From assembly GCA_002269645.1 (NCBI GenBank), contig NIVC01003564.1:1-64000 (forward strand): DNA of 64,000 bases, in the 5' to 3' direction. Both the position numbers and the translations under genes were made by a program. The first letter of the stretch is position 1, and the number at the start of each line of letters is the position of its first letter. The DNA is from Macrostomum lignano (Eukaryota). Below the pieces are notes generated by a model. It was not told where the DNA came from, ran no database searches, and was given only the letters and a program-made list of their open reading frames with translations. Of this stretch, positions 1 through 64,000 are shown piece by piece.

Positions 1-13
1 AATGGGAACTGAC

Positions 14-3000
14 TCGGTGGGATTTAGCAGGCGGAGCACCTGCCGCTGGTCGAATCTCTGTGCGAGTTGCGCACAGGTGAGGCCGTGATTGTCTCGATGA
101 TTGGCATCGGCTCCTGCATCCATCAGAGTCTTGGCTGCTCGCACGTGACCGGCTTGGCAGGCTCGTGAGAGAGCAGTGCGACCGTGGTTGTCTTGAGCGT
201 GGATGGAGGCGCCGAGTAGTATGAGTTTGTGAATGATTTCGTGATGACCAGCATGAGCAGCGAGGATGAGAGCGGTGGCTCGGGTGTTTTCCTCTGTTAG
301 ATCGATATGGACGGTAGATCGACGTGGTGTGCTGAATAGGTGATGATTGAGGAGTGTGGCGGCAAGAGCGACGTGTGATTGAGAGATGGAGAGACGGAGG
401 AGGTGTGTGATTTGAGGTGGTGTCATTTGAGAGAGGGCGGTGTTGAGAAGAGAGTTCCGGTTTTGGATAGCCATGCTAGCAGTGAAGTTGAGGATGGTGT
501 TGTATTGGAAGAGCCATTGAGGCTTTAGGCCGAAGTAGGCAACGACAGATTCATCAAGACGAGAGCAGGCATTGAGTACGCATTGGAAGCGGAGATTTGC
601 TCTCTGATGGGGAGTAGAGAGACACGAGATAAGGAACTGAACAATGTGAATATGACCATCGTCTGCAGCTTTTTCGGCAACTTTGATGCAGCAGTTGTTT
701 TTTTTGATTGGTCATTGATTAGTGGTACGAGGAACTTGACGATGTGAAAGTGACCATACTCTGCAGCCTCTTCGGTAGCCTTGATGCAGCAGGCGTCTTT
801 TTTGATTGGTCATTGATTAGTGGTACGAGGAACTCGACGGCTTTAAAGTGACCATCGTAAGCAGCCGTTTCGGCAGGCCAGATGAAGCAGTCGTCTTTTT
901 TTGATTGGTCATTGATCAGTGGTACGAGGAACTCGACGATTTGAAAGTGACGATTTCTTGCAGCAATTTCGGCCGCTTTGATGCAGCAGGCGTCTTTATT
1001 TGATTGGTCATTGATTAGTGGTACGAGGAACTCGACGGCTTTAAAGTGACCTCGGAATGCAGCCTTTTCGGCAGCGTAGATGCAGCAGGCGTCTTTTTTT
1101 GATTGGTCATTGATTAGTGGTACGAGGAACTCGACGATTTGAAAGTGACATCGGAATGCAGCCTCTTCGGCAGCTTTGATGCAGCAGGCGTCTTTATTTG
1201 ATTGGTCATTGATTAGTGGTACGAGGAACTCGACGATTTTAAAGTGACCATATTTTGCAGCCTCTTCGGTAGCCTTGATGCAGAAGGCGTCTTTTTTTGA
1301 TTGGTCATTGATTAGTGGTACGAGGAACTCGACGGCTTTAAAGTGACCATTCATTGCAGCCTTTTCGGCAGCTTTGATGCAGCAGGCGTCTTTATTTGAT
1401 TGTTCATTGATTAGTGGTATGAGGAACTCGACGATTTGAAAGTGACCATATTCTGCAGCCTCTTCGGTAGCCTTGATGCAGAAGGCGTCTTTTTTTGATT
1501 GGTCATTGATTAGTGGTACGAGGAACTCGACGGCTTTTAAGTGACCATATTTTGCAGCCTTTTCGGCAGCGTAGATGCAGCAGGCGTCTTTTTTTGATTG
1601 GTCATTGATTAGTGGTACGAGGAACTCGACGATTTGAAAGTGACCTCGGAATGCAGCCTTTTCGGCAGCTTTGATGCAGAAGGCGTCTTTTTTTGATTGG
1701 TCATTGATTAGTGGTACGAGGAACTCGACGATTTGAAAGTGACCTCGGAATGCAGCCTTTTCGGCAGCTTTGATGCAGCAGCCGTCTTTTTTTGATTGGT
1801 CATTGATTAGTGGTACGAGGAACTTGACGATGTGAAAGTGACCATATTCTGCAGCCTCTTCGGTAGCCTTGATGCAGAAGGCGTCTTTTTTTGATTGGTC
1901 ATTGATTAGTGGTACGAGGAACTCGACGGCTTTAAAGTGACCATCGTAAGCAGCCTTTTCGGCAGCGTAGATGCAGCAGGCTTCTTTTTTTGATTGGTCA
2001 TTGATTAGTGGTACGAGGAACTCGACGATTTGAAAGTGACCATTCATTGCAGCAATTTCGGCAGCGTAGATGCAGCAGGCGTCTTTATTTGATTGGTCAT
2101 TGATTAGTGGTACGAGGAACTCGACGATTTGAAAGTGACCACTGATTGCAGCTTTTTGGGCAGCCTTGATGCAGCAGGCGTCTTTATTTGATTGGTCATT
2201 GATTAGTGGTACGAGGAACTCGACGATTTGAAAGTGACCACTGATTGCAGCTTTTTGGGCAGCCTTGATGCAGCAGGCGTCTTTATTTGATTGGTCATTG
2301 ATTAGTGGTACGAGGAACTCGACGGCTTTAAAGTGACCATCGTAAGCAGCCATTTCGGCAGCGTAGATGCAGCAGGCTTCTTTTTTTGATTGGTCATTGA
2401 TTAGTGGTACGAAGAACTCGACGATTTGAAAGTGACCATTCATCGCAGCATTTTCGGCAGCCTTGATGCAGCAGGCGTCTTTATTTGATTGGTCATTGAT
2501 TAGTGGTACGAGGAACTCGACGGCTTTAAAGTGACCATCGTAAGCAGCCTTTTCGGCAGCGTAGATGCAGCAGGCTTCTTTTTTTGATTGGTCATTGATT
2601 AGTGGTACGAGGAACTCGACGATTTGAAAGTGACCATTCATTGCAGCCTTTTCGGCAGCCTTGATGCAGCAGGCGTCTTTATTTGATTGGTCATTGATTA
2701 GTGGTACGAGGAACTCGACGATTAGAAAGTGACCATTTAGCAGCAATTTCGGCGCCTTGATGTAGCAGGCTCTTTTTTTGATTGGTCATTGATTAGTGGT
2801 ACGAGGAACTCGACGATTTGAAAGTGACCATTCATTGCAGCATTTTCGGCCGCTTTGATGCAGCAGGCGTCTTTATTTGATTGGTCATTGATTAGTGGTA
2901 CGAGGAACTCGACGATTAGAAAGTGACCACGGATTGCAGCAATTTCGGCCGCCTTGATGTAGCAGGCGTCTTTTTTTGATTGGTCATTGATTAGCGGTAC

Positions 3001-3252
3001 GAGGAACTCGACGATTAGAAAGTGACCACGGATTGCAGCAATTTCGGCAGCTTTGATGCAGCAGGCGTCTTTATTTGATTGGCCATTGATTACTGGTACG
3101 AGGAACTGGACATCTTGAAGGCGATCATTTGATGCAGCAGTTAGAGTAGCTTGGACGATCTCGCGCAAGGTGCCATTGGTTGCAGCACGTCGAGCAGTTG
3201 GCGTGATGTTGTCGGTGGTGAGGGGCTGATGGCGGCTTGGATTCTGGGCCAT
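14..3252 (-). pseudogene. ANK-repeat-cGLR gene copy A, exon 1 (25 PLIND-type 33-aa repeats plus canonical ANK C-terminal part); gene continues off the left edge; several small frameshifts
   Basis: ATG at 3252 (MAQNPSRHQ). ORFs 2737..3252 and 719..2746 are joined by 1-, 1- and 2-nt deletions at ~2770/2755/2740, with further 1-nt losses at ~800 and ~700. 14..700 is open by manual translation (...RFQCVLNACSRL...RATALILAAHAGHHEIIHKLILLGAS...RTALSRACQAGHVRAAK...LRLLNPTE). It ends at the same GA|GTCAGT donor (13) as copies B-D. The lesions could be assembly errors. Confidence 0.75.
700..3100 (-). repeat. Coding 99-bp (33-aa) ankyrin-like tandem array, copy A (25 motifs)
   Basis: PLIND anchor spacing 711 to 3082 = 2371 nt + 5 deleted nt = 24 x 99. 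Confidence 0.9.
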
Positions 3253-3261
3253 AGTTCTGTT

Positions 3262-3600
3262 AAGGGAAGCAAGGAAGAGGTTAACAAGGTTAACAAGGTT
3301 AACAAGGAGGGAAGGAAAGAGGGAAAAGGAGGGAGGGAGGGAGGAGGAGGGAGGGAGAAGGAGGGAGGGAAAGGAGAAAGGGAAAAGGAGGGGAAGGAGA
3401 AAGGAAGGGGAAGGAGAGAGGAAAAGGAAAGAGGGAAGAAGGAGGGAGAGAGGGAGTAGAAGGGGAGGGAGGGAGAAGGAGGGGAGGGAGTGAGAAGGAG
3501 GGGAGGGAGGAAGGAGGAGACGGAGGGGAGGGAGGGAGAGAGGAGGGAGGGAGATGAGAAGGAGGGGAGGGAGGGAGAGAGGAGGGAGTGTTTTTTAAAG
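3262..3600. repeat. GA-rich low-complexity tract upstream of copy A (pyrimidine tract on the coding strand); similar tracts at ~36100-36345 and ~50810-50960
   Basis: Almost pure G/A on the + strand. Confidence 0.85.
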
Positions 3601-4221
3601 AGAGGAAGAAAAGGAGAGCGAATGAGAGAGCAAGGGGGCTGCTTTGTGGCTGTAAAAATTTTTATAAGGAATTTTAAAAATCTTCATGAGTCCTACCTAT
3701 GATCCGTGGCTGCTGTCAGTGTGGCAGATGTCAGTCAAAGGTTTGCGCAGCCGGTTGCCAGAAAGACCCATTGTGCCTCAGTGCAGTGTGAGATCTTTAA
3801 ATGCATTTAACGGCCCACTGAGCGGTGTAAAATGCTGCTCAGTCCCGCAGTGCATCGGTTTGAGGAGGCTCTCTAATGTGCAAGAAGATGCATTGTTAAA
3901 TTTGCCCTGCTTTCTCTCTCACTCTGCCCACTGCCGCAGCTGCAGAGCATTGGCTGGCAACAGTGCTCTGGTTCTCTCCCGACTCTCCTATGCTTTCGCC
4001 TTTTTCCTCTCGTGCGCAGCTCAGGCAGTTGAGAATCTGCTGGGTTGAATTAGGCGAGTGCATTTAGCAGCAGTAATTGACATTCTTTTGCTTTTCTGCA
4101 GAAGCCTCTCATCACTGCCGCTCCTTCTGTTTTATTTTTTAGCAGGTGGCAACCGGCCCCTGTGGCGAGATTTGGCTTGCAAGCGCAGGCGGAAACTTGC
4201 AGTGACGATTGGATTAATGAA

Positions 4222-5655
4222 ACCATCCCTACAGTCACCATCCCTACAGTCACCATCCCTACAGTCACCATCCCTACAGTCACCATCCCTACAGTCACCC
4301 TCCCTACAGTCACCATCCCTACAGTCACCATCCCTACAATCACCATCCCTACAGTCACCATCCCTACAATCACAATCCCTACAGTCACCCTCCCTACAGT
4401 CACCATCCCTACAGTCACAATCCCTACAATCACAATCCCTACAGTCACCATCCCTACAGTCACAATCCCTACAATCACAATCCCTACAGTCACCCTCCCT
4501 ACAGTCACCATCCCTACAATCACAATCCCTACAGTCACCCTCCCTACAGTCACCATCCCTACAGTCACAATCCCTACAGTCACCCTCCCTACAGTCACCA
4601 TCCCTACAGTCACCATCCCTACAATCACAATCCCTACAGTCACCCTCCCTACAGTCACCATCCCTACAGTCACCATCCCTACAATCACAATCCCTACAGT
4701 CACCCTCCCTACAGTCACCATCCCTACAATCACAATCCCTACAGTCACCCTCCCTACAGTCACCATCCCTACAGTCACCATCCCTACAGTCACCATCCCT
4801 ACAGTCACAATCCCTACAGTCACCCTCCCTACAGTCACCATCCCTACAGTCACAATCCCTACAATCACAATCCCTACAGTCACCCTCCCTACAGTCACCA
4901 TCCCTACAATCACAATCCCTACAGTCACCCTCCCTACAGTCACCATCCCTACAGTCACAATCCCTACAGTCACCCTCCCTACAGTCACCATCCCTACAGT
5001 CACCATCCCTACAATCACAATCCCTACAGTCACCCTCCCTACAGTCACCATCCCTACAGTCACCATCCCTACAATCACAATCCCTACAGTCACCCTCCCT
5101 ACAGTCACCATCCCTACAATCATAATCCCTACAGTCACCCTCCCTACAGTCACCATCCCTACAGTCACCATCCCTACAATCACAATCCCTACAGTCACCC
5201 TCCCTACAGTCACCATCCCTACAATCACAATCCCTACAGTCACCCTCCCTACAGTCACCATCCCTACAATCACAATCCCTACAGTCACCCTCCCTACAGT
5301 CACCATCCCTACAGTCACCATCCCTACAGTCACCATCCCTACAGTCCCCATCTCTACAGTCACCATCCCTACAGTCACCATCCCTACAGTCACCATCCCT
5401 ACAGTCACCATCCCTACAGTCACCATCCCTACAGTCACCATCCCTACAGTCACCATCCCTACAGTCACCATCCCTACAGTCACCATCCCTACAGTCACCA
5501 TCCCTACAGTCACCATCCCTACAGTCACTATCCCTACAGTCACCATCCCTACAGTCACCATCCCTACAGTCACCATCCCTACAATCACCATCCCTACAGT
5601 CACCCTCCCTACAGTCACCATCTCTACAGTCACCATCCCTACAGTCACCATCCCT
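4222..5655. repeat. 15-bp minisatellite (CCCTACAGTCACCAT), ~95 copies
   Basis: Direct reading; open in several frames on both strands. Confidence 0.97.
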
Positions 5656-6344
5656 GCAGCTCCAAAATCTTGTCCTGACCCTCCGCTGCAGCCACTGCAC
5701 CCGAAGAAGAGCTGCTCCTGGGGCAAAGTTGCAAAAGAAAAGCACCGAAAATGTTTTCGCAGTCTCTGACCTTCATCTGGAATGGCCCCACCCAGCTCAG
5801 TACGCGCAGCTGCAAAAAGAAAAGTGCTTGAGTTCGTAATCGCCCATACTGGCCTCTCCAACCACCCAAACCCCCCGTAACCCCTGTCTCAGACAATTAA
5901 CAAGTCCAACTAGTATGAAGCTCCATCCAGCTCACTACTCAAAACAGAGTAGGTTGCCCCTGGCAACCGCAAAGCCTGGACAGAGCTCGCCTCTAAACCG
6001 CAGGGAGGCTGGCAGAGCGGTGCGCTGGCCTGAGAATAGCGAGCGAGCAGAGATAATTGCTGCTTGAGTTTGAGCTGGCCTCTCTACCCACCCGCTCCCT
6101 ACGGCTCAAGACTGCCTTATTCTATCATAAATAAGCCATTGCTATCAACCATTGTTAGCAGGAATGCAAAATGCAGTGCATTGCTGCGGCCGAGAGCTGG
6201 ATAGAACAGAGATGGGCTGCCAGAGCTCGGCTGTACTTTAATGATAAACAACTGATGAAGCCCGAGACTGCAATTGAGAGGCTGGGCAGCTCAGCCGAAA
6301 CGTGTCTACCTCACGCGAAAATTTGCATGCACTGTGGTTCGAAA

Positions 6345-6600
6345 TTGGGGGAGATTCTGATGGGGCATTGGGAGAGGGGAGATTCTGATGGGGCATTCGG
6401 AGGGGGGAGATTCTGATGAGGCATTGGGGGAGATTCTGATGGGGCATTGGGGGAGATTCTGATGAGGCATTGGGGGAGATTCTGATGAGGCATTGGGGGA
6501 GATTCTGATGGGGCACTGGGGGAGATTCTGATGGGGCATTGGTGGGAGATTCTGATGTGGCATTGGTAGGAGATTCTGATGGGGCACTGGGGGGAGGGGA
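6345..6600. repeat. ~22-bp minisatellite (GGGGAGATTCTGATGGGGCATT), related to 62430..63000
   Basis: Direct reading. Confidence 0.9.
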
Positions 6601-6712
6601 GATTTTAAAGTGGAATTGGGGAGAACTCCAGTTTTGACACTAAATCTCATGAAAACAAAAAAGAAACTACTTATTATAAGTAGTATAAAGCAGCAACAAA
6701 TACTCAGCTGAC

Positions 6713-7085
6713 CTTTTCTCCCCCTTGCTGCAGCTGCTTGCTTCTGCTCCTAGTCGTCATAACAGTTGACGCAGATTTTCCACCGCTGTTCTTTTGCGCA
6801 GAAGCAGCGGTGGACGGAGTTTTCTTTTTCTTTTTCTTACTACTGACGCTAGTAGTAGATGCGGTGGTAGAATTGAACGACTTATCGGCTGGGGCCCTGG
6901 CCGAGCTGAATATGAGAGGCGGGGAGGCCCTGGTCAGCTTGAGCAGATCGTGAGGCCATTCGATTTCCCTGTTGCCATCACTGGCCAGAACCGGGTAGGG
7001 CTTCTGGCGATCCTCAATGCGCTACTGCAGCTGCAGGAGGCGGCTGCTGCTGATGGCGCTGCTGTCCTGGGCTGCTGCCGGGCCT
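6713..7085 (-). pseudogene. Orphan diverged copy of the GPATCH8-like exon (63084..63440)
   Basis: Clear nucleotide homology to 63084..63440, including the donor and downstream intron. In-frame TAG at 7022-7024; no neighbouring exons. Confidence 0.8.
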
Positions 7086-7094
7086 CACTTAGAT

Positions 7095-7321
7095 TCCATA
7101 GATACCCCTAGATTAGCCATAGATACCCCTAGATTACCCATAGATACCCCTAGATTACCCATAGATACCCTAGATTAGCCATAGATACCCCTAGATTACC
7201 CATAGATACCCCTAGATTACCCATAGATACCCCTAGATTACCCATAGATACCCCTAGATTACCCATAGAGATCCCCTAGATTACCCATAGATACCCCTAG
7301 ATTATCCATAAATACCCCTAG
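7095..7321. repeat. 21-bp minisatellite (CCATAGATACCCCTAGATTAC)
   Basis: Direct reading. Confidence 0.92.
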
Positions 7322-7582
7322 GTCACTCATCGATAAAAACGCAAGTAGCCAGCCAGAATTCAAATCTGTCAGCCCCGCCCCCATGCCCAGCAGTCTTTTG
7401 CACGACTTTTAGAAAAGCTAAAAGCAAAACTTGGCATCTGGTTTAGTTTAAATTAACAGGGTTGGGAAGTTACTTTGGCAAAACCGTGAAACCGGACCGG
7501 AGAGATTTCTACTGCAGTTTCTGGCAGACCGATTTTTGTGCTGGCACCAAAGGTGCATCTTTGGAAAGATTACTGTCACCAC

Positions 7583-8221
7583 AATAGGAGTCCATGTTTA
7601 ATAGGAGTCCATGTTTAATAGGAGTCCATGTTTAATAGGAGTCCATGTTTTATAGGAGTCCATGTTTAATAGGAGTCAATGTTTAATAGGAGTCCATGTT
7701 TAATAGGAGTCCATGTTTAATAGGAGTCCCTGTTTAATAGGAGTCCATGTTTAATAGGAGTCCATGTTTAATAGGAGTCCATGTTTAATAGGAGTCCATG
7801 TTTAATAGGAGTCCCTGTTTAATAGGAGTCCATGTTTAATAGGAGTCCCTGTTTAATAGGAGTCCATGTTTTATAGGAGTCCATGTTTAATAGGAGTCAA
7901 TGTTTAATAGGAGTCCATGTTTAATAGGAGTCCATGTTTAATAGGAGTCCCTGTTTAATAGGAGTCCATGTTTAATAGGAGTCCCTGTTTAATAGGAGTC
8001 CATGTTTAATAGGAGTCCCTGTTTAATAGAAGTCCCTGTTTAATAGGAGTCCCTGTTTAATAGGAGTCCATGTTTAATAGGAGTCCATGTTTAATAGGAG
8101 TCCATGTTTAATAGGAGTCCGTGTTTAATAGGAGTCCATGTTTAATAGGAGTCCATGTTTAATAGGAGTCCATGTTTAATAGGAGTCCATGTTTAATAGG
8201 AGTCCATGTTTAATAGGAGTC
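7583..8221. repeat. 17-bp minisatellite (AATAGGAGTCCATGTTT), ~37 copies
   Basis: Direct reading; paralogous array at 20120..21205. Confidence 0.97.
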
Positions 8222-8907
8222 CCCGATGATGGCATTAGCACAGTCCCCGAATAACTGTACTGATTGCTGTACTAAAGCAGCGGTGACACCAAATGCAACT
8301 TTCTCAGGCTCAATCTGTATCAAGGAGATCTAGAAATTGAAGGCACCGACAGCCGGTGAATTTACCAGTTGCTATCGCGAGGAAAGCTGCGGCACCCCCA
8401 GACTGGGGCTGTTTTCATTTCAAACTGCCAACTCACCTGTTTGTGCAACGAGAGTGCGAACGCTATTTACAACCATGGACCATTCTTTAAGGCACTTGTC
8501 CGGAAATCGTCAAAGGTGGCCACTAGCATATAACTGCAATAAATGCGTGATTGACAGATCAGAAGGACCAGATAAGTTCACATCTAATGAGTATCTCCGA
8601 CTATTCAGTGCTTACAAATATGTTGAATATTTTCTCACTTCTGTGCAGTGCTCATTTCTGTTCAAAGTAATTCGCATTTGTTCAATTGGCCGAATCTGTG
8701 GGTTCTCAAATGAAGCTGGAGTTGCTGAGGCTCCCAACAAAATGGGATCCATGGTTTTCAGGGACTGCACTTTTCCACACCAGTGTTTCGAATCCGTCAC
8801 AGTGAAGAGAGCTCAGAATTCTGAATGAGTTGAGCACTCAAAGGATTTCGGTTGGTTTATATCTGAGCAGATGCAGGCAGCTGACAGAACGCACGTATTT
8901 TCCAGAC

Positions 8908-9954
8908 ATGAGTCAGTGGCGCCAATACAGATGAGTCAGTGGCGCCAATACAGATGAGTCAGTAGCGCCAATACAAATGAGTCAGTGGCGCCAATACAGA
9001 TGAGTCAGTGGTGCCAATACAAATGAGTCAGTGGCGCCAATACAGATGAGTCAGTGGCGCCAATACAGATGAGTCAGTGCGCCAATACAGATGAGTCAGT
9101 GGCGCCAATACAGATGAGTCAGTGGCGCCAATACAGATGAGTCAGTGGCGCCAATACAAATGAGTCAGTGGCGCCAATACAGATGAGTCAGTGGCGCCAA
9201 TACAGATGAGTCAGTGGCGCCAATACAGATGAGTCAGTGGCGCCAATACAAATGAGTCAGTGGCGCCAATACAGATGAGTCAGTGGCGCCAATACAGATG
9301 AGTCGGTGGCGCCAATACAAATGAGTCAGTGGCACCAATACAGATGAGTCAGTGGCGCCAATACAGATGAGTCAGTGGCGCCAATACAGATGAGTCAGTG
9401 GCGCCAATACAAATGAGTCAGTGGCGCCAATACAGATGAGTCAGTGGCGCCAATACAAATGAGTCAGTGGCGCCAATACAAATGAGTCAGTGGCGCCAAT
9501 ACAGATGAGTCAGTGGCGCCAATACAAATGAGTCAGTGGCGCCAATACAAATGAGTCAGTGGCGCCAATACAAATGAGTCAGTGGCGCCAATACAGATGA
9601 GTCAGTGGCGCCAATACAGATGAGTCAGTGGCGCCAATACAGATGAGTCAGTGGCGCCAATACAAATGAGTCAGTGGCGCCAATACAGGTGAGTCAGTGG
9701 CGCCAATACAGATGAGTCAGTGGCGCCAATACAGATGAGTCAGTGGCGCCAATACAGATGAGTCAGTGGCGCCAATACAGATGAGTCAGTGGCGCCAATA
9801 CAAATGAGTCAGTGGCGCCAATACAGATGAGTCAGTGGCGCCAATACAGATGAGTCAGTGGCGCCAATACAGATGAGTCAGTGGCGCCAATACAGATGAG
9901 TCAGTGGCGCCAATACAAATGAGTCAGTGGCGCCAATACAGATGAGTCAGTGGC
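8908..9954. repeat. 23-bp minisatellite (ATGAGTCAGTGGCGCCAATACAG), ~45 copies
   Basis: Direct reading; paralogous array at 21944..23198. Confidence 0.97.
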
Positions 9955-10290
9955 GGTCCTGCAGTCCGAGCTCCTCTGCCGGCCGTCAGATGGTGGGCAG
10001 GTTGATTAAAATTACGGATCTTGCAGGTAAAACCCTCTAGAAGTCTAATTTTTTATCTCTTAATAAAGTAAATTAAGTAAGCTAAGAATTAAATTATTAA
10101 AATTTGTTTCGTATGTCCAAAACATCAAAAAAATGTGTTTAGACTTGTGGTACTAAGAGCGACATAATTATTCAAAATATTCATGCACGAATTTATTGAT
10201 TTTTTACCGATATGAAAAAATAGATTTATTTAGATAGATGAACAGATAGATAGCACTAGATAAAATAACGGAATTGTAGCTGATACTAAT

Positions 10291-10670
10291 CAGGCTGTCA
10301 GTCAGTGATTGTTCATGAGGGAGCTGTCAGGCTGTCAGTCACTGAATGCTCATGAGGGAGCTGTCAGGCTGTCAGTCAGTGATTGTTCATGAGGGAGCTG
10401 TCAGGCTGTCAGTCACTGAATGTTCATGAGGGAGCTGTCAGGCTGTCAGTCACTGAATGCTCATGAGGGAGCTGTCAGGCTGTCAGTCACTGAATGCTCA
10501 TGAGGGAGCTGTCAGGCTGTCAGTCACTGAATGTTCATGAGGGAGCTGTCAGGCTGTCAGTCACTGAATGCTCATGAGGGAGCTGTCAGGCTGTCAGTCA
10601 CTGAATGCTCATGAGGGAGCTGTCAGGCTGTCAGTCACTGAATGCTCATGAGGGAGCTGTCAGGCTGTCA
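10291..10670. repeat. 37-bp minisatellite (CATGAGGGAGCTGTCAGGCTGTCAGTCACTGAATGCT), ~10 copies, 3' of copy B
   Basis: Direct reading; same position 3' of copies C and D. Confidence 0.95.
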
Positions 10671-11002
10671 AAAGTACATATTAAATATCTATATATCTAT
10701 TCTAAAAAGCATTGGCAATTGGGTATTGAAGTCCGCAGAACAAAATCGCAGACAAAAGCCCGCATCAAAGCAGACACGCAGTTTGAACAGAAAAAGCAAT
10801 TCAGCATGCAGTGTGAATTGAATTGCAGCAGAAAAGTACAAAACTGCAGTTCATAGCATGGGGGGGGCTGCTCGCACTCGATGGCTACAGACAAATCTAC
10901 AGAATCTACAGACAATTTACAGCAAAGCGGTAAAAGTACACAGTTATTGTCTCAAATTCCAGTCCAGCAAAACTTGAAAATCTGAGCAACGAAGTCTTCA
11001 GG

Positions 11003-12475
11003 TCACTGCAGTCTCATCCGACTGAGCTTGGCGTGAATCCAGCTGTCGCTCTGCTCCGCTGCAGTTTCCATGGCAACCAGGCGCCCCAAGTCGGCCCCGT
11101 CTCGCCGCAGCCTCGCCCTCGCCCACAGCCTCCGCTCCTCATCTTCCCTGCTGCGGTGAGCGCCGCTGTTGCTGCCGCTGCGGCTCGAAACTCGCCACCG
11201 CTTCTGCCTGACCCAGCCGATCTTCTCCTCGTCCTGCGTCTCCATGGCGACGCGTCTCTCTTTCTCGATCATCTCCATCTGCTGCAGGCTGAGCTCCACG
11301 TGCTCGCGGCAGTCGCTGTAGTGAGCCAGAGTGAGCAGCTCCTCCAAGTCCGGGTCTCCAAGCAGCTGTTCAATCCAATGATCGAATGCGATTGCAGGTG
11401 CGCGATTGCGGAGCAGCTCAGCTTGGAGACTCCAGCTCAGGCAGCGGAAGTTCACGTACAGGTGGGAGGAGAGAGGCTGCGACAGGCAATTCGGTTGCGC
11501 TATATTCCGACCCTTGAAAATCCTGTGGCGTCAACCCTGACACAACCTGATGTCTCTGCAACTCCATCGCGAGTCTCGCAGCCTTCTCAGATTCTCCGAA
11601 CTTCAAATGTGCCATGGCGGTCATGCACAGGACGGCGCACTTGCACCACTGCAGCTCATGGAGGAGACTGATCTGCCTCAATAGAATATCTCTGTCGCTC
11701 GATTCCGACTGCAGCTCGCTCACACACTGGTGCACAACACTGTACACGTCTGCGAAAGTTGAATAACTTATTTTCCCGATCTCCGTGACAGCAGGTGGCG
11801 CTGTCAGAGGCAGCAGAGTGAACGGGTGAAAGTAGAACTTCTCTGACTGCAGAGGTCTCATGAGTCTCCTTAGCTGCTCGACCACTCCGCCGATGTCGCT
11901 TCTCAACTCATGAAGTCGGTCTCGAACCCTCGCCTTTGTGTTGTCGAAGTCGCCGCCGATTCCAGCGTTCTTGAAGTAAAGCGGAGCGTCGGGCATGAAG
12001 AAGTGCGGCATGCACTCATCCGGCGAGCTGCTCGAGTCGATGAAGCTCAGCATCATGTGGAGAGACTCCTTGAGCCGAGCGATCAGATTGTGGGGCTGCC
12101 AAGCCTCACTTGAAGGATCTGTGCCATGCCTCTCCAGCATGAAAAATAGCAGAGTCTTTGCATGGTAGGTCTTGAGTCCAGGTGTGTCCAGAGTGAGCGG
12201 CAAGTGTCTCTTGAAGATGAACTTGATGAGTGTGAACAGCTGGCCCTGGACTGTGCTCAGCTGACTCATGATCCGTTTCTCTTGGAAGCTGAAGCTCACT
12301 CTGAGCTCGTTGGTCGAGCTCGGTCTGGTCGCCCGAACGAGGTGAACATTTCCACTGATAGTAAGCAGTTTTCTAATTCTGTCTACGCCGAAACTGCTGC
12401 AGCACGGGATCGCATGGCACGTGTCCTGTGCAGGCCGCACACCGCATGGCGTGGCTGTCACAGCAGGTTGGCTGC
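11003..12475 (-). pseudogene. Exon 4 of copy B: Mab-21 C-terminal lobe plus helical tail (frameshifted by deletion)
   Basis: ORFs 11418..12602 and 11003..11455; CTCTACAG acceptor at 12476. Confidence 0.8.
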
Positions 12476-13131
12476 CTGTAGAGCGCAGTGAGCGGAGAGT
12501 GGCATTGCAGCGAGTGAACAAGATGGATTGGTTTGCAACTGCTTGAATGTGTTGGTTGAGTTCGTGTGTCAGTGCTACTACTGCAATCAGTGAATGAAGC
12601 AAAGTATTCGTTAAAATGCATGCAGGCGCACCGCTAAGGAGTTGATGATGGGCGGAGAAAGAGAAAAATTATATTTTATATTTTCTAACATAAACATAGG
12701 TGAAAAGGTTGGGGGGTTGGCGGAGATATATATTGAGTACATTGTGCGTACAGTGAAAATAGAGAAAATAACCTATGGATGAAATAGGCGGCTAGCCTAG
12801 GCAAACTCATTTTTTCGACACAAGTCATTGCTTAACCTTAAGAAGTCGGGAAGGTCGTTTTCGACCACTTACAACTCCCCAGCGCAGTCGGTTCAAAATA
12901 TCTGTGGCCAGCGCACAAATTCTCTACCCACCGTTCCAGTTGGCTATGGGTCGAACTCGACCAAAAATAGAAGTAAAGCAACAAACTTTGCAAAAATGGC
13001 TCGTATTAACAGTAACAACAATAACAAACAATCAAACATAGCGGGAAAGTTTCATTCAAATTTCAAAATCATTCAAAGCTTTCTAGCACCTTAGAAGATG
13101 ATAATGGTAGATTGCGTAGTAGGTATATATA

Positions 13132-13510
13132 TTAAGACGCAGAGGGGAGGCCCCTTGCGCGCACGCGTTCGCAGAACAGGCGGGAGGGGCAGGCAGCAGC
13201 AGCCTGAGGGGTCAGCTCAAGCGCCTGCAAGTCCGCGATGAGGCAGTTCATTAGGGTGGTAGTGCGAGCCTGGCCACGGCGCAATTGCTCGGTCGGCCGG
13301 TGCAGCATGGCCAGGGCCAGAGGGACGGGCGCGCCGCGACCCAGAGTCCATAGGCAGTGGCCCAGCAGCATCTGGCGGCGCCGGCGCAGTATGGCACTCA
13401 GGGGCGGAGTTCCGGCGCGGGCCATCAGAGCGTTGGACGGCAGGCGATCCGGATAGTGCACGCCCAGCGCGTAGCGCAGCAATGATCGACTTGTGCGTAG
13501 CGCACGAGTG
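13132..13510 (-). mobile_element. 5'-truncated RTE-like LINE 3' fragment inside intron 3 of copy B
   Basis: LLRYALGVHYPDRLPSNALMARAGTPPLSAILRRRRQMLLGHCL resembles the post-RT C-terminal region of RTE-clade ORF2. Absent from intron 3 of C and D. Confidence 0.65.
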
Positions 13511-14199
13511 TCTATGGCCATTATTTCAGCCCATTACCTACTACGCAACGTCATTGTCTATAATACACAGCCTGGCCATTATTTCAGCGTGCCGGAAGCG
13601 GTAATTATTTCAGGGTAAGAGTGTGCGTGCGTGCGACTGCGTAAAGAGGGCGGTGGTTGGGCCATAAACTATAAATAAAAAAGCTGTTGGGCCATAGACT
13701 ATAAATGAATAAGCTGATGATAGGCTTGAGCGGACGAAAAGTAGCTGAAATAATGGCCAGTTGAGTTTGTCATTACGCTAGGCTGTGTCTTCTGGACAAT
13801 GATTCTTTAATTATTGTGCCACGTGCCAAAGCAGTTCACAAGACGCAGTGATGGGACTTTCCGACTGGAATGGGAATGCAATGTTTGATCTGAAAGAAAG
13901 TGTCTATGGCCCGATTTCGACCCATCCGACTGAAACGGGGAGTGACAAATATCTTCTCTGAGAGGTGACAAACCTCTGAGGTGGTGAGGCAGTGCAATTT
14001 CTGGGACTTGAGTTGACTATATAGTTTTCAGAATTTTTTTAAAGCGAAATGAGTGCTGAAAGGAATTTCAGCCAGTTCTCAAACGCAGGTGGAACTTGTG
14101 AGCTCTGAAGTTCAGGTAAAGAATAAAAAATTGAGCAAAGTTGACGGTCGCTTGGATTAGGGATTGCGGCATTGTGATGATGAGCGGAGCGTCACTGAC

Positions 14200-14534
14200 C
14201 TGCTCCGACTGTCACCTGTGCGTGGCCCTCCGTGACCTGGAGCCGAGTGTCGTCGCTGCAGAAATCTTTTCTGTCACAGCCACCTTCCAGATGGAACACT
14301 TGCCCGGCAACCAGCACAGTCCAGTCAATGTCGGAGTCTGCAGCTGTCCTGCCGTTGACTTGCACCAGACTGTTGGCCCAGCCCTCTGCGTAGCTGCCGG
14401 TCATTTGCCTGAAATCCTGTGTGAGGTCTTGAACTACTTCTTTCAGCCAGTCAGCCAGTTCCTGCTGACACTTTGCTCTCTGCTGGGTGAATCCCGCATT
14501 GCTGAGCAATTGATGCAGCTCTTTGTCAGAGAGT
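14200..14534 (-). CDS. Exon 3 of copy B: nucleotidyltransferase core (GS...DID)
   Basis: LSDKELHQLLSNAGF...MTGSYAEGWANSLVQVNGRTAADSDIDWTVL. 335 nt, CCAG acceptor and GTCAGT donor. Confidence 0.85.
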
Positions 14535-15394
14535 CTGGAAGGATAGTGTGGTGGTTGGGAGAGGTGAGAGTGCATATTTGCAGAGTGGACCAAGGAGAGT
14601 GAGACTCACATTGAGCGGCTTTGAGCGGTTGTGTTGGTGTGCTGTTGTTTTCTGGAATGTGTGAATGAAAGCTAGGTGAGGAAGTGAAGTAATAGGAAGT
14701 GAAATGGCAATTAATGGGAACTGACTCGGTGGGATTCAGCAGGCGAAGCACCTGCCGCTGGTCGAATCTCTGTGCGAGTTGCGCACAGGTGAAGCCATGA
14801 TTGTCTCGATGGTTGGCATCGGCTCCTCTGTCTATCAGAGCCTTGGCTGCTCGCACGTGACCGGCTTCACACGCTCGTGACAGAGCAGTCCGACCCTGAC
14901 TGTCTTCAGCACACACTGACGCACCGAGATCGATGAGTTTCTCAATGAGCTCGTGATGACCTGCATCAGCTGCCAGCATGAGAGCAGTGGCTCCAGTGCT
15001 GTCTGGCAGATCGACAAGCTGTGTGCTGACTCGCTCATCATTGATCAGTGTGACAGCGAGAGCGACGTGTCTTTGAGAGATAGAGAGACGGAGCAGCTGT
15101 GTGATGCGAGCTGGCTGCATTCGAGAGAGGGTGTCGGTGAGAACAGAGTTCCTGCCTTCGATGGCCATTGCTGCAGTGAAGCTGAGGATGGTGCTGTATT
15201 GGAAGAGCCAGTCGGGCTCGAGGCCGAGGCATGCAACGACATCTTCAGCAACACGAGAGCAAGCTTTGAGTACGCATTGGAAGCGGAGATTTTCTCTCTG
15301 ATGGGAACTAGAGAGACACGAGATAAGGAACTGGGCGATTTGAAAGTGACCGTATTGTGTAGCAATTTCTGCAGCCTCGATGCAGAAGGCGTCT

Positions 15395-16510
15395 TTTTTT
15401 GATTGGTCATTGATAAGTGGTACGAGGAACTCGACGATTTGCAAGTGACCACGGAGTGCAGCCTTTTCGGCAGCCTTGATGCAGCAGGCGTCTTTATTTG
15501 ATTGGTCATAGATTAGTGGTACGAGGAACTCGACGGCTTGAAAGTGACCCATGAATGCAGCATTTTCTGCAGCCTTGATGCAGCAGGCGTCTTTATTTGA
15601 TTGGTCATTGATTAGTGGTACGAGGAACTCGACGATTTGCAAGTGACCATTCATTGCAGCCTTTTCGGCAGCCTTGATGCAGCAGGCGTCTTTATTTGAT
15701 TAGTCATTGATTAGTGGTACGAGGAACTCGACGATTTGAAAGTGACCATTCATTGCAGCCCCTTCGGCAACCTTGATGCAGCAGGCGTCTTTATTTGATT
15801 GGTCATAGATTAGTGGTACGAGGAACTCGACGATTTGCAAGTGACCCTTGATTGCAGCCCATTCGGCAGCCTTGATGCAGTAGGCGTCTTTATTTGATTG
15901 GTCATAGATTAGTGGTACGAGGAACTCGACGATTTGCAAGTGACCACGGATTGCAGCCCCTTCGGCAACCTCGATGCAGCAGGCGTTTTTATTTGATTGG
16001 TCATAGATTAGTGGTACGAGGAACTCGACGATTTGCAAGTGACCATTCATTGCAGCCCATTCGGCAGCCTTGATGCAGCAGGCGTCTTTATTTGATTGGT
16101 CATTGATTAGTGGTACGAGGAACTCGACGATTTGCAAGTGACCACGGATTGCAGCCCCTTCGGCAACCTTGATGCAGCAGGCGTCTTTATTTGATTGGTA
16201 ATTGATTAGTGGTACGAGGAACTCGACTATTTGCAAGTGACCATTCATTGCAGCCCATTCGGCAGCCTTGATGCAGCAGGCGTTTTTATTTGATTGGTAA
16301 TTGATTAGTGGTACGAGGAACTCGACTATTTGCAAGTGACCATTCATTGCAGCCCATTCGGCAGCCTTGATGCAGCAGGCGTTTTTATTTGATTGGTCAT
16401 TGATTAGTGGTACGAGGAACTCGACGATTTGAAAGTGACCACGGAGTGCAGCCTCTTCGGCAGCCAATGTGCAGCAGCAGTCTTTTTTTGATTGGTCATT
16501 GATTAGTGAT
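15395..16510 (-). repeat. Coding 99-bp ankyrin-like tandem array, copy B (12 motifs)
   Basis: Anchor spacing 15406 to 16495 = 1089 = 11 x 99. Confidence 0.9.
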
Positions 16511-16906
16511 ACGAAAAACTGGACGTCTTCAAAGCGATTATGAGATGCGGCACTTACAGTAGCTCGAACGATATCGTAGAAGTTGGCATGGGTTGCAGCA
16601 GTTGGCGTGATGTTGTCGGTGCTGACGGCCTGATGGCGGCTTTGATTTTGGTCCATAGTTCTGGTGAGAGGTGTTGATGTTATGAAGCGATGTGTAGAGG
16701 GAGGAAGTGAAGTGATGTAGATAATTGTAAATTTTACCATAAAGCACTACCTTAAGTAATTTTCTAATATAATTTAATCATATACTAATTTAACTTAATT
16801 TAAACTCCCAATCTGTTTTTGTATCTATCGAGTGTACAGTTGGACCTCATTTGCTTGAATGTCTAAAATACCGCTTGTTCAAGGTTGTGATTGAAGAGTT
16901 GCAAAC

Positions 16907-17241
16907 ATGGGCAACAAATGTGCTGAAATCAACTGTCATTCTGGCTACGTTCGAAAAAATTCACAGAAAAGTCTAGAACGGACGGCAGAATTTTATTTTT
17001 TTATTTCCTCTACACAATCCACTGCTTCTCTTAGGATGGCTGCAAGACTGCGAAGCATTCAAAGATAAAACTACAGCCAGACAAAACAATCGAGATTGTG
17101 CTCCTTGCAGTTCAAGGACCATGGCTGACTTCATCGCCACGTCCCACGGCACCAATCCTCGTCGCAGGTGCAAGAGAGATAGTGAAGTGCTGTGTTAAAC
17201 TTCGACTAAAAAGTGACGCAGTTCCGACTGTCTTTTCTCCA
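16907..17241 (+). mobile_element. Degenerate THAP-domain transposon remnant upstream of copy B
   Basis: MGNKC.EINC.SGY...F.FP...W...RLCSLQF...KLRLKSDAVPTVF across frameshifts. Confidence 0.65.
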
Positions 17242-18185
17242 CTAGAAGGACGATTTGGATGGCATCGGCACCACAAGGGATGGAACTACGATAAGGAGGA
17301 GGGAAAGGAACGGTGATACGGGAGGGAGAAGGAGGGGAGGGAGAGAGAGAAGGAGGGGAGGAAAAAAGAGGGGAGAGAGGGAAGAAGGAGAAGAAGGGAG
17401 GGAGTAGGGATAGGGAGGGAAGGAAGAAAGAAAAGAGGGGAGGGGGAGGGAGGAGGGAGCAGGAGGGAGGCAACAACATGTTCATGAATATGAGAGCAAA
17501 ACATAGTCTGTGAATTCAGAGTAAAGCATTTTTTCAGTGGGCAATCGCAAGCCCAATTGACAGCTCACTCCAACGCCGGCCCAGTAGACTGAAGCAGGGC
17601 ATAGCAGAACTCACCAATCGACAGTTATGATTATGAACTCGCCAGTCTGCTGATGGAGCGGCAGGCAAAGACTCGCAGGGCGCAGAGAAGGCGGAACTAA
17701 AAGCAGACAGGAGGCTCTGCAGCAAGCAAACACGGCACTTTACATGTAAATAAAAGGAAGAGGCAGAGAGGGCAGAGGCAGAAAGACCAAATAATGCAGC
17801 AGTGAGCTGGAGGGAAGGCTGAGAGAGAAGGGAACGTACGGAGCCGTCACTGAGAGTCATTGCCGTACATCGGGAGGGCTGACAGCTCAAGTGCAGGAAT
17901 CCCTACCTCTCGGACAAATGAGAAGAACTTGACTGCACATTGGAAGAAGTGGGGTGGCACACATTGGAAAGCGGAACCTCTGCCCCACCACAAAACAATG
18001 GAAGGGCTGGCCGGGGAGCGCAGTAGACGTGGAAGGCCCAGGCGGCCCAATCCGGTTCGTTCCCAAAGAGCAGCTTGGGAAGATTGTCAAAGGGAGCTTA
18101 TTTTTGGTGCAGAGATCTCCGAAATACAGTTTAAGCAAACTACTAGAAGTAGCATGATAAAAATATGTAAAAACAAAGTTCTAAA

Positions 18186-18426
18186 CCAACAGCTCAATGA
18201 CCGGCAGCTCAATGACCAGCATCTCAATGACCAACAGCTCAATGACCAACAGTTCAATGACCAACAGCTCAATGACCAACAGCTCAATGACCAACAGCTC
18301 AATGACCAACAGCTCAATGACCATCAGCTCAATGACCATCATCTCAATGACCATCAGCTCAATGACCAACAGCTCAATGACCAGCATCTCAATGACCAGC
18401 ATCTCAAGGACCAACAGCTCAATGAC
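18186..18426. repeat. 15-bp minisatellite (CCAACAGCTCAATGA), ~16 copies
   Basis: Direct reading. Confidence 0.93.
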
Positions 18427-19247
18427 AAAGGTGTTGCAAGAAAAACAATTGAAATACATTTTCTTGCCTTGATCCGACATCTGGGTCCGCCTTGGCTGCT
18501 CCAGGACCTTATCCTGCATTTCGAAGCCGGCAAGAATTTGTTCTGATGTCGCCAGCTGTGCAGATCTGCCAGTCTGCCTTCCCAGACCCGGCCTCTCTTC
18601 AGTGACGATTTCGTCCTGTCTTTCGTGCTGTCCGAATGACTTTCCAGCTGCGGCAGAGCTCGGCTTCAGTAAGCGACTGGCGTTGAAGCTTTCTTAGAAA
18701 TCGGCCGCTCTTCTCCGAAGCTGAAGCTGCTTTGCTTCAGAGCGCAGCGCTTCAGGTCCTTCAGATTTCGGTCTTCCTTGTGCAGGCGGCGGATGTGCGA
18801 GTTGACGGCCTCCCTGGTGGCCCGCCATGCACTGCAAATGCGGCACTGCTGGGAGGTCTGGGATGCCGCACTTGCGTGTGCGCTACAGTTGCTTCACAGT
18901 GACATCAGTAGCCGGCTTCAACTCTTTGCTGCGATTTTTCAGATCATCCATTTTTTAGCACTTCGGCCATCTTCGGACAGGCTGGCTGAGCCTTGATTGT
19001 GCGATCCCGACCGAGTTTTATGGGCAGATGTGAGACTCACCTGCTCACTGCTTCTTGGGATCATCCTCCGCCGGCAAAGGGTTGTCCGGTGGGTATTTTT
19101 GACTGGCGACACTTGCAGATTCAACAGTTCAGAACAAATAACTATATGTATTCACTTTTTCGGCAAAGGTCGGATTCCAGCCAATAGAGAGCCCCACTAT
19201 AACAGAATTTTAAACAAAGCTTTTATCCTTCAACCAGTAGTGACATG

Positions 19248-19915
19248 CGGAGAGGGAGAGGCGGGAGAGGGAGAGGCGGGAGAGGGAGAGGCGGGAGAGG
19301 GAGAGGCGGGTGAGGGAGAGGCGGGAGAGGGAGAGGCGGGAGAGGGAGAGGCGGGTGAGGGAGAGGCGGGTGAGGGAGAGGCGGGAGAGGGAGAGGCGGG
19401 AGAGGGAGAGGCGGGAGAGGGAGAGGCGGGTGAGGGAGAGGCGGGAGAGGGAGAGGCGGGAGAGGGAGAGGCGGGAGAGGGAGAGGCGGGAGAGGGAGAG
19501 GCGGGAGAGGGAGAGGCGGGAGAGGGAGAGGCGGGAGAGGGAGAGGCGGGAGAGGGAGAGGCGGGAGAGGGAGAGGCGGGAGAGGGAGAGGCGGGAGAGG
19601 GAGAGGCGGGAGAGGGAGAGGCGGGAGAGGGAGAGGCGGGAGAGGGAGAGGCGGGAGAGGGAGAGGCGGGAGAGGAAGAGGCGGGAGAGGGAGAGGCGGG
19701 AGAGGAGAGGCGGGAGAGGGAGAGGCGGCAGAGGGAGAGGCGGGAGAGGGAGAGGCGGGAGAGGGAGAGGCGGGAGAGGGAGAGGCGGGAGAGGGAGAGG
19801 CGGGAGAGGGAGAGGCGGGAGAGGGAGAGGCGGGAGAGGGAGAGACGGGAGAGGGAGAGACGGGAGAGGGAGAGGCGGGAGAGGGAGAGGCGGGAGAGGG
19901 AGAGGAGGGAGAGGG
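19248..19915. repeat. 15-bp G-rich minisatellite (GCGGGAGAGGGAGAG)
   Basis: Direct reading; paralog at 43480..44135. Confidence 0.95.
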
Positions 19916-20119
19916 TGAGGCAGTTCAGCATCGGTGCGGCAGTCAGCAGCTCTGATCTCCAGCTCGGCAGCCAGACAGTCAATTCCGTCAAGAAGGTGCA
20001 CAGCCGCCTCCGTGTCAGCTGCAGCTGCCGCCACGGGCAGGCAGAATGCACTGCCGAGGTGGCTCTCGCTGTGGCACTCAGTGGCTGAGCATCGAATGCT
20101 GCTCGGCTTTGAGCTCCGA

Positions 20120-21205
20120 AATAGGAGTTCCTGTTTAATAGGAGTCCCTGTTTAATAGGAGTCCATGTTAAATAGGAGTCCATGTTTAATAGGAGTCCCT
20201 GTTTAATAGGAGTCCCTGTTTAATAGGAGTCCCTGTTTAATAGGAGTCCATGTTTAATAGGAGTCCATGTTTAATAGGAGTCCCTGTTTAATAGGAGTCC
20301 CTGTTTAATAGGAGTCCATGTTTAATAGGAGTCCCTGTTTAATAGGAGTCCCTGTTTAATAGGAGTCCCTGTTTAATAGGAGTCCATGTTTAATAGGAGT
20401 CCATGTTTAATAGGAGTCCCTGTTTAATAGGAGTCCCTGTTTAATAGGAGTCCATGTTTAATAGGAGTCCATGTTTAATAGGAGTCCCTGTTTAATAGGA
20501 GTCCCTGTTTAATAGGAGTCCATGTTTAATAGGAGTCCATGTTTAATAGGAGTCCCTGTTTAATAGGAGTCCCTGTTTAATAGGAGTCCATGTTTAATAG
20601 GAGTCCATGTTTAATAGGAGTCCATGTTTAATAGGAGTCCCTGTTTAATAGGAGTCCCTGTTTAATAGGAGTCCATGTTTAATAGGAGTCCATGTTTAAT
20701 AGGAGTCCATGTTTAATAGGAGTCCCTGTTTAATAGGAGTCCCTGTTTAATAGGAGTCCCTGTTTAATAGGAGTCCATGTTTAATAGGAGTCCCTGTTTA
20801 ATAGGAGTCCATGTTTAATAGGAGTCCATGTTTAATAGGAGTCCCTGTTTAATAGGAGTCCCTGTTTAATAGGAGTCCATGTTTAATAGGAGTCCATGTT
20901 TAATAGGAGTCCCTGTTTAATAGGAGTCCCTGTTTAATAGGAGTCCATGTTTAATAGGAGTCCATGTTTAATAGGAGTCCATGTTTAATAGGAGTCCCTG
21001 TTTAATAGGAGTCCCTGTTTAATAGGAGTCCATGTTTAATAGGAGTCCATGTTTAATAGGAGTCCATGTTTAATAGGAGTCCCTGTTTAATAGGAGTCCC
21101 TGTTTAATAGGAGTCCCTGTTTAATAGGAGTCCATGTTTAATAGGAGTCCCTGTTTAATAGGAGTCCATGTTTAATAGGAGTCCATGTTTAATAGGAGTC
21201 CCTGT
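20120..21205. repeat. 17-bp minisatellite (AATAGGAGTCC[A/C]TGTTT), ~64 copies
   Basis: Direct reading. Confidence 0.97.
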
Positions 21206-21943
21206 TGCACCGCGGAACTGTCTGACGAGAAGCTGACAGCGTAAGACAACTGCGCATCAAATGCTGATGGCATTAGCACAGTCCCCGAATTATTTTACTT
21301 TTAAATTTTAATTTTTAAAGCAGCGGTGACACTAAATGGAACTTTCTCAGGCTAAATCTGTATCAAGGAGATCCAGAAATTGAACGCACCGACAGCCGGT
21401 GAATTCACCAGTTGCTATCGCGAGGAAAGCTGCGGCACCCCCAGACTGGGGCTGTTTTCATTTCAAAGTGCCAACTCACCTTTTTGTGAACGCTATTTAC
21501 AACCATGGACCATTCTTTAAGGCACTTGTCCAGAAATCGTCAAAGGTGGCCACTAGCATATAACTGCAATAAATGCGTGATTGACAGATCAGAAGGACCA
21601 GATAAGTTCGCATCTAATGAGTATCTCCGACTATTCAGTGCTTACAAATATGTTGAATCTTTTTTCACTTCTGAGCACTGCTCATTTCTGTTCAAAGTTC
21701 GCATTTGTTCAATTGGCCGAATCTGTGGGTTCTCAAATGAAGCTGGAGTTGCTGAGGCTCCCAACAAAATGGGATCCATGGTTTTCAGGGACTGCACTTT
21801 TCCACACCAGTTCAGGCGGAGTTTCGAATCCGTCACAGTGAAGAGAGCTCAGAATTCTGAATGAGTCGAGTACTCAAAGGATTTCGGTTGGTTTGTGTCT
21901 GAGCAGATGCAGGCAGCTGACAGAACGCACGTTTTTTCCAGAC

Positions 21944-23198
21944 ATGAGTCAGTGGCGCCAATACAGATGAGTCAGTGGCGCCAATACAGATGAGTCAGTG
22001 GCGCCAATACAGGTGAGTCAGTGGCGCCAATACAGATGAGTCAGTGGCGCCAATACAGATGAGTCAGTGGCGCCAATACAGGTGAGTCAGTGGCGCCAAT
22101 ACAGATGAGTCAGTGGCGCCAATACAGATGAGTCAGTGGCGCCAATACAGATGAGTCAGTGGCGCCAATACAGATGAGTCAGTGGCGCCAATACAGATGA
22201 GTCAGTGGCGCCAATACAGATGAGTCAGTGGCGCCAATACAGATGAGTCAGTGGCGCCAATACAAATGAGTCAGTGGCGCCAATACAGATGAGTCAGTGG
22301 CGCCAATACAGATAAGTCAGTGGCGCCAATACAGGTGAGTCAGTGGCGCCAATACAGATGAGTCAGTGGCGCCACTACAGATGAGTCAGTGGCGCCAATA
22401 CAGATGAGTCAGTGGCGCCAATACAGATGAGTCAGTGGCGCCAATACAGATAAGTCAGTGGCGCCAATACAGATGAGTCAGTGGCGCCAATACAGATGAG
22501 TCAGTGGCGCCAATACAGATAAGTCAGTGGCGCCAATACAGATGAGTCAGTGGCGCCAATACAGTTAAGTCAGTGGCGCCAATACAGATAAGTCAGTGGC
22601 GCCAATACAGATGAGTCAGTGGCGCCAATACAGATGAGTCAGTGGCGCCAATACAGATGAGTCAGTGGCGCCAATACAGATGAGTCAGTGGCGCCAATAC
22701 AGATAAGTCAGTGGCGCCAATACAGATGAGTCAGTGGCGCCAATACAGATGAGTCAGTGGCGCCACTACATATGAGTCAGTGGCGCCAATACAAATGAGT
22801 CAGTGGCGCCAATACAGATGAGTCAGTGGCGCCAATACAGATGAGTCAGTGGCGCCAATACACATGAGTCAGTGGCGCCAATACAGGTGAGTCAGTGGCG
22901 CCAATACAGATGAGTCAGTGGCGCCAATACAGATGAGTCAGTGGCGCCAATACAGATGAGTCAGTGGCGCCAATACAGATGAGTCAGTGGCGCCAATACA
23001 GATGAGTCAGTGGCGCCAATACAGATGAGTCAGTGGCGCCAATACAGATGAGTCAGTGGCGCCAATACAGATGAGTCAGTGGCGCCAATACAGATGAGTC
23101 AGTGGCGCCAATACAGGTGAGTCAGTGGCGCCAATACAGATAAGTCAGTGGCGCCACTACAGATGAGTCAGTGGCGCCAATACAGATGAGTCAGTGGC
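21944..23198. repeat. 23-bp minisatellite, ~54 copies
   Basis: Direct reading. Confidence 0.97.
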
Positions 23199-23874
23199 TC
23201 CTGCAGTCCGAGGTCCTCTGCCGGCCGTCAGATGGTGGGTCTGTTGATTAACATTGCGGATCTTGCAGGTACGAAGGCAAGAATTAAATTAGTAAAATTT
23301 GTTTTGTAGTTCCAAATCAAAAAATGCGTTTGAACTTCTGGTACTGAGAGGAAGAAAATTTAATTCAAAATATTCACGCACCAATTTTTTGAACTTAAGC
23401 TGAACAAAGATGCTGAAACTTTTACCAAAACAAGTGTACAGGACTCCTTGCTATTCCTATGATATCCCACCGATTAGTCACAGTTGTACTAGGCCTAATA
23501 GTCCCTAGCTGAAGTTTCACCAATTAATCACCAAGGTGTAGTAGACCTAACTGTTCTATCTAAAACTGTCCCTGAGTTGCCTACTTTAAGTAGTATTGTC
23601 TGTTCATAAGCTACGATTCTTCCCTAGAAATTCCTAATTCACGTGGTTTCTTAGAAACCTTGTGATAACGTGTAGTGCCCGAGTGGTAAGACACTGTCTA
23701 ATTCCCTAATTCAGTCCGAAAGTCTGGCGTTTTCCGAGGATCAAGGGTGTCCAGCGGTAGCTATCTAATCCTTATTGCCTAATTCCCTAGCGCCCAATGT
23801 CTATTGTTAGCCTGCACGGCTTTCTTAGGGTCTGCACGACCTCAAGTTTCCCCTTTTAGTGTCCTATTCTGGGT

Positions 23875-24080
23875 CTCCACGACCTTTAGTTCTCCCTATT
23901 CAGACTCCTAGTTCTGGGTTGCCACGACCTTTAGCTCTCCCTATTCAGACTCCTAGTTCTGGGTTGCCACGACCTTTAGCTCTCCCTATTCAGACTCCTA
24001 GTTCTGGGTTGCCACGACCTTTAGCTCTCCCTATTCAGACTCTTAGTTCTGGGTTGCCACGACCTTTAGTTCTCCCTATT
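23875..24080. repeat. 45-bp tandem repeat (~4.5 copies) inside a ~1.07-kb unit-specific insertion (~23390-24460)
   Basis: GACCTTTAG anchors 45 nt apart; the insertion is absent from the paralogous site near 10190. Confidence 0.85.
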
Positions 24081-24557
24081 CAACAAAGAAATAGCGAAAC
24101 AAGTGTTAGCGGAAAATTAGAGTTGAACTTCGAATTCTAAGAGTTATTAAGCGGTAAAGTGGTTTAAGCGAGAGAGCGAGTTATTTATTTTCCAGTCCAA
24201 ATTGCTTTCTTTTATAGTAAATTACAAGAGGAGGAGGGGTGAGCATTATACATTTAAACAAATTAGCAACGGGATTTATATCAAAAATAGAAGTTAAACA
24301 ATAATTTTACGAGATTAAAACAAAAAAGGAAGAATGCTCTGATTAGTGGGAATAAAATACGCACGGTTAATTACTTCAAGTAGAATAATTAAATTTTTTA
24401 TACAACCCTGCCTCACAAGTTTACAGATTGACTTATACAAATGAAAGCATTTTATAATTTTCTATTGATTTTTACCGATATGATAAAATAGATTTATTTA
24501 GATAGATCAATAGATAGAGAGCACTAGATAAAATAACGGAATTGTAGCTGATGTTCA

Positions 24558-25122
24558 GCAGGCTGTCAGTCACTGAATGTTCATGAGGGAGCTGTCAGGC
24601 TGTCAGTCACTGATTGTTCATGAGGGAGCTGTCAGGCTGTCAGTCACTGAATGTTCATGAGGGAGGTGTCAGGCTGTCAGTCACTGATTGTTCATGAGGG
24701 AGCTGTCAGGCTGTCAGTCACTGAATGTTCAAGGGGGAGCTGTCAGGCTGTCAGTCACTGAATGTTCATGAGGGAGCTGTCAGGCTGTCAGTCACTGATT
24801 GTTCATGAGGGAGCTGTCAGGCTGTCAGTCACTGAATGTTCATGAGGGAGCTGTCAGGCTGTCAGTCACTGAATGTTCATGAGGGAGCTGTCAGGCTGTC
24901 AGTCACTGATTGTTCATGAGGGAGCTGTCAGGCTTTCAGTCACTGAATGTTCATGAGGGAGCTGTCAGGCTGTCAGTCACTGAATGTTCATGAGGGAGCT
25001 GTCAGGCTGTCAGTCACTGAATGTTCATGAGGGAGCTGTCAGGCTGTCAGTCACTGAATGTTCATGAGGGAGCTGTCAGGCTGTCAGTCACTGAATGCTC
25101 ATGAGGGAGCTGTCAGGCTGTC
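24558..25122. repeat. 37-bp minisatellite, ~15 copies, 3' of copy C
   Basis: Direct reading. Confidence 0.95.
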
Positions 25123-25452
25123 AAAAGTACCTATAAAATATCTAGCTATCTATTGTAAAAAGCATTGGCAATTGGGCATTGAAGTCCGCAGAACAAAATC
25201 GCAGAGAAAAGCCCGCATCAAAGCAGACACGCAGTTTGAACAGAAAAAGCAATTCAGCATGCAGTGCGAATTGAATTGCAGCAGAAAAGTACAAAACTGC
25301 AGTTCATAGCATGGGGGGGGCTGCTCGCACTCGATGGCTGGAATAAAAGGGAAATCTACAGAAAATTTACAGCAAAACGATAAAAGTGCACAGTTATTGT
25401 CTGAAATTCCAGTCCAGCAAAACTTGATAATCTGAGCACCGAAGTCTTCAGG

Positions 25453-27059
25453 TCACTGCAGTCTCATCCGACTGAGCTTGGCGTGAGTCCAGCTGTCTCT
25501 CTGCTCCGCTGCAGTTTCCATGGCAACCAGGCGCCCCAAGTCGGCCCCGTCTCGCCGCAGCCTCGCCCTCGCCCACAGCCTCCGCTCCTCATCTTCCCTG
25601 CTGCGGTGAGCGCCGCTGTCGCTGCCGCTGCGGTTCGAAACTCGCCACCGCTTCTGCCTGACCCAGCCGATCTTCTCCTCGTCCTGCGTCTCCATGGCGA
25701 CGCGTCTCTCTTTCTCGATCATCTCCATCTGCTGCAGGCTGAGCTCCACGTGCTCGCGGCAGTCGCTGTAGTGAGCCAGAGTGAGCAGCTCCTCCAAGTC
25801 CGGGTCTCCAAGCAGCTGTTCAATCCAATGATCGAATGCGATTGCAGGTGCGCGATTGCGGAGCAGCTCAGCTTGGAGACTCCAGCTCAGGCAGCGGAAG
25901 TTCACGTACAGGTGGGAGGAGAGAGGCTGCGACAGTCTGGCTGTGAACAGAGTCTGCGTGAACTCGGGAAGGAATGGGAAGCGAGGCGGAGAGTCGCAGG
26001 GGAGGCAGAACCTCCACACCCAGTCTGAGTCTTCTGGCAGTTTTATGCCTCCCCAGCTCTTGCGAAAATCCTGTGGCTTCAACCCCGACTCAACCTGATG
26101 TCTCTGCAGCTCCATCGCGAGTCTCTCAGCCTCCTCAGATTCTCCAAACTTCAAATGCGCCATGGCGGTCATGCACAGGGCGGCGCACTTGCACCACTGC
26201 TGCTCATGCAGGAGACTGAGCTGCCTCATTAGTGTGTCTCTGTCGCTCGATTCCGACTGCAGCTCGCTCACACACTGGTGCAACACACTGTACACGTCTG
26301 CGAACTTGTGGTACATATCTGTATAGCCACATTCACTTCCTTCCCTGATCTCCGTGACAGCAGGCGGCGCTGTCAGAGGCAGCAGAGTGAACGGGTGAAA
26401 GTAGAACTTCTCTGACTGCAGAGGTGTCACGTGTGTTCTCAGCTGCTCGACCACTCCGCCGATATCGCTTCTCAGCTCATGAAGTCGGTCTCGAACCCTC
26501 GCATTCGTGTTGTCGAAGTCGCCGCCGATTCCAGCGTTCTTGAAGTAGAGCGGAGCGTCGGGCATGAAGAAGTGCGGCATGCACTCATCGGACGAGCTGC
26601 TCGAGTCGATAAAGCTCAGCATCATGTCGAGAGACTCCTTGAGCAGAGCGATCAGATTGGGGGGCGGCAAAGCCCCAGTACGCAAAATAGGCCTAGATGG
26701 GCTTCTATGCTTCACTAGCATTGCGAAGAGCAGAGTCTTTGCATGGTAGGTCTTGAGTCCATGTGTGTCCAGAGTGAGCGGCAAGTGTCTCTTGAAGATG
26801 AACTTGATGAGTGTGAACAGCTGGCCCTGGACTGTGCTCAGCCGTCTCATGATCCGTTTCTCTTGGAAGCTGAAGCTCACTCTGAGCTCGTTGGTCGAGC
26901 TCGGTCTGGTCGCCCGCACGAGGTGAACTTTATCCGAGTTATCAGGAAGCAGTTTTTTAATTCTGTCTTTACAGAAACTGCTGCAGCACTGGATCGCATG
27001 GCACGTGTCCTGTGCAGGCCGCACACCGCACGCCGTGGCTGTCACAGCAGGTTGGCTGC
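25453..27059 (-). CDS. Exon 4 of copy C: Mab-21 C-terminal lobe plus helical tail
   Basis: Open within ORF 25453..27348; acceptor at 27060 gives phase-1 G|GC continuity with exon 3. Confidence 0.88.
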
Positions 27060-30000
27060 CTGTAGAGCGCAGTGAGCGGAGAGTGGCAGTGTGGCGAGTG
27101 AACACGATGGGTTGGTTTGCAACTGCTTGAATGTGTTGGTTGAGTTCGTGTGTCAGTGCTACTACTGCAATCAGTGAATGAAGCAAAGTATTCGTTGAAA
27201 TGCATGCAGGCGCACCGCTATGGAGTTGATGATGGGCGGATAAAGAGAAAATTATTTTAAGGGGAAAGAGAAAGCAAGGTATAAAATAAACCGATAATTG
27301 ATTTTGGCTGGCGATAAAGAAAACGAAGTTAGGGCTGTCGCAGCCCATAATTCAGCTTTTATATTTTCTAACATAAACATAGGTGAAAAGGTTGGGGGGT
27401 TGGCGGAGATATATATTGAGTACATTGTGCGTACAGTGAAAATAGAGAAAATAACTTTTGGATGAAATAGGCGGCTAGCCTAGGCCAACTCATTTTTTCG
27501 ACACAAGGCATTGCTTAATAATTGTTTCATAACCTCTGAGGTGGTGAGGCAGGGCAATTGCTGGGACTTGAGTTGACTGCGAAAAATCTTTATTCAAAGC
27601 AAAATGAATGCTAAAAGGTATTTCAGCCAGGTCTCAAACATAGGTTGAACTTGTGAGCTCTGGAGTTGAGCTATCGAATAAAAAATTCAGCAAAGTTGAC
27701 GGGGGCTTGGATTGGGGATTGCGGCATTGTGATGATGAGCGCAGCGTCACTGACCTGCTCCGACTGCCACTTGTGCGTGGCCCTCCTTGACCTTGAGCGG
27801 AGTGTCGTAGCCGCAGGAACCTTTTCTGTCGCAGCCACCTTCCAGATGGAACATTTGCCCAGCAACCAGCACAGTCCAGTCAATGTCGGAGTCTGCAGCT
27901 GTCCTGCCGTTGACTTGCACCAGACTGTTGGCCCAGCCTTCTGCGTAGCTGCCGGTCATTTGCCTGTCATCCTGTGTGAGGACTCGAGCGACTTCTTGCA
28001 GCCAGTCAGCCAGGTCTTGCTGACACTCTGCTCTCTGCTGGGTGAATCCCGCATCGCTGAGCAGTTGATGCAGCTTTTTGTCAGAGAGTCTGGAAGGATA
28101 GCGTGGTGGGTGGGAGAGGTTAGAGCGCATATTTGCAGAGTAGGAGGCCAAGGAGAGTGAGACTCACATTGAGCGGCTTTGAGCGGTTGTGTGGGTCTGC
28201 TTTCGCTTTCTGGAATGTGTGAATGAAAGCGAGGTGAGGAAGTGAAGTGATAGGAAGTGGAATGGCAATTAATGGGAACTGACTCGGTGGGATTCAGCAG
28301 GCGAAGCACCTGCTGCTGGTGGAATCTCTGTGCGAGTTGCGCACAGGTGAGGCCGTGATTGTCTCGATGGTTGGCATCGGCTCCTCTGTCTATCAGAGCC
28401 TTGGCTGCTCGCACGTGACCGGCTTCACACGCTCGTGACAGAGCAGTCCGACCCTGACTGTCTTCAGCGAGCACTGACGCACCGAGATCGATGAGTTTTC
28501 GAATGAGCTCGTGATGACCTGCATCAGCTGCCAGCATGAGAGCAGTGGCTCCAGTGCTGTCTGGCAGATCGACAAGCTGTGTGCTGACTCGCTCATCATT
28601 GATCAGCGTAACAGCAAGAGCGATGTGTCTTTGAGTGATAGAGAGACGAAGCAGCGGTGTGATGTGAGCTGGCTGCATTCGATAGAGGGTGTCTGTGAGA
28701 ACAGAGTTCCTGCCTTCGATGGCCATTGCTGCAGTGAAGCTGAGGATGGTGCTGTATTGGAGGAGCCAGTCGGGCTCGAGGCCGAGGGAGGCAACGGCAG
28801 GCTCATCAAGACGAGAGCAAGCTTTGAGTACGCATTGGAAGCGGAGATTTTCTCTCTGATGGGGACTAGAGAGACACGAGATAAGGAACTGGGCGATTTG
28901 AAAGTTACTATTGATTGCAGCATTTGCGGCAGCATTGATGCAGCAGGCGTCTTTTTTTGATTGGTCATTGATTAGAGGTACGAGGAACTCGACGATTTTA
29001 AAGTGACCTTGGAATGCAGCCTTTTCGGCAGCGTAGATGCAGCAGGCGTCTTTTTTTGATTGGTCATTGATTAGTGGTACGAGGAACTCGACGATTTGAA
29101 AGTGACCATATATTGCAGCCTTTTTGGCAGCCTTGATGCAGCAGGCGTCGTTATTTGATTGGTCATTGATTAGTGGTACGAGGAACTCGACGGCTTTAAA
29201 GTGACCCTTGATTGCAGCCCATTTGGCAGCCTTGATGCAGCAAGCGTCTTTTTTTGATTCGTCATTGATTAGTGGTACGAGGAACTCGACGATTTGAAAG
29301 TGACCCTTGATTGCAGCATTTTCGGCAGCCTTGATGCAGCAAGCGTCTTTATTTGATTGGTCATTGATTAGTGGTACGAGGAACTCGACGGCTTGAAAGA
29401 GACCAAGGATTGCAGCCCATTCGGCAGCCTTGATGCAGCAAGCGTCTTTATTTGATTGATCATTGATTAGTGGTACGAGTAGCTTGACGATTTGAAAGTG
29501 ACCATTCATTGCAGCCTTTTCGGCAGCCTTGATGCAGCAAGCGTCTTTATTTGATTGGTCATTGATTAGTGGTACGAGGAACTCGACGATTTTAAAGTGA
29601 CCCTTGATTGCAGCATTTTCGGCAGCCTTGATGCAGCAGGCGTCTTTATTTGACTGGTCATTGATTAGTGGTACGAGGAACTCGACGATTTGAAAGTGAC
29701 CATTCATTGCAGCCTTTTTGGCAGCCTTGATGCAGCAAGCGTCTTTATTTGATTGATCATTGATTAGTGGTACGAGGAACTCGACGGCTTTAAAGTGACC
29801 CTTGATTGCAGCCCATTTGGCAGCCTTGATGCAGCAAGCGTCTTTTTTTGATTCGTCATTGATTAGTGGTACGAGGAACTCGACGATTTGAAAGTGACCC
29901 TTGATTGCAGCATTTTCGGCAGCCTTGATGCAGCAAGCGTCTTTATTTGATTGGTCATTGATTAGTGGTACGAGGAACTCGACGATTTTAAAGTGACCCT

Positions 30001-33000
30001 TGATTGCAGCATTTTCGGCAGCCTTGATGCAGCAGGCGTCTTTATTTGACTGGTCATTGATTAGTGGTACGAGGAACTCGACGATTTGAAAGTGACCATT
30101 CATTGCAGCCTTTTCGGCAGCCTTGATGCAGCAAGCGTCTTTATTTGATTGGTCATTGATTAGTGGTACGAGGAACTCGACGGCTTTAAAGTGACCTTGG
30201 AATGCAGCCTTTTCGGCAGCGTAGATGCAGCAGGCGTCTTTTTTTGATTGGTCATTGATTAGTGGTACGAGGAACTCGACGGCTTGAAAGTGACCAAGGA
30301 TTGCAGCATTTTCTGCAGCCTTGATGCAGCAAGCGTCTTTATTTGATTGATCATTGATTAGTGGTACGAGGAACTCGACGATTTTAAAGTGACCTTGGAA
30401 TGCAGCCTTTTCGGCAGCGTAGATGCAGCAGGCGTCTTTTTTTGATTGGTCATTGATTAGTGGTACGAGGAACTCGACGATTTGAAAGTGACCCTTGATT
30501 GCAGCATTTTTGGCAGCCCTGATGCAGCAGGCGTCGTTATTTGATTGGTCATTGATTAGTGGTACGAGGAACTCGACGGCTTGAAAGTGACCAAGGATTG
30601 CAGCATTTTCTGCAGCCTTGATGCAGCAAGCGTCTTTATTTGATTGATCATTGATTAGTGGTACGAGGAACTCGACGATTTGAAAGTGACCATTCATTGC
30701 AGCCTTTTTGGCAGCCCTGATGCAGCAGGCGTCGTTATTTGATTGGTCATTGATTAGTGGTACGAGGAACTCGACGGCTTTAAAGTGACCCTTGATTGCA
30801 GCATTTTCGGCAGCCTTGATGCAGCAAGCGTCTTTATTTGATTGGTCATTGATTAGTGGTACGAGGAACTCGACGATTTTAAAGTGACCCTTGATTGCAG
30901 CATTTTCGGCAGCCTTGATGCAGCAGGCGTCTTTATTTGACTGGTCATTGATTAGTGGTACGAGGAACTCGACGATTTGAAAGTGACCATTCATTGCAGC
31001 CTTTTTGGCAGCCTTGATGCAGCAAGGGTCTTTATTTGATTGGTCATTGATTAGTGGTACGAGGAACTCGACGGCTTTAAAGTGACCCTTGATTGCAGCC
31101 CATTTGGCAGCCTTGATGCAGCAAGCGTCTTTTTTTGATTCGTCATTGATTAGTGGTACGAGGAACTCGACGATTTGAAAGTGACCCTCCATTGCAGCAT
31201 TTTCGGCAGCCTTGATGCAGCAAGCGTCTTTATTTGATTGGTCATTGATTAGTGGTACGAGGAACTCGACGGCTTGAAAGAGACCAAGGATTGCAGCCCA
31301 TTCGGCAGCCTTGATGCAGCAAGCGTCTTTATTTGATTGATCATTGATTAGTGGTACGAGTAGCTTGACGATTTGAAAGTGACCATTCATTGCAGCCTTT
31401 TCGGCAGCCTTGATGCAGCAAGCGTCTTTATTTGACTGGTCATTGATTAGTTGTACGAGGAACTCGACGATTTTAAAGTGACCATTCATTGCAGCCTTTT
31501 CGGCAGCCTTGATGCAGCAGGCGTCTATATTTGATTGGTCATTGATTAGTGGTACGAGGAACTCGACGATTTGAAAGTGACCATATATTGCAGCCTTTTT
31601 AGCAGGCTTGATGCAGCAGGCGTCTTTATTTGATTGGTCATTGATTAGTGGTACGAGGAACTCGACGATTTTAAAGTGACCCTTGATTGCAGCATTTTCG
31701 GCAGCCTTGATGCAGCAGGCGTCTTTATTTGACTGGTCATTGATTAGTGGTACGAGGAACTCGACGATTTGAAAGTGACCATTCATTGCAGCCTTTTTGG
31801 CAGCCTTGATGCAGCAAGGGTCTTTATTTGATTGGTCATTGATTAGTGGTACGAGGAACTCGACGGCTTTAAAGTGACCCTTGATTGCAGCCCATTTGGC
31901 AGCCTTGATGCAGCAAGCGTCTTTTTTGATTCGTCATTGATTAGTGGTACGAGGAACTCGACGATTTGAAAGTGACCCTCCATTGCAGCATTTTCGGCAG
32001 CCTTGATGCAGCAAGCGTCTTTATTTGATTGGTCATTGATTAGTGGTACGAGGAACTCGACGGCTTGAAAGAGACCAAGGATTGCAGCCCATTCGGCAGC
32101 CTTGATGCAGCAAGCGTCTTTATTTGATTGATCATTGATTAGTGGTACGAGTAGCTTGACGATTTGAAAGTGACCATTCATTGCAGCCTTTTCGGCAGCC
32201 TTGATGCAGCAAGCGTCTTTATTTGACTGGTCATTGATTAGTTGTACGAGGAACTCGACGATTTTAAAGTGACCATTCATTGCAGCCTTTTCGGCAGCCT
32301 TGATGCAGCAGGCGTCTATATTTGATTGGTCATTGATTAGTGGTACGAGGAACTCGACGATTTGAAAGTGACCATATATTGCAGCCTTTTTAGCAGGCTT
32401 GATGCAGCAGGCGTCTTTATTTGACTGGTCATTAATTAGTTGTACGAGGAACTCGACGATTTTAAAGTGACCCTTGATTGCAGCATTTTCGGCAGCCTTG
32501 ATGCAGCAAGCGTCTTTATTTGATTGGTCATTGATTAGTGGTACGAGGAACTCGACGATTTTAAAGTGACCCTTGATTGCAGCATTTTCGGCAGCCTTGA
32601 TGCAGCAGGCGTCTTTATAGGACTGGTCATTGATTAGTGGTACGAGGAACTCGATGATTTTAAAGTGACCCTTGATTGCAGCATTTTCGGCAGCCTTGAT
32701 GCAGCAGGCGTCTTTATTTGACTGGTCATTGATTAGTGGTACGAGGAACTCGACAATTTTAAAGTGACCCTTGATTGCAGCATTTTTGGAAGCATTGATG
32801 CAGAATGCGTCTTTTTTTGGTTGAACATTGATTAGTGGTACGAGGAACTCGACGGCTTGAAAGTGACCAAGGATTGCAGCACTTTCGGCAGCCTTGATGC
32901 AGCAGGCGTCTTTATTTGATTGATCATTGATTAGTGGTACGAGGAACTCGACGACTTTAAAGTGACCATTCATTGCAGCCTTTTCGGCAGCCTTGATGCA

Positions 33001-36000
33001 GCAGGCGTCTTTATTTGATTGGTCATTGATTAGTAGTACGAGGAACTCGACGATTTGAAAGTGACCATTTTTTGCAGCCTTTTTAGCAGGCTTGATGTAG
33101 CAGGCGTCTTTATTTGACTGGTCATTGATTAGTTGTACGAGGAACTCGACGATTTTAAAGTGACCCTTGATTGCAGCATTTTCGGCAGCCTTGATGCAGC
33201 AGGCGTCTTTTTTTGATTGGTCATTGATAAGTGGTACGAGGAACTCGACGGCTTGAAAGTGACCAAGGATTGCAGCATTTTCTGCAGCCTTGATGCAGCA
33301 AGCGTCTTTATTTGATTGGTCATTGATTAGTGGTACGAGGAACTGGACGATTTGAAAGTGACCATATTTTGCAGCCTTTTCAGCAGCGTTGGTGTAGCAA
33401 GCCTCTTTATTTGATTGGTAATTGATTAGTGGTAGGAGGAACTCGACGATTTTAAAGTGACCATATTTTGCAGCATTTTCGGCAGCCTTGATGCAGCAAG
33501 CGTCTTTATTTGATTGGTCATTGATTAGTGGTACGAGGAACTCGACGATTTTAAAGTGACCCTTGATTGCAGCATTTTCGGCAGCCTTGATGCAGCAGGC
33601 GTCTTTATTTGACTGGTCATTGATTAGTGGTACGAGGAACTCGATGATTTTAAAGTGACCCTTGATTGCAGCATTTTCGGCAGCCTTGATGCAGCAGGCG
33701 TCTTTATTTGACTGGTCATTGATTAGTGGTACGAGGAACTCGACAATTTTAAAGTGACCCTTGATTGCAGCATTTTTGGAAGCATTGATACAGAATGCGT
33801 CTTTTTTTGGTTGATCATTGATTAGTGGTACGAGGAACTCGACGGCTTGAAAGTGACCAAGGATTGCAGCACTTTCGGCAGCCTTGATGCAGCAGGCGTC
33901 TTTATTTGATTGATCATTGATTAGTGGTACGAGGAACTCGACGACTTTAAAGTGACCATTCATTGCAGCCTTTTCGGCAGCCTTGATGCAGCAGGCGTCT
34001 TTATTTGATTGGTCATTGATTAGTAGTACGAGGAACTCGACGATTTGAAAGTGACCATTTTTTGCAGCCTTTTTAGCAGGCTTGATGTAGCAGGCGTCTT
34101 TATTTGACTGGTCATTGATTAGTTGTACGAGGAACTCGACGATTTTAAAGTGACCCTTGATTGCAGCATTTTCGGCAGCCTTGATGGAGCAGGCGTCTTT
34201 TTTTGATTGGTCATTGATAAGTGGTACGAGGAACTCGACGGCTTGAAAGTGACCAAGGATTGCAGCATTTTCTGCAGCCTTGATGCAGCAAGCGTCTTTA
34301 TTTGATTGGTCATTGATTAGTGGTACGAGGAACTGGACGATTTGAAAGTGACCATATTTTGCAGCCTTTTCAGCAGCGTTGGTGTAGCAAGCCTCTTTAT
34401 TTGATTGGTAATTGATTAGTGGTAGGAGGAACTCGACGATTTTAAAGTGACCATATTTTGCAGCATTTTCGGCAGCCTTGATGCAGCAAGCGTCTTTATT
34501 TGATTGGTCATTGATTAGTGGTACGAGGAACTCGACGATTTTAAAGTGACCCTTGATTGCAGCATTTTCGGCAGCCTTGATGCAGCAGGCGTCTTTATGT
34601 GACTGGTCATTGATTAGTGGTACGAGGAACTCGATGATTTTAAAGTGACCCTTGATTGCAGCATTTTCGGCAGCCTTGATGCAGCAGGCGTCTTTATTTG
34701 ACTGGTCATTGATTAGTGGTACGAGGAACTCGACAATTTTAAAGTGACCCTTGATTGCAGCATTTTTGGAAGCATTGATACAGAATGCGTCTTTTTTTGG
34801 TTGATCATTGATTAGTGGTACGAGGAACTCGACGGCTTGAAAGTGACCAAGGATTGCAGCACTTTCGGCAGCCTTGATGCAGCAGGCGTCTTTATTTGAT
34901 TGATCATTGATTAGTGGTACGAGGAACTCGACGACTTTAAAGTGACCATTCATTGCAGCCTTTTCGGCAGCCTTGATGCAGCAGGCGTCTTTATTTGATT
35001 GGTCATTGATTAGTAGTACGAGGAACTCGACGATTTGAAAGTGACCATTTTTTGCAGCCTTTTTAGCAGGCTTGATGTAGCAGGCGTCTTTATTTGACTG
35101 GTCATTGATTAGTTGTACGAGGAACTCGACGATTTTAAAGTGACCCTTGATTGCAGCATTTTCGGCAGCCTTGATGCAGCAGGCGTCTTTTTTTGATTGG
35201 TCATTGATAAGTGGTACGAGGAACTCGACGGCTTGAAAGTGACCAAGGATTGCAGCATTTTCTGCAGCCTTGATGCAGCAAGCGTCTTTATTTGATTGGT
35301 CATTGATTAGTGGTACGAGGAACTGGACGATTTGAAAGTGACCATATTTTGCAGCCTTTTCAGCAGCGTTGGTGTAGCAAGCCTCTTTATTTGATTGGTA
35401 ATTGATTAGTGGTAGGAGGAACTCGACGATTTTAAAGTGACCATATTTTGCAGCATTTTCGGCAGCCTTGATGCAGTAGGCGTCTTTATTTAATTGGTCA
35501 TTGATTAGTGGTACGAGGAACTCGAGGATTTCAAAATGACCATTCATTGCAGCAATTTCAGCAGCCCAGATGCAGCAGGCGTATTTTTTTGATTGGTCTT
35601 TGATTAGTGGCACGAGGAACTCGAAGATTTGGAAGTGACCATATTTTGCAGCCTTTTTAGCAGACTTGATGCAGCAGGCGTCTTTATTTGACTGGTCATT
35701 GATTAGTGGTACGAGGAACTCGACGATTTGAAAGTGACCCTTGATTGCAGCATTTTCGGCAGCCTTGATGCAGCAAGCGTCTTTTTTTGATTGGTCATTG
35801 ATTAGTGGTACGAAAAACTCTACAATTTGAAAGTGACCATGAATTGCAGCCCTTTTTGCAGCCCAGATAAAGAAGGCATCTTTATCTGATAGGTCATTGA
35901 TTAGTGGTACGAGAAGCTGGACGTCTTCAAAGCGATTATGAGATGCCGCACTTAGAGTAGCTCGGACGATCTCGTAGAAGTTGCCATGGGTTGCAGCAGT

Positions 36001-36054
36001 TGGCGTGTTGTTCTCGGTGGTGACAGGCTGATGGCGGCTTTGATTTTGGTCCAT
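25453..36054 (-). CDS. ANK-repeat-cGLR (Mab-21/cGAS-like nucleotidyltransferase) gene copy C, 71 repeats, ~3251 aa if one homopolymer indel is corrected
   Basis: Exons 36054..28284, 28209..28168, 28089..27755, 27059..25453. The only break is A6 instead of A7 at ~31922-31927; the sister repeat at ~31130 has A7. NTase motif GSYAEG...DSDIDW; Mab-21 motifs ELRVSFSFQEK, LIKFIF, TYHAKTLL, CMPHFFMP. Confidence 0.85.
27755..28089 (-). CDS. Exon 3 of copy C: nucleotidyltransferase core
   Basis: Same 335-nt exon, motifs and splice sites as in B and D. Confidence 0.88.
28950..35905 (-). repeat. Coding 99-bp ankyrin-like tandem array, copy C (71 motifs) with higher-order repeats
   Basis: Anchor spacing 28964 to 35893 = 6929 + 1 = 70 x 99. 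Consensus VPLINDQSNKDACCIKAAExAAxxGHFQIVEFL aligns without gaps to the 33-aa ankyrin consensus (AAxxGH.EIV..LL). Confidence 0.92.
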
Positions 36055-37342
36055 AGTTCTGGTGAGGGGTGTTAAGGTTAAAAAGCGGTGTTTAGTGGAA
36101 GGGAAGTGAGAGGGAGAAAGAACAAGAATGCGGGCAGGGAGGGAGAAAGATAGGAGGGAGAGAGAAGAAGAGGAGGAAGTGGGAAGGTGGGAGGAAGGTA
36201 GAAGGAGGGGAGGGAGGGAGAAGAAAGAGAGGGAGAGAGAGGGAGAAGGAGTGGACCGAAGGAGACAGAGGGGAGAGATTTAAGAAAGGGAGGGAGAGAG
36301 ATAAAGAAGAAGGAGGGGAGGGAGGGAGAATGAGGGGAGGCGGAAGGAGTGTCACAGCCCTGATCACAGTAGTCAGGTCCCAGCAGAGAGTGAGTAAATC
36401 CGGAACAAAAGCCAGGCGGGAAGCAGACAGGAGGCTCTGCAGCAAGCAAACACGGTACTGTTCATACGCTCGTACGTTGCTTTGCAGTCTTAAAAATAAC
36501 TTTAATCCTCTAAAAAAAAGACGGATCGTCTGTTTGGCCAAAGGCCAAAACGCCACGACCAAAAAAACATGCACTCTCTCTGGAGCAAGAGAGCGTAACT
36601 TTATATTTGAGCATCTATACCCGCACCCACATAAAAAGGGGGTGGGTGCCGTTCACACTCAAAACAGGGGTTGGGGCTGACCAAAATACGGTAAAATCAA
36701 AATAACCAAAAATAAAAAGTAAATAAAAATCTTAGCTTGAAAACATGCGCAGAAATAACCTCTGTAATAGACAGGAGTAAACAGAAGAGAAGTTTACTTG
36801 CCAACGCACCAATAAGTATTCTTGACTGCGCATTGGCAGGAAATCCGGGTGAAAAGGCAAATTGGATAACGGACCCTCTGCCCATAGAATTATAGATATT
36901 AACCTGGAAGGGAAGGCTTTTCTAAGCGCGAATTTTTCGGGTGCCGGACCAGGTCGACTGCATAAAAGCGTTTTTCGTATTCTCTCCAATTTAACAAAGA
37001 CGGGGGACTGTGGGGGACTATTAAAGAGTTTTCCCACAGTGGGCGCAGCTCATATCAAATGGGAAATCTATGAGAAGTGCTTGTTTAATGTACAAAGACC
37101 TATGTTTTTATACTCTCATTTAGCGGATTGAAATATGCTGTATGATTTAATTCACTTTATGGACTGTTAGGGAATAGGGATGAAATGCATAGGGATCATT
37201 TTGACACGGGTTTCAACGTATGGTGCCCTTCAGCCCTTTTTTAGCTTTGCAAAAGAACACTGCTCAAGTGTACAGTCAGCCCTCATTTGCTTGAAAGTAT
37301 AAAAGACCGCTTGTTCAAGGATGTGATTGAAGAGTTGCAAAC

Positions 37343-37670
37343 ATGGGCAACAAATGTGCTGCAATCAACTGTCGTTGTGGCTACTTTCGAAAAAATCACA
37401 GAAAACTCTGAAATTTTGATTTGATTTTTTTAGTTTCCCCTACACGATCCACTGCTTCTCCTTGGATCGCTGCGAGCCTGCGACGCATTCGGAGAGAAAA
37501 TGACAGCCAGACAAACAATCCAGATTGTGCTCCTTGCACTTCAAGAACGATGGCTGACTTCATCGTCACGTCCCACGGCACCAATCCTCGTCGCAGGTGC
37601 AAGAGAGATAGTGAAGTGCTGTGTTAAACTTCGACTAAAAAGAGACGCAGTTCTGACTGTCTTTTCTCCA
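37343..37670 (+). mobile_element. Degenerate THAP-domain remnant upstream of copy C (paralog of 16907..17241)
   Basis: MGNKCAAINC...RLCSLHFK...DFIVTSHGTNPRRR...LRLKRDAV.TVF. A truncated third copy lies at ~51620-51690. Confidence 0.65.
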
Positions 37671-37869
37671 CTAGAAGGACAATTTTTATGGTATCGGCAC
37701 CACGTGTATGGAACTTAAGAAAAAAAATGAAAGAGAGGGAAGAGGGAGCAGAAGGGGAGGGAGAGAGGAGGGGAGGGAGAGGGAGGGAGCAGGAGGGAGG
37801 CAACAACATGTTCATGAATACGAGAGCAAGCCGCGACTGCGTATTGGAAACGGAGATTCGCTTTCCGAT

Positions 37870-39085
37870 CCGCCCTTGAGAGACGCGAGATGAGGAACTT
37901 GACGACTTCCCACTAACCATTTTTGCAGCAGATTCGGCAGCGTCGATGCAGCAGCGATCTCTGTTTGGTCAGCGACTTGTGGGACGACAAACTTGACGAC
38001 TCCCCACGGACCGTGCAACGCAGCCAGTCGAGCAGATGTATTGTGGCATGTGCAGGTGTATTGGGATATGTGCATGTGTATTGTGGTATGTACAGGTGTA
38101 TAGAGGTATGTACAGGTGTATTGGGGTATGTATAGGTGTATTGGGGTATTGCAGGTGTATTGGAGTATGTGCAGGTGTATTGGAGTATGTGCAGGTGTAT
38201 TGTGCAAAGCGCTGGGTCCGGACGAGGTGCCCATCAAGGCGGTGCACATCCACTGTGTGGTCAGTGAGGTCGCCGGAGTGATGAACCACGTGCTGTTCGG
38301 TTAGGAGGCACCCAACGAATCGACCACGGCGCACATCTTCGCAGTTCCTAAAAGCCGGGCACCACGAGACTTGAGGAGCATCGAGGCATCTGCCTTCAGT
38401 CCTGCGCTGCGAAGTTGTTCAACCGGATGCTGTTATTGCGGTTGCAGCCGGTGCTGGATCTGTACCTGCGTCCTGGGCAGAACGGCTTCCGACCCCATTG
38501 CAGCACAGTGACGCTGACCCTGGCTCTTCGGTGAGTCATCGAGGAGGCCCGGACCCGCCAAGTCTGCTGTTCCAACACCGGACGGACGGTCTATCGGACT
38601 TCTTGAGACATCCTCCGGGGTGCTTCAGGCAAATACGCTTGCGCCGTTCGTGTTCGTTCTGGTGCTTGACTGGGTGATGCGGACCGCTCTTCCTACCAAC
38701 GACGACGGCTTTCTGTTGCAGCGACACGTGGATCGACGTCAACTGGAGAGGCGGTTCAGCGTGCTTGGCTACGCCGACGATTTCGTCATTTTGTCCTTAA
38801 CTGTCGAGGGCACCCATCGACAACCGGAAAAGCTAGTCGGCCTGGTGGTCAACACGCAGAAGACCGTTGTGCTCAGCGTTTCGGACGACATCGAGGCTAC
38901 GATTTTTTACCAAGCCTCTGATGGACAGGCGACAGCTAGCTTCCACGGTGTCAGCTGTTCTTCTACATCGGTGGTCTTGTTCCCGGTGTCAGCGGGGATT
39001 TACGGTGTTGCCGCGGGCTTGCCTGGGCTGCCTTTCGTTCTGTGAGGGCAGTCCTGCATACCGAGGCCCTACCTGACCGCCAGAG
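37870..39085 (+). mobile_element. Decayed non-LTR retrotransposon (RTE-like) reverse transcriptase fragment
   Basis: KALGPD, KLFNRMLL.RLQPVLD..LRPGQNGFRP, GVLQ.NTLAPFVFVLVLDWVM and GYADD motifs, with stops, deletions and a minisatellite interruption. Confidence 0.8.
38035..38200. repeat. ~20-bp minisatellite (GTGTATTGGGGTATGTGCAG) interrupting the LINE; second array at ~39085..39215
   Basis: Direct reading. Confidence 0.85.
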
Positions 39086-39422
39086 GCAGGTGTATTTGGG
39101 TATGTGCAGGTGTACTGGGGCATGTGCAGGTGCATTGGGACATGTGCAGATGTATTGGGGCATGTGCAGGTGTATTGGGGCATGTGCAGATGTATTGGGG
39201 CATGTGCAGGTGCATTGGGTCTCCCCCAATGTGTCTCTGTGTTGGTTTTGCTTACAATACTGAGATGCTCAGCTCCATCACCCATCTGCCCAGATACGCA
39301 GGGGGTGGGCTGCCTGAGGCTGCTTGTTAAATTTCGGAGCCCAGATGCTTGAGTGTCAGAGACTGTGTCCGTGCCTGAGCTGGATCAGGATGTCAGAAGC
39401 TGGATGTCAGGGAGGGGTTAGC

Positions 39423-39545
39423 TCCAGGGGCGCCAGCACCAGGGGCGCCAGCACCAGGGGCGCCAGCACCAGGGGCGCCAGCACCAGGGGCGCCAGCACC
39501 AGGGGCGCCAGCACCAGGGGCGCCAGCACCAGGGACGCCAGCACA
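39423..39545. repeat. 15-bp minisatellite (CCAGGGGCGCCAGCA), ~8 copies
   Basis: Direct reading. Confidence 0.92.
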
Positions 39546-40689
39546 TTTTCCAAACATAGTCTGAGTAGAGCATTCTGAGTAGAGTGAATTCAGAGTAGAG
39601 CATTTTTTCAGTGAGCAATCTCAAGCCCAATTGACAGCTCACTCCAACGCCGGCCCAGCAGACTGAAACAGGGCATAGCAGGACTCACCAATCGCCAGTT
39701 ATGATTATGAACTCGCCAGTCTGCTGATGGAGCGGCAGGGTGCAGAGACTCGCAGGGCGCAGAGAAGGCGGAACTAAAAGCAGACAGGAGGCTCTGCAGC
39801 AAGCAAACACGGCAATTTAGATAAAAGGAAGAGGCAGAGAGGGCAGAAGCAGAGAGACTAAATAATGCAGCAGTGAGCTGGAGGGAAGGCTGGGAGAGAA
39901 AAGGGAACGTACGGAGCCGTCACTGAAAGTCATTGCCGTACATCGGGAGGGCTGACAGCTCAAGTGCAGGAATCCCTACCCCTCGGACAAATGAGAAGAA
40001 CTTGACTGCACATTGGCTGAAGTGGGGTCGCGCACATTGGAAAGCGGAACCTCTGCCCCACCACATAACAATGGATGGGCAGTAGACGTGGAAGGCCCAG
40101 GCGGCCCAAGCCGGTTCGTTTCCAAAGAGCAGCTTGTGAAGATTGGCGAAGGCAGCTCATTTTTGGTGTAGAGATCTCCGAAATACAGTTTAAGCAAACT
40201 ACTAGAAGTAGTATGATAAAAATATGTAAAAACAAAGTTCTAAATGCTAGCGCTCACACTCTAGTCTTGAAATATCACGAAAACAGTGAATGACCGTTTC
40301 GCAACATTTAATGTTGGAACTTCCAATATGGTAAATGATGCCCGAAGCTATTGTATTCACAAGAATCCTACTCAACTTTCAAAGGGTCAAATTCCTAAGG
40401 AATGAACCCGTCACCTCTGAGCGAAAAATCCGAGCTAAAATCTCCGACTCGGAGCAGCCTCAAGAGGGCTTGAGAACATCCAAGAACTACGAGGCTACAT
40501 CTCTGAGAGAAGTAGATACCGTTCGGTAAGCCTTTGTTGGAGTCTTTGTTATCTGATTATTGAGAGCTTTGGTTTTGCCGGTCGTTACTGATCAGCTGAT
40601 TTCTACAGAGTTTATCGAATTTGAGGCCTCCCTATTGCTAAGGGATTGGAAAGGATCTGCGGACCGATTCCGATACTCTTAGACGTCTA

Positions 40690-41472
40690 TTGATTGGTTG
40701 GTTTTGGCACCCTAAGAGTAACCGATAGGGGCAGATGATCCTATTGATTGATTGGTTTTGGTACCCTAAGAGTAACCGATAGGGGCAGATGACTATTAAT
40801 TTGGTTGGTTTTGGCACCCTAAGAGTAACCGATAGGGGCAGATGACTATTGATTGGTTGGTTTTGGTACCCTAAGAGTAACCGATAGGGGCAGATGACTA
40901 TTGATTGATTGGTTTTGGCACCCTAAGAGTAACCGATAGGGGCATATGACTATTGATTGATTGGTTTTGGCACCCTAAGAGTAACCGATAGGGGCATATG
41001 ACTATTGATTGATTGGTTTTGGCACCCTAAGAGTAACCGATAGGGGCAGATGACTATTGATTGATTGGTTTTGGCACCCTAAGAGTAACCGATAGGGGCA
41101 TATGACTATTGATTGATTGGTTTTGGCACCCTAAGAGTAACCGATAGGGGCAGATGACTATTGATTGGTTGGTTTTGGCACCCTAAGAGTAACCGATAGG
41201 GGCAGATGACTATTGATTGGTTGGTTTTGGTACCCTAAGAGTAACCGATAGGGGCAGATGACTATTGATTGGTTGGTTTTGGCACCCTAAGAGTAACCGA
41301 TAGGGGCAGATGACTATTGATTGGTTGGTTTTGGCACCCTAAGAGTAACCGATAGGGGCAGATGACTATTGATTGGTTGGTTTTGGTACCCTAAGAGTAA
41401 CCGATAGGGGCAGCTGACTATTGATTGGTTGGTTTTGGCACCCTAAGAGTAACCGATAGGGGCAGATGACTC
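40690..41472. repeat. 52-bp minisatellite, ~15 copies
   Basis: Unit GATTGGTTGGTTTTGGCACCCTAAGAGTAACCGATAGGGGCAGATGACTATT; anchors 52 nt apart. Confidence 0.95.
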
Positions 41473-41994
41473 CGATTCCGTGATTTCTAGAAGACGCGCT
41501 TCCTGGAGGACCTCGTTATTGTTAAAGAGTTGACTTCGTTCTTAGGGTCTTCGATTTTGATTATTGATTTCGAAGAATACACTAACGTCGGCGGATTGAA
41601 TTGTTACGTTCACTAAGTGCTCTCACACTCGGCCCACTTCAGAATCCAAGAAACTCCGGAGGAATACTGCATTGAGGAGACGAGCTCTGCGGACCTGCCC
41701 GACAAAGAAGAGGAGCCCGCAAGAGTCACTGATCACTGAATTCTGTTCCCAGGCTTGCGGTCTGGAAGTGGGAGTCCGTGCGTTTTGACACTAGACTTAA
41801 TCGTCTCTCTCTCTCTTTCCCTCTCTCTAGTGTGCTAAAGCGAACTCTTCATTGGTTCGATCAAAATTATCAATAAGTTCGGAATAGCTGAAACTGAATT
41901 TGGCAACTGACATCTTCACAACTGGCACTAGTTTCATTGGAATCTGAGCACGAGTTCAGTTTTTATAGAATTATATGCATCATTTTCCCTCCTG

Positions 41995-42640
41995 CTCCTG
42001 CATTGCGGCCTGGCATTGGCGCCCTTTTCCTGCTGCCCCTGCATTGCGGCCTGGCATTGGCGCCCTTTTCCTGCTGCCCCTGCATTGCAGCCTGGCATTG
42101 GCGCCCTTTTCCTGCTGCCCCTGCATTGCGGCCTGGCATTGGCGCCCTTTTCCTGCTGCCCCTGCATTGCGGCCTGGCATTGGCGCCCTTTTCCTGCTGC
42201 CCCTGCATTGCGGCCTGGCATTGGCGCCCTTTTCCTGCTGCCCCTGCATTGCAGCCTGGCATTGGCGCCCTTTTCCTGCTGCCCCTGCATTGCGGCCTGG
42301 CATTGGCGCCCTTTTCCTGCTGCCCCTGCATTGCAGCCTGGCATTGGCGCCCTTTTCCTGCTGCCCCTGCATTGCGGCCTGGCATTGGCGCCCTTTTCCT
42401 GCTGCCCCTGCATTGCGGCCTGGCATTGGCGCCCTTTTCCTGCTGCCCCTGCATTGCGGCCTGGCATTGGCGCCCTTTTCCTGCTGCCCCTGCATTGCGG
42501 CCAGGCATTGGCGCCCTTTTCCTGCTGCCCCTGCATTGCAGCCTGGCATTGGCGCCCTTTTCCTGCTGCCCCTGCATTGCGGCCTGGCATTGGCGCCCTT
42601 TTCCTGCTGCCCCTGCATTGCGGCCAGGCATTGGCGCCCT
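41995..42640. repeat. 41-bp minisatellite, ~16 copies
   Basis: Unit GCATTGCGGCCTGGCATTGGCGCCCTTTTCCTGCTGCCCCT. Confidence 0.95.
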
Positions 42641-43479
42641 TTGACAAAGGTGTTGCAAGAAAAAACATTTGAAGTACATTTTTCTTGCCTTGATCCGACA
42701 TCTGGGTCCGCCTTGGCTGCTCCAGGACCTTATCCTGCATTTCGAAGCCGGCAAGAATTTGTTCCGATGTCGCCAGCTTGGCCTCGTGCAGATCTGCCAG
42801 TCTGCCTTCCCAGACCCGGCCTCTCTTCAGTGACGATTTCGTCCTGTCTTTTTGTGCTGTCCGAATGACTTTCCAGCTGCGGCATGAGCTCGGCTTCAGT
42901 AAGCGACTGGCGTTGAAGCTTTCTTAGAAATCGGTCTCTCTTCTCCGAAGCTGAAGCTGTTTTGCTTCAGAGCGCAGCGCTTCAGGTCCTTCAGATTTCG
43001 GTCTTCCTTGTGCAGGCGGCGGATGTGCGAGTTGACGGCCTCCCTGGTGGCCCGCCATGCACTGCAAATGCGGCACTGCTGGGAGGTCTGGGATGCCGCA
43101 CTTGCGTGTGCGCTACAGTTGCTTCACAGTGACATCAGTAGCCGGCTTCAACTCTCTGCGGCGATTTTTCAGATCCTCCATTTTTTAGCACTTTGGCCAT
43201 CTTCGGACAGGCTGGCTGAGCCTCGATTGTGCGATCCCGACCGAGTCGTATGGGCAGATGTGGGACTCGCCTGCTCACTGCTTCTTGGGATCATCCTCCG
43301 CTGGCAAAGGGTTGTCCGGGGGGGGGTATTTTTGACTGGCGACACTTGCAGATACAACAGTTCAGAACAAATAACTATATGTATTCACTTTTTCGGCAAA
43401 GGTCGGATTCCAGCCAATAGAGAGCCCCACTATAACAGAATTTTAAACAAAGCTTTTATCCTTCAGCCAGTAGTGACAT

Positions 43480-44135
43480 GCGGAGAGGGAGAGGCGGGAG
43501 AGGGAGAGGCGGGAGAGGGAGAGGCGAGAGAGGGAGAGGCGAGAGAGGGTGAGGCGGGAGAGGGAGAGGCGGGAGAGGGAGAGGCGAGAGAGGGAGAGGC
43601 GGGAGAGGGAGAGGCGGGTGAGGGAGAGGCGGGAGAGGGAGAGGCGGGAGAGGGAGAGGCGGAGAGGGAGAGGCGGGAGAGGGAGAGGCGGGAGAGGGAG
43701 AGGCGGGAGAGGGAGAGGCGGGAGAGGGAGAGGCGGGAGAGGGAGAGGCGGGAGAGGGAGAGGCGGGAGAGGGAGAGTCGGGAGAGGTAGAGGCGGGAGA
43801 GGGAGAGGCGAGAGAGGGAGAGGCGAGAGAGGGTGAGGCGGGAGAGGGAGAGGCGGGAGAGGGAGAGTCGAGAGAGGGAGAGGCGGGAGAGGGAAAGACA
43901 GGAGAGGGAGAGGCGGGAGAGGGAGAGGCGGGAGAGGGAGAGGCGGGAGAGGGAAAGGCAGGAGATGGAGAGGCGGGAGAGGGAGAGGCGGGAGAGGGAG
44001 AGGCGGGAGAGGGAGAGGCGGGAGAGGGAGAGGCGGGAGAGGGAGAGGCGGGAGAGGGAGAGGCGGGAGAGGGAGAGGCGGGAGAGGGAGAGGCGGGAGA
44101 GGGAGAGGCGGGAGAGGGAGAGGCGTGAGAGGGAG
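43480..44135. repeat. 15-bp G-rich minisatellite (paralog of 19248..19915)
   Basis: Direct reading. Confidence 0.95.
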
Positions 44136-44519
44136 AGGCATCAGCATCGGTGCGGCAGTCAGCAGCTCTGATCTCCAGCTCGGCAGCAGGCAGTCAATTC
44201 CGTCAAGAAGGTGCACAGCCGCCTCCGTGTCAGCTGCAGCTGCCGCCACGAGCAGGCGGAATGCACTGCCGAAGCGGCTCTCGCTGTGGCACCCAGTGGC
44301 TGAGCATTGAATGCTGTTCGGCTTTGAGCTCCGAATAAAAGTTGGGTGGCGGATATGAGATTTTCATGAATAAGGCTCGTTGTTCATTGGTTCTAATTTC
44401 TGGTTGCGAATGATGCAGAAGAAAGAAGCTGGATTGGAGAATTGTTCGGGTTTGAGCACTGCTTCTGAAAAGCATTCTCAGCTTTAGATTGAAGATGCGT
44501 TGCAATAGAGATATAGTTT

Positions 44520-44645
44520 CCTTAGCAACCGGATGAGCTTGCTGATGTCCTTAGCAACCGGATAAGCTTGCTGATTTCCTTAGCAACCGGATGAGCTTGC
44601 TCATTTCCTTAGCAACCGGATGAGCTTAATGAATGCCCTAGCAAC
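44520..44645. repeat. 29-bp tandem repeat (CTTAGCAACCGGATGAGCTTGCTGATGTC), ~4 copies
   Basis: Direct reading. Confidence 0.85.
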
Positions 44646-45599
44646 TGGGCTTTCCCAGGAACACTCGTGGAAAATAGTTATAGTTTATGATCTAGACTAT
44701 AACTAGAACCCCTTAGCAATCCCCTTAGCAATCAGTTTTGTTTTTTTCACAGCCACGATAAAAATTGAATGCCGAATTTGCTGGTTCTCTAATGAAGCTG
44801 GAGTTGATGAGGCTCTCAAAAAAATGGGATTCGATACTGACGGATTCAAAACCGGCAGTGCAGAGAGATCAGAATTCTAAATGAGTCGAGCACTCAACGC
44901 ATGCCGGTTGGTGAGCATCTGAGCAGCTGCAGGCAGGCGACAGAGCCCACGTATTTTACAAGTTTTGTGCAGGTTACCATGGATTATGGGGAAATTTGCA
45001 GTTTTGTGTCCAATCGGCGTTTGCTGATTTGCAAACACCCCCTCCCCCCAAGTCAACCCCCCTCTGCACTGCACCCCTCCGCCGTGAGGTTCTTACTCAG
45101 CCTGCCTCACTCTTCTCCCCTTTTCGCACTGCATGAGTTTTTTCGCTCGCACGGAGTGGCGCGAGTGCTGACTTGGCTGCAATTGCCGAGATTTCAATTG
45201 ACCAAATGACTGCAAGGCAGCTTAGAGATCGTCTACGCGTACTGGGGCTGCCCAGTGGCCGTCGCAAGCGAGACTTCAACTGGAACGAGCCATTTTCCAA
45301 TCATGCCAAGCGACATGGACGGTCAACAGCCACTCACTCAGCACTGCAGCAGCGATGACGATGAGGAACCGCGCCGCAGGGCACCGACGATCTGAAGCTG
45401 CTTCCGGTTGATAGACGGAGAGCCCAGATCACTGTGCTAGACAGACGGAGAAGCACAGATACAACGTATTTGAGAGCTGAGCGTATTTGAGCAAAGCAAC
45501 TCAAACTACTGAAGTACAGATTGGGGAATTTTATCATTTTTATCGCTTTCTGACCAGTACGAAAACAGCAATAATTGAAATAATTGGAGTGTAGCTGAT

Positions 45600-46430
45600 G
45601 CTCATGTGGGAGCTGTCAGGCTGTCAGTCACTGAATGTTCATGAGGGAACTGTCAGTCACTGAATGCTCAAGAGTGAGCTGTCAGGCTGTCAGTCACTGA
45701 ATGCTCATGAGTGAGCTGTCAGGCTGTCAGTCACTGAATGCTCATGAGGGAACTGTCAGTCACTGAATGCTCATGAGGGAACTGTCAGTCACTGAATGCT
45801 CATGAGGGAACTGTCAGTCACTGAATGCTCATGAGGGAACTGTCAGTCACTGAATGCTCATGAGTGAGCTGTCAGGCTGTCAGTCACTGAATGCTCATGA
45901 GGGAGCTGTCAGGCTGTCAGTCACTGAATGAGGGAGCTGTCAGGCTGTCAGTCACTGAATGCTCATGAGTGAGCTGTCAGGCTGTCAGTCACTGAATGCT
46001 CATGAGGGAGCTGTCAGGCTGTCAGTCACTGAATGTTCATGAGGGAGCTGTCAGGCTGTCAGTCACTGAATGTTCATGAGGGAGCTGTCAGGCTGTCAGT
46101 CACTGAATGCTCATGTGGGAGCTGTCAGGCTGTCAGTCACTGAATGCTCATGAGTGAGCTGTCAGGCTGTCAGTCACTGAATGCTCATGAGGGAGCTGTC
46201 AGGCTGTCAGTCACTGAATGTTCATGAGGGAGCTGTCAGGCTGTCAGTCACTGAATGTTCATGAGGGAGCTGTCAGGCTGTCAGTCACTGAATGCTCATG
46301 TGGGAGCTGTCAGGCTGTCAGTCACTGAATGCTCATGAGGGAGCTGTCAGGCTGTCAGTCACTGAATGCTCATGAGGGAGCTGTCAGGCTGTCAGTCACT
46401 GAATGCTCATGAGGGAGCTGTCAGGCTGTC
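45600..46430. repeat. 37-bp minisatellite, ~23 copies with shorter variants, 3' of copy D
   Basis: Direct reading. Confidence 0.95.
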
Positions 46431-46728
46431 AAAAGTACCTATAAAATATCTAGCTATCTATTCTAAAAAGCATTGGCAATTGGGCATTGAAGTCCGCAGA
46501 ACAAAATCGCAGAGAAAAGCCCGCATCAAAGCAGACACGCAGTTTGAACAGAAAAAGCAATTCAGCATGCAGTGCGAACTGAATTGCAGCACAAGTGTAC
46601 ATGAACTGGAGTTCATAGCAGAAGGGCTGCTCGCACTCGATGGCTGAAAAGGAAGGAAAATATAAAGACAATTTACAGCAAAACGGTAAAAGTACACAGT
46701 TTTTGTCTGAAATTCGAGTCCAGAAAAA

Positions 46729-48358
46729 TTAATAAATCTGAGTAAGGAAGTCCTCAGGTCCCTGCAGTCTCATTCGAATAAGCTTGGCGTGAATCCAGCT
46801 GTCTCTCTGCTCTGCTGCTGTTTCCATGGCAACGAGGCGACCCAAGTCGGCCCCGTCTCGCCGCAGCCTCGCCCTAGCCCACAGCCTCCGCTCCTCATCT
46901 TCCATGCTGCGGTGAGCGCCGCTGTCGCTGCCGCTGCGGTTCGAAACTCGCCACCGCTTCTGCCTGACCCAGCCGATCTTCTCCTCGTCCTGCGTCTCCA
47001 TGGCGACGCGTCTCTCTTTCTCGATCATCTCCATCTGCTGCAGGCTGAGCTCCACGTGCTCGCGGCAGTCGCTGTAGTGAGCCAGAGTGAGCAGCTCCTC
47101 CAAGTCCGGGTCTCCAAGCAGCTGTTCAATCCAATGATCGAATGCGATTGCAGGTGCGCGATTGCGGAGCAGCTCAGCTTGGAGACTCCAGCTCAGGCAG
47201 CGGAAGTTCACGTACAGGTGGGAGGAGAGAGGCTGCGACAGTCTGGCTGTGAACAGAGTCTGCGTGAACTCGGGAAGGAATGGGAAGCGAGGCGGAGAGT
47301 CGCAGGGGAGGCAGAACCTCCACGCCCAGTCTGAGTATTCTGGCAGTTTTATATCACTCAAACTCCATTTGCGACTCTCATCTCGAATATCCTGCGGCTT
47401 CAACCCTGACTCAAGCTGATGTCTCTGCAGCTCCATCGCGAGTCTCTCAGCCTCCTCAGATTCTCCGAACTTCAAATGCGTCATGGCGTCATGCACAGGG
47501 CGGCGCACTTGCACCACTGCTGCTCATGCAGGAGACTGAGCTGCCTCATCCGGGTGTTTCTGTCGCTCGATTCCGACTGCAGCTCGCTCACACACTCGTG
47601 CACCACACTGTACACATCTGCGAACTTGTAGTACTTTTTGGGACATTCACTTCTTTCCCGGATCTTCGTGACAGCAGGCGGCGCTGTTAAAGGCAGCAGA
47701 GTGAACGGGTGAAAGTAGAACTTTTCTGACTGCAGAGGTCTCACGTGTGTTCTCAGCTGCTCGACCACTCTGTCAATGTCGCTTCTCAGCTCACGAAGTC
47801 GGTCTCGAACCCTCGACTTCGTGTTGTCGAAGTCGCCGCCGATTCCAGCGTTCTTGAAGTAGAGCGGAGCGTCGGGCATGAAGAAGTGCGGCATGCACTC
47901 ATTGGGCGACCTCCTTGACCTCATAAATTTAAGCATCATGTCGAGCGACTCCTTGAGCAGAGCGATCAGATTGTGGGGCTGCCAAGCCTCAGTTTCAGGA
48001 CTTTTGCCATACCTCTCCAGCATTGCGAAGAGCAGAGTCTTTGCATGGTAGGTCTTGAGTCCAGGTGTGTCCAGAGTGAGCGGCAAGTGTCTCTTGAAGA
48101 TGAACTTGATGAGTGTGAACAGCTGGCCCTGGACTGTGCTCAGCCGTCTCATGATGTCTTTCTCTTGGAAGCTGAAGCTCACTCTGAGCTCGTTGGTCGA
48201 GCTCGGTCTGGTCGCGCGAACGAGGTGAACACAATTATCGTTTTTAATTAGTTTTCTAACTCTGCCTACACAGAAGCTGCTGCAGCAGTGAATCGCATGG
48301 CACGTGTCCTGTGCAGGCCGCACACCGCACGCCGTGGCTGTCACAGCAGGTTGGCTGC
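46729..48358 (-). CDS. Exon 4 of copy D: Mab-21 C-terminal lobe plus helical tail (one 1-nt indel)
   Basis: ORFs 47481..48575 and 46729..47517; acceptor at 48359. Confidence 0.8.
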
Positions 48359-50792
48359 CTGTAGAGCGCAGTGAGCGGAGAGTGGCAGTGTGGCGAGTGA
48401 ACAAGATGGATTGGTTTGCAACTGCTTGAATGTGTTGGTTGAGTTCGTGTGTCAGTGCTACTACTGCAATCAGTGAATGAAGCAAAGTATTCGTTGAAAT
48501 GCATGCAGGCGCACCGCTATGGAGTTGATGATGGGCGGAGAAAGAGAAAATTATTTTAGGGCAAAGAGAAAGCAAGGCATTGCTTCATAATTGTTTAATA
48601 ACCTCTGAGGTGGTGAGGCAGTGCAATTGCTGGGACTTTAGTTGAGTTATTGCTTGCCAGAAATTTTATTCAAAGCGAAATGAGTCCTGAAAGGAATGTC
48701 AGCCAGGTCTCAAACTCAGGTTGAACTTGTGAGCTCTGAAGTTCAGGTATCGAATAAAAAATTCAGCAAAGTTGACGGGGGCTTGGATTGGGGATTGCGG
48801 CATTGTGATGATGAGCGCAGCGTCACTGACCTGCTCCGACTGCCACTTGTGCGTGGCCCTCCTTGACCTTGAGCGGAGTGTCGTAGCCGCAGGAACCTTT
48901 TCTGTCGCAGCCACCTTCCAGATGGAACATTTGCCCAGCAACCAGCACAGTCCAGTCAATGTCGGAGTCTGCAGCTGTCCTGCCGTTGACTTGCACCAGA
49001 CTGTTTGCCCAGCCCTCTGCGTAGCTGCCGGTCATTCGCCTGTGATCCTGTGTGAGGACTCGAGCGACTTCTTGTAGCCAGTCAGCCAGGTTTTGCTGAC
49101 ACTTTGCTCTCTGCTGGGTGAATCCTGCATCGCTGAGCAGTTGATGCAGCTCTTTGTCAGAGAGTCTGGAAGGATAGCGTGGTGGGTGGGAGAGGTGAGA
49201 GTGCATATTTGCAGAGTGGGCCAAGGAGAATGAGACTCACATTGAGCGGCTTTGAGCGGTTGTGTGGGTGTGCTGTTGTTTTCTGGAATGTGTGAATGAA
49301 AGCGAGGTGAGGAATTGAAGTGATAGGAAGTGGAATGGCAATTAATGGGAACTGACTCGGTGGGATTCAGCAGGCGGAGCACCTGCCGCTGGTCGAATCT
49401 TTGTGCGAGTTGCGCACAGGTGAGGCCGTGATTGTCTCGATGGTTGGCATCCGCTCCTGCATCCATCAGAGCCTTGGCTGCTCGCACGTGACCGGCTTCG
49501 CACGCTCGTGACAGAGCAGTCCGACCCTGACTGTCTTCAGCACGCACTGACGCACCGAGATCGATGAGTTTCTCAATGAGCTCGTGATGACCTGCATCAG
49601 CTGCCAGCATGAGAGCAGTGGCTCCAGTGCTGTCTGGCAGATCGACAAGCTGTGTGCTGACTCGCTCATGATTGATCAGCGTGACAGCAAGAGCGACGTG
49701 TCTTTGAGAGATAGAGAGACGGAGCAGCTGTGTGATGCGAGCTGGCTGCATTCGAGAGAGGGTGTCGGTGAGAACAGAGTTCCTGCCTTCGATGGCCATT
49801 GCTGCAGTGAACCTGAGGATGGTGGTGGATTGGAAGAGCCATTTGGGCTCGAGGCCGAGGGAGGCAACTGCATCTTCGCGCAGACGAGAGCAAGCTTTGA
49901 GTACGCATTGGAAGCGGAGATTTTCTCTCTGATGGGAACTAGAGAGACACGAGATAAGGAACTGGACGATTTGAAAGTGACCATTGTCTGCAGCTTTTTC
50001 TGCAGCCTCGATGCAGAAGGCGTCTCTGTTTGATTGGTCATTGATTAGTGGTACGAGGAACTCGACGGCTTGAAAGTGACCCATGAATGCAGCATTTTCT
50101 GCAGCCTTGATGCAGCAGGCGTCTTTATTGGATTGGTCATTAATTAGTTGTACGAGGAACTGGACGATTTGAAAGTAACCACGGATTGCAGCCTCTTCGG
50201 CAGCCCTGATGCAGCAGGCGTCTTTATTTGATTGGTCATTGATTAGCGGTACGAGAAACTGGACGATTTGAAAATGACCATTCATTGCAGCTTTTTCGGC
50301 AGCCTTGATGCAGCAGGCTTCTTTATTTGATTGGTCATTGATTAGTGGTACGAGGAACTCGACGGCTTGAAAGTGACCCATGAATGCAGCATTTTCTGCA
50401 GCCTTGATGCAGCAGGCGTCTTTATTGGATTGGTCATTAATTAGTTGTACGAGGAACTGGACGATTTGAAAGTAACCACGGATTGCAGCCTCTTCGGCAG
50501 CCCTGATGCAGCAGGCGTCTTTATTTGATTGGTCATTGATTAGCGGTACGAGAAACTGGACGATTTGAAAATGATCATTCATTGCAGCTTTTTCGGCAGC
50601 CTTGATGCAGCAGGCTTCTTTATTTGATTGGTCATTGATTTGTGATACGAAAAACTGGACGTCATCAAAGCGATTTTGAGATGCGGCACGTAGAGTAGCT
50701 CGGACGATGTCGCAGAAGTTTGCATGGGTTGCAGCAGTCGGCGTGATGTTGTCGGTGCTGAAGGCCTGATGGCGGCTTTGATTTTGGCCCAT
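46729..50792 (-). CDS. ANK-repeat-cGLR gene copy D, 7 repeats, ~1147 aa if one 1-nt indel is corrected
   Basis: Exons 50792..49357, 49282..49241, 49165..48831, 48358..46729. A 1-nt loss at ~47487 (catggcgtc vs catggcggtc in B/C) splits ORFs 47481..48575 and 46729..47517. The TGA stop of B/C is GGA here, adding GPEDFLTQIY. Confidence 0.8.
48831..49165 (-). CDS. Exon 3 of copy D: nucleotidyltransferase core
   Basis: Same 335-nt exon, motifs and splice sites. Confidence 0.88.
50025..50645 (-). repeat. Coding 99-bp ankyrin-like tandem array, copy D (7 motifs; a 3-unit block duplicated)
   Basis: Anchor spacing 50037 to 50631 = 594 = 6 x 99. The MN/IR/FM triplet occurs twice. Confidence 0.9.
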
Positions 50793-52397
50793 AGTTCTGG
50801 TGAGGGGTGTTGAGGTTAAAAAGCGGTGTTTAGAAGGAGGAAGGGAACTGAGAGGGAGAAAGGAGGGCAGGGAGGGAGAAGGAGGGGAGGGAGATAAAGA
50901 AAGAAGAAGTAGGGGACGGAGGGAGGAGGATGAGAGGGAGGGAGAAGGAGGGGAGGAAGAGAGCCCTATGAGCTGTCACTGTGCTGGGACCTGAGCACTG
51001 TGATCAGTGCTGTGACACTCCTTCTGTCTCCCCTCCTTCTGCCTACCCCAATACACCTATGAATGACAGACCATAGTGACAGAGACTCGCAGGCCGCAGA
51101 GAAGGCGGAACACTCAAAAGCAGACGGACAGAAATTCCAGGCAGAGCAGGGGGCTGCTACAGAAGTATTAAACGCTGGTTGGAGGGAAGGCTGGGAGAAA
51201 AAGGCCAGGTCCGTCAAAGCGCAGCACAGAAATGCATAGCAGAGTGCTCTTGCTGGTCAAAGCAAAACAAAAACAGGAGAGAAGTTCCCTGCACAAATAA
51301 GCACCAATAAGTAATCTTGACTGCGTATTAACCTGGAAGGGAAGGCTTTTCTAAGCGCGAATTTTTCGGGTTCCGGTGTATGAAGGCGTTTTTTCATATT
51401 CTCCCAACTTTAATAGAGACTGGGACTGTGGGATTACGCTCGTATGAAAGAGTTTACCCACAGTGGGCGCAGCCCATATCTATAATAATCTGTAATAAGA
51501 AGTGCTTGTTAAGTGTACAAAGACCTATGTTTAGACACAGCTCAAGTGTACAGTTAGCCCTCATTTGCCTGAAAGTCTAAAGGAACGCTTGTTCAAGGAT
51601 GTGATTGACGAGTTGTAAACATATGCAAAAATGTGCTGCAATTAACTGTCGTTCTGGCTACTTTCGAAAAAATTCACAGAAAATTCTGAAACAATGCTTT
51701 AATTTACGAGCTAACAACGCGTAAGTTTCACAACGCCTAAAATCGAAAATGCAGCCTCCTTCACAACGCCTAAATTTCATAACGCCTAAAACTGAATGTG
51801 AAGGAGCGTGCAAATATTTTAGGCGTTGTGAAATTTAGACGATATGAAATTTAGGCGATGTGAAGTGTAGTGGTTTTAGGCGTTGTGAAATTTAGGTCTT
51901 ATGAAAGCGTCCCCAATTGCAAGCCTAATTGACAACTCACTCCAATGCCAGCCCAGCAGACTGGAAGGAACGCAGAGCAGCACTCACCAATTATGAATTC
52001 GGCAGGCAGAGACTCGCAGGGCGCGGAGAAGGTGGAACTTGCAAAAGCAGACAGGAGAGACAGCAGACCGCAGAGGGGCAGCAGTTCAAGCTAGCCAAGA
52101 GCAGCGGCGGGCTGCTACAGAAGTACCAAACGCTGGCTTGGATGTAAGGCTGGGAGAAAAAAGCCAGACGTCAAGGCACAGCACAAAACTGCACAGCAGA
52201 GTGGAGGCTTGTCGAAGAGAGTGTACGCAGCCCTGCACATATGGAGGGCTGACAGGGCCAGGGAAGAAATCTTCTAACCCTCACACGAACCAATGAGTGC
52301 ATGTAGCTGCATGCAGCGTATTGGTAGGAAAAGCGTGTCCAAAACTCACACACGAAAGAGGAACCTCCAAATATGATGATAAGGGGAGGCAGCTGAC

Positions 52398-53993
<1,596 letters not shown>

Positions 53994-54111
53994 AGCTGAC
54001 TGTCTGCTCAAAATTCTCCATAATTTCGGAATAGCAAACCCAAATTTGGCTATCTCGTTCTCGTTTTAAAGTTGACCAAATTCTTCACAACTGACACGAA
54101 TTTTATTGGAA

Positions 54112-54810
54112 GCTGAGCACTAGTGTCACTGGAATCTGAGAACTAGTGTCACTTGAATCTGAGAACTAGTGTCACTTGAATCTGAGAACTAGTGTCACTT
54201 GAATCTGAGAACTAGTGTCACTGGAATCTGAGAACTAGTGTCACTTGAATCTGAGAACTAGTGTCACTTGAATCTGAGCACTAGTTTCACTGGAATCTGA
54301 GCACTAGTGTCACTTGAATCTGAGCACTAGTTTCACTGGAATCTGAGCACTAGTGTCACTTGAATCTGAGCACTAGTTTCACTGGAATCTGAGCACTAGT
54401 GTCACTTGAATCTGAGCACTAGTTTCACTGGAATCTGAGCACTAGTGTCACTTGAATCTGAGCACTAGTTTCACTGGAATCTGAGCACTAGTGTCACTTG
54501 AATCTGAGCACTAGTGTCACTTGAATCTGAGCACTAGTTTCACTGGAATCTGAGCACGAGTTCACTGGAATCTGAGCACGAGTTCACTGGAATCTGAGCA
54601 CTAGTGTCACTGGAATCTGAGCACGAGTTCACTGGAATCTGAGCACTAGTGTCACTTGAATCTGAGCACTAGTGTCACTTGAATCTGAGCACTAGTGTCA
54701 CTTGAATCTGAGCACTAGTGTCACTTGAATCTGAGCACTAGTGTCACTTGAATCTGAGCACTAGTTTCACTGGAATCTGAGCACTAGTGTCACTTGAATC
54801 TGAGCACTAA
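54112..54810. repeat. 23-bp minisatellite (GAATCTGAGCACTAGTGTCACTT), ~30 copies
   Basis: Direct reading; second array at 56055..56315. Confidence 0.95.
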
Positions 54811-54928
54811 TACCAGTGATAATAATAATAATACAAGGTTTAAAAACCCGTAGACGTAAAAATCTGTTGATAAATTTATAATTCTACGTATATACTCGTA
54901 CATGTATACGAATGCCCTTTGGTCGCAG

Positions 54929-55856
54929 GTTTCGTGTCGAACATTGACGCCCTGTCTCTGGCCAAGATCTGCCATCAGCTCAGCAGGCCGGAGCGTCTCG
55001 GTGGCAAGCTGGATCATTCAACCGGACTCGAGCTGCTGGTTGTCAAGGGTGACGCTGTTAAACAGGGTACGTTTTTGTCTGAGCTAAACTGTAGTAGGAA
55101 GCTTCCAAATTTTAGACCGAGTCAGTGTAGGTAAAAATCAATTTCTTTAAAGCCGCTGAATCAATTTACGAAGAATTTTTCTAATTTTTAAAAAAAATAC
55201 TTTGGGAAGTGCGAGTAAATTTTGAAATCGAGAATGTACTTTCACAATCGAGAATGTACTTTCACAATCGAGAATGTACTTTCACAATCGAGAATATACT
55301 TTCTCACAATCGAGACTGTACTTTCATAATCGAGAATGTACTTTCACAATCGAGAATGTACTTTCACAATTGAAAATGTACTTTCACAATCGAGAATGTA
55401 CTTTCACAATCGAGAATGTACTTTCACAATTGAGAATGTACTTTCACAATCGAGAATGTACTTTCACAATCGAGAATGTACTTTCACAATCGATAATGTA
55501 CTTTCACAATCGAGAATGTACTTTCACAATCGAGAATGTACTTTTACATTCGATAATGTACTTTCACAACAATAAATGTACCTTTAGAATCGTTAAATTT
55601 CTAAATCGTAAATCGAAAATCGTAAATAAATATATTTACTTTAACAATCAAGATGGTAATTCTGCACTTCTTGCACTTCCCTTTATGACCAAACTCAATG
55701 AACAATTTCCTTACTGCAGGCAGCCCGTGGGTGACGGTGTACCACAGTGACCCGCTGACTGAGCGTCAGAGACAGGGTATTAACGCGTGCCTTCAGGTAA
55801 CCAAGGAGCGGCCCCAGGTGCTGCCCCTAATCCGTGAGATCTTCCCACAGCATTGA
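54929..55856 (+). pseudogene. TYMP: Last two exons (54929..55066, 55720..55856) of a thymidine/pyrimidine-nucleoside phosphorylase-like gene (PYNP C-terminal domain); upstream exons not found
   Basis: Spliced: GFVSNIDALSLAKICHQLSRPERLGGKLDHSTGLELLVVKGDAVKQGSPWVTVYHSDPLTERQRQGINACLQVTKERPQVLPLIREIFPQH*. This matches the TYMP C-terminus pattern (AL.LA..LH.L...G.ELLV..G..V..G.PW..VH). Phase-1 GT-AG sites. The conserved GAGR is garbled. Confidence 0.6.
55228..55575. repeat. 20-bp minisatellite (CGAGAATGTACTTTCACAAT) in the intron between the TYMP-like exons
   Basis: Direct reading. Confidence 0.95.
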
Positions 55857-56054
55857 TCGGAAGACGCAGCTTATAATTAAACGTCGATAAAGCGATAGTG
55901 AACTTTCATTTTAGCGATTATCATTATCTAACAAAAAATGCTGAATTCAAATTAAAGTAGCTAGTATCCAAGTATCCCTCTTTGGCATCTGGACTATTAT
56001 AACGGGTGATCCAAAAAATGGACAAACTTTGTAGTGAAACTGTGCCAAGTTTAA

Positions 56055-56315
56055 CTGGAATCTGAGCACTAGTTCACTTGAATCTGAGCACTAGTGTCAC
56101 TTGAATCTGAGCACTAGTGTTACTTGAATCTGAGCACTAGTGTCACTTGAATCTGAGCACTAGTGTTACTTGAATCTGAGCACTAGTGTCACTTGAATAT
56201 GAGCACTAGTGTCACTTGAATATGAGCACTAGTGTCACTGGAATCTGAGAACTAGTGTCAATTGAATCTGAGAACTATTTTCACTTGAATCTGAGCACTA
56301 GTGTCACTGGAATCT
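56055..56315. repeat. 23-bp minisatellite (same unit as 54112..54810), ~11 copies
   Basis: Direct reading. Confidence 0.93.
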
Positions 56316-56748
56316 TAGCATCTCCATTACTCTCTCTCCTCTTCTATATTTTTCAACATCCCATCTCTTTGCCTCTCCTCTCTTATCCGTCATTTCACCC
56401 TCTCCTTTTCACTCCAGCCTGGCCCGTAGCCATGTAGCTGGAGTCTCTATCTGCACAACCAAGTGCCGAACCAAGTAAACAAAGCAGGAAAATAATGCCG
56501 ATTTTATACGAGTATCAGGATAAGCTACTAAATTATTACTAATTATTAAAGAAAGATTAACGAAGCAATGAAATAACTCTTTTTTCTCTAGTTTTGAGAA
56601 GCTCAATCGCTGCTCTTCATTGCAGCTGATAAATGTATGCAACCATCGATAGCACTTTTGAGCAGTCTTGGAGAAGCTGGACAGCAGAGCACAGGTACAG
56701 GCAATCATCAAGTTCTTTATTACGGAAGCCATTCCCCCTGTCAAAGCA

Positions 56749-56935
56749 GGAGGCAGAGCAGCTGAGCGGTAAACGCACCCGACTCTCGAGCCCAACAAGT
56801 CCGAGGTTCGATTCCGTATTTCTCGATAATCCACACCCATGAGGACCATAATCCAGTAGCCACCTAGCGTACAGTATTGGCGCGCTTGTCTGTGCTCAGG
56901 ATACATGGGGCTGAATAATAAATAAGAAATAAACA
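56749..56935 (+). mobile_element. tRNA-derived SINE-like element
   Basis: A-box-like AGCTGAGCGG (56760), perfect B-box GGTTCGATTCC (56805-56815), A-rich tail at ~56915-56935. Confidence 0.55.
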
Positions 56936-57924
56936 GAAGACAATAAATAGACAGTCTGAAATAAATTTCAATTTTTTATGAGTGTGACTGTAATTTTAGA
57001 ACAACTACTAAGGTATTCATATTGTATAAGCGACAAATTTATTAATAATTTGTATTTATAGGCTCGTAGCGAGAGCGCAAAGCCGTACTTGGGGTCACAC
57101 TATGCACTTACTGACAAGCAAAACAGACAGCCAATCAAATCACATCTGTACACTGTAGTAAACAGACAATGGCACCCTATTATATATGATGGCGCCTGAA
57201 AAAAGCCTCCCTGCGCTGAGCTTACTACTCACAAGCGGTATGTATGGGTGCAAATAAATTAATTTAGTTTAGATTTATTATTGCAAATTTCAGGAAGAGT
57301 TCACACAAACCAAGCACAAATTATTAAATAATAAACGAGAGGAATTAGCATATTTATTAAACGGAACACAGAAGAGTAAAGAGGATAATTAGGTGATGGT
57401 GAAGTGAAAGTAACAGAGCAAGCACAACAGGATGTGAATCTTTTCTACTCTTTCTCTAAATTTTAGTCTGCTAGTTGCCTACATAATTTTTGTTCAGCAG
57501 GACAGTTTAAATTATCAATAAGTAAAAGTACAAGTTAGGTGAAATAAAAAAACCAGCACACATTAAATTGAAACTATGCCTTCAAAGTTAACAGCAACTG
57601 TCAAGTAATCAACAAGCAGCGCTACAATTTGTAAACGGAGCACAACATACTACTCAAAAAAGCGGAGGCATCAATTGAACTTTTGGCATCTCATCGGGGC
57701 CAAAAGTTGACTTGAACAAATCTGTGATTGCAAGCATAAATTTGTTTTATTATTAACGATATGAAATCAACATGCTGTTCTTATACTAAAGCACATATAC
57801 TAGAATAACCTTGATGCCACTCGCAAATAATGCATTATCTACTTTTCAGTAGCAAAATAGCGTTAGCATAGCGAGCAAGAGATAAAAGGGTCGCGCCCCA
57901 GCCCCTAAACAGTTTGGAGCTTGT

Positions 57925-58195
57925 GTCTGACTTTGACTTCTCTCCTTACCGCTCTCTCATTGGCTGAGCCGGATTGGGCCTGCCTGACTTTGACTTCTCT
58001 CCTTACCGCTCTCTCATTGGCTGAGCCGGATTGGGCCTGTCTGACTTTGACTTCTCTCCTTACCGCTCTCTCATTGGCTGAGCCGGATTGGGCCTGCCTG
58101 ACTTTGACTTCTCTCCTTACCGCTCTCTCATTGGCTGAGCCGGATTGGGCCTGCCTGACTTTGACTTCTCTACTTACTGCTCTCTCATTGGCTTA
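57925..58195. repeat. 57-bp tandem repeat, ~4.7 copies
   Basis: The 19-aa repeat in the ORF track reflects the 57-nt unit. Confidence 0.92.
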
Positions 58196-58407
58196 GCCTG
58201 ATTGAGCACTTGTGCACACCGAGATAAATGCTTGCTGGTAATTAGTCACAAACCCCGCGAGAAGGAGAGGAAGTTTTAGCTGGCACATTAAATTCAAGTG
58301 ACACTGCGCAGATAAACTACTGAAAACAGAGCAAACGCTCTACTGTTTCAAAACTTTAATTGCAAGTGACTTGTGACAAGTGGCAAGTGATATTGCCAGA
58401 GACTGTC

Positions 58408-61237
58408 TCAGCCATTCCGCTGCAGAAACAGGGGATTAGCAGCCGAAGCGGCACCGGCTGGAGCCCGCATGAACAGCTGGCCGTTGATGATCACCGGCCC
58501 TGTGGCGGCGGCCGCGGCCTGGCTGGTGGCAGCCGCCAGGTGCTGCGCAGCGGCCAGCGGGTTCAGCGCTGCCGGCGTCAAAAAGCGTTGAAAACCGGAG
58601 GCTGATTGGGCAGCCAGCAGGTGCTGCTGAAGGAAGCCGCTGGGCCCAGCAGCAGCAGCTGCCTGCTGTTGAAGCAGCAGGTTCTGCTGCATGGCCAAGA
58701 AGGGGTTGGGAGCGCCTGCGGAGCCGGCGGCGGAGGTGGCGAGGCCGGGCGGCAGGAAGCGAAGCAGCTGGCCGTGCTGGAGGAACTGCGCTTGATGCTG
58801 CAGACCGCCAGCTGCGGCCAGGTGCAGCGCCTGGGTGGTGGCAGCCACAGTCTGCTGTTGCTGCTGCTGCTGCTGCTGCAAGGCGGCCTGGAGCTGCAGG
58901 AAATGCAGCGACTGCAGGGCGTGCGCTGCTGAAGTTGTCGGGGCGCTGCCGGAGGCTGCCGCGGCAGCTGCGGCGGCTGCCAGTGCGGCGGCTTGCGGCG
59001 GCTGCTGAGGCTGTTGAGGCCCAGGAGCTGCCGCGGGTGTCGGCTGACCAGCGGCCGCCTCGGGGCCCGGTGTTGTCGCCGGCGTAGCAGAAGCTGGCGG
59101 CGGCGCCGATGCCGATGCTGCAGAACTGGTCGCGCCTGGAGCGCCGCCAGCCGCCGCCGCCGCATCGCCAGCTGCCGGCGCCGGAGTCGCTGCGCCAGTT
59201 GGCGCCGACGCGATGCTGCCGGGTGTTGCAGCGGCAGCCGGAGCTGCACTTGCCGGTGTTGTTGAAGGCTGCGGCGGCGCTGTGACGCTGCTCGCGCTTG
59301 AAGTTGCCGCTGCAGCAGCTGCGGCCATGGCAGCCTGAAATTATCAGTGAAGGAAGGAAAATTCAGTAGACTGGTTTCACCGGAAAATTAAATCTACAAT
59401 TCTACAATAACACTATAAGTGTGAGTTTGAGATACGAACCTGATGTTGCATAATGAGATGCTGCAGGTGCTGTTGGCCACCACCCATAGGTAGGTGATGA
59501 TGCAAGCCAGGCTGATGATGCTGCTGATGCTGCTGAGCCAGATGGTGCCCGTGAAGAGCTTGCTGGTGCTGAAGGTGCTGCTGGTGCTGAAGGTGCTGCT
59601 GGTGCTGAAGGTGGTGCTGGTGCTGAAGGTGCTGCTGTTGCTGCTGCTGCTGCAGGTGATGATGGTGCTGGGCAAGCTGGGCGGCGTGCAGGCCCAGATG
59701 GTGCGGCAGCGCGGCTCCAACGACGCCACCGGAGCCGCTGACGCCGACACCGCCAATGTTGGCCAGAGACGGCATCCCGGCGCCTGCGGCAGCAGCCGCG
59801 GCAGCAGCGGCGGCCATTGAGTAGGCCAAGGCCGGGTCAACGGCGCCGGCTGCCGCCTGCTGAACAACAGCTGCAGCTGGCTGATGCTGCTGCGGATGCT
59901 GCAGATGATGCTGCGGATGCTGCAGCTGGCCTAGCATCATCGCGGGCGACATCGCGGCGGAAGTCGCTCGCGGAAGCTGATCAGCGCCGGCGGCAGCGGC
60001 GGCGGGGGCGGCATCAGCAGCCGGCGAGGCTGACGAACTGCCACCCGCCACAGCAGCCGCCTGCAGCCTGGCGTGCTCCTGAGCCCGCTTCATCAGCTCC
60101 TGATACTGCTGCTGCTCCTTTGTCGAATAGGGCGGCTGCATCGCTCGCTGCTGAGCGGTCGCCGATTCCGTCGAGTTTGGCGACTTGGCAGCGCCGCCAA
60201 GGCCCAGGCGCTCCGCCATCTCCTCCGGCACCTGCGGCCCGATGTACGCCGCGTCCGAGCTGCCGCTGCCGCCGCCTCCAGCGCCGCGGTGGCCTCCGCC
60301 GCTCTTCGACCTGCCGCCGCCTCCGCCAGCCGCAGCTGCCGGTCCTCCGCCTTTGCCGCCGCCAGCCCTGCCGCCGTGGAAGTCCTGCTGGCCGGCGGCC
60401 GAGCGCCACGAGTCGCCGCCGCCAGACCGGCTGCCGCGGCCGTTGCCACCGGGAAGGTGCGGCCCGAACACCGGCTGGTCCCGGCCCTTGTCTCCGCCTC
60501 TGCCGCCTTGCTGCTGCTGGCCTTTTTTCTTTTGGTGCTGCTGCTGCTGCGGCCTCGGCTTAGCCACTGGCGGCAGACGCGACTTGTACACCGCGGCTGC
60601 AGATTTACCACCGCCGCCGCCCCCTGACCGGCTGGCGCTGGCGCCGCCTCCGCCGCGGCCGCCTCCGTTTCGGGGCGTCCGCCTCCGCCTGGAGCTGCGA
60701 TACTGCCCACCGCCACCACCGCCGCCGCCGCCACCGCCGCCCGACGATCTCCGATGCCTGCCGCGACCGCGCGATCTCGACCGGGATCGAGTCCGGGACC
60801 TCGACCGGCTGTAGGACCGGCCGCGACTGTCGTCGCTATAAGAGGTGTAAGACGAACCGGATGAGTAGGATCTGGAGTAGGTGGAGGTGCTGTACGATCG
60901 CGAGGTGTACGACCGGCTTCGGCTGCGGCTGGATCGGGACCTGCTAGATCGGGACCTGCTAGAGCGGGACCTCGATCGGGATCGCGACGTTGAGTATCGG
61001 CCGCCTCGCCTGCCGCTGCGACCGCCGCCGCCACCGCCGCGTGGCGAACGAGACGAGCGTCGACGGGAACCGCCGCGGCGTCCGCCGCCGCCACCGCCAC
61101 CGCCGCGGGATCTCGACCGACGCTGCTGGGAGGATTGGCGTCCTGACTGCTGCTGCTGCTGCTGCTGCTGTTGAGACGATGCATGAGCCCCGTTATTGTT
61201 GTTGTTATTGATGCTATTATTGCCGTTTCCGCTTCCA

Positions 61238-61278
<41 letters not shown>

Positions 61279-63486
61279 TGGAACAGCGGCTTTCACAGAG
61301 GGCTCTGGCTGTTGTTGTTGCTGCTGCTGCTGCTGGTCGCCAGCCGGCTTTCCCGATGGTGCCTCAGCTTCATCCTCATCCTCGTCTGAAGTCTCCCAGG
61401 TGCTCTTCTCCGTACCCTTCACTCGTTTCGGCTTTGGCGAACGGTTTGAACTGTCGTCGTCTTTATCCTCGTGATCCGAGTCTTTGTAGTCGACTAGGCC
61501 GAGGCCACCGGAAATGCCGCCGGCTTCCGTCTTCACAGCGGCGACTGGTTCGTTTGTCTGTTGCTGCTGCTGCTGCTGCTGCTGGGCCGCTGTCGGCTGC
61601 TTTTTTGGACCAAATTTCCCGAACGAGTTGGTGACAACTTCAAAGCCGCTGCTGCCGCTACCAGCGGTTGGATTAGCGACGCTAGCCGAAGGATTAGCCG
61701 ATGGATTAGCCGATGCAGATACAGAAGATACATTCATTGGCAAGATCTTGGCCTGGGTAGCTTTACCAGCAACTACCACCATTGTCATTGGCTGTTGCGG
61801 CTGCTGCTGCTGCGGTGGCTGCTGCACAGCTGGCGAAGGCTTCGGCGAAGGCGGCAGCGGCGGCGGCGGCACAGCCGATACAGCCGGCTTATTGCTTGGC
61901 AAAGGAATATCCGGCGGAGGCGCCTGCGGCACAGGGATATCGCTGACGGCCTGCGGCTCGCTAGCTGGCATGGGGATCTCGGTCAGGCTAACCGGTCCCG
62001 GTCCATCCCCAGGTGGCATTGGTACCTGGGACAGGGGGGTGGGGCTGTCCGCGGGCCGGGGTATGCTGGCCAGGTCCAGACCGGCTCTCAGCACCTCAGC
62101 CTCCTCATCTGCATCGTCATCTCCATCATCATTGTTGTCATCGTCCTGCTCCCATTCGCCCGGGTTGACTCGAACGGCGGCAGTCTTGCCAGCCGCTCCC
62201 ACCTGCTGCTTTTGCTTCTTTTTATTGCTTTCAGCCGTCTTCTTTTTCTTCTTTTTCTTGGCTTTGCTTTTGCTTTTGCTTTCGCTAGAGACTGACAGAG
62301 CCTTCTTCGAGGCGGCCGAGGAGTCGCGTCGGCGGCGCTTCTTGCTTGAGTCGCTTTTGCTGCTTTTGCTGCGCTTGCGTTTGAGCTGCTGCTGCTCCAG
62401 CTGGTCCTGGCAATTGGTTGGTGGGTGGAGATTCTCATAGGGCATTAGGAAGATTCTCATAGGGCATTGGGAAGATTCTCATAGGGCATTGGGAAGATTC
62501 TCATAGGGCATTGGGAAGATTCTCATAGGGCATTGGGAAGATTCTCATAGGGCATTGGGAAGATTCTCATAGGGCATTGGGAAGATTCTCATAGGGCACT
62601 GGGAAGATTCTCATAGGGCATTGGGGAGATTCTCATAGGGCATTGGGGAGTTTGTCATAGGGCATAGGGGAGATTCTCAAAGGGCATTGGGAAGATTCTC
62701 ATAGGGCATTGGGAAGATTCTCATAGGGCATTGGGAAGATTCTCCTAGGGCATTGGGGGAGATTCTCAAAGGGCATTGGGGGAGATTCTCATAGGACATT
62801 GGTGGAGGGATTCTCATAGGGCATTGGGGGAAATTCTGTAAAGGACATTGAGGAAAGTTCTTAAAAGGACATTGGGGAAGATTCTTTAAAGGACATTGGG
62901 GAATATTCTTTAAAGGACATTGGAGAAGATTCTTAATGTTCATTGGGGAGATTATTTAAAAGACATCATTGAAATTCCTTAAAAGACATTGGGGAGATTC
63001 CAGTTTGTAAATTGTGCCCTCATTGAAATAAAGAAACTACTCATTAAAAGGTAGTATAAAAAGCAAACAAATACTCAGCTAACCTGTTCTTCATCTTGCT
63101 GCTGCCTGCTTCTACTCCTAGTTGTCATGACAGTTGACGAAGATTTCAAGCCGCTGTTCTTCTGCGCAGAAGCGGCAGACAGAGTTTTCTTTTTCTTTTT
63201 CTTACTACTCGCACTAGTAGTAGATGCGGTGTTAGAATTGACCGATTTATCCGCCGGGGCCCTGGCCGAGCTGAATATGAGTGGCGGCGAGGCCCGAGTC
63301 AGTTTGAGCAGCTCGTGAGGCCATTCGATTTCGCTGTTGCCATCGCTGGCCAGAACCGGGTAGGGCTTCTGGCGATCTTCAATGCGCTGCTGCAGCTGCT
63401 GGCGACGGCTGCCGATGCCGCTGCTGTCCTGGGCTGCGGCCGACTGACCGCCGGTGTCCGACTGCTTCTTGGCCTGCTGCTCGAAG
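58408..63486 (-). CDS. GPATCH8: GPATCH8/ZNF804-like RS-, Gln-, Ala-, His-rich protein, 3' exons (5' end beyond the window)
   Basis: Exons 63486..63084, 62406..59440, 59334..58408 with phase-compatible GT-AG sites. The first encodes YPVLASDGNSEIEWPHELLKLTRASPPLIFS, resembling the GPATCH8/ZNF804A motif [31 protein letters not shown] (recalled, not searched). It is followed by Lys-rich, RS/SY-rich and His/Gln/Ala-rich regions, as in GPATCH8. Confidence 0.6.
62430..63000. repeat. 22-bp intronic minisatellite (GGGCATTGGGAAGATTCTCATA)
   Basis: Direct reading; lies in intron 63083..62407. Confidence 0.93.
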
Positions 63487-63519
63487 CTGAGGGATTGCCG
63501 CGAGGAGAGGGTGATATTT

Positions 63520-64000
63520 GACAGGGAGAGCAGCTAAAACAGGGAGAGGGCAGGGAGAGAGCAGCGGGGGTAGGGAGAGAGAAGCAGGGGCAGGGAGAGA
63601 GCAGCTGGGGCAGGGAGAGAGCAGCTGGGGCAGGGAGAGAGCAGCGGGGGCAGGGAGAGAGCAGCGGGGGCAGGGAGAGAGCAGCTGGGGCAGGGAGAGC
63701 AGCTGGGGCAGGGAGAGAGCAGCTGGGGCAGGGAGAGCAGCTGGGGTAGGGAGAGAGCAGCGGGGGCAGGGAGAGAGCAGCTGGGGCAGGGAGAGAGCAG
63801 CGGGGGCAGGGAGAGAGCAGCTGGGGCAGGGAGAGAGCAGTTGGGGCAGGGAGAGAGCAGCGGGGGCAGGGAGAGAGCAGCTGGGGCAGGGAGAGCAGCT
63901 GGGGCAGGGAGAGAGCAGCTGGGGCAGGGAGAGAGAAGCAGGGGCAGGGAGAGGGCAGGGAGAGAGAGCAGCGGGGGCAGGGAGAGAGCAGCTGGGGCAG
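63520..64000. repeat. 20-bp G-rich intronic minisatellite (GGGGCAGGGAGAGAGCAGCT)
   Basis: Direct reading. Confidence 0.93.

Follow-up and report, generated by a model that had tools for sequence, protein, structure and literature searches.

Tandem ankyrin-array genes with a predicted cGAS-like nucleotidyltransferase part in the flatworm Macrostomum lignano

cGAS-like receptors (cGLRs) share the bilobed Mab-21/cGAS fold and the G-S...D-x-D...D pattern, show lineage-specific radiations, and carry attached ankyrin (ANK) or TPR modules in a few percent of members, ANK-cGLR fusions being listed as a minor architecture (Li et al. 2023, bioRxiv 10.1101/2023.02.22.529553 / PMC9980059). Five M. lignano members of the family described here, including the close paralog PAA68676.1, were cloned in that study (Table S3, rows 89-93); the ligands of the screen were dsDNA and poly I:C, and the M. 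lignano constructs were made without ANK arrays. M. lignano does not appear among the active enzymes in its main text, and neither 99-bp arrays nor their changes in copy number, the extent of the expansion in M. lignano or clustering are mentioned in the paper.

Fungal NLRs carry ANK, TPR or WD repeats that are highly conserved internally (~85% or more alike) (Dyrka et al. 2014, PMC4986451; also Paoletti et al. 2007, as cited in PMC4986451). Fungal NLRs (PMC4986451) and the M. lignano family share repeat-number polymorphism, shuffling both inside a paralog and from one paralog to another, variable sites that lie on the concave side, where binding occurs, and combinatorially assorted effector domains, whereas the signaling module is a predicted cGAS-like nucleotidyltransferase in the animal and a NACHT or NB-ARC NTPase in the fungi. 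In its repeats the M. lignano family resembles the NLRs, to which it does not belong; neither NACHT nor NB-ARC was found in the sampled relatives, and no NOD-type domain was significant in the window gene products, in which the sole weak match was to NCH2 (E = 0.024, below cut-off).

The window analyzed here, a stretch of 64,000 bp from M. lignano assembly Mlig_3_7, contains four paralogs, all on the minus strand. In innate immunity, an ANK domain and a nucleotidyltransferase of the same superfamily are also paired in RNase L/OAS, and the ANK domain of RNase L binds 2-5A; there, the ANK domain is on the receiver and not on the synthase, and it consists of nine fixed repeats with no array dynamics. 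Lamprey VLRs and DARPins likewise combine a solenoid repeat scaffold with diversity at few surface positions. Compared with lamprey VLRs, the diversity in the M. lignano arrays is germline, with no evidence of somatic assembly.

Gene models and domain architecture

Period-99 array calls recovered four same-strand paralogs, each with an intronless ANK array (7-71 units), as the first-pass annotation of this sequence had described, and each array was confined to one exon without interruption (Table 1). An array examined alone (seven units) matched Pfam ankyrin models above cut-off (Ank_4, 93.8 bits, six stretches; Ank_2, 78.1 bits), in agreement with the repeat class assigned earlier. The 17-, 23- and 37-mer minisatellites of the A-B spacer were present again between genes B and C, and the 37-mer again after gene D, in each case in other copy numbers, which makes a gene together with its spacer the unit of duplication.

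Exon 1 ends at a phase 2 donor (...ACCGA|GTCAGT), and the gene model was amended to include a 42-nt mini-exon between exon 1 and the nucleotidyltransferase (NTase) exon. Because of its length, this mini-exon can be included or skipped with the frame kept. It is contained in P0001 (UniProt A0A1I8GUK9), which reads ...NPTE-KQQHTHTTAQSRS-I-LSDKELHQLLSDAGF... across this region. In genes D, C, and B, CTCTACAG|GC marks the start of the last exon; an upstream TTGCAG was rejected as the last acceptor, the correct acceptor lying 105 nt further downstream. P0001 was 99.6% identical to gene D (50792-49356), spanned all junctions, and continued into the enzyme part, a read-through that bears out the in-frame splice from array to nucleotidyltransferase proposed earlier. 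The exons of P0003 (PAA68676.1), a GenBank model derived from RNA-seq, as M. lignano GenBank models are (PMC5730564), were also mapped in the genome. The combination of ANK array and Mab-21 part in one transcript-level protein and one reading frame is supported, and all motifs on which it had been proposed (GSYAEG...DSDID, ELRVSFSFQEK, LIKFIF, TYHAKTLL, and CMPHFFMP) were found in genes B, C, and D. Gene A runs off the window at the same donor, as noted in the first pass; this donor lies at the contig start, and gene A is therefore truncated by assembly and not by biology. A 98.6%-identical copy of A on a duplicate contig (C1809) runs on into an NTase exon and a Mab-21 exon.

Table 1. Positions of genes, exons, arrays, spacer repeats, and lesions in the window, with related exons on contig C1809
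Feature	Position	Strand	Description
Gene A	14..3252	-	exon 1 only; ATG 3252; donor after base 14
Gene A array	632-3119	-	25 units, period 99 bp
Gene A lesions	~2799, ~823	-	95-nt unit and 98-nt unit, respectively; both shift the frame
A-B spacer	3304..10670	.	minisatellites
15/45-mer minisatellite, A-B spacer	4222-5659		
17-mer minisatellite, A-B spacer	7583-8222		
23-mer minisatellite, A-B spacer	8908-9955		
37-mer minisatellite, A-B spacer	10290-10670		
Gene B	11003..16656	-	ATG 16656
Gene B exon 1	16656-14726	-	contains array; in-frame TAA at 15700-15702
Gene B array	15326-16525	-	12 units, period 99 bp
Gene B mini-exon	14651-14610	-	
Gene B exon 2	14534-14200	-	following intron bears a 1.3-kb insertion
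Gene B exon 3	start 12475	-	frameshifting 101-bp deletion near 11485-11507
Gene C	25453..36054	-	ATG 36054
Gene C exon 1	36054-28284	-	contains array
Gene C array	28884-35913	-	71 units, period 99 bp; 10-unit and 7-unit higher-order blocks
Gene C lesion	~31947-31850	-	single 98-nt unit (A7 run read as A6), frameshift
Gene C mini-exon	28209-28168	-	
Gene C exon 2	28089-27755	-	
Gene C exon 3	27059-25453	-	intact
Gene D	46729..50792	-	ATG 50792; 1-nt deletion near 47487 disrupts the assembled frame
Gene D exon 1	50792-49357	-	array, then degenerate ANK and three canonical ANK
Gene D array	49957-50661	-	7 units, period 99 bp
Gene D mini-exon	49282-49241	-	
Gene D exon 2	49165-48831	-	NTase N-lobe, GSYAEGW...DSDID
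Gene D exon 3	48358-46729	-	remainder of cGAS-like core and TPR-like tail
C1809 copy of A, NTase exon	C1809:58911		GSYAEGW motif DNA; also tblastn on L033
C1809 copy of A, Mab-21 exon	C1809:60645-61787		

The AF2 model of the enzyme part (pLDDT 73.8, pTM 0.80) showed a cGAS/Mab-21 fold, as anticipated from the motifs: the top 50 Foldseek matches in the PDB were only cGAS, MAB21L1, MB21D2, and Sp-cGLR1 (probability 1.0, E ~1e-8, 340-400 columns), at a TM score of only ~0.5. The N-lobe is thus a putative assignment, based on motifs and this medium-confidence model. The family profile matched cGAS at 1e-6 and cGLR1 at 7e-5. Between the two Mab-21 models suggested by the first-pass annotation, the results were split. 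Mab-21_C (PF20266) scored above cut-off in all 11 family members tested (best E = 4.5e-10) and reached 30.3 bits in gene D exon 3 (cut-off, 24.1), while the NTase-lobe model PF03281 matched none of these 11 members and was not matched in exon 2. PF03281 was carried by more distant relatives retrieved with the family profile. The M. lignano family is unlike the catalogued cGLRs in its NTase lobe, too divergent for PF03281, in its tandem arrays of 7 to 71 highly similar 99-bp ANK units, and in that STING was not detected. A TPR-like helical tail follows the cGAS-like core in the window genes.

Array turnover and site variability

The repeats had been described as near identical, which applied to the higher-order blocks (~96-99% alike) and not to single units (85-91% alike; mean unit identity of 0.85-0.90 in the window arrays). 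On C1809, a duplicate contig 98% identical to the window region, the array corresponding to that of gene D has 13 units versus 7, with a 3-unit block present four times versus twice, and genes B and C are missing. Arrays lengthen and shorten by whole 99-bp units and by multi-unit blocks, and entire gene-plus-spacer units are gained or lost. The reshuffling postulated earlier is upheld in that both array length and gene number differ between these duplicate blocks. Genome-wide, open frames of ANK exons ranged from 376 to 2177 aa.

Amino-acid variation peaked at three ANK positions that face the binding groove, unit positions 19, 22, and 23 having entropies of 2.3-2.8 bits and most others of <0.7; the variable positions fall in TPLH-x-AA-x-x-GH. 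Unit positions 22 and 23 are taken here to be the randomized DARPin positions 13 and 14 (gap-free alignment to the ANK consensus), and the β-turn positions that are randomized in DARPins are conserved in M. lignano units (D-A-C-C-I). At positions 19, 22, and 23, which were chosen after inspection of the data, pN/pS was 1.46 versus 0.68 elsewhere, and synonymous differences were likewise raised (0.33 versus 0.12). The DARPin-randomized positions, defined a priori, showed no pN/pS excess (0.91 versus 0.88).

The domains follow one another as a variable ANK array, a set of fixed ANK repeats, the predicted cGLR nucleotidyltransferase, and the TPR-like helical tail. The array may serve to recognize non-self or other variable protein ligands through a surface diversified in the germline, its binding would relieve inhibition of the cGLR core or cluster it, and the core would then produce a nucleotide second messenger. 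The best explanation as a whole, to which we give about an even chance, is a Macrostomum-specific family of ~200 copies encoding cytosolic multi-domain proteins with a predicted nucleotide-making role. A more specific proposal, less likely than not, is that M. lignano has hundreds of cGAS-like enzymes as a germline repertoire, in which arrays diversified by unequal crossover would set the specificity, for proteins and not nucleic acids, and a non-STING receptor would read the nucleotide product. Such a system would be an animal counterpart of the repeat-shuffling fungal NLRs that relies on second-messenger chemistry.

It is unlikely that sensing (of nucleic acid, for example, as in cGAS and Drosophila cGLR1) is done by the cGLR core and that the array serves for scaffolding, localization, or oligomerization, with length changes tolerated and not selected. 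Consistent with such a role, it is the enzyme core that senses the ligand in all cGLRs for which one is known (Li et al. 2023, PMC9980059), constraint over the whole repeat unit is weak (pN/pS of 0.68-0.88 outside the top sites), and units from different arrays resemble each other about as much as units of one array do, so that no array shows a specialization of its own. However, variation is sharply focused on the three positions facing the groove, with hardly any change at structural positions, and no response to dsDNA or dsRNA was reported for core-only family constructs (Li et al. 2023).

Signal output and the putative active site

STING had been named in the first pass as the typical receiver. 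This expectation is unsupported: a six-frame, exon-by-exon search of the 764-Mb assembly for the STING domain (PF15009) yielded no candidates, with control genomes likewise without a match, and the planarian S. mediterranea has been reported to lack cGAS and STING (PMC13563047). The receiver of the signal is probably other than STING. Fusions to a kinase (P0010), a caspase (P0029 and P0056), or WSC and RING (P0048) occur in the family, and these sister genes suggest that some members signal directly via protein effectors.

The blank PF15009 search (control genomes included) and the fused effectors would also fit a family of non-enzymatic adaptors, in which the Mab-21 fold is kept as a switch, either structural or nucleotide-binding (the role proposed for MAB21L1 and MiD49/51), and protein partners or fused effectors signal. 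Cloned members without reported activity (Li et al. 2023) and the existence of flatworm caspases with an ANK prodomain (PMC11463336) point the same way. We nevertheless consider adaptors quite improbable, given the conservation of the putative active site: GSYAEGW...DSDIDW was present in 25 of the 25 exon 2 copies seen, exon 3 had AQD(T/M)C in all 28 copies, and across divergent members the third acidic residue (in AQD) was D or E. Over these ~25-28 paralogs, the G-S, the D-x-D, and the third acidic residue, predicted to be catalytic, hardly vary, while the other residues drift.

Family size, integrity, and significance

The motif DNA occurred 214 times in the genome, versus 0 to 1 times for a control pattern, giving a genome-wide count of ~214 copies for the close subfamily. 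All strong database matches were M. lignano proteins combining Ank and Mab-21_C, all six family clusters sampled consisted of M. lignano proteins, and the closest outsiders were bivalve Mab-21 proteins. Among exon 3 paralogs, dS was ~0.13-0.16 and dN/dS was ~0.63, a value that indicates only weak constraint.

All four assembled window copies bear a lesion (frameshift, stop, or deletion), gene B bearing three. Most of these lesions look like long-read errors, and gene B is probably a pseudogene. The gene D lesion is absent from the C1809 duplicate, in which the exon 3 frame is open and intact over 597 aa, and P0001, from an independent assembly, reads through the deletion site. A recently amplified, mostly decaying family on satellite-like DNA, with arrays as coding minisatellites, mostly pseudogenes, and some artifactual lengths, would account for the lesions, the low dS and the dN/dS among paralogs, the abundant noncoding minisatellites of the region, and a genome with 15% simple and tandem repeats (PMC5730564), but it is very doubtful in view of exon 3 frames open over at least 478 aa (~1.5 kb) in 26 of 28 distinct cases, retention of the 99-nt phase at 108 of the 111 spacings between units (with A7-to-A6 homopolymer slips, as are typical of PacBio consensus, behind two of the other three), the absence of the D lesion elsewhere, and the existence of transcript-derived models.

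Whether such a system had been described was left undecided in the first pass; the fusion type and these proteins are catalogued (Li et al. 2023), and array shuffling is not part of that description. Repeat shuffling together with a ~200-copy expansion, in a genome without detectable STING, appears to be undescribed. Arrays were removed in the published screen, and the GenBank annotation of M. lignano left out transcripts overlapping tandem repeats; catalogues therefore under-represent the most unusual members. RNAi works in M. lignano. Transgenesis is also established in this species (PMC5730564), and the idea is therefore testable. Thousands of animal cGLRs are predicted, most of them orphans without ligand assignment, and a diversifying ANK array appended as the likely recognition surface offers a handle on the question of cGLR ligands. 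Since the phylum is said to have mostly lost cGLR/STING signaling, the family could point to a STING-independent receiver.

Gene models of the ANK-array/cGLR cluster

All four period-99 arrays were coding on the minus strand, each within one long exon that in genes A to D started with M(G/D/A)QN(Q/P)SRHQ and that, 3' of the array, continued with degenerate ANK repeats followed by three canonical ones. Gene A is cut off because contig C3564, whose first 64 kb make up the window, begins at that point; its duplicate on contig C1809 (98.6%) runs on into exons for the NTase and Mab-21 parts.

Coordinates of the ANK-array/cGLR genes and neighboring features
Feature	Strand	Position	Description
Array of gene A	minus	632-3119	Period 99, 25 copies (Tandem Repeats Finder)
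Array of gene B	minus	15326-16525	Period 99, 12 copies (Tandem Repeats Finder)
Array of gene C	minus	28884-35913	Period 99, 71 copies (Tandem Repeats Finder)
Array of gene D	minus	49957-50661	Period 99, 7 copies (Tandem Repeats Finder)
Gene A	minus	ATG 3252; exon 1 end 14	Mini-exon, exon 2 and exon 3 beyond contig
Gene B	minus	ATG 16656; exon 1 end 14726; mini-exon 14651-14610; exon 2 14534-14200; exon 3 12475 to about 11003	
Gene C	minus	ATG 36054; exon 1 end 28284; mini-exon 28209-28168; exon 2 28089-27755; exon 3 27059-25453	
Gene D	minus	ATG 50792; exon 1 end 49357; mini-exon 49282-49241; exon 2 49165-48831; exon 3 48358-46729	
Insertion in intron of gene B		About 12,870-13,990	1.3 kb
Open frame in the insertion	minus	13132-13533	133 aa
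GGAG/GGGA tracts	plus	3304-3588; 17321-17469	Purine-rich, low complexity
17-mer minisatellite		7583-8222; 20120-21206	Non-coding spacers
23-mer minisatellite		8908-9955; 21944-23198	Non-coding spacers
37-mer minisatellite		10290-10670; 24559-25123; 45598-46431	Non-coding spacers
15-mer minisatellite (GGAGAGGGAGAGGCG)		19249-19921; 43482-44139	Non-coding spacers
Long open frame	minus	59413-62478	1021 aa, block of 63-66% GC

The first splice model required a weak donor and was therefore checked against database proteins. A direct join of the donor GA/GTCTCA (slashes mark splice boundaries) to exon 2 was ruled out by the mini-exon present in P0003, P0004, P0008, and P0001 (UniProt A0A1I8GUK9), as was the last-exon acceptor GATTGCAG/TAG by the different acceptor seen in the same four proteins. 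When the P0003 exons were mapped in the genome, the ANK and NTase exons turned out to be separated by two short introns. The donor of the first intron was ACCGA/GTCAGT, and the 42-nt mini-exon that followed was closed by a strong donor, AAT/GTGAGT. These splice sites were also found in genes B, C, and D. P0003, P0004, and P0008 all read ...AVGAG-SQPAVTATACGV... across the last junction, and the last acceptor is therefore CTCTACAG/GC, a site 105 nt farther downstream than TTGCAG. P0001 (1139 aa), taken from the annotation of an assembly other than that of the window, was 99.6% identical to exon 1 of gene D with the identical set of seven units, and it read ...NPTE-KQQHTHTTAQSRS-I-LSDKELHQ... 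and then across both later junctions. The cluster of four fusion genes proposed in the first-pass annotation was borne out, with its gene model corrected at the mini-exon and the last acceptor.

In the GenBank model of P0003, which was part of a published cGLR screen, exons 1 and 2 lay at 98 to 100 kb and the last exon about 17 kb downstream (G000:C1377:98273-99856 and 79570-81173; loci L041 and L035), and no last exon was found within 7.7 kb after exon 2 of this locus on C1377. The ~17-kb join may span an intron of great length, or the model may be a chimera that arose when transcripts were mapped among near-identical paralogs. The MGQNQS start of gene D, P0001, and P0003 fits the N-myristoylation pattern M-G-x-x-x-S; the Gly is missing in genes B and C (MDQNQS) and in gene A (MAQNPS). 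Judged from these N termini, some family members may be membrane anchored and others not. The purine-rich tracts found directly upstream of the A and B start codons are, on the coding strand, pyrimidine-rich (CT-rich) leaders.

None of the four genes was clean as assembled. Gene A contained one 95-nt unit with several scattered single-base losses and one 98-nt unit, and gene C contained a single 98-nt unit; both 98-nt units had A6 in place of the A7 seen in other units. One C was missing near 47487 in gene D, a loss absent from the duplicate (597-aa open frame) and from P0001. The lesions of A, C, and D look like long-read consensus errors. Gene B, in which a C-to-T change makes a stop at 15700-15702, 101 bp are deleted from the last exon, and an intron carries an insertion, is probably a real pseudogene. 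The insertion was present in no other copy, and none of its ORFs, including the 133-aa frame, matched Pfam. One stretch of its ORF (...RRRRQMLLGHCLW...RGQARTTT...) may resemble ORF2 proteins of non-LTR retrotransposons at their 3' tail.

Enzyme core and C-terminal extension

The HMM search suggested in the first-pass annotation was positive in part: Mab-21_C exceeded the Pfam cutoff in the enzyme part and the array by itself matched ankyrin (Ank_4, 93.8 bits), while the NTase-lobe model PF03281 had no Pfam match in the enzyme part. A single-sequence search of the PDB (phmmer) returned nothing, and a profile built from 11 divergent members of the family matched cGAS (1e-6), coral cGLR1 (7e-5), and MAB21L1, all over the C-lobe only. 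Structure prediction, also suggested there, agreed with the proposed fold: the 386-aa core was modeled with AF2 (pLDDT 73.8, pTM 0.80), and the 50 best Foldseek PDB matches of the model were all cGAS, MAB21L1, MB21D2, or Sp-cGLR1 (340 to 400 columns, probability 1.0, TM about 0.5).

Within the core, GS(Y/F)AEGW was followed some 20 residues on by DSDID and then by the D/E in ...RPAQDTC..., which match the G-S, E/D-x-D, and third Asp of the cGAS pattern. These motifs were almost without variation in the family alignment. Among the genomic copies examined, all 25 of exon 2 had GSYAEGW...DSDIDW, and all 28 of exon 3 had the third acidic residue. The 260 aa C-terminal of the core were modeled confidently (pLDDT 82.8) as a helical, TPR-like extension with a small sheet and had no significant PDB neighbor (best, IFIT1 and APC6 TPR, E about 0.35).

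Array turnover and family expansion

In the gene C array, a 10-unit block recurred in three near-identical copies and there were several blocks of 7 units; the gene D array consisted of a 3-unit block present twice plus a terminal unit. C1809 was 98% identical to window positions 54807-46464, and its D copy, in which there were four of the 3-unit blocks, had 13 units. An A copy directly followed the D copy on C1809, so that 39 kb with B and C are missing there; the A arrays had 25 units on both contigs. Across the genome, ANK-exon open frames ranged from 376 to 2177 aa.

Among 110 intact units, per-position entropy was 2.3 to 2.8 bits at positions 19, 22, and 23, about 1.0 to 1.4 at positions 8, 15, 27, and 28, and low at the rest. 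By gap-free alignment to the ANK consensus, positions 19, 22, and 23 are the x sites of TPLH-x-AA-x-x-GH, which from the consensus and DARPin design map to the inner helix and its turn, on the concave face. At these positions, picked after the data had been viewed, pN/pS was 1.46 versus 0.68 elsewhere. Diversifying selection on the array units is suggested; the sites were post hoc, synonymous differences were also raised at them, and an a priori DARPin position set had no excess of non-synonymous change.

The minisatellites shared among the spacers differed in copy number from spacer to spacer, and the 23-mer and 37-mer also occurred on the C1809 duplicate; the whole unit, and not just the coding array, is therefore prone to slippage or unequal exchange. 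The 1021-aa open frame is of low complexity (Arg/Ser-rich, with poly-Q, poly-G, and poly-A runs), like an SR-related nuclear protein. No Pfam match was found among the ORFs of 51 to 64 kb, including this frame, which looks unrelated to the cluster.

Strong protein matches to the window genes were from Macrostomum lignano in every case. The genome searched was a 764-Mb assembly of 5,269 contigs (the PacBio/Canu assembly Mlig_3_7 is described as 764 Mb in 5,270 scaffolds [PMC5730564]). At least 110 genomic copies of the last exon were scored (67 to 97% identity), and the genome-wide paralog count envisaged at first pass yielded 214 occurrences of a 29-nt pattern that covers the codons of GSYAEGWANS, versus 0 to 1 for a reversed control; because the assembly is partly redundant, the non-redundant copy number is below 214. 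Of 28 distinct last-exon copies, 26 kept a frame open over at least 478 aa; median dS was 0.13 to 0.16 and dN/dS about 0.63. The family has therefore expanded recently, under weak constraint overall and with an active site that is rigidly kept. A family search of 1.8 billion representatives gave 83 clusters below 1e-30, of which all six looked up were M. lignano; beyond those clusters, scores fell to ordinary Mab-21 proteins of bivalves. Extra domains beside the cGLR-like core and ANK were caspase (P0029 and P0056), protein kinase (P0010), and WSC plus RING (P0048). Flatworm ANK-caspases, and an M. lignano caspase whose pro-domain is kinase-like, are described in a survey that draws no tie between them and Mab-21 domains (PMC11463336).

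Known systems and downstream signaling

According to Li et al. (2023; PMC9980059), 87% of cGLRs consist of a stand-alone enzyme, TPR or ANK modules are present on some, and most platyhelminths lack predicted cGLRs apart from Mab21-like proteins. Five M. lignano proteins were cloned for their screen, all as core-only constructs (Table S3 of that study, rows 89-93), including PAA68676.1 (BOX15_Mlig016402g1), which is P0003, and PAA93208.1, a protein very close to those of the window. M. lignano is absent from the main text; none of the five clones is therefore described there as active. Fusions of this class, and these particular proteins, are already catalogued; a literature search found no paper on the M. 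lignano arrays, expansion, or clusters.

The first-pass annotation had described cGLR products as typically serving STING. A six-frame HMM search of the assembly, run without a positive control, gave no candidate for the STING ligand-binding domain, and the planarian S. mediterranea is reportedly without cGAS and STING (PMC13563047), so that this link is unsupported in this genome. In behavior, the closest analogues are those fungal NLRs whose ANK, TPR, or WD repeats have high internal conservation; their repeats vary in number and are shuffled, and sites under selection lie on the concave face (PMC4986451). The sensor-enzyme reading, with its putative activity, ligand, and role, is plausible and draws partial support from the architecture, from the fold and active site, and from the dynamics of the arrays. 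New here are the repeat-shuffling arrays, the size of the expansion, and a genome from which STING is apparently absent.

Follow-up and report, generated by a model that had tools for sequence, protein, structure and literature searches.

A long array of tandem 33-residue units at the N-terminus of a Macrostomum lignano gene raises the question of whether the differences between its units fall on a binding surface, as in designed ankyrin repeat proteins (DARPins), and whether selection has placed them there. The array (positions 28950-35905) lies in a 64 000-nucleotide stretch of DNA (GCA_002269645.1 NIVC01003564.1:1-64000; hereafter the window) holding four tandem minus-strand paralogues, genes A to D (Table 1). 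In each, an N-terminal array of 99-bp (33-aa) units is followed by two canonical ankyrin repeats and then by a Mab-21/cGAS-like nucleotidyltransferase (NTase). The arrays contain 7 (A, units counted over 50063-50717), 71 (B), 12 (C, 15432-16581) and 25 (D, 737-3168) units; the ∼115 units counted in an earlier, sequence-only reading therefore correspond to the whole window, and not to array B, on which that reading focused.

Table 1. Features of the ankyrin–NTase paralogues within the window
Feature	Position	Strand	Basis or remarks
Gene B	25453..36054	-	N-terminus, cap, 71-unit ankyrin-type array, canonical ankyrin pair, Mab-21/cGAS-like NTase, C-terminal extension
Gene B start codon, N-terminal segment (MDQNQSRHQ...) and divergent N-cap unit FYEIVRATLSAASHNRFEDVQLLVPLINDLSDK	35881..36054	-	translated ORF
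Array B, 70 regular 99-bp units, consensus DACCIKAAENAAIKGHFQIVEFLVPLINDQSNK	28952..35880	-	TRF, anchor spacing, alignment; hypervariable codons 6, 10, 13, 14
Gene B degenerate last unit (…AAINSNFQIAQFLISCLSS…), helical linker and two canonical ankyrin repeats, to end of exon 1 (…LLNPTE)	28284..28951	-	Pfam Ank/Ank_2 matches; donor site located
Gene B mini-exon 2	28168-28209	-	P0034 splice pattern
Gene B exon 3, NTase core with MTGS-X20-DIDW	27755-28089	-	P0034 splice pattern and translation
Gene B exon 4, remaining NTase core (…RPAQDTCHAI…), Mab-21_C helix bundle, ∼300-aa C-terminal extension	25453..27059	-	translation
Gene B A6 run (A7 in sister block)	31922..31927	-	1-bp deletion
Three copies of 10-unit (990-bp) higher-order block	32515..35484	-	unit-type string, lag-10 identity
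Two copies of 8-unit higher-order block, the first with the frameshift	30833..32415	-	unit-type string
Gene A	46729..50792	-	paralogue; 7-unit array at 50025-50717
Gene C	11078..16740	-	paralogue; 12-unit array at 15394-16581
Gene D	1..3252	-	25-unit array at 699-3168; 3′ part beyond window edge

In array B, TRF found 71.0 copies of a 99-bp period (28884-35913), and the spacing of an anchor motif was exactly 99 nt 69 times and 98 nt once. Since gene A is essentially the annotated P0034 (UniProt A0A1I8GUK9; 97-99.5% identity), the exon pattern of this protein was borrowed for gene B, in which all the P0034 splice sites are present. Spliced in this way, gene B has four exons and reads open for 1377 aa and, past one missing base, for a further 1873 aa; exon 4 keeps a single frame throughout (tblastn), and the paralogous stretches match Pfam Mab-21_C. 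The missing base, in the A6 run, divides the array ORF into 27956-31786 and 31843-36054; either the frameshift arose very recently or the homopolymer was misassembled. The N-cap unit of gene B recurs in arrays A, C and D. The frame disruptions of B, C and D lie inside the arrays, while the single frame switch of gene A (at about 47487) lies downstream of its array; P0034, a protein derived from another assembly, lacks this switch, so that some of the 1-bp indels may be errors. Gene C, which has an in-frame TAA inside the unit that begins at 15789, together with a deletion and a frame change in its C-terminal part and an insertion of ∼1.5 kb in intron 3, is likely a pseudogene, and the array of gene D contains one 4-bp and one 1-bp deletion. 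Frames are thus disrupted in three or four of the four copies, with some of the disruptions perhaps being assembly errors. Since C and D, at least, have the appearance of pseudogenes, past selection may be all that the variation described below records.

Per-codon entropy was computed over the 110 regular units of all four arrays. Variation was uneven, being concentrated at unit positions 14 (2.81 bits), 10 (2.34) and 13 (2.17), with a second tier at positions 18 (1.26), 6 (1.24) and 32 (1.01); positions 19 and 9 reached 0.97 and 0.81 bits, and all others 0.63 or lower. The sequence-only reading had described the residue before the AA pair and the CI-x site as variable, and the residues it listed agree with the counts at position 10 (K in 40 units, N in 37, W in 11, E in 8, I in 5, S and G in 3 each, and R, M and T once each) and position 6 (K in 86, Y in 9, N in 6, R in 4, W in 3, and L and E once each). 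The 18 states it named for the di-residue 13/14 all exist across the four arrays (17 among the regular units, and DN in the terminal unit of A), but only nine of them occur within 28950-35905 (IK, MN, IL, KY, KN, IY, FQ, ME and IH), or ten states if IN in the terminal unit is included. That these differences often involve multi-nucleotide codon changes was put too strongly: the common states are 2-3 nt apart, but the codon sets of positions 6, 10, 13 and 14 are each joined by single-nucleotide steps, the number of steps in the minimum-spanning tree equalling that of its edges. These four codons account for 41% of the nucleotide diversity on 12% of the sites, with π reaching 0.37 and 0.31 at their first and second positions and 0.093 at scaffold third positions. 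Units are less alike in amino acid sequence (81% identity) than in DNA (89.6%), and amino acid diversity is focused on positions 6, 10, 13 and 14, more weakly on 9 and 32. The framework, said to be nearly invariant even at silent sites, does use the majority codon in 95.6% of cases, and the 24-mer quoted as an example is exact in 72 of the 115 units (42 of them in the range of array B); given the π value at third positions, and silent variants common at unit positions 2, 8, 29 and 30, silent sites are better described as uniform than as invariant. In seven other paralogous arrays elsewhere in the genome, mean entropy followed the order 13, 14, 10, 6, 9, although most of these sister arrays were far less diverse at 13/14, where they mostly have RN.

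Codons 6, 10, 13 and 14 carried 44% of the inferred nonsynonymous changes, versus 13% expected by sites (binomial P = 5e-27). Compared with the global dS, their ω was 2.7 (tree-based counts, Poisson P = 2e-16; P ≤ 1e-3 for each codon), with bounds of 1.9-5.5, depending on the tree, relative to the array-wide synonymous rate. When their own few silent sites were used as the reference, however, ω fell to 1.29, which was not significant; diversifying selection at these codons is suggested by the array-wide comparison, but not by the local one. Analysis of distinct units gave the same codon pattern as the full set. Scaffold ω was 0.44-0.59, from which we infer purifying selection on the scaffold.

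Judged by sequence, the units are true ankyrin repeats. The array alone scored 90.4 bits against Pfam Ank_2 (cut-off 27.3) and 88-105 bits against Ank_4 (cut-off 22.7), and its exact 99-bp period corresponds to the 33-residue period of the Ankyrin repeat (Pfam clan Ank); the TPLH motif is absent from the units, K-A-A-E standing in its place. A single-sequence AlphaFold2 model of the array (pLDDT 94.7) showed units in which a turn joins an 18-residue helix to a 10-residue one, a loop of 3 residues follows and strands are lacking; the beta-hairpin/finger loop was sought in this model and none was found, a provisional result given the single-sequence input. The best 50 PDB matches of the model in Foldseek were all DARPins, ankyrin-1/B or FEM1C (TM 0.4-0.67, the best 0.66-0.67; E down to 2e-7). 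On the predicted 18-residue helix, positions 32, 6, 10, 13 and 14 point towards the same face, to within ±52 degrees, and the helical moment of the entropy peaks at 100 degrees, a peak reached by 120 of 10 000 shuffles. The model and the helix geometry together suggest that each unit has a long inner helix (30 to 14), which a GH turn connects to a short outer one, and that the variable residues probably line one side of the long helix as an unbroken stripe; their surface exposure is a deduction from the secondary structure, the helical periodicity and the register shared with DARPins. As the model has no beta-hairpin, the predicted surface would be a helix stripe rather than a DARPin paratope.

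The units share the register of DARPins (reportedly described by Binz and colleagues in 2003; PDB 6mol, 2qyj and others). Both have the 33-aa ankyrin period and the …AAxxGH…IVE.L… framework, and in a gapless alignment (6mol_A, E = 6e-39) the variable di-residue falls on the DARPin AAxxGH pair, i.e. library positions 13/14; DARPin TPLH is replaced here by KAAE, and GADVNA by LINDQS. The positions randomised in DARPins (2, 3, 5, 13, 14 and 33), however, coincide only in part with those that vary here: the beta-turn positions 2, 3, 5 and 33 are conserved (0.35, 0.51, 0.23 and 0.38 bits), while the hot positions 6 and 10 correspond to T6 and L10 of the DARPin framework. Variation is thus limited to two of the six randomised positions, and a natural DARPin code would be putative.

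Array B also bears the marks of recent growth. Its 990-bp blocks, bordered by unique unit types, are not identical but show 4-6 nt differences over their length (99.4-99.6% identity); recent block duplication is clear, and array length changes as blocks of several units are duplicated. The window holds >20 other minisatellite arrays, and neutral slippage or unequal exchange may account for the growth to 71 units. The concerted homogenisation invoked earlier for the scaffold is only weakly apparent: scaffold distance is 0.057 within arrays versus 0.068 between them. Some scaffold variants do follow the array, L17 (TTG) occurring in 8 of 11 C units and the silent variants GCT2/CAG30 only in B.

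The C-terminal part of these proteins belongs to a family of which 32 Mab-21 homologues were found, nearly all in M. lignano. In genes A, B and P0034, Pfam detected only Ank families and Mab-21_C (30 bits, cut-off 24.1). The NTase core had no match in Pfam, nor in PDB sequence or profile searches, in which only the helix bundle aligned, to cGLR1, cGAS and MAB21L1 (E = 0.02-0.3). Among the best 50 Foldseek matches listed for the NTase model, whose mean pLDDT was only 56, all were MAB21L1, cGAS, Sp-cGLR1 or CD-NTase (E from 2e-3, TM 0.3-0.5). The active-site motif of gene B reads MTGS-X20-DIDW-X57-QDT, to be compared with the definition for cGAS-like receptors (cGLRs), h[QT]GS X8-20 [DE]h[DE]h X50-90 h[DE]h (Li et al. 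2023, PMC9980059); the third element has the D but polar flanks. An identical motif is carried by the paralogue P0001 (PAA68676.1; 86% identical in this part), which was cloned as cGLR no. 93 (Table S3) in a 140-enzyme screen that also included PAA93208.1 (Li et al. 2023, PMC9980059). The M. lignano constructs in that screen were trimmed to the NTase domain, ANK being treated only as a fused 'ligand-interacting domain', and the related NTase-only M. lignano constructs are not named among its 15 active enzymes. An N-terminal ANK region joined to a cGLR-type NTase is shared with the fusions reported there (e.g. in Stylophora pistillata), for which near-identical arrays, hypervariable positions and differences of 7-71 units are not described (PMC9980059). 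Other members of the family carry caspase or kinase domains, which would give it an immune or cell-death flavour.

Long natural ankyrin solenoids include those of ankyrin-R/B/G (24 repeats) and NOMPC (29), and such superhelices bind extended partners along their inner groove. An extended ankyrin superhelix is a feature in common, Ankyrin-1 and AnkB being among the fold matches, but their repeats are divergent and ancient, whereas the 71 units here have 90% DNA identity, and array B, if translated as one protein, would be far longer. With TAL effectors the likeness is formal only (a coupled hypervariable pair): both have long arrays of near-identical 33-35-aa units differing mainly at an adjacent residue pair, but fold and family are unrelated, the units here being ANK by Pfam, and two further positions vary, one and two helical turns away. 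The closest analogue is found in the internally conserved repeats of fungal NOD-like receptors (NLRs), whose ANK, TPR or WD repeats are highly conserved internally (Paoletti/Saupe; Dyrka et al. 2014, PMC4986451), with a threshold of ≥85% inter-repeat identity over ≥100 aa. Both systems have near-identical tandem repeats, differences in repeat number and block shuffling, and an array joined to a signalling/effector domain of a large, fast-evolving family. In the fungal proteins a few positively selected positions map to the predicted binding face (PMC4986451); codons 6, 10, 13 and 14 here would be the candidate counterparts. The mean inter-unit identity here is just below the fungal threshold, although many pairs and whole 10-unit blocks exceed 99%. 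The differences are that the host is an animal, that the repeat numbers compared here (7, 12, 25, 71) are those of paralogues, the fungal criterion being polymorphism between alleles, and that the partner is a Mab-21/cGAS-like NTase (caspase or kinase in some paralogues); NACHT/NB-ARC, the central domain of fungal NLRs, was not detected by Pfam in genes A, B and P0034.

On balance we lean, with modest confidence, towards gene B being a member of a tandemly duplicated, lineage-specific ankyrin–Mab-21 family of the cGAS-like receptor type, in which array diversity represents a selected, putative ligand-contact surface. The locus might instead be a decaying gene cluster with minisatellite-like coding relics in pseudogenes, the hot codons being the least constrained surface positions, now neutral, and the remaining pattern inherited constraint. 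The stop in C, the 4-bp deletion in D and the 1-bp deletions in B, D and A would fit such decay, as would the non-significant own-site ω, the fairly high scaffold ω and very recent block duplications amid so many minisatellites. Neutrality, however, cannot yield nonsynonymous rates 2-5 times the array-wide synonymous rate; moreover, annotated paralogues whose reading frames are open have their hot spots at these positions too, a single missing A is all that interrupts the 3250 codons of gene B, which keeps all its splice sites, and the absence of gene A's frame switch from P0034 suggests that part of the 1-bp damage may be error. We therefore regard decay as unlikely.

Diversity might also reflect age, and not ongoing positive selection, if the di-residue types were ancient and held by purifying or balancing selection while gene conversion erased scaffold divergence. 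Positions 13 and 14 are indeed tightly coupled (1.8 bits of mutual information), only 17 of 88 possible pairs being observed; the MN type is common to all four arrays, and the array-specific scaffold variants of C and B extend across different unit types. This explanation nonetheless seems distinctly unlikely: of 42 distinct signatures among the 110 units one is common to all four arrays and most are private to a single array, and the within-array scaffold distance is near both the between-array value and the divergence of the flanking paralogues, so strong homogenisation is not evident. Very unlikely, in our judgement, is that the 71-unit length, the higher-order blocks and the frameshifts were produced by long-read assembly, the true array being shorter or different. 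The near-identity of the three 990-bp blocks would agree with this, the frameshifts of B and A and one of D lie in homopolymer or dinucleotide runs, and annotated proteins with an array of this consensus reach at most 7 units; but the blocks are non-identical with unique borders, and the codon pattern recurs in all four arrays whatever their length and copy number, as the distinct units confirm.

Under the selected-surface reading, the helix-face stripe would be a ligand-contact surface kept diverse by selection, so that each paralogue would present its own extended surface. The array might then act as a sensing or partner-binding module controlling the attached nucleotidyltransferase, a role that would be that of the internally conserved ANK/TPR/WD repeats in fungal NLRs. 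The array thus looks like a recognition surface in rapid diversification, on what may be an innate-immune sensor.

The array of gene B, one of four tandem paralogues (A, B, C and D) in which an ankyrin-type array is followed by a Mab-21/cGAS-like nucleotidyltransferase (NTase), is made of 99-bp tandem units whose anchor motif recurs at a spacing of exactly 99 nt 69 times and of 98 nt once. The four arrays of the window together contain 115 units (see table), and the translated 33-residue unit reads approximately DACCIKAAENAAIKGHFQIVEFLVPLINDQSNK. A sequence-only reading had assigned ~115 units, and 18 states of the di-residue at unit positions 13/14 (AA-xx-GH), to the stretch 28950-35905; since the units are spread over four arrays, both the unit count and the list of states cover the whole window rather than that stretch alone. 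All 18 states are indeed present in the window (17 in regular units, and DN in the last unit of array A), but array B has only nine of them, plus IN in its last unit.

Positions of the arrays and of other features in the window
Feature	Position	Strand	Description
Array A	50063-50717	(-)	7 units
Array B	28884-35913	(-)	71.0 copies of a 99-bp unit (TRF)
Array C	15432-16581	(-)	12 units
Array D	737-3168	(-)	25 units
Recurrent minisatellites downstream of the ANK-Mab21 copies	7583-10670, 19249-25123, 43482-46431		17-bp AATAGGAGTCCNTGTTT, 23-bp ATGAGTCAGTGGCGCCAATACAG, 37-bp unit, 15-bp GGAGAGGGAGAGGCG
Insertion in intron 3 of gene C	~12690-13986		~1.5 kb, absent from genes A and B
Insertion common to genes B and C	~27280-27470		~190 bp, missing in gene A
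Relic upstream of gene B	37799-37962		short, in two frames; resembles the segment just after the array (residues 256-310 of paralogue P0034)
15-bp-based satellite ACCATCCCTACAGTC	4222-5659		TRF periods 45, 60 and 105 bp; GC skew -0.6; yields long spurious ORFs on both strands
1015-codon ORF	59413-62460	(-)	63-66% GC; low complexity (RS/SR repeats, poly-Q, poly-A, poly-G)

When the aligned units were analysed codon by codon, the variation proved to be focused, as the earlier reading had observed, and both entropy and substitution counts bear this out. Among the 110 regular units, entropy was highest at positions 14 (2.81 bits), 10 (2.34 bits) and 13 (2.17 bits), followed by positions 18 (1.26), 6 (1.24), 32 (1.01), 19 (0.97) and 9 (0.81), with the rest at 0.63 bits or less. 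Positions 13 and 14 were tightly coupled, sharing 1.8 bits of mutual information. The 'hot' codons 6, 10, 13 and 14 make up 12% of the sites and 41% of the nucleotide diversity; their π values were 0.37 at first and 0.31 at second codon positions, while in the scaffold (the other codons) π was 0.093 at third positions and 0.041 at first and second positions. The framework had been described as nearly invariant even at silent sites. These are better called uniform than invariant: a framework 24-mer was exact in 72 of the 115 units, and the majority codon was used at 95.6% of scaffold codons.

To count substitutions, parsimony was applied to a tree of 80 distinct units. The hot codons received 89.5 of 204.5 nonsynonymous changes (binomial P = 5e-27), and their ω relative to the array-wide synonymous rate was 2.7 (Poisson P = 2e-16), each of the four being significant by itself (P ≤ 1e-3); ω for the remaining 29 codons was 0.53-0.59. 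The hot-codon value depended on the tree, rising from 1.9 (array B, all-sites tree) to 3.9 (array B, scaffold-only tree) and 5.5 (all arrays, scaffold-only tree), the lowest being conservative because the hot codons themselves shape the all-sites tree. A minimum-spanning-tree lower bound on the number of changes, itself conservative, gave a hot-codon ω of 1.3 (own dS) to 2.2 (global dS). With the hot codons' own silent sites, which are few, as the reference, ω was 1.29, which is not significant; a site model with constant dS would thus call these codons, while a FEL-type test probably would not. Amino acid identity between units (81%) lies below DNA identity (89.6%), which points in the same direction as the elevated nonsynonymous change. 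The di-residue had also been said to vary by multi-nucleotide codon changes. This holds between its common states, but the codon sets at all four hot sites are linked by single-base steps, so that an unusual mutation process need not be invoked.

The same focus was recovered in four, and then in seven, other arrays of annotated M. lignano paralogues whose unit consensus differs: mean within-array entropy ranked positions 13, 14, 10 and 6 highest, followed by 32 or 9. This comparison covered arrays other than those of P0051 and P0141, more divergent paralogues in which the unit HMM recovers few units. Most of the arrays were less diverse at positions 13/14 than those of the window, often carrying 'RN' there; the subfamily in the window is the extreme case.

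As to where the hot residues lie, the array alone exceeded the cut-offs of the Pfam families Ank_2 and Ank_4 and aligned without gaps to designed ankyrin repeat proteins (DARPins; 6mol_A, E = 6e-39). The alignment places the di-residue, as the sequence-only reading had proposed, on the 'AAxxGH' pair, at which DARPin sequences themselves differ. The DARPin libraries of Binz and colleagues, from 2003, were reportedly randomised at positions 2, 3, 5 and 33 as well as at 13/14. In the M. lignano units these four additional positions are conserved (0.23-0.51 bits), and the hot spots 6 and 10 correspond to the DARPin framework residues T6 and L10; the likeness to DARPins is therefore limited to the framework and positions 13/14. 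In a confident AlphaFold2 model of nine units, built from a single sequence (pLDDT 94.7), a helix of 18 residues starts at position 30 of each unit and ends at position 14 of the following one; the GH turn comes next, then a second helix of 10 residues (positions 17-26) and a loop of 3 residues, and none of the nine units has a β-hairpin. The closest structural matches of the model were DARPins and ankyrins (TM up to 0.66). Along the long helix, entropy followed an α-helical period, with a moment peak at 100 degrees that was reached by 120 of 10000 shuffles. Positions 32, 6, 10, 13 and 14 point the same way to within ±52 degrees, so that the hot residues form one stripe on one face, and the invariant A/C/I residues (4, 5, 8, 11 and 12) lie on the opposite one. 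Secondary structure, helical moment and the register with DARPins underlie this placement; judging from the homologous DARPin positions 13/14, the stripe would line the inner groove.

A Cys-Cys pair at unit positions 3-4 (…D.CC[IK]…; for example 35871-35876, in the first regular unit of array B) is near-invariant throughout the 110 units and likewise in the paralogous arrays, and gives gene B ~140 cysteines. From helical geometry, C3 would belong to the variable face and C4 to the buried one. A role as a ladder, or in metal binding, redox chemistry or acylation, is conceivable.

The earlier interpretation also included concerted homogenisation of the scaffold. In the strict sense the evidence for it is weak: scaffold distance was 0.057 within and 0.068 between arrays, a difference reached in 8 of 500 permutations. 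Some variants of the scaffold are confined to one array though spread over unit types, such as L17 (8 of 11 units of array C) and the silent variants GCT2 and CAG30 (array B only). The 42 signatures at positions 6/9-10/13-14 are mostly private to one array, one being common to all four. Array B contains only 43 distinct DNA units, with a 10-unit block present three times (its copies differing at 4-6 positions per 990 nt) and an 8-unit block present in two copies, and array A consists of two copies of a 3-unit block; these repeated multi-unit blocks are clearly the result of recent unequal exchange or block duplication. On a larger scale, the whole gene is duplicated in tandem together with its downstream minisatellites; since each ANK-Mab21 copy is followed by the same set of minisatellites, the gene-plus-satellite block is a tandem segmental duplication. 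Minisatellite copy numbers vary between blocks (the 17-mer, for instance, has 38 versus 64 copies).

Downstream of each array lies coding sequence for two canonical ankyrin repeats and the Mab-21 domain, exceeding the cut-offs of Pfam Ank families and of Mab-21_C. Joining the ankyrin ORF directly to the Mab-21 ORF through a GTGAGT...CCAG intron of 75 nt keeps the frame and so runs into a stop. The junction was solved by P0034 (UniProt A0A1I8GUK9, 1139 aa), an annotated paralogue 97-99.5% identical to gene A, in which exon 1 ends in ...LLNPTE and is followed by a 42-nt mini-exon between two introns, an NTase-core exon and a large last exon; the GT-AG sites of this pattern are also present in genes A, B and C. 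Spliced in this way, gene B has an open frame of 1377 codons before and 1873 codons after a single missing A, located in a run at 31922-31927 that has seven As in the sister copy of the 8-unit block. In gene A the frame is broken near 47487, where one C of 'ACCGCC' is missing by comparison with genes B and C and with P0034, which comes from another assembly; some 1-bp indels of the window therefore differ between assemblies or haplotypes. Genes A and B are thus each one homopolymer-type base short of an open gene, which may reflect a real change or an assembly error. Gene C, which has a TAA stop in frame, a deletion and a change of frame, and gene D, with a 4-bp and a 1-bp deletion, look like pseudogenes from their sequence. 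The N-terminus of gene A (50784-50792) and of several paralogues reads MGQNQSRHQ, with an N-myristoylation-like Gly2; those of B (36046-36054) and C read MDQNQS and that of D (3244-3252) MAQNPS, so the N-terminal glycine is not conserved. A bacterial or phage origin of the window was ruled out by the GT-AG introns, the minisatellites and the flatworm homologues. No Pfam family matched any of the remaining large ORFs, including the low-complexity ORF at 59413-62460, which could be the gene of an SR-related protein.

The NTase of gene B carries MTGS-X20-DIDW and, 57 residues further, Q-D-T, close to the active-site motif of cGAS-like receptors (cGLRs; Li et al. 2023, PMC9980059). PDB searches, whether started from one sequence or from a profile of eight members, aligned the C-terminal helix bundle but not the NTase core, and the AlphaFold2 model of the NTase part had low confidence. 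Two M. lignano proteins, PAA68676.1 (paralogue P0001, 86% identical to gene B over the NTase part) and PAA93208.1, are among the 140 enzymes cloned by Li et al. (2023, PMC9980059; Table S3), as NTase-only constructs without the ankyrin array; since Macrostomum is absent from the main text, which describes 15 active enzymes, neither is one of these. The same study notes ANK-cGLR fusions in a coral, and reports that most flatworms hold only Mab21-like proteins; cGAS-like receptors are reported to be largely lost in flatworms.

Of the 32 relatives returned by a protein search, nearly all belong to Macrostomum lignano, a free-living flatworm. When 1.84 billion representative proteins were scanned in full with the Mab-21 part of gene B, only 90 clusters (50% identity) were found, 74 of them at E ≤ 1e-10; the 10 clusters sampled for species were all from M. 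lignano, which indicates a private expansion of at least 74 clusters in this species. Two M. lignano paralogues encoded outside the window carry a further domain besides the ankyrin-type array and Mab-21: a C-terminal caspase in P0141 (PAA93319.1, 2111 aa; Peptidase_C14, E = 2.8e-27) and a protein kinase in P0049 (1185 aa; E = 7.6e-49). Each combination may be a real fusion or may stem from merged gene models. A literature search found no publication on the ankyrin-Mab-21 family of Macrostomum.

The closest parallel is provided by the internally conserved repeats of fungal NLRs, in which repeat number is polymorphic, repeats are shuffled and positions of the concave face are under positive selection; among metazoan ANK/TPR/WD proteins only 0.8% have repeats of this kind (Dyrka et al. 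2014, PMC4986451). The M. lignano arrays appear to share this evolutionary regime, but the genes lack a NOD domain, belong to an animal and couple the array to a cGAS-like enzyme; the likeness to TALE repeats is only formal. The kind of system is known, while the novelty lies in its setting and in the helix-stripe geometry. The hypervariable stripe, together with the caspase and kinase domains of sister proteins, is consistent with a family of putative sensors in which the array would be the recognition module. A much bolder proposal, to which we give little credence, is that the arrays are a modular, fast re-programmable recognition system of animal cGAS-like receptors: the stripe of every unit (32/6/10/13/14) would bind one element of a ligand that is extended or periodic, for instance a peptide, a glycan or a nucleic acid, and unequal exchange of multi-unit blocks would write new specificities, making a metazoan, NLR-independent counterpart of the fungal repeat receptors, or a TALE-like code, with a nucleotide second-messenger, caspase or kinase output.

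The cGAS-like receptors are a major pattern-recognition family of animals, and for most of them we know of no ligand. In the private expansion of this one flatworm, such an enzyme is joined to arrays of near-identical ankyrin units, whose copy numbers differ greatly and whose variation is focused on a hypervariable stripe. The arrays also form a natural collection of variants on the question at which ankyrin positions change is tolerated or specificity encoded once a helix replaces the β-turn, and a simple experimental handle exists in gene A, with its seven units only, since RNAi is effective in M. lignano. Should the stripe be a ligand surface, the family would show, in an animal, the strategy of fungal NLRs, in which a conserved scaffold is combined with hypervariable contacts and repeat shuffling, and would hint at protein or other non-nucleic-acid ligands of cGLRs.
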